DNA from: Coleofasciculus chthonoplastes F2-STO-03
Lineage (GTDB): Bacteria; Cyanobacteriota; Cyanobacteriia; Cyanobacteriales; Coleofasciculaceae
DNA: 64,000 bases
Assembly (NCBI GenBank): GCA_040222015.1
Contig: JAVJWO010000067.1
Span: forward strand, 15,272 to 79,271
Direction: 5' to 3'
Shown: positions 1 through 64,000 of the stretch, piece after piece
How the letters are laid out: each line of letters starts with the position of its first letter
Numbering within the stretch: the first letter of the stretch is position 1
Made by a program: the position numbers and the translations under genes
The notes under the pieces: generated by a model
The model's input: only the letters and a program-made list of their open reading frames with translations
The model's database searches: none
Told to the model about the DNA's origin: nothing

Positions 1-1
1 T

Positions 2-1837
2 AACCTTAATGATGGCGGTGATATTACTCTCAACGCCCGTGGTAATATTCAAGTCAGCCAGATTAACGCCCAAAGTCTGGGTGATGGCAATGGCGGAGAT
101 GTCGATATTACCACTCCCAGTTATTTCCAAGCCACTGACTCCTTCATCGACCAAAATAACATCAACGCCAGTATTTCTGTCGCTGGGGGTGACAACGGTG
201 GAACCATTATTATTCGCCACGGCGGAGACGGTGAGATTCCCTTTATTGTCGGTAATCCTGATATCAATGGCACAGCAGCCGCGATTACTAGAGGCGATGA
301 CGCGGGGATACAGACAATTGAACCCACTAGAGACTATTTCTTTACCCACAAACGGGATAGAGACCGCATTCAAATTATATCGATTCTGGGCGCTGTACCT
401 CTACCGCCAACGCCCATTCCTGTGCCAGAACCAACACCCAAGCTAAACTTAGATCAAAATCCCATCGAGTCGTTAGCCTTTCGAGTTGGGGATACGTTAG
501 ACGCCGATACTACGATTAACCAAGACCCAGAAACCGGAAACTATAATATTAGCTGGAGATTTCCTGGCGAACAACCTATCAACCTCAACGTTAACAACCC
601 CCCAACTCCACTTGAAGTCACCCCCCAAGATGATATCATTGCTGAAATCGACCAACTCTTTGAAGATGAATTTGAAGACTACTTTGGCGAAAACTTAACC
701 AATGCCAACGTCACCGCCGAAAGCTTACGGGAAACACTGAAAACCATCGAACAGCAAACCGGAAAACGTGCGGTTGTTATCTATGCCCGTCATCTGGAGG
801 AAGGATTGGAACTGGTATTAGTTTTACCGGAAGACAATTATATCCGTAAACTGGTTCCCGCCGCTAATATTACCACCCTGAAAAATACTGTCAGCGAATT
901 TCAGGAGATGGTTACGGATATTACCGAATCCCGTGGCTACCTCCCCGCCGCCCAACAGCTTTATCAATGGTTAATTGCCCCCCTAGAATCCGACTTAGAC
1001 GCCTTAGATATTGATACGCTTATCTTCTGTATGGATGCCGGATTACGTCAACTTCCTATGGCGGCGTTACACGATGGCAAGCAGTTTCTGATTGAAAACT
1101 ATAGCATTGGTTCCATTCCCAGTGTTAGCCTCACCAACACCCGTTATCAACCCGTTAAAAATGCCCAAATTCTCGCCATGGGCGCGACTGAATTTTCGGA
1201 TTTAGGGGAATTACCCACAGTAGACACCGAATTAAAGATTATCACTCAAACCTTGTGGACAGGGGAATCCTTCCTCAACGAAGAATTTACCCTCAGCAAT
1301 CTGAAAACCGAGAGTCGCCGCCAACCTTTTGAGATTATCCATCTCGCCACCCATGCTGAATTTAATGACGGTAATCCGAGTAACTCCTATATTCAACTGT
1401 GGGATACGAAACTGAGACTCAATCAAGTGCGCCAACTGGAATGGTATTTACCCCCGCCTATCGAATTATTAGTCCTCTCAGCCTGTCAAACCGCCCTGGG
1501 AAATATTGAGGCTGAATTAGGATTTGCCGGGTTAGCGGTACAAACTGGCGTCAAGTCGGCGGTAGCTAGTCTGTGGTATGTAGGCGATGAAGCGACGCTG
1601 AGTTTAATGAGTGGATTCTATGCCCAATTACGCCTACCGGATATCACGATTAAAGCCGAAGCTTTGCGTCAAGCGCAACTGGCGATGTTACGGGAACAGG
1701 TGTATTTTGAAGGAGGGAAATTAACCGGAATTGAAGGGTTAGATGTTACACTTCCTGGATTGGGAAGTCGGGCAAATCAACGATTATCCCATCCTTATTA
1801 TTGGGCAGGATTTACGATTATTGGTAGTCCGTGGTAG
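2..1837 (+). CDS. Filamentous-haemagglutinin-repeat / CHAT protease fusion protein, 5'-truncated by the window edge
   Basis: Frame 2 is open from base 2 (NLNDGGDITLNARGNIQV...IIIRHGGDGE...), aligns by eye to the pre-CHAT region of the 15520-20802 protein, and continues into ORF 422-1837. CHAT motifs HLATHA, LLVLSACQTALG and HPYYWAGFTIIGSPW are present. Confidence 0.9.
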   Translation, partial: NLNDGGDITLNARGNIQVSQINAQSLGDGNGGDVDITTPSYFQATDSFIDQNNINASISVAGGDNGGTIIIRHGGDGEIPFIVGNPDINGTAAAITRGDDAGIQTIEPTRDYFFTHKRDRDRIQIISILGAVPLPPTPIPVPEPTPKLNLDQNPIESLAFRVGDTLDADTTINQDPETGNYNISWRFPGEQPINLNVNNPPTPLEVTPQDDIIAEIDQLFEDEFEDYFGENLTNANVTAESLRETLKTIEQQTGKRAVVIYARHLEEGLELVLVLPEDNYIRKLVPAANITTLKNTVSEFQEMVTDITESRGYLPAAQQLYQWLIAPLESDLDALDIDTLIFCMDAGLRQLPMAALHDGKQFLIENYSIGSIPSVSLTNTRYQPVKNAQILAMGATEFSDLGELPTVDTELKIITQTLWTGESFLNEEFTLSNLKTESRRQPFEIIHLATHAEFNDGNPSNSYIQLWDTKLRLNQVRQLEWYLPPPIELLVLSACQTALGNIEAELGFAGLAVQTGVKSAVASLWYVGDEATLSLMSGFYAQLRLPDITIKAEALRQAQLAMLREQVYFEGGKLTGIEGLDVTLPGLGSRANQRLSHPYYWAGFTIIGSPW

Positions 1838-1882
1838 ATGGATGATCAGATAATATCTAACTGTAGGGGCGGGTTTAGGGAA

Positions 1883-2314
1883 TCACCCTCATACCCTAAC
1901 CCCATCTCCCATCAAGGGAGAAGGGGAACAATTTCATAATTATTCAACCGGGTTAACAAACAGATAAACAATTAAATAATATCAAACCGTAGGGGTGGGT
2001 TTAGTCACAATTGTAGGGGCGGGTTTAGGGAATCAATTCAGATATCTACCACTAACGGAACAACAAAACCCGCCCTCCCCCAACCCTGGGAATCGATTCA
2101 CCCTCATCCCCTAACCCCTTCTCTCATCAAGGGAGAAGGGGAACAATTTTATAGACAATTGCGTAATTATTCAGCCTTGTTAACAAACAGATAAACAATT
2201 AAATAATATCAAACCGTAGGGGCGGGTTGAGGAACAATTGTAGGGGCGGGTTTAGGGAATCAATGCAGCTAGTCACCACTAACAGAACAACAAAACCCGC
2301 CCTCCCCCAACCCT
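1883..2314. repeat. Imperfect tandem duplication (~205 and ~217 bp units) built from GTAGGGGCGGGTTT...AAACCCGCCC REP-like elements
   Basis: 1883-2087 and 2098-2314 share long identical blocks, e.g. gttaacaaacagataaacaattaaataatatcaaaccgtagggg and aacaacaaaacccgccctcccccaaccct. Confidence 0.85.
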
Positions 2315-2419
2315 TCATCACGAATAGTATCCAAAGGATTGGTGGGTTACGGCGGATAGAGGATTGAATGGTTAATGGCAGAATTTAGTACCGCCAAACC
2401 CACCCTACAATTAAACAAC

Positions 2420-2447
2420 TGACAAATGACAAATGACAAATGACAAA
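2420..2447. repeat. STRR heptamer array (TGACAAA x4)
   Basis: Read directly; known cyanobacterial short tandemly repeated repetitive sequence type. Confidence 0.9.
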
Positions 2448-2454
2448 TGATCAA

Positions 2455-3162
2455 TTAATCATCTATCGCTTCAACTTCACCCGCGATCGCACTTTGTGGT
2501 AAATCCGCTAAACCCATTGATTTTAATAGGGTTTCCCAGGTTGAAGGGAGGGTACGAAGCTGGGAGATATCCTGGGGCAGATCATACCAAATATTATGTT
2601 CAATTAATAGGTCAATCTGTTGGGATAAAGGCGCTTGCTGTATCTGCGTCTCTAAGTCTTGATTATCCAACCGTTTTACCCATCCCTGATGCCAAACGCG
2701 ATCGCGCATGGATGATCCGGAGGATGTACAATATAGCATGAGTTTCCAAGTGTAGCGTTGATTTGGGGCTAAGGGGGGCGCGGTTTTGGGTAAACTAATC
2801 TGAATTAAACCGGGGGTTTGGGGTAGAGAAAATTCCTGTCGGTAGATGGTATTTTGTTGTTCGTCTTCTATGGTAAATTTGCCGGAATGGAGGCTACTTG
2901 TTTGATAGGGAATGTAGAACCAAAGGGTAGGATATCCGTTGAGAGTGTAGCCGGAAAATTCGCTATTAGTCAGGGGTAATAAGGGGGTAAAGGGTTGATC
3001 TGTTTTCTCGCAGGAACCCCGAGTTCCACCGGGATTTCGTTCTTCTGCGGGTTCACTGTCTGGGGGTTTGGGTGGATTATTGGTAGTCGGTGGGGTTTGA
3101 TTGGTTGGGGTGGAGGTGATGAGAATTAAGGAAAGAATGAGTGGAAGGTTTGGGAAAGTCAT
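2455..3162 (-). CDS. DUF928 domain protein (secreted/periplasmic)
   Basis: Hydrophobic N-terminus, Pro-rich linker, GGTRGSC, PTLWFYIPY, LAPNQRYTW, GWVKR and IWYD motifs typical of DUF928. Confidence 0.85.
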   Translation of the reverse strand: MTFPNLPLILSLILITSTPTNQTPPTTNNPPKPPDSEPAEERNPGGTRGSCEKTDQPFTPLLPLTNSEFSGYTLNGYPTLWFYIPYQTSSLHSGKFTIEDEQQNTIYRQEFSLPQTPGLIQISLPKTAPPLAPNQRYTWKLMLYCTSSGSSMRDRVWHQGWVKRLDNQDLETQIQQAPLSQQIDLLIEHNIWYDLPQDISQLRTLPSTWETLLKSMGLADLPQSAIAGEVEAIDD

Positions 3163-3206
3163 TGTTTTTTCTCCGGGTTTGGGGTTGGGTGGTTGGGTGT
3201 TTTTTT

Positions 3207-3250
3207 TAACGCAGAGGGGCGCAGAGGTTAACGCAGAGGGGCGCAGAGGG
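3207..3250. repeat. CGCAGAGG short repeat x4
   Basis: aacgcagaggggcgcagaggttaacgcagaggggcgcagagg; a reverse-orientation copy lies at ~5747-5789. Confidence 0.8.
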
Positions 3251-3268
3251 GTAGGCGTAATTGATGTT

Positions 3269-5608
3269 CTATCGATTTGGGTTGGGGTTGGGTTGATGTT
3301 TATGGGTTTGGTGTTTAACTGTGCATAGGTTGGTGATTAGATGGGCAAAAATAGAGGGAGTTAGGGGAAGGTAAAGATGAAGGGTGATAAAAATAATAAA
3401 GCTAACTCCTCCAATGCTAATTAGGATGATTCCACTGGCGATTCCTCGATAGATTAAGCCGGAAATCCGCCAGTTAATTAGTCCGGCTGATAACGCCCAT
3501 GTTCCAATCCAAAGACTCTCTATCCACCAGGGGGGAAATTGAAGTAGGGAACGTTTGTCTGTAACAGCGCTAATCAGTTGACTGATTTTATGGGCGTGAA
3601 GGTGTAAGCCGCGAATCTCTTGATTGTCTGGTGTTTTAAAGTAATCTTTGACGCTGGGATCGGTAACGCCAATTAATATGATTTTGTTTTGAATTAAGGC
3701 GGGATTCACTTGATGATTGAGTACCTGAGTTAGGGTGACAGTTGGGGCAATTTCCTCAGTGCGGCGATAGTTAAGCATGATTTGGTGTGATTTGACTTGG
3801 GAGGGGGTATAAAATCCAGGGTGACTATTCAGAATGTTGAAGCGAATTCCGCCAATTTGCCATTGTTTGGCGGTGGGAAAGTCAACAGAAAAGCCCTGAT
3901 TCTGTAAATAACGTAGGGCGATTTGGGAACTAAAAGCATAGTAGGCGGAACAGTTGGAAGGTTGAGGCGGATTCATGGCTAAAAGATGACGGCGAACAAT
4001 GCTATCGGAATCGGTAATTACATCACTAAAGCCTAGACGCTTGTCGGGAATTTGCGGTGGTGGTGAGATACCTTCGGGATCATTCTGATTGGGATGGGTA
4101 CAAATCGGAATCACGCGATCGCGCGTTTTGAGATACTCAATTAATTCCCCTTGACCTTTGCCTTCAGGTCGGTCACGATAGATATCTAAACCGATAAGTT
4201 GGGGCTGATATTGGTCTAAGGCTTGTAATAATTGCCGCATTGTGCGATCATGCAGTGGATATTCGTTGCCTAAGTTGGCGATATCCTGCCGAGTAATCTG
4301 TACCAGCAACAACCGTTGATCCGGTTCCTCCGGCTGACGCGATCGCCCAAACCAATCAAACGTCTGAAATTCCCAAGATTGCCATACACCCAGCGATCGC
4401 ATTCCCATCACCAATACCGTTACCCCCACTGTCGCGGCGATTACCCGCCACCGAGGAAGGGATGACGAGGGAGAGGGAATCGGTTGAAGCTGTTGATTCA
4501 CCCAATGGCGATCAAAAACAGAGGCATAAATCCGATTCGCCACCTGCAACTGTCCCCCCCGCTTCACCACTAACCCCGATAACCGTAATTGCTGCTGCAA
4601 ATGATTCTGATCAGCCGGAACTTTTTTCCCTTTTAGTATCCGGTGATACAGCATTAATAACGGTTGACTATCTTGATGCCCAGACAAGACGCGATCGCGA
4701 ATCGTCCGCAGATGTTCAGGATTATCCTGAGACAGCCAATTATCGAGAATGTGCGATCGTACCACCTGATCCACAAAACCAGTAGGTAGGGTGTGGGGTG
4801 TAGGGTGTGGGGTGTAGGGAAGCATTTGTTCCCTTTGTTCTCCTACCGCCTGACACACCAACCGACATACTTTTTGCGTCAGAAACGGTTGTCCCCCTGT
4901 CCAATTTAATATAGCTTGAAGTACCGCATCAGGATGACGAACCTTTCCCTGTAATCCCCTAACTAAAGGTTTCGCTTCCTCCGGCGTAAACCCCTTTAAC
5001 TCAATCGCCAAACTATCAAAATTAAACGGCGTGCGTTGATTATCCGCAATCAAATCCGATGGCGTCGCCACTCCCAACAACGCAAAGGTTAAACGCTGGT
5101 ATTTCGGCTGAGATGCCCGTTTATTATAACAAGTGCGGATAAAGCCAAACAGATCATCTTTAAAGTCTAAATTCAGAATACTATCGATTTCATCAATAAA
5201 AATAGCAATCTTACCCGCAACCCTTCCCAAAACCTCCTCATCCACGAACTTACTGAACCGATCAAAGGGAGATAAATACTCATACCGATACCACCACTCC
5301 GCCTCATCCAGATCCAACGCAAACCCACTCACCAAATGACTCACCATTGTGCCATAAAACTCCTCCTGATTAATTTGAAAACTACAGATATCCCGCATTT
5401 CCATTTCCACACAAGCGAACCCCTGATCTTGCAAGCGTTTCATCGTCCGCACCAACAAACTCGACTTACCCATCTGACGAGAATTCAGCACATAACAAAA
5501 CCGCATCCCCCTCAATCCCAGATAAAGTTCTTGATCCGCCGCCCGAACCACATAATTCGTCGCCTCCAGGGGTAAAGCGCCACCTACTTGATAGTCGTCA
5601 TTTGTCAT
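3269..5608 (-). CDS. AAA_35-family ATPase fused to a membrane CHASE2 sensor domain
   Basis: YQVGGAL, Walker A NSRQMGKSSL, Walker B IFIDEIDS, WTGGQPFLTQK; a TM helix; CHASE2 motifs LLLVQITRQDI, IGLDIYRD, DSDSIVRRHLL, IILIGVT; three C-terminal TM helices. Confidence 0.88.
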   Translation of the reverse strand: MTNDDYQVGGALPLEATNYVVRAADQELYLGLRGMRFCYVLNSRQMGKSSLLVRTMKRLQDQGFACVEMEMRDICSFQINQEEFYGTMVSHLVSGFALDLDEAEWWYRYEYLSPFDRFSKFVDEEVLGRVAGKIAIFIDEIDSILNLDFKDDLFGFIRTCYNKRASQPKYQRLTFALLGVATPSDLIADNQRTPFNFDSLAIELKGFTPEEAKPLVRGLQGKVRHPDAVLQAILNWTGGQPFLTQKVCRLVCQAVGEQREQMLPYTPHPTPHTLPTGFVDQVVRSHILDNWLSQDNPEHLRTIRDRVLSGHQDSQPLLMLYHRILKGKKVPADQNHLQQQLRLSGLVVKRGGQLQVANRIYASVFDRHWVNQQLQPIPSPSSSLPRWRVIAATVGVTVLVMGMRSLGVWQSWEFQTFDWFGRSRQPEEPDQRLLLVQITRQDIANLGNEYPLHDRTMRQLLQALDQYQPQLIGLDIYRDRPEGKGQGELIEYLKTRDRVIPICTHPNQNDPEGISPPPQIPDKRLGFSDVITDSDSIVRRHLLAMNPPQPSNCSAYYAFSSQIALRYLQNQGFSVDFPTAKQWQIGGIRFNILNSHPGFYTPSQVKSHQIMLNYRRTEEIAPTVTLTQVLNHQVNPALIQNKIILIGVTDPSVKDYFKTPDNQEIRGLHLHAHKISQLISAVTDKRSLLQFPPWWIESLWIGTWALSAGLINWRISGLIYRGIASGIILISIGGVSFIIFITLHLYLPLTPSIFAHLITNLCTVKHQTHKHQPNPNPNR

Positions 5609-5678
5609 TTGTCATTTGTCATTTGTCATTTGTCATTCGTCATTCGTCATTTGTCATTTGTCATTTGTCATTCGTCAT
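5597..5678. repeat. STRR heptamer array (GTCATT[T/C], ~11-12 units) overlapping the start of the AAA_35-CHASE2 gene
   Basis: Read directly from the sequence. Confidence 0.9.
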
Positions 5679-5833
5679 CTAATCCTAACTATCGAACCCA
5701 AGCCCATCTCCACCCCCCTAAAACTTGGCAACCCATCCACTCAACCCCTCTGCGTTCCTCTGCGTAAACCTCTGCGTTCCTCTGCGTTAAAAAACCACAA
5801 CCTATCTCCCCACAGAATCCAATCAAACAATCC

Positions 5834-7168
5834 CTAACCCCCCGATTCAATCCGACTCTCAAAATACTGACGAAATAACTCATAACGAGGACTAACGCCA
5901 TCCCCTTCCCACCGTACCAACCCCAAATTCTCCAAAACATCCGCCACCTCTGGATTCAATCTTACCGGATGATTAACACCAACAACCTGATTAAACACCG
6001 CCACTAACTCCGGCAATTGATGTAACTTTTGTTCATACATCAGCAAATAATCCCGATAAAGTCCCCTAGGAGTCGCCGCCATTACCAACACCTCCTCCAA
6101 TGTGACCAACTTTTGTCCAATTTGCTTAATCGCCTCTTGCACTAAATAAGGCTGTCCCCCCACCATCGCCATTAACCGATTCACCTGATCTCCTTGCCAA
6201 TCTAATCCATAATGTTGCGCCAACTCTTGCACCTGTTCCCGACTCAATTCCGGTAACGCGATCGGAAGTCCCGTATTAAATGGCGACTGATTAATATCAA
6301 GTTCGCGATAATCTTCCGTATACACTAAAACCTGACGCAACTTGCCCCAAATTGGGCGCGTTTTCGCATCCTCATGTCGCGTTCGCAGCATCCCTAAAAA
6401 CTCGCCAGCAACCTCTGGATACGGAAAAATTCGATCCACTTCATCTAACCCCAAAACCAGACAACTGTCTCCGGGTAACAGATGCTTTTCAAAATACGTC
6501 TTACACTTATTCTTACTATTGCCAATACTCTTCTGCCAATGTTCAGCAACTGGATTATCTGACAATGATTCTTGGTTCAGACTCAGCGTCACACTGGTAC
6601 AGAACCATTGCAGAAATCGATTCAAATCTTGAAAATCCGTCGCCGTTGCATCCCGCAGATTCAAACTCACTGCGCGATAACCCTGATCCGCCGCATAATT
6701 CAACACCCGTGACATCAACTCGGTTTTCCCCATCTTCCACGGCGCTTTAATCCGCAGCAAACATCCCGGCTTCAGGATTTCCCGGTAACAGGTAGGCAGA
6801 ATCCCCGGTTCACTATAAATATCTTGGCAAAGAGGAGACGCGATCGCACGGGAATCTGTCTCTGGATTCCTCAGTTGTTCTCCATACTGTTGATATCGCA
6901 CATACTCCCGCTTTAACCAGTCTCGCAAGCGCTTAAATTTCCCCTTTTTCTCCGTATTCAGCGCCGGACAAGAATGGGCAAATGTCGCATAAATTCGTCC
7001 CATTCGTCGTTGCAGCGTCGCCTCACTGATATGTAAATTGTCAGCAATTTTGGCATCAAGTTCAGCCAAATTGCGTTCCGCAAAGCGGAGACAGAACACC
7101 CGTCTCTCATCGGCATCAAATATACCCTGATAATCTGCAATTTGTTGTAAAAATGTATCCCACGACAT
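5834..7168 (-). CDS. AAA_35-family ATPase with an N-terminal helix-turn-helix-like domain
   Basis: IKAPWKMGKT (Walker A), LVLGLDEVD (Walker B), INQSPFNTG, MVGGQPYLV. The N-terminal IADNLHISEATLQRRMGRIY resembles a LuxR/sigma-region-4 HTH. Confidence 0.82.
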   Translation of the reverse strand: MSWDTFLQQIADYQGIFDADERRVFCLRFAERNLAELDAKIADNLHISEATLQRRMGRIYATFAHSCPALNTEKKGKFKRLRDWLKREYVRYQQYGEQLRNPETDSRAIASPLCQDIYSEPGILPTCYREILKPGCLLRIKAPWKMGKTELMSRVLNYAADQGYRAVSLNLRDATATDFQDLNRFLQWFCTSVTLSLNQESLSDNPVAEHWQKSIGNSKNKCKTYFEKHLLPGDSCLVLGLDEVDRIFPYPEVAGEFLGMLRTRHEDAKTRPIWGKLRQVLVYTEDYRELDINQSPFNTGLPIALPELSREQVQELAQHYGLDWQGDQVNRLMAMVGGQPYLVQEAIKQIGQKLVTLEEVLVMAATPRGLYRDYLLMYEQKLHQLPELVAVFNQVVGVNHPVRLNPEVADVLENLGLVRWEGDGVSPRYELFRQYFESRIESGG

Positions 7169-7379
7169 AAACAGTTAGAGGTATTCAATAGTCAGCAAAA
7201 TTGTCGGATGTGTTAGCATTCGCGCAGCATTCTCGAAAGGTAGCGTAACGCACCCTGACTCTATTCCACTAGGATATCACTTATAATCCAACGATTAAAA
7301 TAAATTGGACTTGAGTCAACAATGCAAACGTTTATAGCGAAGACAGCGCAACGATTAACAAAGAATTCATCACTAATAT

Positions 7380-7419
7380 TGATACCTTCTGATAGCTTGT
7401 GATACCTTTTGATAGGTTT
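7380..7419 (+). promoter_or_regulatory. 10-bp-phased direct repeat array TGATA(C/G)... x4, candidate operator
   Basis: TGATACCTTC TGATAGCTTG TGATACCTTT TGATAGGTTT, plus a further TGATAG at 7444, between divergent genes. Confidence 0.6.
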
Positions 7420-7574
7420 AAAACAAACCCTCACAATTCTATCTGATAGCTAGCTGTGGGTTCAAATTCAAAATAAACCGATTTAATAGACTTATAAGCA
7501 AAATACATACATCTGATCGATCAGACCTATTTTCCAGTTATCTCAACTCTCTCAGAATTTTCAGGAGTACGATT

Positions 7575-9284
7575 ATGCTGAAATTCAAACCCATTCTTTC
7601 TCTTACCGTAGTCGGACTATCTCTCAGCCTACTCAGTAGTGGTAAAGCCTCAGCCTTTAGCTTCAACTTTAGCCCAATAGTAGAAACTAGCGATTCATTC
7701 AGTTCCTTTACCAGCCTCGGATCAGGACTCGGTACTGCAGGCGGAAATAGCGGCTATAAGTTGTCCAATGACTCCAACTATCAAAACGGAAAAGGACTGG
7801 CAATTAACAATAATGGTCAAGTCGTCTTTTTTGCCGAACTCAAGTCAGGAGACCAAGGAATCTATGTTGGTACGGGTGTCAGCGCCCCAGAAATCATTGT
7901 TGACAACAAATCTTACTCTATATTTAGCAGTTTTGGTCAGGGACTATCCCTTAATAATGATGGCACAGTCGCTTTTTTTGCCGATGTCGATTCTGGAGAA
8001 CAAGGCATCTTTACCAGCAGTGGTGTCAGTAACACTCAACAAATTGCCCATACAAACGGAACCTATAGTAGCTTTGCTCCTGGATTATCTCTCAACGATA
8101 ATGGCACGGTTGCCTTTCTTGCCAATCTCGATAGTGGAGCGCAAGAAATATTTACCAGTGATGGTAATAAAACGATCCAAATTACCAACTGTATAGGTGC
8201 TGGCTCATCCGAGCAACAATGTCCTCTCTCCAGTGGAAATCTTGATCCTCTTGCACCTGACATTAATAATCAGGGAATGGTTAGCTTTGTGAGTCACTAC
8301 GGTGTCTTTACAGGGGATGAGAATGGCAACTATTTGATTGTTTCCGATCCCACTAACTTTTGGAATGGTTCATATCGGGAAGCCAACATAAATGACCAAG
8401 GAGAAGTCTCAGCCTTTGCTCATAATAATGGTGCAGGTCAAGTCATTTTTAAGACGAATGGCATTAATGGTGAATTGATTGCTGGGAACAATTATGACGA
8501 GTCAGGAACACCCGATACATTCTATAACCTTGGCACCAGTTCTATCAATAATAAAGGACTCGTCGCTTTTATGGCAAATCAGGTCGTTGAAGGGTCTAGC
8601 GCCTTTAGCAACCAGGATAAAGGTATCTTTGTGGGCAGTAATGCAGTCGAGGATAAAGTTATTGGCATTGGCGATACCTTATTCGGTTCCACTGTAGTTG
8701 ATTTAGCCATGGATCGGCAAAGCCTGAGTGATGATAATGAGATTGTCTTCTGGGCAAAAATGGAAGATGGGACAGAAGGAATTTACCGCGCTAATAACAT
8801 CGCTGACTCCCAATTTAATCCTTTGCTTCCTGATAGTACCTTGGATGGAGTGTTCCGATTTATTGACGTGATTGGCGGAAAATGGTATGACCCACCTTCC
8901 GCCTATGGCTTCCGCTACGAAATGACCGGGGATTCTTTATTTACCTCAATTTTAAACTTCCCGGTTGGCTTTGAAAATCCCTTCACCGTATCTGTAGGAG
9001 ATACAAATCTGGGTGAATTTCTACCTGGAGACAGTATCGATTTTGTCTCGCTTTTGGGTGATGGTGTTTCTGAATTTACGATTACTGGACTTGATGTTGA
9101 TCCAACTAATCCCACAGCGTTCCCAATTAAACTTGACTTTGATACGGATACCGCGAGTTTCGATATGCACGCACTCATAGAGGAAGACAGTCAGAACGTG
9201 CCTGAACCCGTTTCTGTCGTCAGTTTGTTGACCTTTGGTTCAGGTGTTGTACTGTTGCGTAGACGGAAAGCACAGCAGGTGTAG
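7575..9284 (+). CDS. PEP-CTERM surface protein with NxxGxxAF-type tandem repeats
   Basis: Signal peptide; repeats NNNGQVVFF, NNDGTVAFF, NDNGTVAFL, NNKGLVAFM; C-terminal VPEP, hydrophobic helix and RRRK. Confidence 0.88.
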   Translation: MLKFKPILSLTVVGLSLSLLSSGKASAFSFNFSPIVETSDSFSSFTSLGSGLGTAGGNSGYKLSNDSNYQNGKGLAINNNGQVVFFAELKSGDQGIYVGTGVSAPEIIVDNKSYSIFSSFGQGLSLNNDGTVAFFADVDSGEQGIFTSSGVSNTQQIAHTNGTYSSFAPGLSLNDNGTVAFLANLDSGAQEIFTSDGNKTIQITNCIGAGSSEQQCPLSSGNLDPLAPDINNQGMVSFVSHYGVFTGDENGNYLIVSDPTNFWNGSYREANINDQGEVSAFAHNNGAGQVIFKTNGINGELIAGNNYDESGTPDTFYNLGTSSINNKGLVAFMANQVVEGSSAFSNQDKGIFVGSNAVEDKVIGIGDTLFGSTVVDLAMDRQSLSDDNEIVFWAKMEDGTEGIYRANNIADSQFNPLLPDSTLDGVFRFIDVIGGKWYDPPSAYGFRYEMTGDSLFTSILNFPVGFENPFTVSVGDTNLGEFLPGDSIDFVSLLGDGVSEFTITGLDVDPTNPTAFPIKLDFDTDTASFDMHALIEEDSQNVPEPVSVVSLLTFGSGVVLLRRRKAQQV

Positions 9285-9367
9285 GGGCGGGTTTTACAAC
9301 TATCTTATCGGTTGCACCCAGATGTAACTAAACCCGCCCCTGCCAAGGTTTTTTTGACAGATATACC

Positions 9368-9435
9368 GTAGGGTGGGTTGAGCGAAGCCGGTGGGTTGAG
9401 CGAAGCCGGTGGGTTGAGCGAAGCCGAAACCCACC
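9368..9435 (+). repeat. REP-like hairpin with a triplicated 18-bp left arm (GGTGGGTTGAGCGAAGCC x3)
   Basis: Copies at 9372, 9390 and 9408, closed by aaacccacc. A GTAGGGGCGGGTTT...AAACCCGCCCC element lies just upstream at ~9282-9341. Confidence 0.85.
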
Positions 9436-9548
9436 AGCATACCCGTCAGTAACATTGATCTATACCTATTGAATCTTGGCTAGAGTTCTTTATGGGTAAA
9501 GGCACAAACAAATAACCAACAAAGTCTGAAAAGTTGAAGGAGAAAAAA

Positions 9549-10469
9549 ATGTTGAACTATACCGCAAAACTTTCTATTTCTGCTAAATTCATCCCTATCG
9601 CCACCGTATGTGGTTTGCTATTTGCCACAGGCGAATCCGCTCAAGCTGCTACGTTTGCTCTCAATGAAGATACTACTGTTGATACATTTACCGAATGTGT
9701 CAACGATGGTATTGCCCTCAAAGTTGGCAAAAATCCCGTTGATGAATCAGGATGGCAATATGCGATTGATTCATTTAATGATGGCGTGGATGGATTGCAA
9801 GTTGGTGGGGATGGTAATCCCTATGAAATTTACAGTTTAGCTCTCAAGGAAACCAAAGATAGCCTTTTTGTGGCGATTAATGGCAATATGTCGTTAACAG
9901 GTGTTGATGGAACCAGTGCTGAGGATGGCAATATTGGGTGGGGTGATTTGTTCTTCAATTTTACCGATCAAGATTTCACCACGGCAAATAATCAAGGAGA
10001 TTTATTCGGAGTCCGTTTTGCCGGAACCAATGATTCCTTAGTCCCTAATCTTGGTCTTTATGGCAATGTCACCGCGATTAGTACCACAGATATTAATAGT
10101 GGATTTGAGAGTTTGGCAGAATACAACCAACGAGTGAATGATTTTTGTCAAGGTGCTGGTTGTGGTCCGAGTCTGGGGGATTTACCTGCTGATACCTCCT
10201 ATTTTGACCAATCTCAAAGTTTAAATACGATTAGTTCCGGTGAATTTCTCACCAGTCTTATGTATCTGTCTGAGTCGGAATTACTCGCTGCTGGCTATGA
10301 CTTGAATCGCTTTGATGGTGAACATACCATCGCCTTCAAGTTCGATAAATCGGGGATTTGCGATCGCGGTTACTGTACGTCAGTCCCTGAACCCTCTGCT
10401 GGCTTGGGTTTAGCCGCCCTCGGCTTAATGGTTGGCGTTAGTCAACTGCGTAAGCGTTACTCAGCTTGA
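9549..10469 (+). CDS. PEP-CTERM (exosortase-dependent) surface protein
   Basis: GAAGGAG SD before ATG 9549; signal peptide ending AQA; C-terminal VPEPSAGLGLAALGLMVGVSQLRKR. Confidence 0.87.
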   Translation: MLNYTAKLSISAKFIPIATVCGLLFATGESAQAATFALNEDTTVDTFTECVNDGIALKVGKNPVDESGWQYAIDSFNDGVDGLQVGGDGNPYEIYSLALKETKDSLFVAINGNMSLTGVDGTSAEDGNIGWGDLFFNFTDQDFTTANNQGDLFGVRFAGTNDSLVPNLGLYGNVTAISTTDINSGFESLAEYNQRVNDFCQGAGCGPSLGDLPADTSYFDQSQSLNTISSGEFLTSLMYLSESELLAAGYDLNRFDGEHTIAFKFDKSGICDRGYCTSVPEPSAGLGLAALGLMVGVSQLRKRYSA

Positions 10470-10830
10470 AAATCAGGCGTCGTAAAGGTTAAAGCTATTG
10501 GCAGATGACTGTCCGCCGGACGTATCGCGACTTCACCCCTGTCTTAAAGTCACAACATTTTACCTCTGTCAATAGCTACAGTTGGGAGCAATTTTTAGGA
10601 ACGGTGAAGGACAAACTATTACAGAATGAAACCAAATTTTCTGTATTTTTTACTACATTTTTGCCTGAATTTTATCCGGGTTGCCCAAGCTGGCGATCCA
10701 CTGAATACAGAGTTGGCGATTAACTTTGTAAAGGTTTGTTACAAAATCCTGACTATGTGCGTAAATGGGAGGAATGAACCCAGAGTAATAGTTAGAAAGT
10801 CAATTCACTGTCAACCAATCCAGGAAACTT

Positions 10831-11055
10831 ATGTGGAACATCATTTTCATCGGATTAATCCTCTTTTACCTAGTCATGCTACCGCTTTTCTTCACACGAT
10901 GGCTAGGCTTTTTACAACGTGAGGAAAACCTCTCTCCCAAAGCCCAATTTCACTCGCTCATGTTTTTACTTCTTGCCGCTATCCTGTGGCCCCTAGTCGT
11001 TCCCATCTCTTACCTAGAACTATTAGAACGCCAAGAACAGCTTCAGAATTTTTGA
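10831..11055 (+). CDS. Small two-TM membrane protein, hypothetical
   Basis: AGGA before ATG; two hydrophobic helices; C-terminal LWPLVVPISYLELL. Confidence 0.6.
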   Translation: MWNIIFIGLILFYLVMLPLFFTRWLGFLQREENLSPKAQFHSLMFLLLAAILWPLVVPISYLELLERQEQLQNF

Positions 11056-11138
11056 CCAACCGGAGTATCACCTTTATTTCTGACACCGCATCAATCACTA
11101 TTACCTCTCAAGTCACCTGAACTGAAGGAACAAGTCCA

Positions 11139-11837
11139 ATGACTGCATTTACCCTTAACCAAAACCGTTGCGATGAAGACTATATCCATCAGCCATCACT
11201 CTTCAATAATCAGACATTAATTTTCTCGCTTCATCCTTCCACCTATTCCACGACTAAACGCGGCATCGATATTATTGGTTCTTTAGTCGGACTCCTGATT
11301 CTAGGGGTTCTTTTCCTCCCCATCGCCATTGCCATTAAACTCGATAGTCGCGGTGATATTTTCTATTGTCAAACCCGCCACGGACTTTATGGAAAACCCT
11401 TCAAAATCTGGAAGTTCCGCTCAATGATTCCCCAAGCGGATGCCCTAAAATCCCAAATTCCTAATCAAGTCCAAGGACACCTGTTTAAGAATGACAATGA
11501 CCCCCGCATCACCCCTGTGGGGCGTTTTCTGCGCGGCACTAGCTTAGACGAATTCCCGCAATTTTGGAACGTTTTAATCGGAGAAATGAGTTTAGTTGGC
11601 ACTCGTCCGCCTACCCACGATGAAGTGATCCATTATAATCCCCACCATTTGCAGCGATTAAACGTCAAACCGGGGATCACAGGCGAATGGCAAGTCAAGG
11701 GGCGATCGCAGATACAGGATTTTGATGCGGTGGTTGCTCTTGATTTAAACTATCAGAAACAATGGCATCCTGGGTATGATTTAATCATTATTTGGAAAAC
11801 AATTTCCGTTGTTTTTACCCGACTCGGTGCTTGCTAA
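11139..11837 (+). CDS. Bacterial sugar transferase (priming glycosyltransferase, Bac_transf family)
   Basis: [59 protein letters not shown] motifs. Confidence 0.93.
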
Positions 11838-11964
11838 GTAGGTGGACACAATTAACGTGAACGGTGAAAAACTCGCTTTCATCGAGAAGCAAGCTACGTT
11901 TATGTAAGGGTTTGAGGCTTATTTACAAAACTTAGTATGGTGCTGTTTTCTTTATCAGCCATTC

Positions 11965-12210
11965 CTAAGAAACAACAGGCAAACCCGCTAACGCCATAGC
12001 AATTTCCTGTTCACTATACTCGCTATCCTGCAATCGTCCTGCGTGATAATCGATATACGATTGCATATCAAAATGACCATGACCACATAAATTAAATAAA
12101 ATTGTGCGGCTAATCCCTTCTTCCTTACATGTATCGCCAAAATCATAGGCGTATTTTCCTTTCGTTAATGTTGGACAAGCGGTAGGTTCTACGGCGACAA
12201 ATCGAGTTGT
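11965..12210 (-). pseudogene. Remnant of a TrpB2-like PLP-dependent enzyme (C-terminal part with an internal deletion)
   Basis: RFVAVEPTACPTLTKGKYAYDFGDT is joined directly to CKEEGISRTILFNLCGHGHFDM; the N-terminal PLP-lysine domain is absent. Confidence 0.8.
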
Positions 12211-12288
12211 ATAACTGGGGAAAGAGAGTAATGAGAGTGTCTCGGCTTCCCCCGATCCTAGACGTGTTATGGCACGTCTCACTATGAA

Positions 12289-13971
12289 TTATTCGCCCCC
12301 AAATTGTTGGCGCAATTCGGCTATTTCTGTATCCTCTAACTTGCGAAATAGAGGAGGCGGAACCTCAAAAAAACGACCGGCTTTCAAGGCATTAAAATCC
12401 ACCGCCTGAGTTAACGTTTGCGTTCTTTCTGTTTCCGATAACTGCAACGCATCAAAGAGTTTCTCCGCTGTAAAGGGAATAAACGGATTCGACGCGATCG
12501 CATAAAGCCGAATCAGATTAATACAGGTGCGAATTACCAACGCAGCCTCTTCCTTGTCTTGCTTAAACAGCGCCCAGGGTGCGCGTTCGTCAATATATTG
12601 ATTCCCCACTGTCCACAGCGCACATAAGGTTTCAGCCGCTTTGCGAAACTCCAGATTTTGCAAACAGCCACTCAGTTTTGCGGTCAAACTTTCGCAACTT
12701 TCCTGCAACCGTTGTTCCGCCTCTCCCGGCGTTCCCCCTTCCGGAATTACTCCTTTAAACCGACTATTGGCAAATTTGAGTATCCGGTTGACAAAATTAC
12801 CCAGATTATCTGCCAAATCCTTGTTTATCTTAATTTGAAATAACTCCCAGGTAAAAGCCGAATCAGCCGATTCTGGAGACATAGCAATTAACGCATAGCG
12901 CCAGTAATCAGCGGGTACAATTTCTAAGGCTTGGTCAGAAAAGATGCCACGTTTGGAACTGGTGGAGAATTTACCGCCATAATAGGTTAACCAATTAAAG
13001 CCCTTAATATTATCCGCCATTGTCCAAGATTCCCGCGTTCCCAGAATCATCGCGGGCCACATAATTGTATGGAAGGGCAAATTATCTTTTGCCATAAATT
13101 GCAGATGGCGAATATCCTGGGCATCATACCACCACGGTTTCCAATCATCCGCTTCAGCGTGTTGACTTGCCCATCCTTTGGTAGCAGAAATATAGCCAAT
13201 GGGAGCATCAAACCAGACATAAAATACTTTACCCTCAAATCCCGGACGGGGTACAGGCACACCCCAACTCAAATCGCGGGTAATGCAACGGTCTTGTAAT
13301 CCTTCATTTAACCATTTCAGGGCAATGGATCTAGTCAGAGTCGTCCACTCTTGCTGTTTATCCACCCAGGAACGCACTTCATCACTCAGGGTAGTCAGCT
13401 TTAAGAATAAATGTTTAGTGGTGCGAACTTCTAGATTTGTACTGCCTGATACAGCAGAACGGGGTTCAATTAGATCCGTGGGATCTAGCACTGAGGTACA
13501 ATTCTCACACTGATCCCCTCTGGCGCGATCGTATCCGCAATAGGGACAAGTTCCAATAATATATCGGTCGGGTAAGAAACGATTATCTTCATGGGAGTAA
13601 ACCTGACGAATTTCCCGTTCTTCCATGAAGCCATTTTCATCGAGGCGTTGATAAAAATGCTGGGTTAACTCATGGTGATCGGGCGAAGAGGTGCGACCAA
13701 AATAATCGAAAGAAAGTCCAAACCCGCGATAGATTTCGGCTTGCCGTTCGTGTTGTTTTTGACAGTAGGTGGCGACATCTAATCCGGCTTCCAATGCGGC
13801 TAATTCCGCTGGTGTACCATGTTCATCTGTGGCACATATAAATAGAACCGATTCGCCTTCCTGTCGCAGGAAACGGCTATAGACATCAGCCGGAAGCATA
13901 GAACCGACTAAATTTCCCAGGTGTTTAATCCCATTGATATAGGGCAACGCACTTGTAATCAGATACCGCAT
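12289..13971 (-). CDS. metG: Methionine--tRNA ligase
   Basis: ITSALPYING.KHLGN (HIGH equivalent), TDEHGT, CPYC/CENC zinc knuckle, YVWFDAPIGY, KFSTS (KMSKS equivalent), anticodon-binding GNQYIDERAPW. Confidence 0.95.
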   Translation of the reverse strand: MRYLITSALPYINGIKHLGNLVGSMLPADVYSRFLRQEGESVLFICATDEHGTPAELAALEAGLDVATYCQKQHERQAEIYRGFGLSFDYFGRTSSPDHHELTQHFYQRLDENGFMEEREIRQVYSHEDNRFLPDRYIIGTCPYCGYDRARGDQCENCTSVLDPTDLIEPRSAVSGSTNLEVRTTKHLFLKLTTLSDEVRSWVDKQQEWTTLTRSIALKWLNEGLQDRCITRDLSWGVPVPRPGFEGKVFYVWFDAPIGYISATKGWASQHAEADDWKPWWYDAQDIRHLQFMAKDNLPFHTIMWPAMILGTRESWTMADNIKGFNWLTYYGGKFSTSSKRGIFSDQALEIVPADYWRYALIAMSPESADSAFTWELFQIKINKDLADNLGNFVNRILKFANSRFKGVIPEGGTPGEAEQRLQESCESLTAKLSGCLQNLEFRKAAETLCALWTVGNQYIDERAPWALFKQDKEEAALVIRTCINLIRLYAIASNPFIPFTAEKLFDALQLSETERTQTLTQAVDFNALKAGRFFEVPPPLFRKLEDTEIAELRQQFGGE

Positions 13972-14008
13972 AAATTTTACGTAGGGTGTGTTAAATAGTA
14001 CAGCGTTT

Positions 14009-14034
14009 GTAGTAAGCGCTTAAGCGCTTACTAC
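14009..14034. repeat. Perfect 26-bp GTAG-headed palindrome (REP-like)
   Basis: GTAGTAAGCGCTTAAGCGCTTACTAC is its own reverse complement. Confidence 0.85.
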
Positions 14035-14079
14035 GAACCCAGCTTAAGTCAGTAATATTTACCTTAAGACTATTGTGCG

Positions 14080-14829
14080 TCAAGTTATGCCAGATGTCTT
14101 CACAATCCCATCTTCAAGATAAGTTACTCGGTCAGCGACATCCAGGATGCGGGGATCATGGGTGACCATCAGTACTGTACACCCTTCCTCCTTTGCCAAC
14201 CGCCGCAATAGTTCAATTACTCGATGTCCACTGGTTGAATCCAGGGCTGCCGTGGGTTCATCTGCCATGATAATCTGAGGATGACCGGCTAAGGAACGTG
14301 CGATCGCGACTCGTTGCTTCTGTCCCCCCGACAAGTTAGCAGGGCGTTGATTGGCGTGCATCTCTAATCCAACGTGTTCTAGTAACTCCTGTGCCTGATG
14401 TCGCGCTTTAGTCCCCCGAATCCCTTTAATATTCAGCACCACTTCTATATTCTCCGCTGCCGTTAGCGCCGGAAACAGGTTAAAATGCTGGAAAATGAAG
14501 CCAATATTGTTTCGCCGAAAGCGAGCTAGCTTGGCGCTGGACATTTTGGTGATCTCTTCTCCGAGTAGGTATACCTTGCCCAATGAAGGCGTCAGTAGTC
14601 CCGCCAGAATAGAGAGGAACGTCGTTTTCCCCGAACCCGATGGTCCCATCAGGATTTGAATATTGCCGCGCTGAATTTGCAAGTCAATCCCTTTCAACAC
14701 TTGATAGCGCTGATTGCCGGATTTATATTCCATCGTTACGCTTTCAGCAATGATAGTATCCCATTGCTTCGGTTTGCGATCGCTTGAGCGCCGATCAAGC
14801 TGGTTTCGGCTTTTTATAGACACAACCAC
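14080..14829 (-). CDS. ABC transporter ATP-binding protein (DevA/LolD-like)
   Basis: GPSGSGKT, LSGGQKQRVAIAR, ADEPTAALD and VTHD motifs. Confidence 0.92.
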   Translation of the reverse strand: MVVSIKSRNQLDRRSSDRKPKQWDTIIAESVTMEYKSGNQRYQVLKGIDLQIQRGNIQILMGPSGSGKTTFLSILAGLLTPSLGKVYLLGEEITKMSSAKLARFRRNNIGFIFQHFNLFPALTAAENIEVVLNIKGIRGTKARHQAQELLEHVGLEMHANQRPANLSGGQKQRVAIARSLAGHPQIIMADEPTAALDSTSGHRVIELLRRLAKEEGCTVLMVTHDPRILDVADRVTYLEDGIVKTSGIT

Positions 14830-15003
14830 ATTGATATAAGCGACAATCAGGGTCTATCTGTAAAGAAATATAACATAAATAGCCCAAGTTAAACTCTCTT
14901 CAGATAAAGAGCCATGATCTGGATGATAACGAATTCTGACCATTCAAATCCGTGGCTACGTGATACTTGTGAGACTGTCAGGGAGGGGGTTGAAACGAGA
15001 GAA

Positions 15004-15090
15004 GTGACATCCTCCCACACCAAATCAAAGATTATGGTGATGTGCCTCTGTGGTCAACCGAGGCAACGTAAACGCCGCGTTGGTTGCCCA
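15004..15090 (-). mobile_element. Orphan IS200/IS605-like right-end remnant
   Basis: The minus strand reads ...CACCATAATCTTTGATTTGGTGTGGGAGGATGTCAC, a hairpin followed by GGAGGATGTCA(C/A), resembling cyanobacterial tnpB right ends. Confidence 0.5.
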
Positions 15091-15519
15091 CATAAAAAAG
15101 AATATCCCTAAACTGACCAAAACCTGCATCAATTGTATGTTTGCCTAAAAACCCTTTCGCCATAGTTCGGAAATCAATTCACGACTCAATATAAAGTTAC
15201 ATCACCGCTTAATTACATTTTAGAATTGTTAATCTTTTTCGATTAAGCTTGACGAGTCGGTTGAATCTGATTAAAGTCGGTTATCATGCTATCAAGAGTA
15301 TTTTAAGTTAGATTGCCTAGCCCAGTGAATTGCCCTATACCAAACTCTTGTGGATGGTGTGACCGCTGAAGTTAAAGGTGAGATGGTTAGCCCAAAAAGA
15401 GTTAGTGCGATCGCACCTTGGCAAATGTGTTAGATCCTATATATATAGACCTGGCAACGAAGCCAGCATTATTAAACGTCCCTTTGAAACCCAACCTCTG
15501 CTGGGTTAACGAATCAGCC

Positions 15520-18500
15520 ATGAACAGAGTACATCTTTTAACCGCCGCTGTTACCGGATTTTGGCTTTGGGTTTTCAGCCTTGGCACCTCCTCTGAAGTC
15601 CTAGTTCTGGCGCAGCCGATTATCCCAGCAGCCGATGGTACAGGGACAATTATCACACCGGATGGGAACCGCATCGATATTTCCGGTGGGAGTCTTTCTG
15701 GGAATGGCAAAAACCTCTTCCACAGTTTCCAGGAGTTTGGCTTAGACGCTGATCAAATCGCCAACTTTATGGCTAATCCTAATTTAAATCATATTCTCGG
15801 TCGTGTGATTGGGGGTGATGCGTCTCTAATTAATGGGTTAATTCAAATAACTGGCGGGAATCCTCATCTATATATAATGAATCCAGCCGGAATTATTTTT
15901 GGTGCGAATGCTCAATTAAACGTCCCGGCTGATTTTATCGCTACCACCGCCACTGGGATTGGTTTTGGCGATAACCAGTGGTTTAATGCGGTGGGTGTGA
16001 ATGCCTATCAGGATTTAATCGGTAAGCCGAATCAGTTAGCCTTTGATTTAGCGGCAGCGGGAAGTATTTTTAATGCTGGCAATTTAGCCGTATCAGAGGG
16101 GCAAAACTTAACCCTACTGGCGGGAAATGTAATTAATACGGGAACCATTACCGCACCCGGAGGAACGATTACTGTGGCGGCGGTTCCCGGTTCTAATTTG
16201 GTCAAACTTTCGCAACCGGGACATTTACTCTCTCTGGAAATTGCCGCACCCAGGACTCCCTCCGGAAGCCTGTTACCTGTCACGCCTCTTTCTTTAGCGG
16301 AATTATTAACGGGTGCAGGGGAGACGGTTGAGGTTAATCAATCGGGAACCGTGCAACTCACCGATCGCAATGTGACATTTCCCCAAGATACAGGAATGGT
16401 GCTGGTTTTTGGTGGGATTAATGTGGTGAATGTTGACACACCAAGCGGTACAGGGGGTGAGATTAATCTGATTGGCAATCATGTCGGTCTATTTTCCGCC
16501 CATCTGGATGCGTCTGGAATCAAGGGTGGGGGTAGAGTGCGAGTTGGTGGTGGGTATCAGGGACAAGATATCTTACCCAATGCCATTGAAACAACAGTGA
16601 GTCCAGATTCCACGATTCACGCCGATGCTTTAACTGAAGGGAATGGCGGTCAACTTGTGATTTGGTCAGATCAAACCGCCCAGATTCATGGTCAATTAAC
16701 TGCACGCGGCGGCACTTTTGGCGGAAATGGGGGATTGATTGAAACCTCTGGTAAACAGGCGCTTCATTTAACCAGTATCCCCGATGCATCTGCACCCCAA
16801 GGGATAGGAGGAACCTGGTTAATTGACCCCACCGATATCACGATTGTGGAGCAGGGTGGCGGTGAAATTGGCACGAACCAGGTAAATGTAGGTCATATTA
16901 ACACAGCCCTGAATAATGGCAATACTGTGATCATTACCACCAGTATTTCAGGGGATACGGGTTTAGGCACGATTACCCTAGACAGTGGTGCAGCGATTCA
17001 TAAAACGGCTGGGGGAGAGGCGACGCTGACGCTTCAGGCAGACGATACAATTACTCTGAATGAGCAAATTAGTGCCAATAGTGGTGAGTTAAATCTGAAT
17101 CTATTTGCCGATACCGATAACAACGGCGAGGGACAAATCCGCATCAATCAGCCTATTTTAACCAATGGCGGTGCGATCGCGGCGACGGGGGCTAGTCCCA
17201 ATTCCCCCAGTATCATAATTAATGCAGAGATTAACGCCGCAGGTGGAGATATCACCCTAACCGGATCAAGTCTTAATCCCAGCCAAGGTGGAATTCAGGC
17301 GGACGTAATTCGCAGCGATGGCACAACTCAGGGTGAACAAGCGGGTGCGATTCATCTGACTGCGTCTGGGGATATTACCGCCACCGAAATTTCCGCGATT
17401 TCTGAAAGTTCGATGTTAATTGGTCATGGGGGTGATATTACCATCAATTCCGGTGGGAATATTGCCATTGCCGATGATATTCTCACCCATGCTGATCAGG
17501 GAAATGGTGGGATGATTAACCTCGAGGCGGCGGGAATGATCGAGATTCATGATATTGTCTCGGCAACCAATATGGGGAATGGGGGTGATATTACACTCAA
17601 AGCGGGTGGTTATTTGTCTATTCCGGGAAATATCCTCACCTATACCGGAAGTGGTACGGGTAAAGGCGGCGATGTGACGATAGAAGCGGCGACGATGGGG
17701 ATTAATTCTATCTATGCTACCGGGGGAACGTTAGGAAGTGGAACCATTACGATTACTAGCGATGAAATTGATATTGGTGCAGCCTTCAGTAGCCAGGGGG
17801 GAAGGCTTTGGCTGAAGCCTTTGACACCGAGTCAAGGGATTGTGATTGGTGCGTCAAGGAACGACACGTCGGCGTTGGATTTGACGGCAACTGAATTAGG
17901 AAAACTCTGGGATGGCTTTAACTCAATTACCATCGGTCAACTAGAAAGTCAGGGGACGATAACATTGGCAAACCCCATTCAATTTAATGATCCGGTGCAT
18001 CTGGCGGGGGGTTCAGAATTAATTGGACCGAATGTGGATACGAAGTTCACGATTACGGGTACAGATGCTGGTACGGTTAGTGGATTTAACTCCCCGTTAA
18101 CTTTTTCCTCCATAGAAACAATTCGCGGCGGAAGCGCGGATGATACGGTTCAATTTAATCCGAGTCAAGCGGGGATTAGCGGTACGATTGATGGCGGGGC
18201 GGGGAATCTAATTCTAATTGGCGATGAGTTAGATTTTACTGGGAGGATATCGGGAACGGGGAATGTAACCCTGCAACCCCTAACCCCAAGTCAAGGGATA
18301 CAACTGGGAGGAACCGATAATCAAAATCCCAATGTTTTAGAGTTAACGACACCCGAGTTGAATGTACTGCAAAATCGTTTTAACTCCATGACAATTGGTG
18401 GGAGCAATAGCGGTGGTGTAATTACGTTAGCGGGGGATATCACGTTCAAAACCCCGGTTACGTTGCAAGTTCCTCAGGGTCATGGTTCTATAAATACCAC

Positions 18501-20802
18501 CGGGGGAACGATTCGGGGTGAGGAGAATGGGGCGATTACCCTGGAAGCGAATCAGGATATTATTACAGGTGATATTATTAATCGCGATCGCGCCTTAAGT
18601 CTGGAGAGTCACCAGGGGACAATTACCACCGGAAACCTGCAAGCGGGTGCGATCGCGCTAACCACAAATGGCGGTACGATTAGCATCACCAGTACTGATG
18701 GGATTAGGTTTTCCGGTTCAGGTTTAATTCAAACCCATGGCGGAAACATTATTCTCAGAGGAAGAGAGATTAAGGGGGGTGGGATTACCCTGAATAGTGG
18801 TAATCCCATGGGTGATGGGGGAGATATTTATCTTAACGCGAATTCGGGTGACTTGGCAATGGGTAATCTGAATAGTCAGGGATTGAGGGGAGGTGACATT
18901 CAAATTCAAGCCGCCGCCAACATCAGCGCAGGTGCGATCAATAGTCGAGGGAGTTCCGGGGATGGCGGAGATGTCACCCTGAGTGGGATGGGAGATATTC
19001 AGGTGAATGCGATTAATACTCAAGGGGGGAATCAGGGGAGGGGGGGTGATGTGGATATCAGCGCCAGCCAATATGTCCGGGTGAGGGATACCTTTACCGA
19101 TGAAAATGGCACAGACGCCAGTATTTCCACGGTTGGCGGTAACGCTGGGGGAGAGATTATCCTTCGCCACGGCGGGAATGAACTTACCCCCTTTTCCGTC
19201 AAAGAGGCACAAATTAATGGTACAGCCGGGGTTATCACCACGGGAGAAACGCAAATTATCCCAGTGCGATCGTTCTCTCGGAGTTACCGAGAGGGAAAGA
19301 TACAAATTCTGCGCCAGGATCTCCCCATTCCTACGATTAAACATTCACCGATCAATCCTATAGATATCCTGCCACCGCATCCAGTCAGCGAACCCCTTAA
19401 CCTAGAGATTGACAGGTTGGTACGAGAAGCATTTCCAGAATCCACCCCCTCTGTCTCCTCAACACCCCCCACCGCCACCACTGAAGTGATTCACCAAGAA
19501 AGCCAATTCACGAATGCTTATACCCGTTATCTGGGGATTAAGACGCCTCGTACCGTTACCCCCCAAGAAACTCAAACCAAGTTGAGTGAAATTGAACAAC
19601 TGACTGGGAGTAAACCTGCCATCATTTACGCCTTTTTTACCCCCCAATTCTCAACCTCAGAACCAACCCACCCCAACGATCAAACCACTGAATCAACCAA
19701 CAGTCTCTGGCGATTCAACCCTTCCATTCCTCAACACCAAAAACCTGCCATCCTCACCAATCCTCAACCCAGCGATCAATTAGAACTGGTGTTAGTCACG
19801 GCGTCTGGCGATATTATTAAACGTTCTGTACCCGGTGCAACCCGAGAGACAGTGCTACAACAAGCGCTAGAATTTCGTCGTGCGGTGACGAATTTCCTCT
19901 TTCCCTCTCCTTATAAACCGTCAGCACAACAGCTTTATCAGTGGTTAGTCGCCCCCCTAGAAGCGGAATTAGCAGCCCAACAGATTACAAGTCTTAGCTT
20001 TATCATGGATAGCGGGTTGCGTTCCTTACCGATTGCTGCCTTGCATGATGGCACAGGATTTATTATTGAAAAGTACAGTGTGGCTTTAATGCCCAGTTTT
20101 AGCCTCACAAATACTGATTATCAGACTATTAAAGATACTCCTGTTTTAGCGATGGGGGCGTCTGAATTCCAGGAACAAGACCCGTTACCGATGGTTCCCC
20201 AAGAGTTATTTTTAATTACTCATCAATTAGGGTTGGGTGAGTCTTTTTTGAACCAAGGATTTACTCTAGAGAATCTCCAACAAGCCCGCATTGCCCAACC
20301 ATTTGGTATCTTACATTTAGCCACCCATGGTGAATTTAAACCGGGTCAAGTTAGGAATTCCTACATCCAGTTTTGGCATAACCGATTAACCTTGGATAAA
20401 CTGCGGCAGTTACATTTAGATAATCCCCCGGTAGAATTGTTGGTGTTAAGTACTTGTAGTTCAGCATTAGGGGACAAACAAGCCGAGTTAGGATTTACTG
20501 GATTAGCACTACAAGCAGGGGTAAAATCGGCGCTAGGTAGTCTTTGGTCAGTCAGCGATACGGCAACCTTAGGACTGATGACGACATTTTATCAAAAATT
20601 AAACCAAGCACCCACCAAAGCCGAAGCCCTGCGTCAAACCCAACTCGCGATGATCCGGGGTGAAGTCCAATTCGATGGGGATGAATTAGTCACGCCATCG
20701 CGTCGAATTCCCTTACCTGATCGATTTCTGAATCCAGGAAATGTTAGTCTGAATCATCCTTATTATTGGAGTGCTTTTACGCTGGTGGGGAATCCTTGGT
20801 AA
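15520..20802 (+). CDS. Filamentous haemagglutinin (TPS secretion domain) - CHAT protease fusion
   Basis: Signal peptide from ATG 15520; NLFHSFQEF and NPAGIIFG TPS motifs; Gly-rich beta-helix repeats; CHAT HLATHG, LLVLSTCSSALG, HPYYWSAFTLVGNPW. Confidence 0.92.
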   Translation: MNRVHLLTAAVTGFWLWVFSLGTSSEVLVLAQPIIPAADGTGTIITPDGNRIDISGGSLSGNGKNLFHSFQEFGLDADQIANFMANPNLNHILGRVIGGDASLINGLIQITGGNPHLYIMNPAGIIFGANAQLNVPADFIATTATGIGFGDNQWFNAVGVNAYQDLIGKPNQLAFDLAAAGSIFNAGNLAVSEGQNLTLLAGNVINTGTITAPGGTITVAAVPGSNLVKLSQPGHLLSLEIAAPRTPSGSLLPVTPLSLAELLTGAGETVEVNQSGTVQLTDRNVTFPQDTGMVLVFGGINVVNVDTPSGTGGEINLIGNHVGLFSAHLDASGIKGGGRVRVGGGYQGQDILPNAIETTVSPDSTIHADALTEGNGGQLVIWSDQTAQIHGQLTARGGTFGGNGGLIETSGKQALHLTSIPDASAPQGIGGTWLIDPTDITIVEQGGGEIGTNQVNVGHINTALNNGNTVIITTSISGDTGLGTITLDSGAAIHKTAGGEATLTLQADDTITLNEQISANSGELNLNLFADTDNNGEGQIRINQPILTNGGAIAATGASPNSPSIIINAEINAAGGDITLTGSSLNPSQGGIQADVIRSDGTTQGEQAGAIHLTASGDITATEISAISESSMLIGHGGDITINSGGNIAIADDILTHADQGNGGMINLEAAGMIEIHDIVSATNMGNGGDITLKAGGYLSIPGNILTYTGSGTGKGGDVTIEAATMGINSIYATGGTLGSGTITITSDEIDIGAAFSSQGGRLWLKPLTPSQGIVIGASRNDTSALDLTATELGKLWDGFNSITIGQLESQGTITLANPIQFNDPVHLAGGSELIGPNVDTKFTITGTDAGTVSGFNSPLTFSSIETIRGGSADDTVQFNPSQAGISGTIDGGAGNLILIGDELDFTGRISGTGNVTLQPLTPSQGIQLGGTDNQNPNVLELTTPELNVLQNRFNSMTIGGSNSGGVITLAGDITFKTPVTLQVPQGHGSINTTGGTIRGEENGAITLEANQDIITGDIINRDRALSLESHQGTITTGNLQAGAIALTTNGGTISITSTDGIRFSGSGLIQTHGGNIILRGREIKGGGITLNSGNPMGDGGDIYLNANSGDLAMGNLNSQGLRGGDIQIQAAANISAGAINSRGSSGDGGDVTLSGMGDIQVNAINTQGGNQGRGGDVDISASQYVRVRDTFTDENGTDASISTVGGNAGGEIILRHGGNELTPFSVKEAQINGTAGVITTGETQIIPVRSFSRSYREGKIQILRQDLPIPTIKHSPINPIDILPPHPVSEPLNLEIDRLVREAFPESTPSVSSTPPTATTEVIHQESQFTNAYTRYLGIKTPRTVTPQETQTKLSEIEQLTGSKPAIIYAFFTPQFSTSEPTHPNDQTTESTNSLWRFNPSIPQHQKPAILTNPQPSDQLELVLVTASGDIIKRSVPGATRETVLQQALEFRRAVTNFLFPSPYKPSAQQLYQWLVAPLEAELAAQQITSLSFIMDSGLRSLPIAALHDGTGFIIEKYSVALMPSFSLTNTDYQTIKDTPVLAMGASEFQEQDPLPMVPQELFLITHQLGLGESFLNQGFTLENLQQARIAQPFGILHLATHGEFKPGQVRNSYIQFWHNRLTLDKLRQLHLDNPPVELLVLSTCSSALGDKQAELGFTGLALQAGVKSALGSLWSVSDTATLGLMTTFYQKLNQAPTKAEALRQTQLAMIRGEVQFDGDELVTPSRRIPLPDRFLNPGNVSLNHPYYWSAFTLVGNPW

Positions 20803-20829
20803 AAGGGTAAAAGCTGAAGGCTTCTTTAT

Positions 20830-21432
20830 TCAAGGGGATGCTTCTGGAGCCACAGATTCAATCACATCGACTTCACCTACCCGATTGAGGGGCCAAAAGC
20901 GGACGATCGCTCGTCCAATAATCTTGTCACGCGGGACAAAACCCCAATAGTGAGAATCGTAGCTATTATTGCGATTATCTCCCAACACCAAATAATTGTC
21001 CTCAGGTACAGTCACCGGTCCGTAGCTGTATTCGGGTTCCTCTTCGATATATTGTTCCCGCAAGGCTTGATCATTGACATAGACTCGTCCTCCCTTCACC
21101 TCCACGGTTTCGCCAGGAAGACCAATCACTCGCTTGATAAAGGCGTCTTTGAAATTTTGCTGCTTGAGCGCATCTGTGGGAGAAAAGACGACAATATCTC
21201 CGCGCTGGGGTTGACGGAAGTTATAGCTGATCTTATCAATAATCAAGCGATCGTTAATCTGAAGGGTGGGTTCCATAGAACCCGAAGGGATATACCGCGC
21301 TTCTGCCACGAAGCTGCGAATCCCGATCGCGAGAAAAACACTCAAGCCAATGGTCTTGAATCCCTCTACCCAGGGATTTTCTTGCTTTTGTACCGATTGT
21401 TTTTCAGGGTCTCGATTTTGGGCACGAGTCAT
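20830..21432 (-). CDS. lepB: Signal peptidase I
   Basis: [10 protein letters not shown] (catalytic Ser), [11 protein letters not shown] (catalytic Lys), [14 protein letters not shown]. Confidence 0.95.
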
Positions 21433-21471
21433 AGCCGTTGAATCACCTTAAGCAATCACGAGTTGGACGAC

Positions 21472-21512
21472 GGAGAAAAATCAGGGGAGAAAAATCAGGG
21501 GAGAAAAATCAG
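21472..21512. repeat. 14-bp direct repeat GGAGAAAAATCAGG x3 in the lepB/pyrC divergent region
   Basis: Copies at 21472, 21486 and 21500. Confidence 0.85.
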
Positions 21513-21640
21513 CCGATTAGTAGGCTCATCTCTTCCAATTTAACCGAAGCGGTTGTAACCGATGGGGTTCCTCTAGTAACTGGACAAAATTCGCTTTAAA
21601 GTAGGAATACTGAAGCTATTGGGAATTTTAGCATTTTCTT

Positions 21641-22960
21641 ATGTCCTCTGACTCAAGCTTACTCATCCGCCATGCTCGTATTCTCATGCCCACAGGGGAC
21701 ATTTTGCTGGGAGATGTCCTCACTCGTGGTCGAGAAATTGTCCAGATTGCCCCAGACATCTCAGCTTCGGCAGATAGGGAAATCGACGCGACAGGGTTAA
21801 CAGTGTTGCCGGGAGTCATCGATCCACAAGTTCATTTTCGCGAACCGGGCTTAGAACATAAGGAAGACTTATTTACCGCCAGTTGTGCTTGTGCCAAGGG
21901 AGGCGTTACCTCATTTCTGGAAATGCCCAACACTCGCCCCCTAACCACGACTCAAGCCGCACTAGACGATAAGCTGAAACGGGCATCTGAGAAGTGCTTA
22001 GTTAACTACGGCTTTTTTATTGGCGCCACGCCAGCAAATTTGCCTGATCTGCGTGAAGCACAGCCGACCTGTGGGATTAAGATATTTATGGGTTCAATGC
22101 GTGGGGACTTATTGGTGGATAGCGAGGAAGTCCTCGACCCAATTTTTGCCCAAGGCACCCGGCTGATTGCTGTTCATGCTGAAGATCAAGCCCGAATCCG
22201 GGAACGGCGGGAAAAGTTTGCCGGAATTAATGATCCGGCAATTCACTCCCAGATTCAGGATAATCAAGCCGCCCTGAATGCGACTCAACTGGCGCTGAAA
22301 CTCTCGAAAAAGTATCAGCGACGGCTGCATATTCTGCATCTGTCTACCGGGGAGGAAGCCGAGTTACTGCGTCGGGATAAACCCAGTTGGGTAACGGCTG
22401 AAGTCACACCCCAACACCTGCTACTCAATACCAGCGCCTACGAGAAAATCGGCACATTGGCGCAAATGAATCCCCCCTTGCGATCGCCCCAGGATAATGC
22501 CACCCTTTGGCAAGCCCTATTAGATGGCGTCATTGACTTTATTGCCACGGATCACGCCCCTCATACCCTAGAGGAAAAAGCCCAAACCTATCCCAATAGT
22601 CCATCAGGAATGCCGGGAGTAGAGACATCCTTAGCCTTAATACTCACCCAAGCCATACAAGGACGCTGTACCCTTGCCCAAGTCTCCAACTGGATGTCTA
22701 CGGCTGTGGCTAAAGCCTATCGCATTCCCAACAAAGGCGCGATCGCTCCCGGTTATGATGCCGATTTGGTCTTAGTAGACTTGGAAAATTACCGTCCGGT
22801 GAAGCGAGAGGAACTCTTAACCAAATGTGGCTGGAGTCCCTTTGAAGGCTGGAATTTGACGGGATGGTCAGTGATGACTATTGTTGGGGGTCAAGTGGCT
22901 TATGAACGGGGAAAACTGCACACAGAGGTACGCGGTCAAGCCTTGAGGTTTGATGGGTAA
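21641..22960 (+). CDS. pyrC: Dihydroorotase
   Basis: PGVIDPQVHFREPG, EMPNT, HAED, MNPPLR, ATDHAPH, GMPGVET motifs. Confidence 0.88.
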   Translation: MSSDSSLLIRHARILMPTGDILLGDVLTRGREIVQIAPDISASADREIDATGLTVLPGVIDPQVHFREPGLEHKEDLFTASCACAKGGVTSFLEMPNTRPLTTTQAALDDKLKRASEKCLVNYGFFIGATPANLPDLREAQPTCGIKIFMGSMRGDLLVDSEEVLDPIFAQGTRLIAVHAEDQARIRERREKFAGINDPAIHSQIQDNQAALNATQLALKLSKKYQRRLHILHLSTGEEAELLRRDKPSWVTAEVTPQHLLLNTSAYEKIGTLAQMNPPLRSPQDNATLWQALLDGVIDFIATDHAPHTLEEKAQTYPNSPSGMPGVETSLALILTQAIQGRCTLAQVSNWMSTAVAKAYRIPNKGAIAPGYDADLVLVDLENYRPVKREELLTKCGWSPFEGWNLTGWSVMTIVGGQVAYERGKLHTEVRGQALRFDG

Positions 22961-23049
22961 AGTAACCCTTCCCTCTGCCTTTTGCAATACCTTAACCTTA
23001 CCCTATTCCCTAACAAATGACAAATGACGAATGACAAAGGACAAACACT

Positions 23050-23565
23050 ATGACATTAGAAGCGCAAAAGCGATCACCACTTAAAGCTATTTTGATCGTC
23101 TTGATTGCTTTAATTTTCATTGTTGCCTGTTCTATAGGCGTAACCTTAACTGTTTCAGGAGGAGAGATGTTTGCTGGAAAACGACCCACGAATCTTGGCA
23201 TTGAGTCAGGGAAATTAACTGCCTGTCCCGAAAGCCCAAACTGTGTCAATAGTCAAGCTCAAGATGCCCAACATAAAATTGATCCGTTAACCTATAAATC
23301 AGCACCAGCTAAGGCAATAGCTGACCTGAAAACCGTGATTGAGAACATGGAAAGAACCAAAATTATCACGGAATCAGAGAATTATCTCTACGCCGAATTC
23401 GCGACTAAGCTGATGGGGTTCGTCGATGACGTAGAATTTTTCCTAGATGAAGGAGCGAATGTTATCCATGTTCGTTCAGCATCGCGTTTAGGACAATCCG
23501 ATTTAGGCGTAAACCGCAAACGGGTGGAAACCATTCGCGCCCAATTCAACGAACTGCAAACCTAA
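23050..23565 (+). CDS. DUF1499 domain protein
   Basis: LTACPESPNCVNSQ, MGFVDDVEF, IHVRSASRLGQSDLGVNRKR. Confidence 0.9.
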   Translation: MTLEAQKRSPLKAILIVLIALIFIVACSIGVTLTVSGGEMFAGKRPTNLGIESGKLTACPESPNCVNSQAQDAQHKIDPLTYKSAPAKAIADLKTVIENMERTKIITESENYLYAEFATKLMGFVDDVEFFLDEGANVIHVRSASRLGQSDLGVNRKRVETIRAQFNELQT

Positions 23566-23589
23566 CAGGAATTACGCACAAACGCCATT

Positions 23590-23695
23590 TATAGCAACCG
23601 CCATGGCTGTTAGGACACATCATTTATGTAGAGACGCGCCATGGCGCGTCTCTACAATGGTGCCGAACGTCCTAATCGATGTGTCTATTGCTATA
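23590..23695. mobile_element. ~106-bp MITE/REP-like element bounded by TATAGC...GCTATA with a perfect 30-bp core palindrome
   Basis: Core TGTAGAGACGCGCCATGGCGCGTCTCTACA at 23627-23656; an inverted partial copy including flanks lies at 40852-40924. Confidence 0.75.
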
Positions 23696-23737
23696 TTTAT
23701 GGTAGGGGCACGGCACAGAAGAGCCCCTACAGGTAGC

Positions 23738-24154
23738 TCACGACTTTTTCATGTCACGAGCCATTTTGCGGAACATATCCATGCTAGAATCGCTAGAATT
23801 AGCACGGCGGCGCTCAAAACTGTTTGGCTGTGGCTCACTCACTGGCTGGTTTTGAGGAGTTGGTAGCGGTTCAGGAGTAGCACTAATTTGCTTATTGGAA
23901 CGGATGACTTGCCCAAAAGCAGAGGTTTCTACCTCCTGCTCTAAACCCTCCCCTAGGTTATCTTTCTTTTTTGCAAACCGCTTCTTTACAGATGTGGGCG
24001 ATCGCATATAGTTAATATCACCAAACGTCTTGGCGTCATCCGGCTCCAAGAAGTAGGCTCGCCGCTTTTGGGCTTCTGCTGCTTGTTCGGCTTCGTCTGT
24101 CTCCTCATCGACGTACTTGCTCTTTAACCCAAATAAATTACTCAGAAATCCCAT
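23738..24154 (-). CDS. Hypothetical hydrophilic protein (cyanobacterial type)
   Basis: Clean 138-aa ORF with AYFLEPDDAKTFGDINYMR and MDMFRKMARD motifs. Confidence 0.7.
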   Translation of the reverse strand: MGFLSNLFGLKSKYVDEETDEAEQAAEAQKRRAYFLEPDDAKTFGDINYMRSPTSVKKRFAKKKDNLGEGLEQEVETSAFGQVIRSNKQISATPEPLPTPQNQPVSEPQPNSFERRRANSSDSSMDMFRKMARDMKKS

Positions 24155-24365
24155 AGCGAACTAATCCTGCCCTTAATTGATTGCCTTTGTTACTTTATGT
24201 TAACAATAATTAATAATTATGTAAATGTTGTTCTAAAACTAGCTGAGTGAGGTAATAAACTGTGTAGTTCTTCTGCACTACATTGGTCAGGGATAGCCTG
24301 TAAACCTGTAGAGACGTTGCAGGCAACGTCTCTACAGGATCTATGTAGTTCAAGCCGCAGAAAAT

Positions 24366-24893
24366 TTAACTGGATGGCACTAGCCGCTTGCGGAGGGATT
24401 CGGCTCTCCGCTTCGCTGTATCATTCTTCGGTTCATGCTTGAGCGCTGCTTCATACGCCTCTAACGCTTGAGCGGTGAGCTGCTTGCGCTCGTAAACGTG
24501 ACCCAAGTTATTGAGAGCCGTCACATAATCTGGCTCTCGTTTTAAGGCTTCCTTATACTGGCGAATGGCAATATCGTATTGATCTTGGGCAAAGTAAGCA
24601 AAACCGAGAGCATTATGAACCGGAGCTAGATTGGTTTCTGAAGCATCCGGAGCTTTAAGTCCCTTTTGGAATAGAATAACGGCTTGAGCAAAGAGTTTCT
24701 TGTCCAGATAGATGCTACCCAACTCGTAGTAGTCTTGGACTGATCCTCGCTCTTTTTGCAGCTTTTGCTCCAGCTTGGAGAGGGTGCTTTCGATTTTACG
24801 GGTTTTGAACACTTGGCGGATTACTGCCAAAGCTGCAACGCCAAGCAGAACTAACAATATGATTAGATAAGTTTGTGGCAGGGTTTCATCCAT
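24366..24893 (-). CDS. ycf37: TPR protein Ycf37/Pyg7 (photosystem I assembly)
   Basis: N-terminal TM helix then TPRs (YELGSIYL, NALGFAYFAQ, ALNNLGHVYE); typical position downstream of rplT and the SBP gene; ATG at 24893. Confidence 0.75.
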   Translation of the reverse strand: MDETLPQTYLIILLVLLGVAALAVIRQVFKTRKIESTLSKLEQKLQKERGSVQDYYELGSIYLDKKLFAQAVILFQKGLKAPDASETNLAPVHNALGFAYFAQDQYDIAIRQYKEALKREPDYVTALNNLGHVYERKQLTAQALEAYEAALKHEPKNDTAKRRAESLRKRLVPSS

Positions 24894-24995
24894 AATCGTG
24901 TGCAACTTATACGGGACGGGTTTCAACGTGTTGGAATCTGATTCTTCCAAGCTGCCGCTTCAACTCTCTGCTATGGGCAGTCATTGACTCTTTTA

Positions 24996-25787
24996 TCATG
25001 GTAAACCCCAAGCGGCAGCACGTTCAGCTAACCAACCTTCGGCGTGCCAACGTTCGATCGCCTGATTGACTTGTTGTCGCAGTTCGGTATATTGCAATCC
25101 TTTAGGCATCACTATCGCCAAAGCTTCACCAGATAAGCGATAGGGGAGCAATCGATACGCTGGGTATTGCTGCACCCATCCTGTCAGAACACTCTGATCA
25201 GCGGCAAAGGCATTAGCGTCTCCCGCCTCAATAAGCGATCGCGCTTCTTGGTAGGAGTCAACGCCGACTAATTGGGCATTGGGTAAAGCATACTTGATCA
25301 CTGGGATTGTACTCGATCCCTTGAGAACTGCAATAGTTTGGTTGTCTAAATCGCTCAACAGATTAATTGAAGCATCTTTGGTGATCATCCCTGCACCATC
25401 TAAATAGTAAGGGATACTGAAATCGACCAAGCGAGCGCGAGACTCCGTTACCGTTACTCTAGCGATCGCAATATCAACCCGATCCTCAACTACCACACTC
25501 AAGCGATCGCGATTCGTCACTGGCTGCAAAACCACAGCCTCTGGACTCCCTAGCAATTCTTTAGCCAGTCGTCGGGCGATATCAATTTCGAGTCCTTGTA
25601 GCCTTCCCGTCGCATCACGAAAGCCCAAAGGACGCAAATTATCTTTTACCGCAACAATTAATTGACCCCGTTGCTCAATTTCTGCCAATTCAGCCGGATA
25701 AGCGGATGGAGGTTGTACGAGAGTCATTCCCATCAATCCAAGTGCTACACCGACGTTAACAAACCTTTGGGCGATCATCGGTTTCAT
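24996..25787 (-). CDS. Polar amino-acid ABC transporter substrate-binding protein (SBP_bac_3)
   Basis: Signal peptide; RGQLIVAVKDN, GLEIDIA, VDFSIPYY motifs. Confidence 0.88.
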   Translation of the reverse strand: MKPMIAQRFVNVGVALGLMGMTLVQPPSAYPAELAEIEQRGQLIVAVKDNLRPLGFRDATGRLQGLEIDIARRLAKELLGSPEAVVLQPVTNRDRLSVVVEDRVDIAIARVTVTESRARLVDFSIPYYLDGAGMITKDASINLLSDLDNQTIAVLKGSSTIPVIKYALPNAQLVGVDSYQEARSLIEAGDANAFAADQSVLTGWVQQYPAYRLLPYRLSGEALAIVMPKGLQYTELRQQVNQAIERWHAEGWLAERAAAWGLP

Positions 25788-26017
25788 TTGAGATTAGTGA
25801 TTGAGCAGCAGGGATTGGAGAAGTGTTGAGTGTGTAGGGGCGGGTTTAGGGAATGAAAGCGCAAGCTATTGATGATAACCTTGGTTCAAAACCCGCCCTC
25901 ATCTCCCCCTGCTCCCAGACGTGCCATGGCACGTCTCTACATTGCTTCCCCTGCTCCCCCTGCTCCCCCTACTCCCCCTGCTCCCCCTGCGATCTCAACC
26001 GACACACTCTAACGAAC

Positions 26018-26374
26018 TTACTTCGCGCCTTGGCTAGCAAGTTCTACAACCTTTTGAAAGCTGGCGGGATCTAATACAGCTAATTGTGCCAACATCTTGC
26101 GATTGATTTGAATATTCGCCTTTTTCATCTGACCCATAAGCTGACTGTAGCTTATGCCATGCTGACGAGCCGCCGCATTGATACGAGTAATCCAGAGGCG
26201 GCGAAAATCCCGCTTGCGCTTACGGCGATCGCGATAAGCGTTCCGCAGTGCTTTCATCACCTGTTGATTGGCTGTACGGAAGAGTTTGGAGTGAGAACCC
26301 CGATATCCTTTCGCCAGCTTGAGAACTTTCTTGCGTCGTTTACGGGCGACGTTACCGCGTTTTACTCTTGTCAT
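26018..26374 (-). CDS. rplT: 50S ribosomal protein L20
   Basis: [26 protein letters not shown]...[15 protein letters not shown]. Confidence 0.99.
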
Positions 26375-26429
26375 TGACTCTTCCTAATTGATACGAGTAC
26401 GAGCTAGATGGTTATTCGTCTAAAGCAGT

Positions 26430-26627
26430 CTAAAAATAGGGAAGCATCAGGCGCACATTATCGGCATCCCGTTCATTGACCAAGTTCAATTTTGACAGAC
26501 GCCGCTTCCGTCCTGAGTTTTTGCGCTCCAGCAAGTGACTCTTAAACGCCTTGCGTCGTCTAATTTTACCGTTTCCGGTGGGTCGAAAACGTTTCGCGGC
26601 TGCTCTACGGCTTTTTAGTTTCGGCAT
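26430..26627 (-). CDS. rpmI: 50S ribosomal protein L35
   Basis: [29 protein letters not shown]; directly upstream of rplT. Confidence 0.98.
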
Positions 26628-26753
26628 AAACAATTTGAAATAAGGACACAATCTATAATTGTACTACTGTTTCGGTCTGTATCGTAAAGATTTAATCTAC
26701 ACCGGGCTATGTCAGGGTGAGAGGCAATACGGTTGGGTTAAGGGAAGCAAGGG

Positions 26754-27071
26754 CTGTAGGGGCGACCCGCCGTACTCAATTGGCATCACCCAACCCTTAA
26801 TTTTATCGGGTCGCCCTGGACAAAAATCGCGAGATTTTAATCATAAATGGCAACAATCTCAACAATTCCAGGTCAACATTGCCCAGTATTTTTAATTATC
26901 GGATAAGACTGTAGGGGCGACCCGCCGTACTCAATTGGCATCACTGAACCCTTAATTTTATCGGGTCGCCCTGGACAAAAACCGCGAGATTTTAATCATA
27001 AATGGCAACAATCTCGACAATTCCAGGTCAACACCGCCCAGTATTTTTAATTCTCGGATAAGACCGTAGGG
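26754..27071. repeat. 155-bp tandem duplication (2 units plus the start of a third), each unit headed by a GTAGGGGCGACCCG...CGGGTCGCCC hairpin
   Basis: Units start at 26754, 26909 and 27064 with near-identical sequence. Confidence 0.9.
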
Positions 27072-27222
27072 TATCAATAATTATCTGACACCGCATACAT
27101 TAGATGAGGGCGAGTCGAGATATTTTAATTCTCACGCCGCCTACGATATGCAGCGACTCGCCCCTACAACCATTGATTATAGTTTCTATCCAAAATCATA
27201 AAAACTTTTAAAAGGCTCACAC

Positions 27223-27890
27223 TTAGTTTGGCGAGGGAGTCACTCTAGACAGTTGAGACTGCGCTGCTTCATCACAATCCAGTTTACCTAGATCACGGCA
27301 AAGTTGAGCCGCCTGCTGTAAATCGTTGATCGCGGCTAATCGATTTCCCAGTTGGGCTTGGGTTAACCCTCGTTCGTAGTAAGCTAAAGCATAATCAGGA
27401 TTTCGTTCAATCGCTTGGGTGTAATCCGCGATCGCACCTAGAGTATCTTCTATTTCCTGACGGGCTAATCCTCGGTTATAGTAAGCTTCTGCCGCCTCTG
27501 GATTCAATTGAATCGCTACTGTATAATCCGTTATCGCCCCGCGACTATCTCCTCGGCGCTGACGGGCTAAACCACGGTTTTGATAAGCTAGGGCATTATT
27601 GGGTCGTAAATTAATCGCGGTGGTACAGTCGTCAATCGCACCTTTTTGATTACCGAGGTTAGAACGAGAACGACAGCGTTTCAGGTAAGCCGTGACCAGA
27701 TTGGGTTTAAGTTGAATAGCTTGGGTATAATCCTCAATGGCAGCTTGTTCATTTCCTAACTCGGCTTGGATTTGACCACGCATTTAGGATGCTGGGGAGA
27801 GTGAATATCTACCACTAAATAAGTGCGACCCAATTCATCGGTATCCAGGACTTTAATAAATTGGTAACGTCTTGCTAAGAGTTTGCCCAT
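27223..27890 (-). pseudogene. Internally deleted Ser/Thr-kinase-like / TPR gene (kinase N-terminal fragment 27890-27756; TPR part 27783-27223 in another frame)
   Basis: 27890-27756 translates MGKLLARRYQFIKVLDTDELGRTYLVVDIHSPQHPKCVVK. The downstream ORF is about five TPRs (AIEDYTQAIQLKP, AYYNRG). Confidence 0.75.
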
Positions 27891-27980
27891 ATTGATGCAC
27901 GCTGACGCTCTGTGCAAAAATTATGACACGAAAGGCAAAATCCCCATTTTTGAAAAAAATCTGTTATGATAGCACGACAG

Positions 27981-28012
27981 AAAAAGCTCCAGAGGATCTC
28001 TGGAGCTGTTTT
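27981..28012 (-). terminator. Rho-independent terminator-like hairpin
   Basis: AGCTCCAGAG-GAT-CTCTGGAGCT 10-bp stem, followed by TTTTT on the minus strand. Confidence 0.65.
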
Positions 28013-28353
28013 GAACCCGTGAATGTAGATGAACCCGTGAATTAAGATTCAGTCGAAAGAGAAATTGTAATACATGTTGGACAAGATTGGCTACACCCAT
28101 AGAGCCAATCTTTTACTTTTTGAGAAGCATTTTGGGCGAGGGCGGATGGGGAAGCAATGTAGAGACGTGCCATGGCACGTCTGGAAGCGGAGGAAGATGG
28201 GGGAGATGGGGAATGGATTTCCTAATCAACAAAGGACGAATGACGAATGACAAATGACAAATGACGAACATTTCTGTTAATTTTTCGTAACGTATTAGTG
28301 ATCCCAAATATTTTATAAAGCTACACTTAAATTATACGGTTAAGAAAAAAGTT

Positions 28354-30789
28354 ATGCTGACCTCAACCCCTCAGACATCTACCCCAGTCCCTAAAGATAA
28401 ATCATTGATCCTCTGGTTTGATCAAATCCGATTGAATGATCTACCCTTGGTTGGCGGCAAAAATTCCTCTCTGGGTGAAATGATTGGACAACTCACTCCC
28501 CAGGGAATCAATGTTCCTACTGGGTTTGCGATTACGGCGTATGCGTATCGTTACTTGATCGAAAGTGCCGATTTAGAAGTCAAACTGCGCCACCTATTTG
28601 CAGATTTGAATGTGGATGATGTGAGTAATCTGCAACAGCATGGCAAAAAAGCGCGACAGTTAATCCTCAGCATGGAGTTTCCCCTAGAACTGACCCAAGC
28701 AATTCGGACAGCATATCATGAATTGTGCGATCGCTATGGGGAGGGAACGGATGTAGCTGTTCGTTCCTCTGCGACGGCGGAAGACTTGCCAGATGCAAGT
28801 TTTGCAGGTCAACAGGAAACCTATTTAAATGTAAATAGTTTCAAAGGCGTGCTGGAATTTACCCATAAATGCTTCGCCTCCCTGTTTACCAACCGCGCCA
28901 TTGCTTATCGGGAACATAACGGATTTGACCACTTTGATGTGGCACTTTCGGTGGGAATTCAGAAAATGGTGCGGTCTGATTTAGCCTGTTCAGGGGTGAT
29001 GTTTTCCATTGACCCCGAAACTGGATTCAAAAATACCGCATTAATTACCGCCGCTTATGGCTTGGGCGAAACGGTGGTTCAAGGTGCGGTTAATCCCGAT
29101 GAATACGTAGTCTTTAAACCCACCTTAAAACAAGGAAGTCGCCCGATTCTGGAGAAACGCCTGGGAACCAAAGAAATTGAAATGATATACGACGAAGGGG
29201 GTTCCAGACTAACACGCAACGTGCGAGTCGCCCCCTGTGACCAAAAGAAATTCTGCCTTAAAGATGAAGAAGTCTTACAATTAGCACGTTGGGCGGTACA
29301 AATTGAAGACCATTATTCCCAACTTCGGGGACTCTATACTCCCATGGATATTGAATGGGCAAAAGATGGGATAACCGGGGAGTTATTTATTGTCCAGGCG
29401 CGTCCGGAAACCGTACAATCTCAGAAATCAGCACAAGTTCTCAAAACCTATCAGTTGAATGAACGCAGCGAAGTATTAGTTACAGGGCGTAGTGTAGGCG
29501 CAGCAATTGGTCAAGGAACTGCCCATATTATTATGGATGCGTCTCACATTCATCTGTTTGAGCCGGGAGAAGTATTAGTTACCAACCGCACTGATCCCGA
29601 CTGGGAACCGATTATGAAAAAAGCCAGCGCCATTGTCACCAACCAAGGGGGACGGACGTGCCATGCAGCAATTATTGCACGAGAAATGGGAATTCCAGCA
29701 ATTGTTGGCTGTGGAAATGCAACGGAGGTATTAACCACGGGTCAAGCGGTGACAATTTCCTGTGCGGAAGGGGATGAAGGACGAGTTTATGATGGATTAT
29801 TGCCTTTTGAAGTGCAAGAAACTCCCCTGGATAATTTACCCCGCACCCGAACCCAAATTTTAATGAATGTAGGTAATCCAGATCAGGCTTTTGGTTTAGC
29901 CGCAATTCCCTGTGATGGTGTGGGTTTAGCACGGTTGGAGTTTATTATTGCCAATCATATTGAAGTTCATCCTCTGGCGTTGATTCATTATCATGAATTG
30001 CGGGATGAATCGGTGAAAGCAAAAATCACTCAAAAGACCAATAGTTATGCTGATAAACCTCAGTTCTTTGTCGATAAATTGGCGCGGGGAGTGGGGATGA
30101 TTGCGGCGGCGTTTTATCCTAAGCCTGTGATTGTGCGGATGTCGGATTTTAAGAGTAATGAATACGCGAACCTTTTAGGGGGTCAAGAGTTTGAACCCAA
30201 GGAAGATAATCCCATGCTGGGATGGCGAGGGGCGTCGCGGTATTGTGATCCGAAGTATCGGGAAGCCTTCGCTTTGGAATGTCAGGCGATACAGCGGGTA
30301 AGGGATGAGATGGGGTTAACTAATATCATTCCGATGATTCCCTTCTGTCGCACTCCTGATGAAGGGCGTCAGGTGGTAGCGGAGATGGCGAAAAATGGTT
30401 TACCGCGTGGGGTGAATGGGTTGCAGGTGTATGTAATGTGTGAGTTACCCAGTAATGTGATGGAGGCGGATGAGTTTGCTGAAGTGTTTGATGGGTTTTC
30501 CATTGGGTCAAATGATTTGACGCAATTGACGTTAGGATTAGACCGAGATTCGGCGTTAGTGGCGCATATTTTTGACGAACGCAATCGCGGTGTAAAACGG
30601 ATGGTGAAGTTGGCGATACAAACAGCGAAAGAGTGTGGGCGTAAGATTGGTATTTGCGGTCAAGCGCCTAGCGATTATCCGGAGTTTGCCAAGTTTTTGG
30701 TGGAGGAAGGGATTGATTCAATGAGTTTGAATCCCGATTCAGTGTTAAAAACGCTGTTGATGGTGGCTGAGGTAGAAAGTCATTTGTAG
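28354..30789 (+). CDS. ppsA: Phosphoenolpyruvate synthase
   Basis: VGGKNSSLGEM, VAVRSSATAEDLPDASFAGQQETYLN, GGRTCHAAIIARE (phospho-His), GFSIGSNDLTQL. Confidence 0.97.
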   Translation: MLTSTPQTSTPVPKDKSLILWFDQIRLNDLPLVGGKNSSLGEMIGQLTPQGINVPTGFAITAYAYRYLIESADLEVKLRHLFADLNVDDVSNLQQHGKKARQLILSMEFPLELTQAIRTAYHELCDRYGEGTDVAVRSSATAEDLPDASFAGQQETYLNVNSFKGVLEFTHKCFASLFTNRAIAYREHNGFDHFDVALSVGIQKMVRSDLACSGVMFSIDPETGFKNTALITAAYGLGETVVQGAVNPDEYVVFKPTLKQGSRPILEKRLGTKEIEMIYDEGGSRLTRNVRVAPCDQKKFCLKDEEVLQLARWAVQIEDHYSQLRGLYTPMDIEWAKDGITGELFIVQARPETVQSQKSAQVLKTYQLNERSEVLVTGRSVGAAIGQGTAHIIMDASHIHLFEPGEVLVTNRTDPDWEPIMKKASAIVTNQGGRTCHAAIIAREMGIPAIVGCGNATEVLTTGQAVTISCAEGDEGRVYDGLLPFEVQETPLDNLPRTRTQILMNVGNPDQAFGLAAIPCDGVGLARLEFIIANHIEVHPLALIHYHELRDESVKAKITQKTNSYADKPQFFVDKLARGVGMIAAAFYPKPVIVRMSDFKSNEYANLLGGQEFEPKEDNPMLGWRGASRYCDPKYREAFALECQAIQRVRDEMGLTNIIPMIPFCRTPDEGRQVVAEMAKNGLPRGVNGLQVYVMCELPSNVMEADEFAEVFDGFSIGSNDLTQLTLGLDRDSALVAHIFDERNRGVKRMVKLAIQTAKECGRKIGICGQAPSDYPEFAKFLVEEGIDSMSLNPDSVLKTLLMVAEVESHL

Positions 30790-30837
30790 GGTGAATTTGT
30801 AGGGTGCGTTAGCGCAGCGTAACGCACCGCACCGACT

Positions 30838-31026
30838 GTGGGGGAATCAACGGAGGTGCAACAATCTAACCGGAATAGTCGCCAAGAAGTTACAGGGAAT
30901 AAGCCAAATAAATTTGTTGAAGCTCAATGTTGGTATAAAGATGCCAATGGTACGATTATTCTTACCGCAGAACCAACGGTTGTGACACCCCACGAAACGG
31001 GTTCGCCATCGTTCACCTGTCAATAG
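30838..31026 (+). pseudogene. Orphan C-terminal fragment of a filamentous-haemagglutinin-family gene
   Basis: FVEAQCWYKDANGTIILTAEPTVVTPH matches IIEAQGWYRDAKGTVILTAEPTRVTPH at the C-terminus of the 36253-40656 protein. Confidence 0.8.
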
Positions 31027-31285
31027 TTAAATGGTTCGTGAAACCTTACCGAAATTGAATGTGGTTGACTTAAGTGAGGTTCGTAGTTGCGATGCGAGCG
31101 TTATAAATGGTGCGTTACGCTCCGCTAACGCACCCTACAATTGTCTGAGGTGTTTGTAGTAAGGGCTTTAGCACTTGTGATCAACATAAATCTCAAAGGT
31201 TTAATGAGATGAAACGCCTAGTATCCTTATGTGTAAATAAAATATCAAAGGGCTGTGTTCCTCAGAAGTTTAATGGGTTAGCTAA

Positions 31286-34018
31286 ATGAGAAATTTATGC
31301 CTTTCTCGAATCGTGCGATCGCTCAGGCTTGTAGTCAGCGCTTCAGCGCTTATGGCACTAAAGTGCCTACTACGAACGGCGCGATCGCTCCTCTTGGCTC
31401 TGTTAGGATTAAGCTTAAGTCTGGGTATCCATACAATACCTCTAGTAAGGGCAGAACTCCCTACCACCACCGAGACTCCCGCCTTAGTCCAAGTCGGCAA
31501 AAATTACTATGATACAGGAAAATTTACTAAAGCTGTACAAATTTTACAACAAGCAGCACAGGGGTATGCTGAGACGGGGAATACCCTCCAGCAAGCTCAA
31601 GTATTAAGCCTGTTGTCATTAACGTATCAGAAACTGGGACAGTGGCAGGCGGCTGAACAAGCAATTCAAATCAGTTTGTCTTTACTCGACACTGTACCTC
31701 AAGCTAACCCAAGGGTTCGCGCTCAAGTATTCAATGCTCAAGGGCGTCTCCAATTAGCCACAGGCAACGCTGAAGCGGCTTTAGCTACCTGGGAACAGGC
31801 AGAAACTCTCTATCAGCAAGCGGGTGATCTGATAGGAGCAATTGGCAGTCAAATTAATCAAACTGAGGCAATGCAATCACTGGGATTATATCGACGAACT
31901 AAGCAACTTTATCAACGGCTAGAACAAGCTATTTTTAAATTAAATGATTCACCCGTTAAGGTAACTGGGTTACAAAATTTCGGGGCGATTTTGCGACAAG
32001 GGGGAAATTTAGCAAAATCTCAAGACATTCTCAGTCAAGGTTTAGCTTTAACTCAAGCCTTAGGCTTACCGCAACAGGAAAGTAAAATATTGCTAAGTTT
32101 AGGGAATACAGAGCAAACCTTAGCCCAACGCGCTAAAGTGTTTGAGAATTCCTCAGGCGAAGACTATATCCAAGCTGCCCTGACTCATTATCAACAGGCG
32201 GCAAGGAAAGCCACGCTTCCGTTAACCCGAATTCAAGCTAAACTGAATCAATTGAATTTATTGATTGAGACTGATTCTCTATTACCGGAGCAAGAATTAT
32301 TATCCTCAATCTCAACCGGATTATCCACTTTACCCACAAGTAGGGCTTCTGTCTATGCTCATGTTAACTTCGCTGAAAGTTTGCTCAAGATGTCAGAAAT
32401 AATGGCACATAAGCAAGGCATTAATGATAGTGTGGCAATCTTAAATACAGCGATTCAACAAGCTGAAAAGTTAGAAGATAAACGGGCGACATCGTATAGT
32501 TTGGGTACTTTAGGTAAGCTCTATGAAAAAAATCAAGATTGGACAAATGCCAAAACTGTGACCGAAAATGCACTCCTAATTGCTCAACAGATGAACGCGG
32601 CAGATATTGCCTATCAATGGCAATGGCAAATGGGGCGATTACTGCAAGCCCAAATCCAAGAGAGTTCTCAAAATCTGCCTGTTAATCCAGACGCGATCGC
32701 ATACTATAATGAAGCGGTTAAGACACTCAACAGTTTACGTGGTGATTTAGTCGCCCTCAATCCTGAAATACAGTTTTCCTTCCGAGAAACTGTCGAACCC
32801 GTTTATCGGCAATTCGTGGATTTACTCCTGCGTTCTCCCACTCCCAGCAAAAAACATCTGATCCAAGCCCGTAATATCATGGAAGCCTTGCAACTGGCTG
32901 AATTGGATAACTTCTTTCGGGATGCTTGTGCCACACCAGCAGCCGTGAATATTGATAACGTCGATCCTCAATCCGCGATCGTTTATCCGATTATATTACC
33001 TAATCGCTTGGACATCATTCTTAAATTACCTGGACAAGATAACCTGCGCCACTATGCTCATCAAGGTATCTCAGAAAATCAAGTTGATCAAGCCGTGGAA
33101 AAATTGCGCCAAGATTTAACTAAACGCAGTACAAGTATCAGTGAAATTAAACAGGATGCAGCCCAACTTTATGATTGGTTAATTCGCCCCTTTGAAGCTG
33201 ATTTAGATGCAGCCAACTCAGATAACCCCGCCGTTAAAACCTTAGTCTTTGTCCTCGATGGTTCCTTACGCAATATTCCCCCTTCTACTCTCTATGACGG
33301 AGAAAATTATTTAATTGAGCGGTATGCAGTGGCGTTAACACCCGGTTTACAACTCCTAGAACCCAAACCCCTGAAACGCGAGAATTTCCGGGGGCTGATT
33401 GCGGGAACACCCAATGCACCAAGCTTTGAAGCAGAAGGATTTTCTCCCTTAGATAATGTTGCTGATGAGTTAGCCGGAATCCAAGAACAAATCAACCTGA
33501 ATCAACTTTTAGAAAATCATGAATTTGAACAAGAAAATATCCGCAATCAGATTAATCAGGAACCCTTTAATCTAGTACATATTGCCACCCACGGCAAATT
33601 TAGTTCCAATCCCCAAAAAACCTTTATTTTAGACTGGAGTGGGCGAATTAATGTTCAGGATTTAGATGATTTATTACGCGCCAATGAACCCAATCGTACC
33701 ACTGCGATTGAATTACTGGTTTTGAGTGCTTGCGAGACAGCTACTGGGGATAAGCGTGCGGCATTGGGATTAGCTGGAATTGCGGTGCGAGCGGGCGCCC
33801 GCAGTACAGTGGCGACATTATGGCAAGTAAACGACGCATCCACCGCCGAATTTATGCAACGGTTTTACGAACAGTTAAAAGAGCCTCAACTCAGTAAAGC
33901 TGAAGCGCTGCGGCAAACTCAAATTGCTTTCTTAAGGGAGTACCCAGATGATCCAGATAAAGATTACCTACGCCCTTATCACTGGGCGCCTTTTATTCTG
34001 ATTGGGAATTGGTTATAG
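31286..34018 (+). CDS. TPR-CHAT caspase-like protease with a probable signal peptide (start could be ATG 31352)
   Basis: Hydrophobic N-terminal stretch; TPR-like helical repeats; IAYQWQWQMGR; LQLAELDNFFRDAC; CHAT HIATHG, LLVLSACETATG, PYHWAPFILIGNW. Confidence 0.92.
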   Translation: MRNLCLSRIVRSLRLVVSASALMALKCLLRTARSLLLALLGLSLSLGIHTIPLVRAELPTTTETPALVQVGKNYYDTGKFTKAVQILQQAAQGYAETGNTLQQAQVLSLLSLTYQKLGQWQAAEQAIQISLSLLDTVPQANPRVRAQVFNAQGRLQLATGNAEAALATWEQAETLYQQAGDLIGAIGSQINQTEAMQSLGLYRRTKQLYQRLEQAIFKLNDSPVKVTGLQNFGAILRQGGNLAKSQDILSQGLALTQALGLPQQESKILLSLGNTEQTLAQRAKVFENSSGEDYIQAALTHYQQAARKATLPLTRIQAKLNQLNLLIETDSLLPEQELLSSISTGLSTLPTSRASVYAHVNFAESLLKMSEIMAHKQGINDSVAILNTAIQQAEKLEDKRATSYSLGTLGKLYEKNQDWTNAKTVTENALLIAQQMNAADIAYQWQWQMGRLLQAQIQESSQNLPVNPDAIAYYNEAVKTLNSLRGDLVALNPEIQFSFRETVEPVYRQFVDLLLRSPTPSKKHLIQARNIMEALQLAELDNFFRDACATPAAVNIDNVDPQSAIVYPIILPNRLDIILKLPGQDNLRHYAHQGISENQVDQAVEKLRQDLTKRSTSISEIKQDAAQLYDWLIRPFEADLDAANSDNPAVKTLVFVLDGSLRNIPPSTLYDGENYLIERYAVALTPGLQLLEPKPLKRENFRGLIAGTPNAPSFEAEGFSPLDNVADELAGIQEQINLNQLLENHEFEQENIRNQINQEPFNLVHIATHGKFSSNPQKTFILDWSGRINVQDLDDLLRANEPNRTTAIELLVLSACETATGDKRAALGLAGIAVRAGARSTVATLWQVNDASTAEFMQRFYEQLKEPQLSKAEALRQTQIAFLREYPDDPDKDYLRPYHWAPFILIGNWL

Positions 34019-34835
34019 CCTCATCCACTATAACACTGCCAATAATGGGTTCTTGCTTAATTTCTGTTAACCCAATTCGTTTATCCCCTAAAAGTTCCAG
34101 CCAGATACTTTCTAATGTGGCATCTTCAGGGTATTTCAAACGTAATTGAGCCAATTGTGTAAGCATATCGTACCACATATCATGACGGGCATAAGCGGCG
34201 ACTCGTTCTAGGGAATTTTTTGCCTGATTTAATGCCGCCTCAAGTTCAGGAGGGTGGGAAACTCGTCGCACAAATCCTGTTAGTGATGCTGGCGTCAGTC
34301 GAGGTGTTGATTCCTGAGATTGTCTTGCACGAGGACAACTTATTTCAAAATACCAGCGATAGGTTTTATCTATTTCTAACGGCGTTTCTGTTTTGGGAAT
34401 AGTGACACTAACAATTCCGGGTGTGGCTGGCAGTTTAAAGGTGGTGCGATAAATATCATTTTCCCCCTGTTGGATAGAAAATTCTCCAGAGGATACTTTG
34501 TCTGAACTGTAGGGAACATAAATCCAAAAGGTGGGATGTTCACTCACGGTTAATTGAAAGTTTTTGCCACCTGCCATGCGCGTCAGCAGCCGATCTCCTT
34601 CCTGGTATTCACAGTCACCACGAGTACCTGTTCCATTGTCGGTTTGAGGAGTACCACCACCAGTATCATCAGGTAAATTAGGCAGGAGAGAGGGAATCGA
34701 GATTCGCTCAAAAATCGTATTCGAGGGTTGAACCTGTGCCGTCACTGGGGCAATAGTAGTCATTAAACTAATAATAATGCCAAGGGCTAGTACGGGTTGA
34801 CGACGAGGGAGAAACATCACGTTTAAAATGTTCAT
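33993..34835 (-). CDS. DUF928 domain protein
   Basis: Signal peptide, GTGTRGDC, PTFWIYVPY, LEIDKTYRWYF, MWYD; overlaps the CHAT gene's 3' end by 26 bp. Confidence 0.87.
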   Translation of the reverse strand: MNILNVMFLPRRQPVLALGIIISLMTTIAPVTAQVQPSNTIFERISIPSLLPNLPDDTGGGTPQTDNGTGTRGDCEYQEGDRLLTRMAGGKNFQLTVSEHPTFWIYVPYSSDKVSSGEFSIQQGENDIYRTTFKLPATPGIVSVTIPKTETPLEIDKTYRWYFEISCPRARQSQESTPRLTPASLTGFVRRVSHPPELEAALNQAKNSLERVAAYARHDMWYDMLTQLAQLRLKYPEDATLESIWLELLGDKRIGLTEIKQEPIIGSVIVDEAITNSQSE

Positions 34836-34912
34836 ATCTCACTTCATAAAAATACTATAGAATAAGTAGGTGGACACAATTAAAGTTAACGGTTGAGATT
34901 AGGGTAAGACTC

Positions 34913-36055
34913 TCATCGCTCAATCGCATGTTGCACCATGGCTTTGTTGACTGGTGCGGATAGAGTTTGAAGGGTGTCAGGGTTGGTTGCCAAAAGTTTC
35001 TCTACTGTCGCGCTCAACAACCGGGAGCAAATTTGACGCCAAGCCTCAAGTTGTGCTGTATGTGCTTCCTGCTGGCACCAGTGTGCGATCGCAGATGACA
35101 AGTCTTCTAGTTGATCGGGTAAGGGTTGAATGAACTCAGCTAAGTCAGCTAAGTCTTGTGGGGAGAAAAGCTGGCGTTTCTCATTTAACAGTTCAACAAA
35201 AGCGATAACATTTTGCTGCTCAAATAACTCAACAGCCTCTTGGACAAATTCCAGGGGCAAATCTAAACCTTCAGCAATCATCTCCACACTCAAACCCAAC
35301 TTGATCAGGCGTAGTATAGCGGTTAACTTGGCTTTAAGTTCGCCTCGTTGTTCACCTCGTTGTTCACCTCGCTGTTCACCTCGTTGTTCACCTTCAGAAA
35401 ACCCTTCTTGCTTGGCTTCCTGATACACTTTGGTTTGTTTGAGTTCACTTAATCCTAACATGGCTTCTATCTCCTTGCGGCTTTTTTGCGGTAATTTATA
35501 AACGATGATTGTTTCGATTAAGTCAATTAAGTCTCTTTTTGTGCTTGGATCAGCGATCTGGACTTGGGCTTGGTTGATTAACTGCCTTGCCACTGTCGGT
35601 GCTGTCTGTTGATTCTCGATCACTAGCTTAACAATGTTTACCCCCACCGAACCCGATGCGTCTGTTTCTAACTCGTCCAAGTAAATCCGTTGCACTCGAC
35701 TGAAGAGTTCCCTAAATTGTAACGGTTGTTCTCGTTCAATTCGGCGACTGGGGTAAATAACTACAACCCGCCAGGGATGAGGGGGTTTGTATTGATTTAG
35801 AAAGATAAACAGTTCTGTAAATAAACGATAGTATAAATTCTCATCGGGTTGGAACTGAACTTCGACGACGTAGAAGGGTTGGTTTGAGGTTTGGTTCTTG
35901 GGTAAAAATAAACCATCGAGTCGAAATGAGAGTTGTTTGATTTCACGGGAGGTGAATTCATACGTCGCCGCTTGTGCTGTGGATTGGTTAATCAGTTCAA
36001 AGAAGATACTGGGAAACTCTTTAAACAGGCTATAGAAGATGGTGTCAGTTTTCAC
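34913..36055 (-). CDS. Rpn-family (DUF2887 / PD-(D/E)XK) recombination-promoting nuclease-like protein
   Basis: MKTDTIFYSLF, FRLDGLFLP, VEVQFQPD, ETIIVYKLP, and GEQR x4 (12-bp repeats at ~35341-35392). Confidence 0.88.
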   Translation of the reverse strand: MKTDTIFYSLFKEFPSIFFELINQSTAQAATYEFTSREIKQLSFRLDGLFLPKNQTSNQPFYVVEVQFQPDENLYYRLFTELFIFLNQYKPPHPWRVVVIYPSRRIEREQPLQFRELFSRVQRIYLDELETDASGSVGVNIVKLVIENQQTAPTVARQLINQAQVQIADPSTKRDLIDLIETIIVYKLPQKSRKEIEAMLGLSELKQTKVYQEAKQEGFSEGEQRGEQRGEQRGEQRGELKAKLTAILRLIKLGLSVEMIAEGLDLPLEFVQEAVELFEQQNVIAFVELLNEKRQLFSPQDLADLAEFIQPLPDQLEDLSSAIAHWCQQEAHTAQLEAWRQICSRLLSATVEKLLATNPDTLQTLSAPVNKAMVQHAIER

Positions 36056-36252
36056 ATTCTCCTGGGGTAAACGTCACAGAGTTGACAAGGGGTAGTATGG
36101 CAACCTCTGTGACTCAAAATTTCTATAGCGGCGATATTGACAAAATCAACAAGATATGAATAGAGACAATGAGAGGGAGAGTAGGTCAGAGGTGTTCGTG
36201 TAGGGTGTGTTAGCGAAGCGTAACGCACCTTTCCCACTGCGTAAGTCCTGTC

Positions 36253-39200
36253 TTATTCAGAGCAGTTTATTGAACTCAACCAATTTCCATGTGGCGTTAC
36301 CCTTGTTGGTTCAGCGGTGAGAATTACAGTACCCTTGGCATCTCGATACCAACCTTGAGCCTCGATAATTCGCTTGGGTTGGTTGTCTGGGGTTTGTTGA
36401 TGGACTTTCCCTTCCCCAGACGCGCCATGGCGCGTCTCTACATCCTGGGTAGGATTAGCAGTGGATTCACTCTCAGACTCAATCCGCCAATCTTCCCAAG
36501 TCGCCTCAGGGTTGAGGGGTTCATGGGGGGGTGTGGGTAAGCCGCCGCGCCCAGTGACAATAAAGCTGCTCCCTTGAGCCGCTTGACAAAGATTCTGTTC
36601 GACTAATCGGGTGACATCCACCAACTCCCCTGGTAATTCTACCAACCCTCTGGCGGGGTCAAGGGGTACATTTAGTTGTATTTCACCGGGAGCGCCACCA
36701 AACTGGGAACTGGCGTCAATGTCGTTGGTGCGATTTCCGGGAATGGCTCGACGTTCTTCAATGCCAAAGATACCTTCACCGTTGATAATAATCCGTCCCC
36801 CGTCGCCTCGTTCGGCATTGGCAATAATATCACTACCGTTGACACCTTCTGGAGGCAGGGCAATCAGGAAGATACTGTTAATATTAATATTACCGCCATT
36901 AGCATCCTCGAAAGCTGTGGCAGAAATCAGGCTTTCATCGGTCATCAGCAGGGTGTTGAGGTTTTGCAGACGGATATTGGCACCGCCTTCAATCCCACTG
37001 GTACCGGTTTCTGCGGTGACTTGACCTTGGTTTAACTCTAGGGAATTTGCCCCGATAGTCAGGTTCCCGGCTTGTCCAGAGGGACTACTAACGGTGATTT
37101 GCGCCCCATCTTCTACCGATAGTCTCTGGGTGATGATATCTAAGTTTCCCGCTGGACCCCCTGTTGTTGCACTGGCGCGGATACCACTATCCCCGCTCAG
37201 TTGGATAAAGTCTTTGGCATCAATGCTTACATCTCCCGCCCTGGTATCACTGCGGGTTTCGGCAGAAATTAGAGCGTCGTTGGTTACGGTTAAAGAGCCA
37301 CTTAAAATTTCCACGCCCCGAGAATTCCCCTTAGCTTCCGGTTGCACTGTACTAAAAACACCACTGGGGAATCCTTGACTATCTTCCCCATCCAATAAGA
37401 TGCTATCGGTTGCCCGAATTACTATCTTACCGGCATTTCCTTCTCCCAATGTAGTGGCATCAATTCGAGCGCCATTGGTTAAGGCTAAAGAGCCACTTTC
37501 AATGTCCACGCCCCTAGAATTTCCCTTGGCTTCCGGTTGCACTGTACTAAAAACACCACTGATGTTTCCTTGACTATCTTCCCCATTCAATAAGATGCTA
37601 TCGGTTGCCAAAATCACTATCTTACCTGCATCTCCTTCTCCCAATGTAGTGGCAGAAATTCTAGCACCATTGGTTACACTTAAAGAGGCACTCTCAATGT
37701 TCACACCCCCAGAATTACCCTTGGCTCCCGGTGTCACTCCACTAAAAACACCACTGGGGAATCCTTGACTATCTTCTCCATCCAATAAGATGCTATCGGT
37801 TACCCGAATCACTACCTTACCTGCATCTCCTTCTCCCAATGTAGTGGCATCAATTACAGCGCCATTGGTTACACTTAAAAAGCTACTAAAAATTTCCACG
37901 CCCTCAGAATTACCCTTAGCTTCTTGCTCCACTTGACTTGTAACACCACTGGGGAATCCTTGACTATCTTCTCCATCCAAGAAGATGCTATCGGTTGCCC
38001 GAATTACTACCTTACCGGCATCTCCTTCTCCTCCAGTAGAGGCAGAAATTAGAGCGCCATTGGTTGTGCTTAAAGAGCCACTCTCAATGTTCACACCCCC
38101 AGAATTCCCCTTGGCTCCTAGTTGCACTGTACTAAAAACACCACTGGGTAATCCTTGACTATTTTTCCCGTCCAATAAAATGCTATCGGTTGCCAAAATC
38201 ACTATCTTACCGGCATCTCCTTCTCCAAATGTAGTGGCAGAAATTAGAGCGCCATTGGTTACACTTAAAGAGGCACTAAAAATTTCCACGCCATCAGAAT
38301 TCCCCTCGGCTCCCGGTATCACTTGACTCGTAACACCACCAGCTAATCCTTGACTATCTTCTCCATCCAAGAAGATGCTATCGGTTGCCCGAATTACTAC
38401 CTTACCTGCATCTCCTTCTCCTCCAGTATTGGCAGAAATTAGAGCGCCGTTGGTTACACTTAAAGAGCCACTATAAATTTCCACGCCCTCAGAATTTCCT
38501 TTGGCTCCCGGTTGCACTGTACTAAAAACACCACCAGCTAATCCTTGACTATCTTCTCCATCTAAGAATATGCTATCGGTTGCCAAAATTACTATCTTAC
38601 CGGCATCTCCTTCTGCAAATGTAGTGGCATCAATTTGAGCGCCATTGGTTGCGCTTAAAGAGCCACTAAAAATTTCCACGCCCTCAGAATTCCCCTTAGC
38701 TTCCTGCTCCACTTGACTAAAAACACCACTGGGGAATCCTTGACTATCTTCTCCATCCAATAAGATGCTATCGGTTGCCAAAATCACTATCTTACCGGCA
38801 TCTCCTTCTCCAAAGCTAGTGGCATTAATTTGAGCGCCATTGGTTACAGTTAAAGAGCCACTCTCAATGTTCACACCCCCAGAATTCCCCTTGGCTCCCG
38901 ATGCCACTGTACTAAAAACACCACTGGGGAATCCTTGACTATCTTTCCCATCCAATAAAATGCTATCGGTAGCCCGAATTACTATCTTACCTGCATCTCC
39001 TTCTGCAAATGTAGTGGCATCAATTACAGCGCCGTTGATTGCACTTAAAGAGCCACTATCAATTTCCACGCCCCCAGAATTTCCGTTGGCTCCCGATGCC
39101 ACGGCGCTAAAAACACCACTGGGGAATCCTTGACTATCTTTCCCATCCAATAAAATGCTATCGGTTGCCAAAATCACTATCTTACCTGCATCTCCTTCTT

Positions 39201-40656
39201 CAAAGGTAGTGGCATCAATTACAGCGCCGTTGATTGCACTTAAAGAGCCACTATCAATTTCCACTCCTCCAGAATTTCCCTTGGCTCCTAGTTGCACTGT
39301 ACTAAAAACACCACTGGGGAATCCTTGACTATCTTCTCCATTCAATAAAATGCTATCGGTAGCCCGAATTACTATCTTACCTGCATCTCCTTCTCCAAAG
39401 GTAGTGGCATCAATTCGAGCGCCATTGGTTACAGTTAAAGAGCCACTAAAAATTTCCACGCCCCCAGAATTCCCCTTGGCTCCCGGTGCCACTTGACTAA
39501 AAACACCACTAGAGAATCCTTGACTATCTTCTCCATCCAATAAGACGCTATCGGTTGCCCGAATTACTATCTTACCTGCATCTCCTTCTCCTAAAGTAGT
39601 TGCATCAATTTGAGCGCCATTCGTTACAGAAAGTGAGGAAGCTGTAATCCTGACATCTCCTCCTCTTCCTGTGGCTCCAGCTTCAACATTATTACTAATT
39701 ACCCCTTCGGCTACAACCACGGTTCCAGTCGCATCAATAGTGATATCTCCAGCTTGAGCATCGACTGCACCCAAACCTGAAAATATTCCCGCCAAGAGTT
39801 GACTATTGCTAATAAACAAATCTCTAGGATAAATAACAATATCACCTCCACCCGTCGCTGTTACATTAATAATGCTATCAAAAATTGCGATATCGGTTCG
39901 CGCCAAATCCGCTGGAAAATCCAACCCTAAACTCCCCTTATCAACCACTAATCCCAACTCTCCCGGTGCGCCGACTCCTGCTAATTCCACTCTGCCACCG
40001 AAGGCTTCTAAAGTACCACCATCAATTAATAGTTCCCCCGTTGAAGTCGCATCTGGTGCTATATTTCCCCCCACAAGTAACAAGCTTTCTCCCGACGGGA
40101 CAGATAGAGAACCTCTCACCTCAATTGAACTCACTCCTTGAGCCGCCAATTGATTAAAGAAAAGCGCATCTGGGTTAACTGTGAGTAAAGGCGGAGCCTC
40201 GGGTTCAGTTGCACTAAAAACGCCTTGATTGCCAAACCCAATGGCATTAGCTGTAGAGGCGACAAAGGAACCGCCAATATTTAACTGGGCATTCTCGCCA
40301 AAAATAATCCCATTGGGATTAATTAAAAACAGATTTACCGTGCCATTTGCCCGAATTAAGCCATCAATATTCGAGAGAGTCGAACCCGTTACCCGACCCA
40401 AAATATTCTCAATACTCGAAGCATTATCAAAGAATGCGACTCCTCCTGTCGGCACAGAAAACTCTTCAAAACTGTGGAACAGATTTCCTCCTCGCACCGT
40501 TCCCTCTTTTATCAGGCAACTTGGACACCCGGTTACCTGAGAATTGACTGGAAGTGTATTATCCGCCTCAATTTGGCTTTTAGCTGGACTGATTGCTGCC
40601 AGAACGCTAAGGGCGATACTGCTGACACGGCAAAGGTAACGGATGATTGGTTTCAT
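36253..40656 (-). CDS. Filamentous haemagglutinin family exoprotein (TPS domain) with 12 x 65-aa repeats
   Basis: AGGAG SD before ATG 40656; signal peptide; NLFHSFEEF and NPNGIIFG; C-terminal SSFIVTGRGGLP...EAQGW. Confidence 0.92.
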   Translation of the reverse strand: MKPIIRYLCRVSSIALSVLAAISPAKSQIEADNTLPVNSQVTGCPSCLIKEGTVRGGNLFHSFEEFSVPTGGVAFFDNASSIENILGRVTGSTLSNIDGLIRANGTVNLFLINPNGIIFGENAQLNIGGSFVASTANAIGFGNQGVFSATEPEAPPLLTVNPDALFFNQLAAQGVSSIEVRGSLSVPSGESLLLVGGNIAPDATSTGELLIDGGTLEAFGGRVELAGVGAPGELGLVVDKGSLGLDFPADLARTDIAIFDSIINVTATGGGDIVIYPRDLFISNSQLLAGIFSGLGAVDAQAGDITIDATGTVVVAEGVISNNVEAGATGRGGDVRITASSLSVTNGAQIDATTLGEGDAGKIVIRATDSVLLDGEDSQGFSSGVFSQVAPGAKGNSGGVEIFSGSLTVTNGARIDATTFGEGDAGKIVIRATDSILLNGEDSQGFPSGVFSTVQLGAKGNSGGVEIDSGSLSAINGAVIDATTFEEGDAGKIVILATDSILLDGKDSQGFPSGVFSAVASGANGNSGGVEIDSGSLSAINGAVIDATTFAEGDAGKIVIRATDSILLDGKDSQGFPSGVFSTVASGAKGNSGGVNIESGSLTVTNGAQINATSFGEGDAGKIVILATDSILLDGEDSQGFPSGVFSQVEQEAKGNSEGVEIFSGSLSATNGAQIDATTFAEGDAGKIVILATDSIFLDGEDSQGLAGGVFSTVQPGAKGNSEGVEIYSGSLSVTNGALISANTGGEGDAGKVVIRATDSIFLDGEDSQGLAGGVTSQVIPGAEGNSDGVEIFSASLSVTNGALISATTFGEGDAGKIVILATDSILLDGKNSQGLPSGVFSTVQLGAKGNSGGVNIESGSLSTTNGALISASTGGEGDAGKVVIRATDSIFLDGEDSQGFPSGVTSQVEQEAKGNSEGVEIFSSFLSVTNGAVIDATTLGEGDAGKVVIRVTDSILLDGEDSQGFPSGVFSGVTPGAKGNSGGVNIESASLSVTNGARISATTLGEGDAGKIVILATDSILLNGEDSQGNISGVFSTVQPEAKGNSRGVDIESGSLALTNGARIDATTLGEGNAGKIVIRATDSILLDGEDSQGFPSGVFSTVQPEAKGNSRGVEILSGSLTVTNDALISAETRSDTRAGDVSIDAKDFIQLSGDSGIRASATTGGPAGNLDIITQRLSVEDGAQITVSSPSGQAGNLTIGANSLELNQGQVTAETGTSGIEGGANIRLQNLNTLLMTDESLISATAFEDANGGNININSIFLIALPPEGVNGSDIIANAERGDGGRIIINGEGIFGIEERRAIPGNRTNDIDASSQFGGAPGEIQLNVPLDPARGLVELPGELVDVTRLVEQNLCQAAQGSSFIVTGRGGLPTPPHEPLNPEATWEDWRIESESESTANPTQDVETRHGASGEGKVHQQTPDNQPKRIIEAQGWYRDAKGTVILTAEPTRVTPHGNWLSSINCSE
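37250..39590 (-). repeat. 195-bp coding tandem repeat x12
   Basis: The ccttgactat marker recurs every 195 bp; twelve G(D/N)AGK(I/V)VI units in the translation. Confidence 0.92.
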
Positions 40657-41199
40657 TTTTCTCCTATCCTTTGAGTGGGAAGACTGGTTAATTAATATAG
40701 CAGTATAGTGTTTACACTTGAGATGTAAAATCGAGGTCGAGCGTAAAAGGGAACAGGGAACAGGGAACAGGGAACAGTAGCAAGGCACTTCTAGCATTTT
40801 TCTCTCCCTTAAAAAGCTAGCATTGAGTTTTAACATTCATTTGAAAACGCTATAGACACATCGATTAGGACTTGCGGCACCATTGTTCCAGACGCGCCAT
40901 GGCGCGTCTCTACATAAATGATGTATGGCGTTTCTCATAGAACGAGGTGCTTAGGTGTGGGCGCAAGAATGATGCCCATACAGATATTTTGGTGTACATC
41001 ACGTCCTGATAAACGGCTATCTACTTGAATAGAATATACAGTTAATATGTGGTTTACTCAAAATTTTATTCAGTCAGCTTTAGCTGACTTGAGCGTTTAG
41101 CCTTGGGTTTAAACCCAAGGCTGGTTAATGGGACAGGTACAAGATCTGAGTTGAACGTGACTTAATCGGTGTTCTCCTTAACTCAGAGACTTGACGAAC

Positions 41200-43911
41200 T
41201 TAGACAGTGATAAAGTCAGCTGATGTCAATAAACCACTAGAATCCACATAAGCAATGATTTCAGATCCTAAACCAATTCGTGTTCCATTATTCATGGAAA
41301 TACCACTGACTGTACCTGTGTATGAACTCAAACTGTAACTTGACAGTGAGCCATGAATCTGAAGCTTGTCGAACTCAGTTTCACCGGAGAAACTATATCG
41401 GTCGAAATTGTCAATGACAGCGTAATCGAGTCCAGCACCGTTGTAATAGATTGAGCTACTGGTGCCGAGAATAATCCGATCGCTAGCATCATAGTAACCT
41501 GGGTTGATGATATCGATTTCACCCGCACCGTCTAAGATACTGTTGGTTCCGCTCAATGTATCGGAACCGCTGCCCCCAACGAGGGTATCGTTACCCCCTG
41601 CACCAGTGAGCGTATCGTTTCCAGTACCACCATCAAGACTATCGTTACCAAAATTGCTAGAGGAATCATCACCTGTCAGGCGATCATTTCCACTACCACC
41701 GAGTAGAATATCGTTACCCGCTTCTCCTTGGAGGGTATCATTACCTGAACCGCCATCCAAGCGATCGCCAATCGTATCAACAGCACCCAGAGTATCGGAG
41801 TCAAGGTAATCATTGCCGCTACCGCCAATTAGAGTATCCGCACCCCCTTGACCCAATAATCGGTCATTACCTGTACTACCATCTAAGGAATCGCTCCCAG
41901 CACCGCCATCGAGGGTGTCATTCCCCGCATAGCCATAGAGCGTATCGTTTCCAGTACCCCCAGAAAGACTATCGTTGCCAAAATTGATTGAGGAATCATC
42001 TCCTGTCAGGCGATCATTTCCACTACCACCGAGTAAAGTATCGTTACCAGCTTCTCCTCGGAGGGTATCATTACCATCACCGCCATCCAAGCGATCGCCA
42101 ATCGTATCAACAGCACCCAGAGTATCGGAGTCAAGGTAATCATTGCCGCTACCACCAATTAAGGTATCCGCACCCCCTTGACCATAAAGATAATTGTTAG
42201 AACTATTACCACTGATACTGTTGTTGAGGCTGTTGCCTCGTCCGGAAGAAGCCGTGCCAGTCAGTGTCAGATTTTCCAGGTTATTTCCCAGGGTGTAACT
42301 GATCGAGGAATAGACGCGATCGCTGCCTTGGTTGGCGTATTCGACGACTACATCACCTGTAGAATCAACCACGAAGCGGTCATTACCCGTACCGCCATAC
42401 ATGCGATCGCTTCCTGTACCACCCGATAGGTAGTCGTTGCCTGAGCTACCCGATAGGTAATCATTGCCAGCATAGCCGTAGAGGTAATTGTTAGAACTAT
42501 TACCACTGATACTGTTGTTTAGGCTGTTGCCTCGTCCGGAGGAAGCCGTGCCAGTCAGTGTCAGATTTTCCAGGTTATTTCCCAGGGTGTAACTGATCGA
42601 GGAATAGACGCGATCGCTGCCTTGGTTGGCGTATTCTGTAACTGTATCACCTGTAGAATCAACTACGAAACTGTCATTACCCGTACCGCCATACATGCGA
42701 TCGCTGCCTGTGCCACCATTGAGGTAATCATTTCCGGAACTGCCACTGAGGGTGTCGTTGCCTGTGCCGCCATACATGCGATCGCTACCTGTGCCACCAT
42801 TGAGGTAGTCGTTACCTGAGCTACCCGATAGGTAATCATTGCCAGCATAGCCGTAGAGGTAATCATTACCGCCATTGCCGTTCAGGACGTTCCTAGCGCT
42901 GTTACCCTTGATCGTGTCGTTCCCTGAACCGCCGTTGGCGTTTTCGATTAAGGAACGGGCATCGTCTTTATACTGAAGTGCATTAAACACATGACCACGG
43001 GCATCTTTGCCGCTGCCAAGACGGGCACGTTGGGAGTTCCCGCCAACATCAAGGTCAGACCAACCCCCTGGCGCCAGGTTGATTGATAGATTAGTGGTGT
43101 AGTTGGAGAAGTTGTAAGTATCAATCCCGTTACCATCCCAGATTGTGCGGAAGATACGGTTAGCACCTGGTGTACCTTGCCCAACACCATTAACAGACAT
43201 CTCCCCAGTGTCTTTATCAAAGGTGTAAGTCGTGTTGCCGGAATTGTAGCCAAACGATGCACCATACATCTGCTGAATTGCGGCGATGTCGTACATCATC
43301 AGCGACTGGGCATACCCCCATGTCTCATTTGTATATCCGCCAGAGCCTGGATGCCCTACATAAGATTTGTAGGTCATAATCGAGAACTCCATTGAGTCGC
43401 GATTGGAATTCATAGAGACATTGCGAACACCGCCAGTCTCGTGCCCATGTTTCAAGCCCAGTGCATGACCAAGCTCATGTCCAAAGGTGTGATAAGACCA
43501 GTTACCGATTTTCGGGCTGGTTGTTTTGGTTCTGTTAAACCAGGCGTCCCCGGCTTGGACAGTGTTTCTAGGGTAATAAGCGTATGCGGTATTAGGGTCG
43601 TTTGACATTGCCATGCGGATGGTTGCATCGCGATCGCTAGTACCCGTCCGTTCAGAGAAAGTAAGATTGGAAATATTGGCAAATGCCCCTAGCCATTCTC
43701 GCGCCACAGCTCGTTGAGTTGCATTTAACGATTGGAAGCTATCAGCATGATCCGCACGGTCGGGATAACCAGACTCATAGTCATTGATGCTGTTAGTGAA
43801 GCTAAAGCTCACTGAGTTAGATTTCCACTTAGATCCACCTAGTAAGCCATCAATGTTATTGTCGTCGGTTGCTGTTACAGTTGTTGATGGTGTGGGAACT
43901 CCAAAGCTCAT
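41200..43911 (-). CDS. Serralysin-like M10 zinc metalloprotease with RTX Ca-binding repeats
   Basis: HELGHALGLKH zinc motif, SIMTY Met-turn, YDIAAIQQMYG, IENANGGSGND, many GGxGND nonapeptides; no Sec signal; AAGGAG SD; internal 294-bp and 330-bp duplications. Confidence 0.93.
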   Translation of the reverse strand: MSFGVPTPSTTVTATDDNNIDGLLGGSKWKSNSVSFSFTNSINDYESGYPDRADHADSFQSLNATQRAVAREWLGAFANISNLTFSERTGTSDRDATIRMAMSNDPNTAYAYYPRNTVQAGDAWFNRTKTTSPKIGNWSYHTFGHELGHALGLKHGHETGGVRNVSMNSNRDSMEFSIMTYKSYVGHPGSGGYTNETWGYAQSLMMYDIAAIQQMYGASFGYNSGNTTYTFDKDTGEMSVNGVGQGTPGANRIFRTIWDGNGIDTYNFSNYTTNLSINLAPGGWSDLDVGGNSQRARLGSGKDARGHVFNALQYKDDARSLIENANGGSGNDTIKGNSARNVLNGNGGNDYLYGYAGNDYLSGSSGNDYLNGGTGSDRMYGGTGNDTLSGSSGNDYLNGGTGSDRMYGGTGNDSFVVDSTGDTVTEYANQGSDRVYSSISYTLGNNLENLTLTGTASSGRGNSLNNSISGNSSNNYLYGYAGNDYLSGSSGNDYLSGGTGSDRMYGGTGNDRFVVDSTGDVVVEYANQGSDRVYSSISYTLGNNLENLTLTGTASSGRGNSLNNSISGNSSNNYLYGQGGADTLIGGSGNDYLDSDTLGAVDTIGDRLDGGDGNDTLRGEAGNDTLLGGSGNDRLTGDDSSINFGNDSLSGGTGNDTLYGYAGNDTLDGGAGSDSLDGSTGNDRLLGQGGADTLIGGSGNDYLDSDTLGAVDTIGDRLDGGSGNDTLQGEAGNDILLGGSGNDRLTGDDSSSNFGNDSLDGGTGNDTLTGAGGNDTLVGGSGSDTLSGTNSILDGAGEIDIINPGYYDASDRIILGTSSSIYYNGAGLDYAVIDNFDRYSFSGETEFDKLQIHGSLSSYSLSSYTGTVSGISMNNGTRIGLGSEIIAYVDSSGLLTSADFITV

Positions 43912-44096
43912 AGTTGTTTCTCCTTATAACATTAAAGTTCATGGATTGCTGTGTCTGTTGTAAAAATTGAATATTTCCTAGCTATTGTGATGGAGGTTTC
44001 AGGTTTTCTTCCTCCTCCACTTCACTTACAATTGCCATTGTGCTGGTAAAATCAACGGCAGAGTTGAGGAAAAATAGGTAGTATGAAAATTAAGTG

Positions 44097-44134
44097 AATT
44101 CAGGATAATTCAGGATAATTCAGGATAATTCAGG
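44097..44134. promoter_or_regulatory. 10-bp-phased direct repeat AATTCAGG(AT) x4, candidate operator
   Basis: aattcaggat aattcaggat aattcaggat aattcagg, ~185 bp upstream of the RTX protease start. Confidence 0.55.
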
Positions 44135-44271
44135 TTTCAGTCATATATATAGGGTTTACCGGTGTGGTGAGGTACATGATCAGGGCTGGGGATGAGGGCG
44201 CAATGATGGTGTCCCTACAGGGTGTACCTCACGCAATTGAGAACTGCGATAAACCTCCCACGGCTAGGTTG

Positions 44272-44325
44272 TGATAGCTTTTGATATCTTCTGATAGTAA
44301 TAACCCGACTAAAGTTGATACCTAA
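44272..44325 (+). promoter_or_regulatory. 10-bp-phased TGATA array x3 plus an isolated copy, candidate operator
   Basis: TGATAGCTTT TGATATCTTC TGATAGTAAT at 44272-44301 and TGATACC at 44316; same motif as 7380-7419. Confidence 0.55.
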
Positions 44326-44451
44326 CGGGGGGTTCTGCACCAAGAATTCCCTTTTTAATAGACATAGATGAGACACGAAAAGGTAGGGGCACCATCCTTG
44401 CGCCCCCACAGCAGAAACCCTATAACCCCTAACCGTTAAGGATGCTCGACC

Positions 44452-45846
44452 ATGAAATTTAACCGAGAACAGGCAGTACAAATAGCCAAGCAAGTTGTAT
44501 CCGATCAAACCCACCGCAGCTTAACCGATGTTGAAGTAATCGTTCTCAAAGGATCTTGGGATAGACAAGAGTACGATCAAATTGCGGCACAAAATCAATA
44601 TTCGACCAGTTATATCAGTCAAGATGTCGCCCCAAAACTGTGGAAAACCTTAACGGATGCCTTGGGTGAGAGAGTCAAAAAAAGTAACTTAAAACAAGTT
44701 TTAGAGGCATATTGGCAACAGAAAATGGCGGCTACTGACTCAACCAATCCCCTCAGCCAAAATCATAATTATCCTTTGCCTTCAGCCTCCCCAAAACAGC
44801 AAAGTACAGAGTTATGCAAAACCACTCCCGAAGCACCAGCCGCCTTGACACCCGATCGCTATGTGGAGCGCTCTCCCCTAGAAACCATCTGCGCGAAAAC
44901 CCTATCCCAACCGGGGGCGCTAATACGGATTAAAGCACCTAGCCTCATGGGTAAAACCTTTCTCGTGACTCGAGTATTGGCTCAACTCGCCACTCAAGGC
45001 TACCGCATCGCCAGTGTAAGCTTGAAGCTGGCAGATAGCAGCAAACATTTCACCAATTTGGATAAATTCTTACGCTGGTTGTGTATTAATTTGACTCACG
45101 AACTCCATTTACCCAATGAGTTAGACGAGTATTGGGATGAAGACTATATGGGGTCAAAAGTGAGCTGCACCACCTACTTTGAAGACTATCTCTTAGCCCA
45201 AGCCAATACCCCCTTAGTTCTCTGTTTCGATGATGTGGATTTGCTCTTCCCCCATCCCGAAGTTTATGAAGACTTTTTTGGACTCCTGCGTTCCTGGTAT
45301 GAAAAAACCAGGAGTCGCCAGCGCTGGAAAAAATTACGATTAATTATTGTCCATTCAACGGATGTGTATATCCGGTTAAATATTAATCAATCTCCCTTTA
45401 ATGTCGGCTTACCCATAGAACTATCCGATTTTACCCCAGAACAGGTACAAACCTTTGCCCAGTATCATGAATTAGAACCAAATATGAGTCTAATCCAACC
45501 CCTAATGCAGATGGTGGGGGGACATCCCTATCTCTTGGAGCAAGCCTTTGCTCACCTGAAAAATCATCCAGAAATTACCCTAGAGCAGCTCCTAGCAGAA
45601 GCCCCCACGGAATCCGGAATCTACAAGAGCCATTTGCGGGAAAACTGGTTACATCTGCGATCGCATCCTGAACTCGCTACAGCATTTAAACAGGTGGTAA
45701 CCGCAACCATCCCGATCCAACTGGAACCTATATCAGCCTATCAACTCCAAAGCCTGGGATTGATCAAACTATCGGGGAATCAAATAGAGCCGCATTGTAA
45801 CTTATATCGTTTGTATTTTCGTCAGTATTTAGGAGACATTGAATGA
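44452..45846 (+). CDS. AAA_35-family ATPase with an N-terminal HTH-like domain
   Basis: N-terminal LTDVEVIVLKGSW...YDQIAA...PKLWKTLTDALGERVKKSN, an HTH-like module I recognise from cyanobacterial NTPases; IKAPSLMGKT, LVLCFDDVD, INQSPFNVG, MVGGHPYL. Confidence 0.85.
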   Translation: MKFNREQAVQIAKQVVSDQTHRSLTDVEVIVLKGSWDRQEYDQIAAQNQYSTSYISQDVAPKLWKTLTDALGERVKKSNLKQVLEAYWQQKMAATDSTNPLSQNHNYPLPSASPKQQSTELCKTTPEAPAALTPDRYVERSPLETICAKTLSQPGALIRIKAPSLMGKTFLVTRVLAQLATQGYRIASVSLKLADSSKHFTNLDKFLRWLCINLTHELHLPNELDEYWDEDYMGSKVSCTTYFEDYLLAQANTPLVLCFDDVDLLFPHPEVYEDFFGLLRSWYEKTRSRQRWKKLRLIIVHSTDVYIRLNINQSPFNVGLPIELSDFTPEQVQTFAQYHELEPNMSLIQPLMQMVGGHPYLLEQAFAHLKNHPEITLEQLLAEAPTESGIYKSHLRENWLHLRSHPELATAFKQVVTATIPIQLEPISAYQLQSLGLIKLSGNQIEPHCNLYRLYFRQYLGDIE

Positions 45847-48332
45847 ATACTGAACTTCAGCCAACGTACAGGTATCAAATTGGTGGCAGTTTACCCCCAG
45901 ATTCTTCAACCTACGTGGTGCGACAGGCAGATTCAGACTTATTTAACGCCTTATTAGCAGGGGAATATTGCTATGTTCTCAATTCCCGACAAATGGGTAA
46001 ATCCTCCCTGCGAATTCGTACCATGGACAAACTACAAGCCCAAGGAATTGTCTGTGCCGAGATTGAACTCACTGGAATTGGGAGCCAACAGATTACGGCA
46101 CAACAATGGTATGGTGGAATTATTCAAGAACTGATCAGTGGTTTTGACTTGCCGATCAATCGACGCCATTGGTTACGCGATCGCGAGGATCTTTCCCCAG
46201 TACAACGGTTGAGTGAATTTATCGAAACTCTGTTGCAGCAAATCCCCAAAAACATCGTCATTTTTATCGATGAAATTGATAGTATTCTCAGCTTAAACTT
46301 CCTCACCGATGAATTTTTTGCCCTAATCCGCAACTGCTATAATCAGCGAGCCTCTAAACCTGACTATAAACGCCTCACTTTTGCTCTATTAGGCGTCGCC
46401 ACGCCATCGGATTTAATCCAAGATAAAAATGCTACTCCTTTTAACATTGGTCGCGCCATCGAACTCAGAGGCTTCCAATTCCATGAAAGTGGAGCTTTAG
46501 TCGCCGGATTGGTTGGTCGAGCTAATCATCCTCAAGCCCTGTTAAAAGAAATATTATATTGGACAGGAGGACAACCATTTCTGACCCAGAAACTCTGTTG
46601 GCTTATCGCTCAGTCTGGTTTCGTTCAAAGTCAGGAAGTTGACACTATTCCCCCTGGTGAAGAATCCAAATGGGTAAAACAGTTTGTACAAAAGCAGATT
46701 GTCGAACATTGGGAAGCCCATGATGATCCAGAGCATCTAAAAACTATTCGCGATCGGATTTTGCGGAATGCTCGTAACAGTGAAAAATTGCTATTATTAT
46801 GCCAACAAATTCTCCAACATGGAAAAATTGCCGCCATAAATTCTGATGAACAGATGGAATTACGGCTATCGGGAATAGTCACCAAACAAGAGAGTTATTT
46901 ACGAATTTATAATCCTATCTACGAATCTGTCTTTAATTTAAAGTGGGTGAGTGCTAAACTAATCGCATTGAACTCATCCCCAATCCGAGTAGACAAGGCA
47001 ACCGACAAAAAGGCAAAAATTCCCGAAGATATCAAGGAGATTGAGCCGGAATCATGGAACAATCCTCCAGAAGCGATTCCAATTTCCCCAATTCCTGCAT
47101 CGGAGAGCCAAGTATTACCTGTAGACTCGCGGCAAGAACCGTGGTGGTGGGTTGGGTTAAGGGTACTAATCGCCAGTGCGATCGCAACAGGTTTGGTTTT
47201 AGGAGTGCGATCGCGCGGTGGGTTGGAGTCTTGGGAACTTCAAGTCTTTGATCACCTGATGCGGTTACAACCCCAGGAAGAACCCGATGAACGACTTTTA
47301 ATTGTGGAGATTACCGAAAAAGACGTTCAGGCTCAACCCGCAACCGAACGAGTGGGTGCGTCTCTATCGGATCGCGCCTTTGCTCAACTCCTGGCTAAAT
47401 TAGAGTCGTATCAACCCCAAACCATTGGCTTAGACATTTATCGCGATCGCCCTGTAGAGGACAACTATCCAGAGTTAGCCCAAGCCATGGAAACGAGCGA
47501 TCGCTTGTTTACCATTTGCCATTACGGTAATCCTGGGGTGATACCGCCACCGGAAGTGTTAGGCGAACGACAAGGTTTTAATAATGTAATCCTGGATGCT
47601 GATGATATTCTGCGTCGTCATCTTCTCGCGGTTTCTGACGCCTCACCCTGTCAAAATCAATACGCTTTTAGTACACAGGTTGCTAGTCATTACCTAGCTA
47701 CCCAAGGAATTGAGCCGCACCTGAATTCCGACGGGTATCTTCAGCTTGGCTCAACCGTATTTAAAACCTTAGATACAAACCCTGGCGGCTATTCGACGAT
47801 CAAGTCCAGTGGTCACCAAATTTTACTCAATTACCGCGCCACGAATCAGATTGCTGAGAAAATTACGCTTACAGACGTTCTCAATGGTCAACTCAATCCT
47901 GAACAGGTAAAAAATCGTATTGTTCTAATTGGTACCACGGCTCCCAGTTTTAACGATCATCGTTGGTTCACTCCCTACAGTAAAGGAAAAGGAACCGTTC
48001 GAACCATGACGGGGATTGAAATTCAAGCCCAGATGGTCAGTCAAATTCTCAGTGCTGTTTTAGATCAGCGATCGCTAATCTGGTGGTGGTCAGAACCCAT
48101 TGAGATCCTCTGGATTTGCGGCTGGTCTTTAATTGGTGGACTACTTGCCCAAAATTCTCGTTCACTGCAAGGTTTTCTGGTTCAAGGCGGAGTCGCGATC
48201 GCTATTTTATATGGAAGCGGCTGGGTGCTTTTCCTGCAAGGGGGTTGGATACCCCTAGTTCCCGCCGCTTTAGCCTTGGTTATGACTGGAGGTATGCTGA
48301 TTGTTTTATCTCGATTTAAGATTAATCCGTAG
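45843..48332 (+). CDS. AAA_35-family ATPase fused to a membrane CHASE2 sensor domain
   Basis: ATGA overlap with the upstream gene; NSRQMGKSSL, IFIDEIDS, WTGGQPFLTQK; TM helix; IGLDIYRD, DADDILRRHLL, IVLIGTT; three C-terminal TMs. Confidence 0.9.
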   Translation: MNTELQPTYRYQIGGSLPPDSSTYVVRQADSDLFNALLAGEYCYVLNSRQMGKSSLRIRTMDKLQAQGIVCAEIELTGIGSQQITAQQWYGGIIQELISGFDLPINRRHWLRDREDLSPVQRLSEFIETLLQQIPKNIVIFIDEIDSILSLNFLTDEFFALIRNCYNQRASKPDYKRLTFALLGVATPSDLIQDKNATPFNIGRAIELRGFQFHESGALVAGLVGRANHPQALLKEILYWTGGQPFLTQKLCWLIAQSGFVQSQEVDTIPPGEESKWVKQFVQKQIVEHWEAHDDPEHLKTIRDRILRNARNSEKLLLLCQQILQHGKIAAINSDEQMELRLSGIVTKQESYLRIYNPIYESVFNLKWVSAKLIALNSSPIRVDKATDKKAKIPEDIKEIEPESWNNPPEAIPISPIPASESQVLPVDSRQEPWWWVGLRVLIASAIATGLVLGVRSRGGLESWELQVFDHLMRLQPQEEPDERLLIVEITEKDVQAQPATERVGASLSDRAFAQLLAKLESYQPQTIGLDIYRDRPVEDNYPELAQAMETSDRLFTICHYGNPGVIPPPEVLGERQGFNNVILDADDILRRHLLAVSDASPCQNQYAFSTQVASHYLATQGIEPHLNSDGYLQLGSTVFKTLDTNPGGYSTIKSSGHQILLNYRATNQIAEKITLTDVLNGQLNPEQVKNRIVLIGTTAPSFNDHRWFTPYSKGKGTVRTMTGIEIQAQMVSQILSAVLDQRSLIWWWSEPIEILWICGWSLIGGLLAQNSRSLQGFLVQGGVAIAILYGSGWVLFLQGGWIPLVPAALALVMTGGMLIVLSRFKINP

Positions 48333-48426
48333 TGTGAGCATCTTGCTCACGTACACTGCAAGAACGTTGATTTAGTAACCCCAGTTAGCAGTCAAAATAA
48401 TCCAAAATTCTGCCTAATCCTCCATT

Positions 48427-50298
48427 TTATGACTGATTACTTTTTTGGGATGGAGGGGAAGAACCCCCTGGACATTGAATAGTATTCTCCACCACTTCCG
48501 GTTGACTGGGAGGCGTTTGTGACGGTTGATTCGTTTGACAAATTTGATCACTCGTTGAGTCTCCAGTGACAAACACTGCTCCGGTATAACTCCTTAAATC
48601 CGGTTTTTTGGCTTGCGCCGTAACCAGCGCCTCCTGTTGATTCGCGGAGACTATCTGATACTGGTAAGATTCAGGTTGTGATTGGAAGGGAATTGCCAAC
48701 TCCTCGAAGCTAGAGGCAAATTTTTCATGTTGTAAATAGAAAATTTGTTGGCTTTTATTCACCGAATTAATAAAAGATTTTGCCTCTAATTCCCCGGCTA
48801 AATCAATCGGCGGCAATGGGGAGGGTGTCAGTAGCGTGTGCGTGGGTAAAATCGGTTGAGGTTCATTTAGAGATAGAGCAGATTTTGCTGTGTTTTGATT
48901 CTCCGAGACAGTTGACTCGCTATCGTTGGCGGTGTCTGTGGATGGAGAAGACACCTGATTAGAAAACGGACGCTGTTGCCAATACACATAGAAAGGAGTC
49001 ACCGCTACTCCAACAATCAGTAAGCCAACGGCTGCTACCCATTTTGCTTTTTTCCCTTTCAGCAGATTGAGCCAATTCGACTGAATCGGTTTTTTGGCTG
49101 GAGAGAAGGATTTAGAGGGATTGGACTTGGACGCAACTGCTTTCCGGGGACTTGCCTCCGATTCATTCTTGATAATCTGCGTTGGTGCGTCCGGAGCATA
49201 ATCCCATCGCGCCGTAGCATCTTGGTTATCAAGATTTGTCTCTGATGTGGGATTGTTGACCGCTGAATTTCGAGGATGTTTGCGCGATGTCGCTGCCGAA
49301 TTTTCTCCTGTTCCGGTCAACGATTGGGCAGAATTTCTCATGCCCGACTGACCCGTTGCTCCGCTAGTTTTCCTTAACATCCGAGTGGGCATATTGGTCA
49401 ATTTTGACTCTTGGGTTTTCCCCCGTTGCCCAAGGTTCCCTTTCCCAGCAGGGAATGTAATGATACCCGAATTATAATGACTTAAATTATTCAGATCAGC
49501 CAGAACAGCTGTGACGGAAGGGTAACGCTGACGGAAGTCATAGCGCACCATTTTATCAATGACATAACCAAGTCCTGGGCTAATATTGAGTTGATTGCGC
49601 CAGCTAAATTCACTGGTTTCCGGGTCTTGGGGCAATTGTTTGGGATGTAATCCAGTCAATGCTTGGAGACCAATCATCCCCACCGCATAGATATCACTGC
49701 TAAAGCGAGGTTTTCCGGCTAATTGTTCGTTGGGCATATAGCCGGCTGAACCAATAGCAATCGTCAGCGCCGTTGGTTCAGGGGTTTCCACTGGTTGAGT
49801 ACTGATTTGTTTAACCGCGCCAAAATCAATTAAAACAATTTTATTATCAGATTTGCGTTTGATGATATTAGCGGGTTTAAGATCCCGGTGAATCACTTGA
49901 TGCTGGTGAACAAATTCCAGAATCCTTAAAATCTCTTGTAATAGCCGAATAACAATTGCTTCTTTTAATGGCTTACCCTGGGGTAAAAGTTTAGATAGAC
50001 TATCCCCTTCGATAAATTCTTGGACTAAATAAAATTCTGGATTTTCTTCAAAGTGAGCAAACAGTCGCGGAATTTGTTCATGGTTTCCTAATTTGTACAG
50101 AACCTCAGCTTCGGTATTGAATAAACGTCTGGCTGTCTGCAACATCGCCGGATCAGTGGTTTTTGGCTTCAGTTGCTTGACAACACACCAAGGATGACCT
50201 GGTAATTGTTGATCTGCTGCGAGAAAGGTGGTTCCAAACCCACCCGCTCCAAGCTGACGAATAACGCGGTAGCGCCCACTAAGTATAATATCGGTCAT
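48427..50298 (-). CDS. Membrane Ser/Thr protein kinase with a C-terminal type IV pilin-like domain (start may be slightly upstream)
   Basis: LGAGGFG, CVVKQL, IHRDLKPAN, IDFG, GYMPNEQ, DIYAVG; one TM; C-terminal EAKSFINSVNKSQQIFYL...FASSFEELAI...YQYQI...DLRSYTGAVF...IC..C resembles cyanobacterial Pilin_GH domains. Confidence 0.87.
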   Translation of the reverse strand: MTDIILSGRYRVIRQLGAGGFGTTFLAADQQLPGHPWCVVKQLKPKTTDPAMLQTARRLFNTEAEVLYKLGNHEQIPRLFAHFEENPEFYLVQEFIEGDSLSKLLPQGKPLKEAIVIRLLQEILRILEFVHQHQVIHRDLKPANIIKRKSDNKIVLIDFGAVKQISTQPVETPEPTALTIAIGSAGYMPNEQLAGKPRFSSDIYAVGMIGLQALTGLHPKQLPQDPETSEFSWRNQLNISPGLGYVIDKMVRYDFRQRYPSVTAVLADLNNLSHYNSGIITFPAGKGNLGQRGKTQESKLTNMPTRMLRKTSGATGQSGMRNSAQSLTGTGENSAATSRKHPRNSAVNNPTSETNLDNQDATARWDYAPDAPTQIIKNESEASPRKAVASKSNPSKSFSPAKKPIQSNWLNLLKGKKAKWVAAVGLLIVGVAVTPFYVYWQQRPFSNQVSSPSTDTANDSESTVSENQNTAKSALSLNEPQPILPTHTLLTPSPLPPIDLAGELEAKSFINSVNKSQQIFYLQHEKFASSFEELAIPFQSQPESYQYQIVSANQQEALVTAQAKKPDLRSYTGAVFVTGDSTSDQICQTNQPSQTPPSQPEVVENTIQCPGGSSPPSQKSNQS

Positions 50299-50750
50299 GA
50301 GAGTTGTATCTAGGTTGTCAGCAAAAGCCATCTGATCAAACGAAACTGCAATTTGCACATTAGTCTAACTTCATTGTCGCTGCTAATCCGGCAAGGTAAC
50401 AATCAATTGGTGTTGAGTGGATCACGAATTCCCTCCATGTTCGCTGTTCGCGCCTTTATTCACTCTATGGAATCCTAGCACCCAGCATCGGTCAAAGCGC
50501 TTTGTGAACCAACCGATGAGCGCTTCCTTTCTGAAATTGGATTCGATAGAGTTTTGCACCCCTCCTTTCTCAGGATAATCGCAATCGGGCTATCCTTGAA
50601 AGGCTTACTCTATCACAAGGTCTATCACAAGTACCCCATTTAGTATTCCCAGTTTGAGCGATCGCGGTAGCGATTGGTTTGAGTTTAGCCCTTTGCTGGC
50701 AATGATCTGGATCACTGATTTTCAGTTTATCCAGATTGACACTCACCCGG

Positions 50751-51563
50751 TTAAACATGCCCTCGAACGAAGTGAACATTGGCAATACGCTCATGTAGTC
50801 GTGCTACCTTTGCCTGTGCTTTCTTCCGGTTGTTACTTCCTAACCGCTTATTAGTCACCTTTTTTTGCAGCGATTTAAGCTTGATTTCTAGGTGTTTAAA
50901 CGGTCTTGGATTAGGAAATATTTTACCATTAGACACGGCGGCAAAGTGTATTAAACCAACATCTATTCCTAGTGATGTACCAGTCGGATTGATTTCCGGT
51001 ACATCTACTTTCCATTGCAGGGTTAACTGTACATACCAGCCAGATGCCCGTCTCACTATTCGCGATTGCTTGATAGTCGCGTCATCAGGTATTGGACGGG
51101 ATTGGATAAACCGGACTAACCCAATTTTGGGTAACTTAACCTGATTCCCTTGGATAGGTTCTTTTCCTAGTGCAGGGAACACGAATGACCGCATTCGTCC
51201 AGCTTTTTTGAACCGTGGAAACCCTCGTCCATTTTTCCACATCCCCTCAAATGCCAACTGTAGCCGCTTAAGGGTTTGTTGTAGCACTTGTGAGTGTACC
51301 TGCTTAAGTGCAGGGATATTCTTTTTAGCTTGGGTTAGGCTTTCACACTGACTAGAATAGCTAGGCGCTGGTGCATCTGCTGGGATAATGTACTCACTTT
51401 TAATCGAGCAAGCGTTCACTGAGCATTTACGGCTGTTAACCCAATCTTTGCGCTCATGGAGGGCATAGTTATAAACCCGGCGACATTGTTCTAACCATTC
51501 TTCAAAGATGGCTATCTGAGCGCTATTTGGTTTCAGTTTGAATTCGTAAATTAAGGTAAACAC
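50751..51563 (-). pseudogene. tnpB: 3'-truncated TnpB (IS200/IS605 family)
   Basis: YEFKLKP, CRRVYNYAL, GFPRFKK, LPKIG, RuvC-I GIDVG, KVARLHERIAN, then homology stops; no RuvC-II, zinc finger or RuvC-III. Confidence 0.85.
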
Positions 51564-51599
51564 TTGCTCGACCTCTTGCAATCTTTGCTAATATTATAC

Positions 51600-51730
51600 T
51601 ACATTATTGGTGAAGCTTGTTCAGGATAAATCAGACTCGCAACTAAAGTTGCTAGGCTAAATGCATCGCTCGGTTTCATCCCTCGGATAAATCACGATAA
51701 ATCACGAGGGCTTTCACCATCGCTTATCCT
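51600..51730 (-). mobile_element. IS200/IS605 left end (no tnpA), inserted 3' of TTAC
   Basis: The minus strand reads TTAC|AGGATAAGCGATGGTGAAAGCCCTCG...CGAGGGATGAAACC, a subterminal hairpin upstream of tnpB. Confidence 0.65.
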
Positions 51731-52531
51731 GTAACGGCTAGAGTCAGTCGAAGATTGCTGCTGATAGGCTAGATACACGGCTTCAAGAAAGACATTTGCC
51801 GTCACCTTTTGAGGCACATTTTCCAGGTCAATGATGTCTTTGACCTGAGTTGCCAGTTGTCGGCTTAACTGCGTGCGGGCTTCTGCTGTCATCCCTCCAC
51901 GCCGTTGCAAATACTCTCGAATGACGGCAAAATCATCGGGTAATAAGCGAGATAAATCAGCTTGAGTCTGGAGTTGATTTGCCAGAGTTGTGGCTGATTC
52001 CGATAGCGAAAAGTTGGCGGCGGTAATGGGTTTTTCTTCCTGAATTACTAAGGTTCCAGCAACCCAATCTCCAATCCGCTTTTCGCGTTTTCCTAAGGCG
52101 ATAAAAAATACTCCCAGAAAAAATAAATCATCAACGGGTCGTAGTAAAGCCCGTAACGTAGCTTGTTGAAGTCTCACGGGTCTGCCATCATCGCGAATGA
52201 CGCGAATTTTGACATAGCGCTTTCCTGGCGTTTGCCCTTGCCATAAGGTTTCAAAGAAAACAAAGTAACCGACATAGATAAAAAAGTAAAGTAAGAGTTG
52301 GATGGAAATTAACCAAAGCTCTAATCGGGTTTCACTGCCGATTAAATCTTCAATAACACCGATAAATTGAATCGATAAAAATGCCCAAGTAAGTAGGAAA
52401 ACAATTAGAATTAAGCCCCAAACAATATAGTCAATTAACAGGGCATAGGCTCGATTGCCGATTCCGGCGAGCGTGAATTCTAGTTCAACACTTTCTGGAG
52501 TTTGCAGCGTGACTCGGTTAAAAAATCGCAT
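51692..52531 (-). CDS. RDD family membrane protein
   Basis: TPESVELEFTLAGIGNRAYALLID, GQTPGKR, KRIGDWVAGTLV. Confidence 0.9.
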   Translation of the reverse strand: MRFFNRVTLQTPESVELEFTLAGIGNRAYALLIDYIVWGLILIVFLLTWAFLSIQFIGVIEDLIGSETRLELWLISIQLLLYFFIYVGYFVFFETLWQGQTPGKRYVKIRVIRDDGRPVRLQQATLRALLRPVDDLFFLGVFFIALGKREKRIGDWVAGTLVIQEEKPITAANFSLSESATTLANQLQTQADLSRLLPDDFAVIREYLQRRGGMTAEARTQLSRQLATQVKDIIDLENVPQKVTANVFLEAVYLAYQQQSSTDSSRYRISDGESPRDLS

Positions 52532-52551
52532 GGCAGATAGAATTCATAAGT

Positions 52552-53487
52552 TTAGCGTAGCTGCATTCCCAAACCTTCTCGACGACTGCGGAGGTCATAG
52601 TAAACCACAGCTTTAATGGCTTGCCAGAAGGGTAAGACTAAAATTCCCCCCACTAAACTAGCAATAAACGAAACTAAATAAACCATCCAGTAAAGGCTTG
52701 ATCCAGGTTCAAGTTGTAGGAGAAAAATCTGCGGTGCATAGCCAGTCAGTATCAGAATCGGTAAGGTGACTAAGAATGTAATTAAAACGACCCCTTGAAT
52801 TCGGAAAGCTGAGTTTTTACTTAACTCCCAACTTCTATCAATACTTTGTTTGCCATTCACTTCTTCTTCAACCGCTAAGGGAACTTCAGCAATCAGCCAC
52901 CGAGCGAAGAACCAGGTTAATCCACCTAAAAGAATAACCACGGCAATGACTCCACCAATAATTGTTGCTACGATAGAACGTGTGAATGGATTAGCGAAGA
53001 GTCCGCCCAAGACTAAATCGATGATGATGCGGAGAATAACCGCCACCAAAACGGCGACAATAGCTAGGGCGATATAGACTAAAACTAATAACAATCCGAC
53101 TTGAAATGCAATTCTAAAGAATGACCAATTCCGGGCATTAAGCTGACCACGAGCGTCACTCATCCGTTCAGGTTGACTGATTAATTCACCAAAAGCTAAA
53201 CGCGATATTAACGCCGAATTCACCAAATATTTAGACAATCCAAAAATCATCAAGGGTATCCAAATTAAAAAGAGTAACCAAGATGGTAAAAATGGAGAAG
53301 CTATTCCCGACCAAGCCGAAGATAATAAAAAGAAGATTATATTGGCGGGTGCTAACCATAATGTTGCGATAAGGGCAACACTGAGATACATCTGTAAGTG
53401 AGAACGGTAAAGCACCAATCCAGCGCTAACTACATTACCCACACTCAAGGGTCCCATGGATTGGCGGGGGTCGGGATTCTGGGACAT
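52552..53487 (-). CDS. Multi-pass membrane protein (hypothetical; type commonly found beside RDD/SpoIIM)
   Basis: PLSVGNVVSAG, several TM helices, SIDRSWEL, YYDLRSRREG. Confidence 0.8.
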   Translation of the reverse strand: MSQNPDPRQSMGPLSVGNVVSAGLVLYRSHLQMYLSVALIATLWLAPANIIFFLLSSAWSGIASPFLPSWLLFLIWIPLMIFGLSKYLVNSALISRLAFGELISQPERMSDARGQLNARNWSFFRIAFQVGLLLVLVYIALAIVAVLVAVILRIIIDLVLGGLFANPFTRSIVATIIGGVIAVVILLGGLTWFFARWLIAEVPLAVEEEVNGKQSIDRSWELSKNSAFRIQGVVLITFLVTLPILILTGYAPQIFLLQLEPGSSLYWMVYLVSFIASLVGGILVLPFWQAIKAVVYYDLRSRREGLGMQLR

Positions 53488-53569
53488 TGGCTAAACATCT
53501 CCTGATCGGTGAAAGGCTGAATTTAAAGCTATCTTAAGCTAAGTTAGGCAGAATCTTCAGTGAAATTTC

Positions 53570-54535
53570 ATGAATATTCAACGTTGGATTGCGCGGCGGG
53601 AACCCAATTGGAAGCGGTTGGATACTCTGTTGCGGCAATTGGAAAAAAAAGGATTAAAGTCGTTACAGGCGGGGGAAATTCGGGAACTGGCGAGTTTATA
53701 TCGTTCGGTATCGGCGGATTTAGCCCGGGCGAGAACCAACCAGGTGGGAACTCTCCTGGTGCAAGATTTACAACGGTTGACCTCTCGCGGCTATAACCAA
53801 ATATATCAAGGATCTCGACGTCAGGAATGGCAAGCGGTGTGGCAGTTTTGCCGTTGGGGGTTTCCAGAGGTGGTGCAGCGCACTTGGGGTTACACCGCTA
53901 TCGCCACAGCGATTTTTGTAGGGGCGGCGCTGGTGGCTTGGTGGTTGGCTTGGACTGATCCGGTGTTTATGTCTCTGGTGGTTCCGGATCATTTGATCGA
54001 GAAGGTGCGCGATCGCGGAGAATTATGGATGGGTTCGATTGTGGGCATTGAACCGTTAGCCTCTAGCAATATTATGATTAACAATATCCGCGTCTCCTTT
54101 GGCGCGGTTGCAGGTGGCATTACAGCGGGTACCTATACGATCTTCCTGATGGCATTCAACGGCTTGCATATTGGTGCTGTCGCCACCTTAGTCGGTCAAA
54201 ATAATTTGGCGTATCCCTTCTGGGCGTTTGTATTCCCTCATGGTTCCCTGGAACTTCCCGCCATTTTCCTCGCTGGCGGTGCCGGCTTGTTAATCGGTCG
54301 CGCAATTCTGTTTCCTGGACACTATCGTCGGGTGGATGCGATTAAAGTTTATGGGTTTCAAGCCGCCCAGTTAGTCTTTGGCATTGTGCCGATGCTAATT
54401 CTTGCTGGGATCATTGAAGGTTTTTTCTCACCGAGTCCTCTGGTTCCCGATTTAATTAAATATGTGGCTGGTGTGGGACTGTTTACCCTTTTAGTCCTTT
54501 ACTGCACTCGTCCCTTAAGCCGTAATCCATCTTAA
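53570..54535 (+). CDS. Stage II sporulation protein M (DUF95) family membrane protein
   Basis: YRSVSADLARART, IMINNIRVSF, PHGSLELPAIFLAGGAGL, AGIIEGFFSP. Confidence 0.88.
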   Translation: MNIQRWIARREPNWKRLDTLLRQLEKKGLKSLQAGEIRELASLYRSVSADLARARTNQVGTLLVQDLQRLTSRGYNQIYQGSRRQEWQAVWQFCRWGFPEVVQRTWGYTAIATAIFVGAALVAWWLAWTDPVFMSLVVPDHLIEKVRDRGELWMGSIVGIEPLASSNIMINNIRVSFGAVAGGITAGTYTIFLMAFNGLHIGAVATLVGQNNLAYPFWAFVFPHGSLELPAIFLAGGAGLLIGRAILFPGHYRRVDAIKVYGFQAAQLVFGIVPMLILAGIIEGFFSPSPLVPDLIKYVAGVGLFTLLVLYCTRPLSRNPS

Positions 54536-54568
54536 AATAAGGAATTGGCAATTGTAACGGGATAATTT

Positions 54569-55171
54569 ATGGCTTACTTCTGGTATAAGGCATTTCACTT
54601 AATTGGCATTGTTGTCTGGTTTGCTGGGTTATTCTACCTCGTGCGTCTTTTTGTCTATCATGCAGAAGCCTCTCAGGAAGCAGAACCCGCGCAAACGATT
54701 CTGAAAAATCAATACCAAATCATGGAGAAGCGTCTCTACAACATCATTACCACACCGGGAATGGTGGTGACGGTTGCCATGGCAATTGGTCTACTCACGA
54801 CTGAACCAGAGGTTTTAAAATCGGGTTGGATGCACGCGAAGCTGGGGTTCGTTGTGGTGTTGCTGGCTTATCATTTTTACTGTGGTCGGTTGATGCGACG
54901 GTTAGCCTCTGGAGACTGTCAATGGACGGGTCAACAGTTCCGCGCCCTCAATGAAGCCCCCACTGTCTTACTCGTGGCGATCGTTTTACTGGCTGTATTT
55001 AAGAATAGTTTACCCACGGATATTACTGCTTGGGGAATCTTTGCTCTGGTTATTGCTATGGCAGCATCAATTCAACTCTATGCGAAAAAACGGAAGCGGG
55101 ATAAGGAAAAACGTCTGGCGGAGGCATCCTCAGCAACCAGCGATGAGATGACTGAACAGGTATCGGCTTAA
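54569..55171 (+). CDS. hemJ: Protoporphyrinogen oxidase HemJ
   Basis: WYKAFHLIGIVVWFAGLFYLVRLFVYHAE, MEKRLY, KL, FRALNEAPT. Confidence 0.95.
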   Translation: MAYFWYKAFHLIGIVVWFAGLFYLVRLFVYHAEASQEAEPAQTILKNQYQIMEKRLYNIITTPGMVVTVAMAIGLLTTEPEVLKSGWMHAKLGFVVVLLAYHFYCGRLMRRLASGDCQWTGQQFRALNEAPTVLLVAIVLLAVFKNSLPTDITAWGIFALVIAMAASIQLYAKKRKRDKEKRLAEASSATSDEMTEQVSA

Positions 55172-55307
55172 CGGATCATTTCAGTAACACTCTTCTATAG
55201 CAGGATACACATCGCTAAGGACAAACCAACTGTGGTAGAGACGTTCTGCCGGAACGTCTCTTCTGGTTAAGAAGAGTAAACATTGGGATTAACAGTTCCT
55301 TATCTTT

Positions 55308-55374
55308 TGTGGAAAACTAACGGGTTTCTGTGGAAAAGTGGCAATATCTGTGGAAAAGTCAGGCTTTTTCCAGG
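55308..55374. promoter_or_regulatory. Three co-oriented TGTGGAAAA (TTTTCCACA) DnaA-box-like motifs
   Basis: Exact copies at 55308, 55329 and 55349, plus an inverted near-copy at 55366. Confidence 0.5.
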
Positions 55375-55385
55375 GGAACTTCAGG

Positions 55386-56294
55386 TTAAAAGGTAATCCG
55401 ATTTGACTCGTAAGCTGGAGGTTCGACATGAATCAACACGCGCACTGGATTAAAACGTTCTTCTAATCGATCCTCCACCACTTCGGTAATTTGGTGGGCG
55501 GTTTCCACGTCTTTAGCATCAACAATCAGATGCATTTCAATGAAGACTTGACGCCCCAAGACGCCACGAGAGGCGATATCGTGGCAGTTGATGACTCCAG
55601 GAACTTGGATAACAATGGCTTGAATCGCTTCGGGTGCGATCGCGACTTCATCGACTAACCAGGGTAAGTTATCCGTTAACACTTCCCAGCCACTGCGAAA
55701 CACTAACAGGGCGACAGGAAAGGCAAGAATCACATCTAACCATTGAAGCTGGGGCAGATTCCACACTCGTCCTTGCCAGATACCAATCAATCCCACCAAA
55801 ACCGTAATGGTTACCCAGACATCACTCATCGTGTGTTGAGCATCCGCTATCAAAATCGCACTTCCCACCCGCTTCCCCACATTTCTTTCATAGAAGGTAA
55901 CGAAAATGTTCACGCCTAAGACAATCAGCAGTAACCACAACTCCAACCCAGAAATTGTGATTGGTGTCAAACCATCCATAATCCTCTCAATCGTGCCTTT
56001 GAGAATTTCCAAACAAGCGATCCCTAAAAATGCCGCAATCCCCAAAGCGCCCAAAGCTTCAAACTTCTGATGACCATAGGGATGTTCGCGATCGGGGTGA
56101 GGAGACGAAAATCGATTCGCCACTAAGCCCAAAACATTATTGGCACTATCGGTGACACTGTGCAACGCATCGGCTTGTAAACTCAAAGACCCTGTTAAAA
56201 TGCCCACAACGGCTTTCAATACCATCACGAATACATTCAACACCAGGGTAATCAGCAAAACTTTGCGAATTTCAGCACGTTTGTCGGCTGGCAT
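55386..56294 (-). CDS. Cation diffusion facilitator family transporter
   Basis: SLSLQADALHSVTD, PDREHPYGHQKFE, ADAQHTMSD, IHVEP. Confidence 0.93.
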   Translation of the reverse strand: MPADKRAEIRKVLLITLVLNVFVMVLKAVVGILTGSLSLQADALHSVTDSANNVLGLVANRFSSPHPDREHPYGHQKFEALGALGIAAFLGIACLEILKGTIERIMDGLTPITISGLELWLLLIVLGVNIFVTFYERNVGKRVGSAILIADAQHTMSDVWVTITVLVGLIGIWQGRVWNLPQLQWLDVILAFPVALLVFRSGWEVLTDNLPWLVDEVAIAPEAIQAIVIQVPGVINCHDIASRGVLGRQVFIEMHLIVDAKDVETAHQITEVVEDRLEERFNPVRVLIHVEPPAYESNRITF

Positions 56295-56334
56295 TATGGT
56301 TGCCCCTCGATAAGGAATTTCCCCTATCCTTAGT

Positions 56335-56752
56335 TTAGTCCGGAAAATGACTCAAACCCTTGTCATTTAATGCTTTTAATTCTCCAAGCTCCCTAAATGT
56401 TGGCAGGCTTCTTGCAAATTTTTCTAGACCAAGGTTTAAACGCAAAGGACAGGGCGATAGCTTTACCCTTGATGGTTCAAGTGAAGTACCCCAACAAGAT
56501 CCGCTCTTATTTGGGGCTTCCAACTCTTGCTAAACGCTAAACAAGGACGGTCTTATTCGTCTCTGGGATTTCCCGTTTCATTCGCCGACGCCTCACCCCG
56601 TTGTCGGAGTCGATTTAGGCGTAAAAGCATTGGCTGTCTTGTCTACGGGGGCTGTGGTGGAAGGTGCCGACACCGCCAGAATGAAGCAGGAAGTAAACGG
56701 CAGATTCGACCAGGTATTGGTAGATTTGTGTAAGTTTTATGTAACGGACTGA
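56335..56752 (+). mobile_element. Degenerate IS607-like tnpB relic
   Basis: One interrupted frame gives RPRFKRKGQGDSFTLDGS (~56426), VVGVDLGVKALAVLSTG (56600, RuvC-I) and RMKQEVN; the ends TAGTCCG...CGGACTG are near-inverted. Confidence 0.65.
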
Positions 56753-56769
56753 GTTACCATCTTCTATCA

Positions 56770-56819
56770 TTGACACTCCCCCGCTTAAAAGACGGGGGAA
56801 CCTGCACCATCGCTATTCT
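56770..56819 (-). mobile_element. 50-bp non-autonomous IS200/IS605 mini-element
   Basis: Minus strand TTAC|AGAATAGCGATGGTGCAGGTTCCCCCG-TCTTTTAAG-CGGGGGAGTGTCAA. Confidence 0.65.
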
Positions 56820-56849
56820 GTAAGCACTCACTATTAAGATTTATTACGC

Positions 56850-57200
56850 ATGATTCCCACTTCGCTCACGCTTAATCTGCCTCAAGGGTCTGTATCGTTC
56901 AAATTTACGCCGGAAGCTGCCCAAAATTTGCAAAAGGCACTCGCCCAACTTGTACAAACTTTAAAAGCTACGGCTCAAGCCCCAGGCAGTACCAGCAAGC
57001 CTAGTCCGCAAAAACCAATAGAGTACCAATATACTGGGGACGTTTTCTTGGAAATTTTCTGCAATCCCAATATTTATCCCAGTCCCTTTGCGGCTAAAGT
57101 TCTAATCACACTGCGGGATGAACGCATCCGTTTGAGTACGGAAGCTGAACTGACTCGGGTGATTGAGGATGTCAATCAGTATCTAGAACAAGTTGGGTGA
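56850..57200 (+). CDS. Hypothetical protein (cyanobacterial type)
   Basis: Clean 116-aa ORF with EYQYTGDVFLEIFCNPNIYPSPFAAKVLITLRD. Confidence 0.75.
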   Translation: MIPTSLTLNLPQGSVSFKFTPEAAQNLQKALAQLVQTLKATAQAPGSTSKPSPQKPIEYQYTGDVFLEIFCNPNIYPSPFAAKVLITLRDERIRLSTEAELTRVIEDVNQYLEQVG

Positions 57201-57319
57201 CACGTTAAGGCAGGGCAACTTGACCAAAACCAATGGCTCTCAAGTCCCTCGTCCTTGCCTTTCGGCTGGAAAGTGTCAAGTATTGTAAAATAACCAACGG
57301 GTCAACCCTTATCTTAGTT

Positions 57320-57712
57320 ATGAGTTCTAACAATATCCAAGACGTTTTACAAACTGGCTTTCGTGTATCGTTAGGGGCTACCACTTCCCTGATCGAAAGT
57401 CTCCAGGATCAGCAAAAGCGGGAAGAAAACCTGTCCCTGCTGAACTTAGACTTCAACCAACAGGTTGCTGAGTTGTCAAAAAAAGGCGAAAAAACCGAGC
57501 AAGAGGCTCAACGCTTGATTGAACAGATGTTCAGTCAAATGAACCAACCGACAGACTCAGCTACACCATCAACACCTAGCGATAGCGGTTCAACACCACC
57601 AACGGGAACCACGTCTAGAAATACCCAACAGGAACTTGAAGAACTGACTGTGCAAATTGCTCTGATCCGTACTGAGTTGGAGCAGATGCGTAATCCTGAC
57701 TCAAATCAATAA
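57320..57712 (+). CDS. Hypothetical coiled-coil (phasin-like) protein
   Basis: GFRVSLGAT...KGEKTEQEAQRLIEQ...ELEELTVQIALIRTELEQ; ATG at 57320. Confidence 0.7.
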   Translation: MSSNNIQDVLQTGFRVSLGATTSLIESLQDQQKREENLSLLNLDFNQQVAELSKKGEKTEQEAQRLIEQMFSQMNQPTDSATPSTPSDSGSTPPTGTTSRNTQQELEELTVQIALIRTELEQMRNPDSNQ

Positions 57713-58091
57713 ATAAGTAGGGTCTGCTGAATAAGTTTGGGGGTGAGGGGAGGGAAGCAGGGGAAGCCATGTAGAGACGTTCCGGTGGAACGTCTGGAAG
57801 CTGAGGGGAGTCTTCTGCTCTAGTTAGGGAATCAGTTTTCAGGCATTGGTAAGGGCGCATGTCTATGCGCCCCTACATTATTTCAGGTTATCCAAATTTT
57901 AATATGCAATTACATTGGTGCTTTGTTAGTGGTCTCCTTTTTTTAGGGGTGTATCAGGAGCAATAGCTAGGGCTGAAGCCTAATGATGAAAGGGTTTGCC
58001 AAACTAAATCCGTACTTGTCCTTGACTCGGCAATTCATCAATGACACAACCAATGACAACGAACCGATAACGAACGTTTACCTGAGGCTAT

Positions 58092-58370
58092 TTAATCATT
58101 TTCCCATTCTTCGGAACCTATCAAATCCCCAATGCGGTCTCTCAGCAAGAAATCGCACAGCTCTAGTTCGCATTCGACACCAACCCATTCGCGAGCGGGA
58201 ATGTATTGACAGAGAACGTAGATGGGTTGCTGACGGCTGACTACTCCTTTCTCTACGAGTTGACGTGCTTCTTCTTGAATCACATCAATGGAATATCGAA
58301 TCGAGGGAGTAGAGGGAGTAGAGGGAGTAGAGGGAACAGTTTGAAGACTCATCGGACTCATAGATACCAT
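58092..58370 (-). CDS. DUF4327 family protein
   Basis: YSIDVIQEEARQLV..G.VSRQQPIYVLCQYIPAREW...DFLLRDRIGDL; N-terminal PST x3 from a 9-bp repeat. Confidence 0.85.
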   Translation of the reverse strand: MVSMSPMSLQTVPSTPSTPSTPSIRYSIDVIQEEARQLVEKGVVSRQQPIYVLCQYIPAREWVGVECELELCDFLLRDRIGDLIGSEEWEND

Positions 58371-58483
58371 CCTGACTAAACATCGTACTACGTTCTAACT
58401 ATAAACGAATTTGGCTAACCTGAAAAGGTATCTCGTTCCGTATAGGAAGTTACAAAGTTATTCAAGTTATGAATAAAAATTAC

Positions 58484-58533
58484 AGAACAGCGATGGTGCA
58501 GGTTCCCTCGCGCTTCAGCCGAGGGATGAAACC
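58484..58533 (+). mobile_element. Isolated IS200/IS605 left-end relic
   Basis: TTAC|AGAACAGCGATGGTGCAGGTTCCCTCG...CGAGGGATGAAACC, similar to the ends at 51730 and 56819. Confidence 0.6.
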
Positions 58534-58670
58534 AAAGATAAAAATTATATCCCCGTCGGCTAGCCACCGATTACAGGCTGAAACCCTAGTCATGCCGTTA
58601 ATTTAGGGAATTGACACTCAGACAGTCTCTGAGAAAGGGATCTGGATCGCGGCAAAATAATTAATAAAAC

Positions 58671-60317
58671 TTAAATAAATTCTGTTAACCCATAACCAGA
58701 TTCAATCTGATCAAATAATACCTTAAGTGCGATCGCCTGCGCCTCTGGCATCTGTCCGTAGGAGTAGACGTAAGGCGTCTGGGCTCTGAGGTGGGGTCGG
58801 AACTGTTCTAGGATGTAGGGGCTACCATAAATCACCAATGCCTCTAAGATTTGATTTTTTAATAATTGCTGTAGCCAATTCATCGCCACGGTGGTTAACC
58901 CAGCCGTATTCCGAAATGGATTACCGCGAATAAAAAGCTGTAGCAGCGTGGGAATCAGCCGATCATTCTCCTCCCTGGATATCCCTGGCGTATGGCGATC
59001 CACCCATTGCAGTTGGTAGCCAAACTGTTGGGGGATAGTAATGGCTGGAGCATTTCGCCCCAAAACATCACAGGTGAGAAGATCATCCACAATGATTAGG
59101 TTACGTCCCTGAGAACTATTGGGGAGCGGTTTTGAGCGCAGGGGGAGGGAACTGCCTACTTGTTGAGAATCGCGGAGTATATGAGTAACTGTCTGAATCG
59201 CCGTCGGTTGAGCGAGATGATCTAGAAACGATAACGGTTGAGAGGGATCACTCCGGCTCACTGGTACTTCTGCACCTGCATTAATTTTTGTCTTCGCCTG
59301 CCAAATTCGTTCAACAGATGCCAGAATGCGATCGCGGGAAATTCGTCCCGCCGTTACCGCCTCACAGATGGCTTGAATCGTGGTTTCTGGATTAACAGGC
59401 ATCAGTAAAATATCCGCCCCCGCTTCCACCGCTTTTACCGGGGCTTCCGTTGCACCATAACGATTCGCGATCGCACCCATAATTAAAGCATCGGTGACAA
59501 TCAACCCTTCAAACCCCAACTCTTGGCGCAGCACTTGGGTTAAAACTTTTTCCGATAACGTCGCTGGAAATTGCTCATCCAAGCTAGGGATCAACAGATG
59601 AGCCGTCATCACCGCATCCACACCCGCCGCCATCGCCGCTTGAAACGGGGGAAACTCGAGCTCGGCTAGTCGCGATCGCGAATGAGATAATATCGGTAAA
59701 TTTAAATGAGAATCGATCGCCGTATCCCCATGACCCGGGAAATGTTTCGCCGTCGTTAACACCGGATAGTCTTGTGTCCCCCGGATAAACTGACAAGCCA
59801 ATTGACTCACGGTTTCCGGTGTGTCAGAAAATGCCCGCACATTAATCACCGGGTTTTGCGGGTTATTATTCACATCAACCACAGGGGCAAGAATCCAGTT
59901 AATCCCAATCGCTAAGGCTTCTTGAGCCGTAATTGCCCCCTTGTGTCGAGCATAGTATTGGGCTTTATCCAGATTCTCACAGGCAATCGCCCCAATTGCC
60001 ATCGGTGGCGGAAACCACGTCGCCCCCGCAAAGCGTTGACCGACTCCTTCTTCAATATCAGCAGCAATCAATAAGGGAATTGGGGCATACTCTTGTAATT
60101 GTCGCGATCGCAGCGCCAATTCTCCAGCACTCCCACCCAGTAAAATCACGCCGCCCACGCCCCAATCCTGTATCCAATGCTGCAATTTAGCGGCTGGAGG
60201 TTCCCAAGCCGGATACTGAATTTGGTGGTCAAACAGGTAGCCAGACGCCCGCACCACAACCATCTGCGCCACCTGTTGTGCCAAGGAGAGAGACTGAATG
60301 TCGGGTAAGGAATTCAT
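58671..60317 (-). CDS. GH3 beta-N-acetylhexosaminidase (NagZ-like)
   Basis: ADIEEG, APVVDVN, KHFPGHG....DSH signature, VTDALIMGA. Confidence 0.88.
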   Translation of the reverse strand: MNSLPDIQSLSLAQQVAQMVVVRASGYLFDHQIQYPAWEPPAAKLQHWIQDWGVGGVILLGGSAGELALRSRQLQEYAPIPLLIAADIEEGVGQRFAGATWFPPPMAIGAIACENLDKAQYYARHKGAITAQEALAIGINWILAPVVDVNNNPQNPVINVRAFSDTPETVSQLACQFIRGTQDYPVLTTAKHFPGHGDTAIDSHLNLPILSHSRSRLAELEFPPFQAAMAAGVDAVMTAHLLIPSLDEQFPATLSEKVLTQVLRQELGFEGLIVTDALIMGAIANRYGATEAPVKAVEAGADILLMPVNPETTIQAICEAVTAGRISRDRILASVERIWQAKTKINAGAEVPVSRSDPSQPLSFLDHLAQPTAIQTVTHILRDSQQVGSSLPLRSKPLPNSSQGRNLIIVDDLLTCDVLGRNAPAITIPQQFGYQLQWVDRHTPGISREENDRLIPTLLQLFIRGNPFRNTAGLTTVAMNWLQQLLKNQILEALVIYGSPYILEQFRPHLRAQTPYVYSYGQMPEAQAIALKVLFDQIESGYGLTEFI

Positions 60318-60423
60318 ATCATGTTTGGTTAAATACTTACACATTGGTACTCTCCCAGCCAGAGGGCAGAGGGCAGAAGACTCCTAGGGAAAGAGCCAGG
60401 TGGCAAGTTAGACGGACATGATA

Positions 60424-60822
60424 TCACTCGTTTTCTGCGTCAAACTGATCATCGAGTCCCTTACGACGACGTTCTTGTGAGAGTTGATTCAATAGTGTCA
60501 ACATACGAGTGCCACGTTCTAAGCCTCGGTCTTCAATAAAGACAACCTCTGGGGTACGACGCAAGCGCACCCGCCGACCTAATTCTCGGCGGACAAAACC
60601 TGTAGCTGATTGTAAACCTGCCATCGTTTCCGATTTTGCCTCTTCGGTGCCATAGATTGAGACATAAATTTTGGCGTGTTGCAAGTCACCTGAAACATCG
60701 ACATCAGTAACACTGACCATTCCAGCACCAACACGGTCATCTTTGATATCGTGCAATAACATTTGACTGACTTCCTGCTGAATCAGCGAGGAAACCCTAG
60801 ACACACGGCGATTTGTAGCCAT
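60424..60822 (-). CDS. rbfA: Ribosome-binding factor A
   Basis: [15 protein letters not shown]...IKDDR...[20 protein letters not shown]...LRRTPE. Confidence 0.97.
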
Positions 60823-60842
60823 AACGCCCCCTTTACTAAGTA

Positions 60843-61110
60843 GTCATTCGTCATTCGTCATTTGTCATTCGTCATTTGTCATTCGTCATTCGTCATTTGT
60901 CATTTGTCATTTGTCATTCGTCATTGGTCATTTGTTAGGGAACAGGGAACAGGGAACAGGTAAGCGTTTTGAGTTAACTTCCCCATCTCCCTCATCTTCC
61001 CCATCTTCCCTATCTCCCTCATCTTCCCCATCTCCCTCATCTTCCCCAGCTTCCCCTGCTCCCCCTGCTCCCCCAGCTCCCCCAGCTCCCCCATCTCCCT
61101 CACTCCCTAA
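60843..61110. repeat. Stacked short tandem arrays: GTCATT[C/T] heptamers, GGGAACA x3, and CCCCATCTC/CCCCAGCTC-type nonamers
   Basis: Read directly between DUF751 and rbfA. Confidence 0.9.
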
Positions 61111-61114
61111 TCCC

Positions 61115-61318
61115 CTAAACTGGATTCAGTCCGAGCATGGCACGCAGGGTGAAAACTAAAAACAGAAATGTCCCCACAACCAGACTCACGAGCGCGATCG
61201 CACTCACTGGATTGCTCAGGACTGGCTTAAAGCGTTCAAATAAGGCAAAGAAGATGCCCAAGGATATACTAATCAGGTAACGGGGATATCGGCTAATGTT
61301 TTGCAAAAAGTCTTTCAT
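61115..61318 (-). CDS. DUF751 family protein
   Basis: MKDFLQNISRYPRYLISI.LG...FTLRAMLG; directly upstream of rbfA. Confidence 0.85.
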   Translation of the reverse strand: MKDFLQNISRYPRYLISISLGIFFALFERFKPVLSNPVSAIALVSLVVGTFLFLVFTLRAMLGLNPV

Positions 61319-61488
61319 CAGAAAATCGGGTTGGTAAGGGGGCGAATGGAAACCCCTGTCATTACTGTATCTTGGAGTTCTCAGACATACCATGGCATGT
61401 CTGGAACATGGCTGCCGTTAGCACAGAGGCAGAAACATCTGCCATTATGCACTATATCTTATTTCTCTGAATTTCTAGCTTGAGGCAG

Positions 61489-62739
61489 TTATTGATTTAT
61501 AGAAGTAAACTTTTTGATTGAAGCTGCTGCCTCTTCCGGTTTACCCGATGCCGGAAACACTAAAATACTCTTAATTTTGCTGTTATTCATCAGTTCTTTT
61601 AGACGAGACAACTGCTGATCAGAAATAGCCACCCCTGCATAATTCTCAGCATACTCTAGCTCTTGCTTAAAGTTGTCATCATTATAGGTTTGAATAAATA
61701 CTCGATCAACGTTCCAGTTTTTCCAATCTGCTGCAAAGTAGCGTTTACTCCAATAAGGATTATGATGGCAAAGGTCAAAACTCACGGCTGGATTAGCTTT
61801 CTTCATGTCAGCGATCATTTGCTGGACAAAATTCGTCAAATGGGTCGTGCGATCGACTTTTCCGGGTAAGTCAGCATGATACCCTAGGTAATCATCCCAC
61901 TGCACAGCATCAATCGTCGGATACTTTTGCACAAACTCAACTAATATCTTTTTGAAAAAAGTCGCTACGTCTGGCAGTTCTACATCCAGTAAGTAGTGAT
62001 CAATCCCCGCATAAGTTTTATCCACCCCAGGCACAATCCATCGTTGAGCAATGGCTCTGTCAAAAATCGGGCTATTTTTATCAATTTTAATTCCCTTCTC
62101 AAAATAGGCGTGAACTTCCATTCCCTGCTTATGCGCCTCATCAATCAACCACTCTAACCATTGCTCTTGAAACTTATTAGGACAACTGTTGTATCCGAAG
62201 GTTTGCTGCATCACCTCACTGGGATACATGGTGCAACCATTGCCCCAAACTCCATGAATAATGGTATTGATTCCTTGATCGCGATAATAACGGACTCGTT
62301 CACGAATCATTTTTTCGGTAGCATTATTTGTTGCTTGATACCGACTTAAATAAATTCCTCGGATTTCCTTTTTCTGCCAAGGTGTTTGAGGGGATGGGGA
62401 TGGGGATGGCGATGGCTTGGGGGTGGTGGTTAATGGTGAAGCTTGGGGATTGGGTGTGGGTGTCTGAGTCGGAGTAATAAGTTCTACGGGAGAAGTGGCA
62501 ACCGATACGCTTGGACTAGGCGTAGGAGTTAAATTCGTCGGGGTTGGGGGTTGAGGATTCGATGGAGTCGGTTGTTGATGACTTTGTTGATTATTTGGCA
62601 AAAATTGGCGGATATTGAGATGAGCAAGTAGAGTATCTCGCTGCATAAATCCCCAATAACCAACACCTAACAAAACAACGATTAATGAAATGGGAATAGA
62701 AGCACATCCACATCCCTTCTTTTCTTTTTTCGCTGGCAT
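61489..62739 (-). CDS. Membrane-anchored GHL10 (DUF187) family glycosyl hydrolase-like protein
   Basis: N-terminal TM, Pro/Thr linker, EIRGIYL, GINTI, EAHKQGMEVHAYFE, IDAVQWDDY. Confidence 0.8.
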   Translation of the reverse strand: MPAKKEKKGCGCASIPISLIVVLLGVGYWGFMQRDTLLAHLNIRQFLPNNQQSHQQPTPSNPQPPTPTNLTPTPSPSVSVATSPVELITPTQTPTPNPQASPLTTTPKPSPSPSPSPQTPWQKKEIRGIYLSRYQATNNATEKMIRERVRYYRDQGINTIIHGVWGNGCTMYPSEVMQQTFGYNSCPNKFQEQWLEWLIDEAHKQGMEVHAYFEKGIKIDKNSPIFDRAIAQRWIVPGVDKTYAGIDHYLLDVELPDVATFFKKILVEFVQKYPTIDAVQWDDYLGYHADLPGKVDRTTHLTNFVQQMIADMKKANPAVSFDLCHHNPYWSKRYFAADWKNWNVDRVFIQTYNDDNFKQELEYAENYAGVAISDQQLSRLKELMNNSKIKSILVFPASGKPEEAAASIKKFTSINQ

Positions 62740-63059
62740 GACAACAAAGCGTAATGGTTTAATGATGACACAGCTTGGAGAAAGAGATTCTGGTTGCAGT
62801 TGCTTTAGAGGGTGAGGAGCAACCTGGCTAGAAACCTAGATCCACTTACTCCTAGCTTAACCCATTGCTTCATTTGCTCATTCTAGGTTGCGATCGCGTT
62901 CTTCACCCCATTGGGATCATGTCAGGGAAAGTTGATGAGAGGGTGATCCGATCTAATTGAGTGGATTAGTATTATTAATTGATGCAAGGGGGTTGTCCCT
63001 ACAGTAATGACGTAGCTTGCTTCTCGATGAAAGCGAGTATGGCAAAGGACAAATGACGA

Positions 63060-63632
63060 ATGACAAAGGACAAAATTTTAGCGTTTTGGTTTGGAGAGCC
63101 AGATCACCCAGAGTATGGGAAACCGCGTCAGGCTTGGTTTACCAAAAATTCAGCCTTTGATGAAGAAGTGCGATCGCGCTTTTTGGACGAGTATCAACAA
63201 GCGACGACGGGTCAACTCAACCACTGGCAGGAATCGCCTCATAGCTGTCTGGCGCTGATTCTACTGTTAGATCAATTTCCCCGCAATATGTTTCGGGGTC
63301 AACCTCAAGCCTTTGCTACTGACTCTCAAGCTTTAGCCATCGCCCAACATGCGGTGTCACAGGGTTTTGACCAACAATTGCTCCCGGTACAGCGTTGGTT
63401 TATTTATATGCCCTATGAACATAGTGAGAACTTAGCACACCAGCGTCGGTGTGTTGAGTTATTTTCCACACTGAAAAATGATCCAGACAGCGCCAGTACG
63501 ATTGATTACGCCTATCGCCATCTCAAGGTAATTGAACGTTTTGGGCGATTTCCCCATCGTAACCCGATTATGGGTCGAGAAAGTACACCGGAAGAAGTGG
63601 CGTTTCTTAAACAACCAGGTTCCTCATTTTGA
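63060..63632 (+). CDS. DUF924 family protein
   Basis: ILAFWF, LALILLLDQFPRNMFRG, FIYMPYEHSE, VIERFGRFPHRN. Confidence 0.92.
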   Translation: MTKDKILAFWFGEPDHPEYGKPRQAWFTKNSAFDEEVRSRFLDEYQQATTGQLNHWQESPHSCLALILLLDQFPRNMFRGQPQAFATDSQALAIAQHAVSQGFDQQLLPVQRWFIYMPYEHSENLAHQRRCVELFSTLKNDPDSASTIDYAYRHLKVIERFGRFPHRNPIMGRESTPEEVAFLKQPGSSF

Positions 63633-63800
63633 TCGGGATAAGGCAGAAGGCAGAAGGCAGAAGAGATAAGCTGTTATGCCTTTAAATTAGAAATGGGTAG
63701 CGAGCAAGATGCTCGCACTACATAGAAATATTTCGCCATTATTGACATTAATATTTAAAGCTTGTCTAGTGAGACAGGCTACTTTTTGATTGGTGATTGG

Positions 63801-64000
63801 GGAAGAAGTAATTAGAAATGCCGGATGAATTACATTAAAGTGTAGGGGCGGGTTTAGGAATTAACCTTGATAGTTCATACTAACTGGAATACAAAACCCG
63901 CCCTGCCTATCAATGTTATGAATAAGATTATCTGTATTGACCGAGGAAGAAGTAATTAGAAATGCCGGATGAATTACATTAAGGTGTAGGGGCGGGTTTA
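63801..64000. repeat. 144-bp tandem repeat containing a GTAGGGGCGGGTTT...AAACCCGCCC REP-like element (runs off the window end)
   Basis: ggaagaagtaattagaaatgccggatgaattacattaa starts at 63801 and again at 63945. Confidence 0.85.

Follow-up and report, generated by a model that had tools for sequence, protein, structure and literature searches.

A candidate envelope sensor coupled to a split STAND-like ATPase regulator of divergent surface and secreted genes in Coleofasciculus chthonoplastes

The window analysed here, a 64,000-nucleotide stretch of Coleofasciculus chthonoplastes F2-STO-03, contains two loci in which largely the same genes recur in different order, which raises the question of what these genes do together and which genes, if any, they control. 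Pfam and NCBIfam recovered every part named for the two loci in a preliminary description of this DNA, at the following positions in the window:

2..1837, plus strand: C-terminal 611 aa of a TPS...CHAT exoprotein, locus 1; ORF open at its 5′ end (Pfam CHAT, 6.4e-71)
2455..3162, minus strand: DUF928 exported protein, locus 1 (Pfam DUF928, 1.6e-43)
3269..5608, minus strand: sensor subunit, locus 1, 779 aa; short AAA_35 (13-254), TM, CHASE2 (397-709), 3 TM (Pfam, hydropathy)
5834..7168, minus strand: output subunit, locus 1; 124-aa LuxR/sigma-r4-like head (type A), then full AAA_35 (125-437) (Pfam AAA_35, 2.9e-106)
7380..7418, no strand: four tandem 10-bp units TGATA[CG]CTTN, candidate operator, locus 1 (repeat search)
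7575..9284, plus strand: DUF7453/NxxGxxAF repeat surface protein, divergent, with a PEP-CTERM-like tail (VPEP...RRRK) (Pfam, NCBIfam)
9534..10469, plus strand: XDD3 family exosortase-dependent (PEP-CTERM) surface protein, candidate target (NF041930, 2e-64)
15418..20802, plus strand: third TPS...CHAT exoprotein of the window (Pfam TPS and CHAT)
31286..34018, plus strand: TPR-CHAT protease, locus 2 (Pfam)
33993..34835, minus strand: DUF928 exported protein, locus 2 (Pfam, 2.2e-51; signal-like segment 15-33 by hydropathy)
34913..36055, minus strand: Rpn/DUF2887 recombination-promoting nuclease or transposase-like gene (Pfam, NCBIfam)
36253..40836, minus strand: TPS-domain (filamentous haemagglutinin-like) exoprotein, 1527 aa (Pfam TPS, 1.4e-49; TIGR01901)
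41200..43911, minus strand: serralysin-like metalloprotease with RTX repeats, divergent from the regulator, candidate target (Pfam, NCBIfam)
44097..44134, no strand: four tandem 10-bp units AATTCAGGAT, candidate operator, locus 2 (repeat search)
44452..45846, plus strand: output subunit, locus 2; 125-aa head region, then full AAA_35 with winged-helix end (Pfam AAA_35, 8.9e-139)
45843..48332, plus strand: sensor subunit, locus 2; short AAA_35, TM, CHASE2, 3 TM (Pfam, hydropathy)

One part had to be renamed: the domain first called FHA is the filamentous-haemagglutinin TPS secretion domain and not a forkhead-associated domain (Pfam TPS, TIGR01901). In the locus-1 exoprotein it occupies residues 41-255 and lies upstream of the window, the whole ORF being 1669 aa long (C67:12099-17108 in the genome) with CHAT at the C-terminus. 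Catalytic His/Cys motifs are present in the CHAT domains of locus 1 (HLATHAEF and LSACQT) and locus 2 (HIATHGKF and LSACET), and the locus-2 protein carries an N-terminal hydrophobic signal-like segment at residues 36-54 by hydropathy. The locus-1 DUF928 protein has a hydrophobic N-terminus and a Pro-rich linker followed by an invariant G-x-R-G-x-C motif. No DUF928 or CHASE2 gene adjoins the third TPS...CHAT gene. The Rpn/DUF2887 gene of locus 2 is probably a passenger, as compact Nostoc versions of the set do without it.

Walker motifs are intact in both AAA_35 NTPases of locus 2, in the locus-1 regulator (A and B) and in the locus-1 sensor (Walker A LNSRQMGKSS, Walker B IFIDEID), and the start of the locus-2 sensor gene overlaps the stop of its partner regulator by 4 bases. 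Neither sensor has anything beyond its last TM helices; hydropathy and domain architecture thus support the earlier proposal that the N-terminal AAA_35 is the sensor's sole cytoplasmic module.

Comparative data split the set into two units, an envelope module and an ATPase pair, which are joined by the AAA_35-CHASE2 fusion. The genome itself contains four complete sets. Of its 25 DUF928 genes, 12 have a CHASE2 gene no more than 3 kb away and 13 have a CHAT gene at that distance or closer, where about 0.023 and 0.076, respectively, would be expected per gene; DUF928 thus clusters with both beyond chance. Across 13 regions of this genome, the outputs on DUF928-linked CHASE2 were AAA_35 (n = 4), Guanylate_cyc (n = 2), N-terminal CHAT with a DUF1822 neighbour (n = 2), SpoIIE (n = 1) and three TIR domains (n = 1), with none called in two. 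TPS exoprotein, CHAT, DUF928 and CHASE2 therefore form an envelope module whose cytoplasmic output (cyclase, PP2C, kinase, TIR, CHAT or AAA_35) is swappable. The parts had been expected to co-occur elsewhere, and sets were indeed found together in other genomes. We fetched 79 foreign loci with the sensor alignment, 19 of which hold AAA_35-CHASE2; among these 19, DUF928 was found in 12, TPS in 12 and CHAT in 8, vs neither DUF928 nor TPS close to any of the 76 AAA_35 genes in the foreign loci that have a different C-terminus. Nostoc loci contain the same six families in compact order, but these four loci are closely related and not independent.

The second unit consists of a variable head on full AAA_35, followed by short AAA_35 with a variable sensor. 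The partnership between regulator and sensor genes, proposed from the window alone, holds more widely: a full-AAA_35 gene lies directly upstream, on the same strand, of at least one short-AAA_35 gene in 59 of 79 foreign loci, including 13 of the 19 AAA_35-CHASE2 loci. The remaining 20 have no adjacent full-AAA_35 gene; 2 of these are cut at the locus end, and such a gene lies about 8 kb off in 2 and is divergent in 3. For one sensor of the own genome (C142) the candidate partner is 13 kb distant. Some loci have several sensor genes in tandem behind one regulator gene (fss, fssss). Heads found on full AAA_35 comprise two HTH-like types, CHAT, Pkinase and GerE+TIR-like, and sensors on short AAA_35 comprise CHASE2, WD40, TPR and PAS.

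When residues 1-400 of the locus-2 sensor were modelled together with residues 120-464 of its regulator, the prediction was that the cognate ATPase modules bind one another (ipSAE 0.72; runs 0.67, 0.72 and 0.72; best of 3 controls 0.00). Of 157 solved complexes, 116 reach the mark for this score, as do 2 of 215 mismatched pairs; both counts are only rough here, the alignments being our own. At least 77% of contacts are common to the runs, partner pLDDT is at least 83, and in the modelled interface Walker A/B residues of the sensor (50, 54, 143-147) face regulator residues 270-289, including the near-invariant R280. This pass may stem from likeness to solved STAND/AAA+ oligomers. The regulator model (pLDDT 86.2) matched the NRC4, Sr35 and ZAR1 resistosomes, Apaf-1, CED-4, Avs3/4, MalT, ORC/Cdc6 and the archaeal ATPases 2fna/2qen (TMt 0.62-0.64) in Foldseek, and on the basis of this predicted fold AAA_35 is a STAND/ORC-like NTPase. 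The preliminary idea of AAA-AAA hetero-oligomerisation therefore survives as a complex model that passes its controls, with AAA_35 having a STAND/ORC-like fold and not that of a classical AAA ring ATPase.

The regulators had also been credited with an N-terminal HTH, for which the results were mixed: neither Pfam nor NCBIfam called an HTH in the heads at cut-off (E 0.0046-0.18), and weaker tests gave a LuxR/sigma-r4 resemblance. An hhalign comparison with an alignment of this genome's GerE domains matched the heads in HTH register, at P = 1.3e-4 for type A and 1.1e-4 for type B (probability 54-56%). For the type-A head model (pLDDT 81.9) all top Foldseek rows were sigma-r4 or LuxR-type domains, at E 0.3 or worse, and VIA-align gave Z 7.8 for Spo0A and Z 6.6-6.9 for NarL/StyR/RcsB/EvgA/DegU (2.0-3.0 Å, 60-66 residues), all under the tool's caution line of 8. 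The locus-2 head region comprises a 100-aa five-helix head (type B, HTH-like) and then a disordered linker, with no relation detectable between types A and B. A paralogue on C96 has a GerE match above Pfam's cut-off, and an excerpt of PMC11119718 lists AAA_35 among accessory domains of cyanobacterial sigma70-domain proteins. Taken together this is moderate evidence that the heads resemble LuxR/sigma-r4 HTH domains, from which we infer that they bind DNA.

Candidate operators lie in the divergent regions of both loci. In the regulator's orientation the locus-1 unit reads AAAG[CG]TATCA, with one extra unit at 7442-7451, and a search of 7.7 Mb plus 1.42 Mb placed the in-phase triple [CG]TATCA-N4 nowhere but upstream of the type-A regulator genes, all three of them (C67, C46, L013). 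The locus-2 box triple is the sole occurrence in the genome; of 10 CHASE2-linked type-B loci, only 3 have an AATTCAG triple upstream of the regulator gene (the window, L063 and L004). The 7.7 Mb contain 66 period-10 arrays of at least 3 copies, of which about 40 are one dispersed repeat, and a random 730-nt stretch would contain one with a probability of about 0.0065. In the own genome such an array precedes the regulator in 3 of the 4 complete sets, but arrays are no universal feature: TRF found them upstream of 9 of 78 full-AAA_35 genes. Promoter-like sites were no commoner than in shuffles.

Beyond these boxes, an XDD3 gene is divergent from the regulator in all three type-A loci (locus 1, C46, L013), and 4 of 12 foreign CHASE2-linked loci (L006, L016, L021, L033) resemble locus 2 in having a gene for an RTX-repeat protein directly divergent; the divergent gene differs in the other 8. 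The link between the regulator and divergent surface or secreted genes, which had been proposed from the window, is thus conserved.

The whole is best explained, with a probability of roughly 0.55, by an envelope sensor plus a split STAND-like ATPase regulator of divergent surface and secreted genes. Input would come from periplasmic or surface partners travelling with CHASE2, namely DUF928, the exported CHAT protease and the TPS exoprotein; CHAT cleavage of DUF928 after its invariant Arg is one candidate for this presumed periplasmic step. The sensor and its HTH-headed sister NTPase would then probably assemble into a mixed oligomer, as the model suggests. Binding of this oligomer to the 10-bp tandem array, which lies in the neighbouring divergent promoter region, would control the XDD3/PEP-CTERM genes (locus 1), the RTX protease (locus 2) and possibly the operon itself. 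We infer the direction of regulation. On this reading, neither a kinase nor a second messenger would be needed for the ATPase pair to pass a signal from the envelope on to the surface-protein genes nearby.

Could the same parts be explained differently? That the modules, or the regulator and its divergent genes, are uncoupled neighbours beside ordinary short tandem repeats appears highly improbable: the fusion protein itself unites both modules, the 12/19 vs 0/76 counts for DUF928 and TPS and the compact Nostoc order (in close kin) argue for coupling, and the box triple is exclusive to type-A regulators and always alongside XDD3, even though this genome is repeat-rich (5702 TRF arrays), as cyanobacterial genomes are, locus 2 is rearranged with a transposase-like gene and most foreign divergent genes are unlike. 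The STAND regulator MalT is held inactive by membrane-associated MalK, and the sensor ATPase could likewise act as an anti-activator, sequestering the HTH-ATPase at the membrane at rest until an envelope signal frees it to self-oligomerise on the box array. The regulator by itself has a complete NBD-HD-WHD module and head, some full-AAA_35 genes lack an adjacent short-AAA_35 gene (7 'f' singletons in foreign loci; also in the own genome), the Foldseek match 8bob is titled for MalT regulation by MalK, and the predicted contact would suit holding and active complexes equally well. We consider this unlikely, since the modelled contact runs through the nucleotide site, as is typical of active STAND/AAA+ assemblies, and the sensor arrays behind one regulator suit many inputs to one output at least equally.

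A third reading sees in these loci systems of conflict or of self/non-self distinction, not housekeeping signalling. Multicellular cyanobacteria would use the AAA_35 pair as a paired NLR-like receptor of sensor and effector, TPS-CHAT proteins would serve as polymorphic-toxin-like surface weapons or kin tags, and DUF928 would be a periplasmic inhibitor or immunity-like partner, with the HTH version simply turning on a defensive surface or secreted response. Sister systems with TIR x3 or CHAT on DUF928-linked CHASE2, the CHAT, Pkinase or GerE+TIR-like heads at other loci and a fold closest to NLR resistosomes and Avs all fit, as do the great expansion of the families in this genome (68 CHAT, 42 TPS, 32 AAA_35, 25 DUF928 and 23 CHASE2) and the distribution of AAA_35, which 71 of the 201 genomes sampled from the phylum have: nearly all those of some families but only 2 of 73 in one small-genome family (mostly about 2 Mb among those listed). 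We nevertheless think it somewhat doubtful: the heads in both window loci are HTH-like and no death effectors, nucleases or NADases do not figure among the conserved neighbours, which are surface or secreted proteins, and a single Rpn-like gene was the only phage, mobile-element or immunity-gene signature seen. It concerns purpose and is compatible with the mechanism of the envelope-sensor reading.

The split-ATPase design has relatives in concept in the MalT-type STAND regulators, and the modelled regulator fold resembles NLR resistosomes, Apaf-1, CED-4, Avs, MalT and ORC/Cdc6. The mechanism had been put forward as undescribed; we found no paper describing the gene set, whereas conceptual relatives are published, namely the two-gene STAND operons and STAND-CHASE2 fusions in excerpts of PMC8195603. 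In the same excerpts two-gene STAND operons and caspase-CHASE2 proteins are interpreted as counter-invader systems, and the TIR and CHAT outputs on the sister systems described here suit a role in conflict or cell death no less than ordinary gene regulation.

The preliminary description held that one set of parts occurs twice in the window in different orders. Our annotation confirmed this observation as a whole, as ORF listing, Pfam and NCBIfam agreed with its coordinates for the gene map of both loci. The domain it had labelled "FHA" is present, but is the filamentous-haemagglutinin secretion domain (TPS). This domain lies at residues 41-255 of the 1669-aa ORF from which the locus-1 CHAT end derives; as had been claimed, locus 1 therefore has a TPS-CHAT fusion, and locus 2 has the two domains on separate proteins. 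Below, "sensor" denotes the protein with a short AAA_35 form and CHASE2, and "regulator" the protein with an N-terminal head (type A in locus 1, type B in locus 2) and a full AAA_35.

Features of the two loci (positions in the window; source of the annotation in brackets)
2-1837, +: CHAT end of a 5'-open ORF, locus 1 (Pfam; genome ORF of 1669 aa, TPS at 41-255)
2455-3162, -: DUF928, locus 1 (Pfam)
3269-5608, -: sensor, locus 1, AAA_35 (13-254) and CHASE2 (397-709) (Pfam)
5834-7168, -: regulator, locus 1, 124-aa head and full AAA_35 (125-437) (Pfam)
7575-9284, +: DUF7453/NxxGxxAF repeat protein with a PEP-CTERM-like tail (Pfam/NCBIfam)
9534-10469, +: XDD3 PEP-CTERM protein (NCBIfam)
31286-34018, +: TPR-CHAT, locus 2 (Pfam)
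33993-34835, -: DUF928, locus 2 (Pfam)
34913-36055, -: Rpn/DUF2887, locus 2 (Pfam/NCBIfam)
36253-40836, -: TPS-domain exoprotein, locus 2 (Pfam/NCBIfam)
41200-43911, -: serralysin-like RTX protein, locus 2 (Pfam/NCBIfam)
44452-45846, +: regulator, locus 2, 125-aa head and full AAA_35 (Pfam)
45843-48332, +: sensor, locus 2, AAA_35 and CHASE2 (Pfam)

Around these genes, a Ser/Thr protein kinase with a type IV pilin-like G/H domain at its C-terminus (48427-50358, -) is convergent on the locus-2 sensor gene, and a third TPS...CHAT exoprotein of 1794 aa (15418-20802, +) has neither DUF928 nor CHASE2 beside it; a simple pattern for the catalytic Cys motif had no match in this third protein. A dispersed element of ~40 nt with an internal 10-nt period (CCTCTGCGTT / AACGCAGAGG) was found at 3210-3251 and 5747-5788, where it lies in both operon gaps of locus 1, between DUF928 and sensor and between sensor and regulator; it has ~40 copies genome-wide. 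Metatranscriptome contigs from four runs covered most of 4900-10500 at ~90-99% identity, with one contig of 1627-1753 nt running from 5898 (5772 in run X4) to 7502 and so taking in most or all of the locus-1 regulator gene and the repeat array beside it. The very high contig depth at 5461-5834 fits a repeat. These contigs were set aside as evidence, as they are silent on transcription, strand and ends and may reflect DNA carry-over.

The genome assembly (7.7 Mb, 219 contigs) gave 32 AAA_35, 23 CHASE2, 25 DUF928, 68 CHAT, 42 TPS and 7 ShlB matches, and we mapped their neighbourhoods with HMMs built from the genome's own paralogues. Twelve of the 25 DUF928 genes lay within 3 kb of a CHASE2 gene (expected about 0.023 per gene) and 13 within 3 kb of a CHAT gene (expected about 0.076 per gene), 18 being near one or the other; 14 had a TPS gene within 10 kb. 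Pfam was then run on 82 ORFs of 13 regions of this genome. The DUF928-linked CHASE2 proteins of these regions vary solely in their cytoplasmic part, which is AAA_35 on contigs C46, C67 (the contig of the window, twice) and C142, Guanylate_cyc on C164 and C41, SpoIIE on C162, three TIR domains on C30 and an N-terminal CHAT with a DUF1822 neighbour on C41 and C159, with none called on C10 and C22. C46 is a gene-for-gene repeat of locus 1 and C142 holds all parts within 17 kb, so with the two loci of the window the complete set is present four times in the genome. The CHASE2 protein of C30 (L084:2544-5468), with three N-terminal TIR domains, lies beside DUF928, TPR-CHAT and TPS exoprotein genes and combines the same envelope module (TPS exoprotein, CHAT, DUF928 and CHASE2) with a death-type output. 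A protein of reversed order was seen at C130:24307-26922, with CHASE2 followed by a C-terminal STAND-like module that has weak nSTAND1 (27 bits) and short-AAA_35 matches.

Among the matches listed, relatives of the locus-1 sensor at 89-97% identity bear Coleofasciculus names, and proteins of AAA_35+CHASE2 architecture are common among cyanobacteria that are filamentous or otherwise have large genomes. Both Pfam families were found in 110 of the 120 best listed sensor matches, three of these (P0066, P0091 and P0118) also having a cyclase between AAA_35 and the first TM. Of 201 genomes sampled from the phylum, 71 had an AAA_35 match, which exceeded the cut-off in 66; none of 14 control genomes had one. 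We took 79 loci, with flanks of at most 10 kb, from species-representative genomes, corresponding to the best 80 of 611 confirmed matches to an AAA_35-CHASE2 alignment, and scanned their ORFs with the HMMs derived from our own genome; many of these genomes are related, and the counts take no account of kinship. In this set of the best 80 of 611, AAA_35-CHASE2 was present in 19 of the 79 loci, accompanied by DUF928 in 12, TPS in 12 and CHAT in 8, while none of the 76 short-AAA_35 genes with other C-termini had DUF928 or TPS nearby and 10 had a CHAT match. In 59 of the 79 loci a full-AAA_35 gene (f) immediately preceded at least one short-AAA_35 gene (s) on the same strand, the array types being fs (41), fS (13), fss (3), fssss (1), sfss (1) and sfs (1). 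Such a partner preceded the sensor gene in 13 of the 19 CHASE2 loci; the other six comprise two cut at the locus end, two with the partner about 8 kb off, one with another short-AAA_35 gene upstream and one with none. As the loci were picked by the sensor gene, the presence of the partner is an independent observation.

These linkage counts set the envelope module apart from the NTPase pair. One gene of the pair encodes "variable head + full AAA_35" and the other "short AAA_35 + variable sensor": the heads found were the two HTH-like types, CHAT (5 loci), Pkinase, an XRE-like domain and GerE with a TIR-like stretch, and the sensor parts were CHASE2, WD40, TPR and PAS. The AAA_35-CHASE2 protein is the fusion that links the envelope module to the NTPase pair.

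In the two window sensors CHASE2 (PF05226) scored 208.6 and 237.4 bits (cut-off 26.3), and hydrophobic segments flank it at 389-407 and 715-741 in locus 1 and at 437-455 and 778-823 in locus 2. One TM precedes the domain and three follow it, the alignment having three C-terminal hydrophobic stretches, and both proteins end 10-20 residues beyond the last of the three hydrophobic helices. AAA_35 (PF14516, cut-off 27) is full in the regulators, with 355.5 and 462.3 bits over profile positions 21-330 and 2-331 of 331, and short in the sensors, with 85.5 and 89.5 bits over about 4-250; Walker A and B are kept in all four modules. In a model of the locus-2 regulator built on 18 sequences (pLDDT 86.2, pTM 0.68), five helices form the head (5-96), which a disordered linker (98-133) joins to a P-loop domain; a helical domain comes next, and a winged helix last. 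Its Foldseek matches in the PDB were the NLR resistosomes NRC4 (2.3e-9), Sr35 and ZAR1, together with Apaf-1, CED-4, Avs3/4, MalT (8bob), ORC/Cdc6 and the archaeal ATPases 2fna and 2qen (TMt 0.62-0.64). By fold the AAA_35 family is STAND/ORC-like; E values ran from 2e-9 to 3e-6 for the STAND matches and likewise for ORC/Cdc6, and since both groups match equally the fold search does not separate the two. By sequence profile against the PDB, the regulator had no solved relative, the sole match being a P-loop stretch of RecA.

The regulators thus have the P-loop NBD followed by helical and winged-helix domains, with Walker A and B, that define a STAND protein. The winged helix is the final domain of both (last residues 444 and 464), where a STAND protein would carry its C-terminal sensor domain on the effector's own polypeptide, and the sensor protein has no head ahead of its NTPase: sensing and output are split over two genes. 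Identity of AAA_35 with nSTAND1 (PF20703) was ruled out because the Pfam nSTAND1 model matches other genes, its 18 matches in the genome sitting elsewhere than the 32 AAA_35 matches and none of them on C67.

For the heads, Pfam and NCBIfam gave no family at cut-off. Matches below it were Sigma70_r4 (E 0.0046, the C142 paralogue) and Sigma70_r4_2 (E 0.04, a paralogue on C7), and for the type-A head of the window Sigma70_r4 (E 0.18) and HTH_30 (E 0.081); the paralogue on C96 passes the Pfam GerE cut-off (43.9 bits). When the heads were compared with GerE by hhalign, using an alignment of nine regulators from the genome, P was about 1e-4 with probabilities of 54% and 56%, and the register fell on the scaffold and recognition helices. 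In the model of the type-B head, helices lie at 26-36, 41-47 and 52-71, where GerE aligns. No relation between the type-A and type-B heads was found by hhalign. Only seven homologues of the type-A head were found, six of them at 92-99% identity and the named ones all from Coleofasciculus, so its model (pLDDT 81.9) rests on three sequences. With this model Foldseek returned exclusively sigma-r4 and LuxR/NarL/FixJ-type rows, all at E 0.3 or worse. A VIA search, which is independent of Foldseek, gave Z scores of 5.7-7.8, all under the tool's caution line: Spo0A reached 7.8, and StyR, NarL, RcsB, EvgA and DegU 6.6-6.9 at 2.0-3.0 A over 60-66 residues. PMC11119718, a survey of cyanobacterial sigma70-domain proteins, names AAA_35 as one of the accessory domains found in them. 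Taken together, the heads are likely to be HTH domains.

We also modelled the complex of the cognate locus-2 pair, taking residues 1-400 of the sensor with an alignment of 22 sequences and residues 120-464 of the regulator with one of 18. The ipSAE was 0.67, 0.72 and 0.72 in three runs and 0.00 for the best of three controls; 116 of 157 solved complexes and 2 of 215 mismatched pairs reach the mark applied, counts that are only rough here because our own alignments were the input. At least 77% of contacts were common to the runs, and the partners had pLDDT values of at least 83. Sensor Walker A and B residues oppose regulator residues 229-245, 270-289 and 308-323 in the model, and R280 of the regulator, nearly invariant in the alignment, lies within the interface facing the sensor's nucleotide site, a predicted placement with the geometry of a trans-acting arginine. 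It should be noted that STAND and AAA+ oligomers have already been solved, so the pass may reflect likeness to these, and the model would fit hetero- and homo-assembly alike.

On the envelope side, the CHAT domains (PF12770) scored 239.6 and 198.3 bits, both with His and Cys motifs, and the DUF928 domains (PF06051) 149.1 and 174.7 bits (cut-off 26). Both TPR-CHAT and the locus-2 DUF928 protein have signal-like N-termini. In DUF928 proteins generally, a signal-like N-terminus and a Pro-rich linker are found together with an invariant motif, G-x-R-G-x-C, ahead of the conserved domain. Caspase/separase-fold proteases often cleave after Arg or Lys, which makes this motif a candidate CHAT cleavage site by analogy. 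A sequence-profile search of DUF928 against the PDB gave nothing meaningful and no solved relative. The TPS domain (PF05860, TIGR01901) is at the N-terminus of the exoprotein, and no dedicated ShlB/FhaC-type transporter gene lies beside the exoprotein gene, none of the genome's 7 ShlB matches being on C67. Among the 13 regions scanned an adjacent TpsB gene was seen solely in the sister cluster C164; with 42 TPS-domain genes and 7 of the ShlB/FhaC type, most exoproteins have no dedicated TpsB gene adjoining.

The genes divergent from the regulators are candidate targets. XDD3 membership (NF041930) of the window protein was supported by 217.8 bits against a cut-off of 80, and PEP_CTERM by 18.2 bits against 16. 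An XDD3-family gene is divergent from all three type-A regulators (217.8, 194.3 and 219.9 bits), directly adjacent in C46 and in the foreign locus L013 and behind the gene at 7575 in the window. As in locus 2, the gene directly divergent from the regulator encodes an RTX-repeat protein in 4 of 12 foreign CHASE2-linked pairs, all Nostoc; in the other 8 it encodes a CDF transporter, purA, unknowns or transposases. In the Nostoc loci a leftward RTX gene is divergent from regulator, sensor and DUF928, on which CHAT and TPS converge, so the six families of locus 2 are the same set rearranged. Within locus 2 there is the transposase-like Rpn/DUF2887 gene (34913-36055, -), and an IS605 OrfB fragment (50751-51581, -) is found downstream; these may be connected with the rearranged order relative to the Nostoc loci.

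Both divergent intergenic regions of the window contain tandem repeats whose period is exactly 10 bp:
7380-7418, unstranded: type-A array TGATA[CG]CTTN, four units, period 10 bp
44097-44134, unstranded: type-B array AATTCAGGAT, four units, period 10 bp

Period-10 arrays with at least 3 copies number 66 genome-wide, about 40 of which are one dispersed repeat, and the chance of such an array in a random 730-nt window is about 0.0065. An array is upstream of three of the four regulators of complete sets in the genome, the exception being that of C142. In the orientation of the regulator the type-A unit reads AAAG[CG]TATCA, which also precedes the C46 paralogue (five units) and the regulator of L013, from Limnofasciculus (three units), the sole foreign type-A regulator among the 79 loci (best 80 of 611). 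The in-phase triple [CG]TATCA-N4 occurred only at C67, C46 and L013 in the 7.7-Mb genome and the 1.42 Mb of the 79 loci (best 80 of 611). The type-B triple [AG]TT[CG]AG has a single occurrence in the genome. Within the 79 loci (best 80 of 611) it recurs three times: L063 and L004 have it upstream of the regulator gene, and L034 has it downstream of the sensor gene. The four Nostoc loci have another motif in common. TRF found arrays upstream of 9 of 78 full-AAA_35 genes, so they are not a general mark of the AAA_35 family. On their sequence we propose these arrays, newly found here, as candidate operators.

Other boxes and repeats were seen. AATTCAG tandem boxes away from the regulator's own upstream region, at L034:8238-8263, at about 13057 in L034 and at L002:5616, are in loci with type-B regulators and are possible further binding sites. 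Three imperfect type-A boxes (TTGATACCTT) at L093:1075-1105 (contig C15), outside any AAA_35 locus, are upstream of an 85-aa ORF, an IS630 transposase gene and an operon for a cNMP-binding C39-peptidase ABC exporter, HlyD and a PpiC-like protein; they may mark a further regulon member or be chance, and were counted neither way. Between the locus-2 array and the regulator gene sits a 26-nt inverted repeat (44193-44218 / 44383-44408), 88% complementary with arms 164 nt apart, overlapped by terminator-like hairpins. Promoter and terminator scans of both intergenic regions gave no more sites than shuffles.

The preliminary description had read the two loci as a relay from periplasmic CHAT proteolysis through CHASE2 and paired ATPases to a DNA-binding ATPase, and this interpretation is partly supported overall. 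Most likely, the loci encode a STAND-type transcription switch in a variant that is split and anchored in the membrane, with a conserved envelope module as its input. The same parts would also allow a sequestration logic as an alternative to switching by assembly, and they might alternatively serve a conflict or kin-recognition purpose. Under the split-switch reading we propose one fuller chain, tentatively and with roughly a three in ten chance of being right, in which the two NTPases form a transmembrane NLR-like receptor pair. The envelope event that CHASE2 reads would be the processing, dependent on CHAT, of DUF928 or a surface filament; this reading would cause ATP-driven co-assembly of the sensor NTPase with the helper NTPase, whose N-terminal heads would align on the helically phased array of 10-bp boxes and switch the surface-protein genes. 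The same chassis, with swapped heads (TIR, caspase, kinase) and sensors, might serve cyanobacterial self/non-self and cell-death decisions.

If true, this would add to phosphorelays and second messengers a third means of signalling across the bacterial inner membrane. CHASE2 is a widespread sensor domain. The window offers a compact testable chain of exported protease and small exported protein, CHASE2, NTPase pair, DNA box and surface-protein gene. Should the chain hold, STAND/NLR-type switches could be connected to extracytoplasmic sensors and could work as split sensor/output pairs in bacteria, and the XDD3 promoter with its box array would be a reporter for finding the CHASE2 signal.

In the literature outside subscription journals, nothing joined "CHASE2" with "CHAT domain" or named "PF14516", CHASE2, CHAT and cyanobacteria came together only in a metacaspase survey, and matches for "AAA_35" were mostly unrelated accession-like strings; there is essentially no literature on DUF928 and AAA_35. 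In that literature DUF928 was named by one paper, PMC5587647, which reports a CHASE2-DUF928 neighbourhood in Nostoc punctiforme, and a term search of PMC7159879 gave no CHASE2, DUF928 or two-partner secretion. The text of PMC8195603 (Kaur, Iyer, Burroughs & Aravind 2021) has no DUF928, AAA_35, TPS or two-partner secretion and no "filamentous" haemagglutinin, and DUF928 is absent from those of its supplements that were searched. None of the related systems described in that paper is an AAA_35 pair with HTH head, DUF928, CHAT and TPS. One of them, nSTAND2, is described there as a two-gene STAND operon with a proposed hetero-multimer, in which one gene has a variable effector (GT4 or HEPN) and one NTPase is inactive with eroded motifs. 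Our loci share with it two adjacent STAND genes, one with a variable effector, but Walker A and B are intact in both genes, the heads are HTH-like, and neither eroded NTP-binding motifs nor a GT4 or HEPN effector was found in them; the distinction drawn here is one of motifs and heads. A row of the same supplement, "TIR+DrHyd -> nSTAND1+TM+CHASE2+TM+TM+TM", has the NTPase N-terminal to TM-CHASE2-3TM, as here. That paper also describes EACC2-caspase-CHASE2 proteins with ECF sigma and DUF1822. As in our system, a cyanobacterial CHASE2 has a cytoplasmic effector on its N-terminal side and the signal ends in transcription, and the sister loci C41 and C159 (CHAT-CHASE2, DUF1822 and DUF928) are similar to them; there a caspase and a sigma factor are used, whereas here it is an NTPase pair with HTH. 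The Sinorhizobium meliloti CHASE2 adenylate cyclases with NsrA (PMC13001267) and classical CHASE2 kinases or cyclases likewise have one TM before and three after the extracytoplasmic CHASE2, but the cyclase is C-terminal to the TMs and our NTPase is N-terminal.

MalT/LAL regulators resemble the pair in coupling a STAND-type NTPase to a LuxR-like HTH and in fold (MalT entry 8bob). A further proposed likeness is that nucleotide-driven oligomerisation of MalT probably sets several HTHs on direct repeats of an asymmetric ~10-bp box. In these regulators, however, a single soluble polypeptide holds sensor and NTPase and has the HTH at its C-terminus; here the head is N-terminal and the sensor is on a second, membrane-spanning NTPase with an extracytoplasmic CHASE2. 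NAIP-NLRC4 and the plant sensor/helper NLRs are immune receptors that are soluble and whose outputs are pores, proteases or NADases. They too divide sensing and output between two related STAND NTPases that co-assemble, and NRC helper resistosomes were the top fold matches of the regulator; in contrast to them, a transmembrane envelope receptor does the sensing here, and DNA binding is the likely output.

What the first reader, a model, noticed from the sequence alone, without database searches (positions are those of the whole stretch)
7380..7453. Helically phased TGATA array at locus 1, shared with locus 2
Seen: four TGATA(C/G) units at exact 10-bp spacing (7380, 7390, 7400, 7410) plus one at 7444, ending ~155 bp before the PEP-CTERM start. 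The same motif and phasing recur 37 kb away at 44272/44282/44292 (+44316), ending ~150 bp before the second HTH-AAA_35 start, in the same orientation relative to the downstream gene. The units are degenerate outside the core, unlike a fresh slippage repeat. Inference: one-face-of-helix binding sites for an oligomeric HTH-ATPase.
Basis: partly seen in the sequence, partly recalled or inferred. Interest (0 to 1): 0.82.

Follow-up and report, generated by a model that had tools for sequence, protein, structure and literature searches.

The report
Operator array of cyanobacterial HTH-STAND activator
The TGATA repeats are the upstream half of a conserved promoter-like module, found only in cyanobacterial genomes that carry one clade of helix-turn-helix ATPases; it is likely the binding site through which this uncharacterised, MalT-like regulator switches on genes for secreted proteins.

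Summary
The array is real: four TGATA units 10 bp apart plus one at 7444, and likewise at 44272-44316. The genome has only three exact triples, all upstream of HTH-AAA_35 genes. The repeats belong to a longer module: (TGATA-N5)2-5, a proximal TGATA, N9 GGGTT N19 TnTAAT N6 A, with spacers of random identity between lineages. The strict core occurs in 8 of 301 genomes, all carrying one HTH clade. That clade has a TATCA array in 19 of 22 genes, against 0 of 102 other family members; sister clades have their own phased repeats. Best reading: operator and weak sigma70-type promoter of the locus-1-class HTH-STAND protein, which likely activates secreted-protein genes in the manner of MalT and is predicted to pair with its membrane CHASE2-ATPase neighbour. 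Its HTH is of another class with its own (AATTCAGGAT)4 array. The TGATA module there is a duplicated cassette that likely places system 2 under system 1. Binding, start sites and activation are untested.

The parts
7380..7419 (+). Array of four TGATA(C/G) units at 10-bp period; predicted operator of the locus-1-class HTH
   Evidence: conserved in orthologues
7444..7449 (+). Promoter-proximal TGATAG unit (about -50 to -45), 34 bp after the last array unit
7458..7462 (+). Conserved GGGTT, 9 nt after the proximal unit (predicted -35 region)
7482..7494 (+). TTTAAT (predicted -10 box lacking the -11 A), 6 nt, then predicted +1 A at 7494
   Evidence: register supported by sister clades; start site not measured
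7575..9284 (+). Predicted target: secreted NxxGxxAF/DUF7453 repeat protein with a VPEP C-terminal tail
   Evidence: the tail is read from the sequence; the PEP_CTERM model was not reported for this protein
9534..10469 (+). XDD3 exosortase-dependent surface protein; its paralogue is the downstream gene at the C46 locus
5834..7168 (-). Locus-1 regulator: N-terminal tetrahelical HTH (aa 1-95) plus AAA_35 STAND-type NTPase module
3269..5608 (-). Partner: AAA_35 NTPase, hydrophobic segment, CHASE2 sensor, C-terminal hydrophobic segments; predicted to bind the regulator's NTPase module
2455..3162 (-). DUF928 protein, recurrent neighbour of these loci
44272..44366 (+). Second copy of the module: units 44272/82/92, proximal unit 44316, GGGTT 44330, TTTAAT 44354, predicted +1 44366; points into the locus-2 operon
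44193..44408 (.). 26-nt inverted repeat arms (44193-44218, 44383-44408) enclosing the second module; the enclosed segment is absent in the G001 orthologue
44097..44136 (+). (AATTCAGGAT)x4, a separate 10-bp array; likely the locus-2 HTH's own operator
44452..45846 (+). Locus-2 HTH-AAA_35 with a different HTH class
45843..48332 (+). Locus-2 AAA_35-CHASE2 partner
41200..43911 (-). Serralysin-like RTX metalloprotease divergent from locus 2; candidate output of system 2

Best explanation
The TGATA array, its proximal unit and the conserved GGGTT-N19-TnTAAT core form one module that is likely the operator and weak sigma70-type promoter of the locus-1-class HTH-STAND protein (window 5834-7168 and its C46 paralogue), which would activate the downstream secreted-protein genes. 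Shown: the module, its fixed geometry, its restriction to genomes with this HTH clade, and copies before unlinked genes. Inferred mechanism: a signal at the CHASE2 domain of the membrane NTPase partner triggers NTPase-module oligomerisation with the regulator. Several HTH domains then bind head-to-tail on one face of the helix, and the unit at about -48 recruits RNA polymerase to a promoter too weak to fire alone (no A at -11, non-consensus -35). At locus 2 a duplicated copy of the module would put a second HTH-STAND/CHASE2 system, which has its own AATTCAGG operator, under control of the first.
For: (1) All three exact triples in G000 lie upstream of HTH-AAA_35 genes; the third is 100 bp from the closest paralogue (52% identical HTH), in the same CHAT/DUF928/AAA-CHASE2/HTH-AAA/surface-protein layout. 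(2) Among 124 family HTH genes, 19 of 22 with helix L[QE]R[RKQ][LM]G have 3 or more TATCA units within 450 bp, against 0 of 102 others. Of the 3 misses, one contig ends 282 bp upstream, one has the array about 690 bp away, one is a true exception. (3) The link holds in two other families where the HTH is fused to other, longer proteins in other neighbourhoods (G155, G206, G248; NACHT shown for G248). (4) Sister HTH clades carry other phased motifs (TAGAA, GTATA, CTGAC); a G693 paralogue with a changed helix has TGATG/TGAGG units. (5) Strict core: 8 of 301 genomes, 0 reversed-pattern controls; all 19 matches have 2 or more further units upstream although the pattern did not ask for them. (6) Out of sample: G693. 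(7) Free spacer positions are only 21-46% identical among locus 1, C46, C15, G206, G155 and G248, with one pair at 56%. (8) The distance from the array to the HTH start varies from 76 to over 300 bp among orthologues, while array-to-core spacing is fixed within each lineage: 24, 34, 44 or 10-11 bp. (9) HTH fold like Spo0A/NarL (Z 7.9, rmsd 3.6, 95 aligned); NTPase module like STAND NBD-HD-WHD (2qen, E 1.7e-8). (10) Complex model of the two NTPase modules: score 0.75, best control 0.26, contacts agree in at least 81%, partner pLDDT at least 84; the mark was reached by 116 of 157 solved and 2 of 215 mismatched pairs.
Against: No binding, start-site or expression data; the RNA runs were contigs with flat, DNA-like cover. 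Activation versus repression is inferred only from box position and weak core. Array and HTH gene are usually cis-linked, so shared descent inflates the counts: 19 of the 24 rows of the clade are from one family. Motif classes were defined after seeing the data, and the strict pattern was built from modules of the same 8 genomes, so only its negatives are independent. The HTH search covered 251 genomes, not all 301. The clade has SH-aLRT 85 in a quick tree of 91 columns and holds two long-branch rows with other motifs. One same-helix gene (L027) has no array. Bare TGATA triples occur in 38 of 301 genomes, some before locus-2-class HTH genes (G253, G199) or in a genome without this clade (G159). 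The complex score may reflect likeness to solved STAND oligomers; no paralogue control was run. The Walker B glutamate is missing in many orthologues (LDTV).
Confidence: 0.72

Rival explanations
1. Same protein and same sites, but it represses (the target promoter, or mainly its own divergent promoter).
For: The array lies 76-211 bp upstream of the HTH gene in many loci. A minus-strand sigma70-like site, 7465 to 7436, overlaps the proximal unit.
Against: That site is at chance level (2 found, shuffle mean 1.2). The boxes lie upstream of -35 and do not cover -10 or +1. The core is weak. Spacing is fixed towards the target and free towards the HTH gene. Modules stand at genes with no HTH neighbour.
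Confidence: 0.12
2. Each array is bound by the adjacent HTH-AAA_35, so both HTH classes read TGATA.
For: The locus-2 module is directly upstream of that gene. Two locus-2-class HTH genes elsewhere have TGATAAAAAG arrays in the same orientation (G253, G199).
Against: The two HTHs do not align by BLAST. The 85%-identical G001 orthologue and five 62-67% homologues lack the module but keep AATTCAGG repeats. The locus-2 copy is 62-77% identical in free spacers to modules before unrelated genes. The G253/G199 arrays lack the core.
Confidence: 0.05
3. The sites belong to a different, global regulator, for example an OmpR-family protein that binds 10-11-bp direct repeats (RpaB HLR1 and Pho boxes, recalled).
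For: The geometry fits such regulators (recalled), and trans copies exist.
Against: The strict core is not found in 293 of 301 genomes of the order. The motif changes with the HTH clade.
Confidence: 0.05
4. A neutral slippage repeat or hitchhiking cassette with no binding function.
For: The C46 array is nearly perfect (TGATACCTTT)n, with 3-5 copies among relatives. The locus-2 copy sits between inverted repeat arms and is absent in G001.
Against: The core stays fixed while spacers are randomised across three families. Spacer lengths 24, 34 and 44 keep one helical phase. Only the 5-6-bp core of each unit is kept.
Confidence: 0.04

Closest known systems
MalT of Escherichia coli (STAND transcription activator)
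   Same: STAND nucleotide-binding module plus HTH; multimerisation allows cooperative binding to promoter boxes and RNA polymerase recruitment (PMC4381067, abstract and introduction read). A direct-repeat motif in all MalT promoters (title of Vidal-Ingigliardi 1991, seen only in the reference list of PMC8265627). LuxR/NarL-like HTH fold.
   Different: Here the HTH is N-terminal, there is no sensor domain in the same chain, and the likely sensor is a separate membrane CHASE2 protein with its own NTPase module. The motif, the 3-5-unit 10-bp array and the core are different. No homology to MalT was tested or found.
SARP-LAL regulators such as PimR (Streptomyces)
   Same: N-terminal DNA-binding domain plus ATP-binding region; three heptameric direct repeats one turn apart, cooperative binding, and activation of a second regulator gene in a hierarchy (PMC5930380, abstract read).
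   Different: SARP domains are OmpR-like winged helices (recalled); this HTH is all-helical in the model. 10-bp rather than 11-bp period; cyanobacterial; targets are secreted proteins.
PF26355 HTH_VMAP-M9 and PF14516 AAA_35 proteins of cyanobacteria
   Same: AAA_35 passes the curated cut-off. The nearest Atlas clusters of the locus-1 HTH carry PF26355 (score 0.87, a lead only).
   Different: No binding site or regulon for these domains turned up in my searches. The passages read in PMC7159879 and PMC8195603 treat related STAND proteins as conflict systems and name no operator.
Spo0A effector domain
   Same: Best structural match of the HTH (1fc3, Z 7.9, rmsd 3.6, 95 aligned). Tandem head-to-tail box binding is recalled, not confirmed (one search found no fitting paper).
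   Different: Z under 8 may mean only a common HTH arrangement; 10% identity; no receiver domain.

Membership tests
STAND NTPase | NBD-HD-WHD nucleotide-binding module | tested here: met
   Model pLDDT 80; best Foldseek matches 2qen, 2fna, then ORC/Cdc6, NB-ARC and Avs proteins
STAND NTPase | Walker A and Walker B motifs | tested here: inconclusive
   Walker A MGKT invariant; Walker B is LDEV in the window protein but LDTV or FDDV in most relatives; the partner keeps RQMGKSS and EID
STAND NTPase | C-terminal repeat sensor in the same chain | tested here: not met
   The protein ends after the winged helix at aa 444
STAND NTPase | Inducer- and ATP-dependent oligomerisation | not testable with these tools
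   Only a heterodimer model
MalT/LAL family | C-terminal LuxR HTH after a TPR-like sensor | tested here: not met
   HTH is N-terminal; no GerE/LuxR or TPR Pfam hit. It works like MalT by inference but is not a member.
MalT/LAL family | Asymmetric boxes in direct repeat with a box next to -35 | tested here: met
   Array plus proximal unit at about -50 to -45; position relative to a predicted, unmeasured start
SARP | OmpR-type winged HTH plus BTAD domain | tested here: not met
   No strands in the HTH model, no BTAD hit
PF14516 AAA_35 | Score above the curated cut-off | tested here: met
   355.5 bits against 27
PF26355 HTH_VMAP-M9 | Profile match of the N-terminal domain | tested here: inconclusive
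   No hit in the Pfam copy scanned; Atlas look-alike 0.87 only
sigma70-type promoter | -10 TAnnnT | tested here: not met
   -12T and -7T kept, but -11 is never A in 0 of 34 matches from genus g1, G016 and G693 with that position left free; sister clades have nAnAnT or TATnnT in the same register
sigma70-type promoter | Transcription start 6-7 nt after the -10 box | not testable with these tools
   Only contigs were available
Rfam RNA | Match at gathering score | tested here: not met
   0 matches in the window

The most novel reading that the evidence does not exclude
Cyanobacteria run a large family of split STAND signalling systems in which a membrane CHASE2-NTPase nucleates an NLR-like oligomer of an HTH-NTPase on a helically phased operator. 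Each HTH clade has its own repeat code, and portable promoter cassettes wire the systems into cascades. In this clade the oligomer does more than recruit polymerase: it helps open a promoter that lacks the -11 A normally needed to start melting, a sigma54-like logic in a phylum without sigma54 (the last two points are recalled knowledge).
Probability: 0.25. Interest if true: 0.88.

Novelty: new variant of a known kind. Interest (0 to 1): 0.68.

Why it matters
HTH-fused AAA_35 and NACHT proteins are common in filamentous cyanobacteria (this HTH family alone is in 95 of 251 genomes) and are usually filed as immune-like proteins of unknown output. A defined operator, a promoter geometry, a small regulon of surface proteins and proteases, and a helix-to-motif code make them testable as transcription factors. 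The set of clade-specific HTH/operator pairs is also a possible source of orthogonal inducible promoters for cyanobacteria.

Tried and rejected
RNA data: 13 runs listed, all contigs; four laid, with flat cover through intergenic DNA, so no start site or level. Sequence search of PDB: nothing under E 0.66. Foldseek with the HTH alone: nothing at E 0.001 or better. Rfam: none. Consensus promoter scan: chance level, and it misses the module because it demands -11A. Relaxed unit PWM in G000 returned only the three training loci (circular). The loose regex gave 3 hits without arrays among 7; the loose pattern gave 5 hits without arrays outside genus g1/G016/G693, against 12 control hits, so these are treated as chance. 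Bare TGATA triples are not diagnostic (38 of 301 genomes). SigF/SigJ, ECF and sigma28 readings of the core were considered by eye from recalled consensus and fit worse than a weak -10 with a YR start. The careful tree did not finish; the quick tree is quoted. The wider profile search of 1.84 billion proteins was not available, so the family's range beyond the GTDB samples is open. PMC98911 was not held, so MalT box spacing is not checked in print. No supplementary files were read; supplements of PMC7159879 may list these architectures.

Full report
Observation. In the 7.72-Mb genome an exact (TGATA-N5)x3 occurs at three loci only, against about 0.03 matches expected. The window comes from a cyanobacterium whose closest named relatives are Coleofasciculus genomes (HTH up to 97% identical).

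Surroundings. Locus 1 reads CHAT, DUF928, AAA_35-CHASE2, HTH-AAA_35 (minus strand), array, then two secreted surface proteins. Locus 2 reads RTX metalloprotease (minus), array, HTH-AAA_35, AAA_35-CHASE2. The third locus, C46:62186, lies 100 bp upstream of the closest paralogue of the locus-1 protein, in the same layout. The two window HTHs are different classes: their N-terminal regions give no BLAST hit to each other. Of 20 AAA_35 or related-HTH genes inspected in this genome, 17 have no TGATA array.

The module. Aligning the sites shows more than the repeat: (TGATA-N5)2-5, a spacer, a proximal TGATA, 9 nt, GGGTT, 19 nt, T-n-T-A-A-T, 6 nt ending in a pyrimidine, then A (17 anchored rows, of which I set aside 3 spurious anchors and shifted 1 by a base). 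The last array unit lies 24, 34 or 44 bp before the proximal unit, or 10-11 bp where the proximal unit ends the array. A fourth G000 site lies at C15:1076-1147. A weight matrix trained on 7 modules from other genomes, without array information, scores the four G000 sites 29.7-39.6 and the next site 19.1; three training rows are close kin of the locus-2 copy. I read TnTAAT as a -10 box and the A as +1 (7494 and 44366). Sister clades show nAnAnT (12 of 16 rows anchored) or TATnnT with CTGACA at -35 (7 of 13 rows anchored) in the same register. With position -11 left free, none of 34 matches in genus g1, G016 and G693 has A there.

Who binds it. The locus-1 HTH family is found in 95 of 251 genomes of the order. 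Phased 9-12-bp repeats (score 3 or more) stand upstream of 53 of 124 family genes against 40 of 600 control genes (129 records, 2 internal fusions and 3 with short flanks dropped; many rows are close kin). The repeat differs by clade: TATCA, TAGAA, GTATA, CTGAC (classes chosen after viewing; many rows have no class). For the helix L[QE]R[RKQ][LM]G the count is 19 of 22 against 0 of 102. The pairing holds in G155, G206 and G248, two other families where the HTH heads 1000-1330-aa proteins beside unrelated small genes, and there the GGGTT-N19-TnnAAT core is kept too. The strict core is found in 8 of 301 genomes, all with this clade, with 0 control hits; the positives were training genomes, the 293 negatives were not. 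All 19 matches have further units upstream. A looser search of 52 family genomes found a new module in G693, with units at -44, -54 and -64, divergent from a same-helix HTH-AAA_35. G311 has a related HTH with a two-unit array, a unit 43 bp further and a divergent core, plus an unlinked triple beside a TPS-like gene. A second G693 paralogue with helix GQATLERRLA has TGATG/TGAGG units. Against exclusivity: L027 has the helix and no array; G159, G199 and G253 have TGATA triples without the core and without this clade.

Direction and trans action. The distance from the array to the HTH start drifts among orthologues as repeats insert (76 to over 300 bp), while the array-to-core distance is constant. 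Modules also precede a subtilase-like gene, a peptide-export cluster with HlyD, and a 71-91-aa ORF upstream of a peptidase ABC exporter, some with no HTH gene nearby. G008 has one locus-1-class HTH and four modules. So the module faces the target and is read in trans.

Locus 2. The module is present in G000, G003 and G005, absent in the 85%-identical G001 orthologue and in five 62-67% homologues, all of which keep AATTCAGG repeats; two 61% homologues from other families show neither array. In the window that second array is (AATTCAGGAT)x4 at 44097-44136. The TGATA copy is enclosed by 26-nt inverted arms and is 62-77% identical in unconstrained positions to the subtilase and export promoters of other strains, whereas locus 1, C46, C15, G206, G155 and G248 are mostly near random identity. 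It is therefore a duplicated cassette. Gain is likelier than loss but not shown. The predicted effect is a cascade from system 1 to system 2.

Proteins. Residues 1-95 fold as a helical HTH (pLDDT 85) closest to Spo0A and NarL/LuxR domains (Z 7.9 and 7.0; middling scores). The rest is a STAND-type module with no sensor. The membrane partner keeps intact Walker motifs, while the regulator's Walker B is often degenerate. A model of the two NTPase modules scores 0.75 against a best control of 0.26; the mark was reached by 116 of 157 solved and 2 of 215 mismatched pairs; runs agree in at least 81% of contacts, partner pLDDT at least 84. This supports binding but may reflect likeness to known STAND oligomers.

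Mechanism. Most likely (0.72) an activator of the MalT kind with the sensor moved to a second, membrane-bound STAND protein. Shown: sequence module, geometry, distribution, co-variation. Inferred: binding, start sites, activation, partner contact, signal, cascade.

Literature. Seen: PMC4381067 (abstract, introduction), PMC5930380 (abstract), PMC8265627, PMC7159879, PMC8195603, PMC5587647 and PMC11119718 (passages only). Nine searches showed no description of this operator or regulon in their listings; the library lacks most subscription papers. It is an AI note, not evidence, but it means the general idea is not new to the scan. The TGATA clade, the core lacking -11A, the clade-to-motif code and the cassette at locus 2 are additions.

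Verdict. Real feature; new variant of a known kind; interest 0.68.

Noticed in passing
window 44097-44136: (AATTCAGGAT)x4, kept in locus-2 homologues of this genus; some have a second TTCAGG array about 600 bp upstream. Likely the operator of the locus-2 HTH.
   Followed up: partly
G000 C180:14781 and C155:9182 upstream regions: Two more genes of the locus-1 HTH family, each with its own phased repeat (GCTAACAT x3; GTAGA x3) just upstream.
   Followed up: partly
G000 C49:37301, C7:20712, C30:44355 upstream regions: Other HTH-AAA_35 genes with different direct repeats upstream.
   Followed up: no
L014, L015, L130, L299 upstream regions: TAGAA-class HTH genes face a short divergent ORF, Pro/Thr-rich with a hydrophobic stretch; possible small membrane effector under the array promoter.
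   Followed up: no
G000 C15:1097-2466 (L235): Fourth module precedes a conserved 71-91-aa ORF, then an HTH-like protein and a peptidase ABC exporter with an HlyD-like neighbour.
   Followed up: partly
window 41200-43911 and orthologous loci L236, L237: The gene divergent from locus 2 is swapped among strains: metalloprotease here, a subtilase-like RTX protein in G003 and G005, another protein in G001.
   Followed up: no
L118, L124: The locus-1 HTH also occurs inside vWA-type proteins ahead of an FGE-sulfatase-like domain, with no array.
   Followed up: no
L095 (G159 C1:2506928 and 2512168): Two TGATAC arrays without the core, before a cyclase-like gene and a large repeat protein, in a genome lacking this HTH clade; binder unknown.
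   Followed up: partly
window 9-1837: CHAT-domain gene appears split into two overlapping ORFs (9-446, 422-1837).
   Followed up: no
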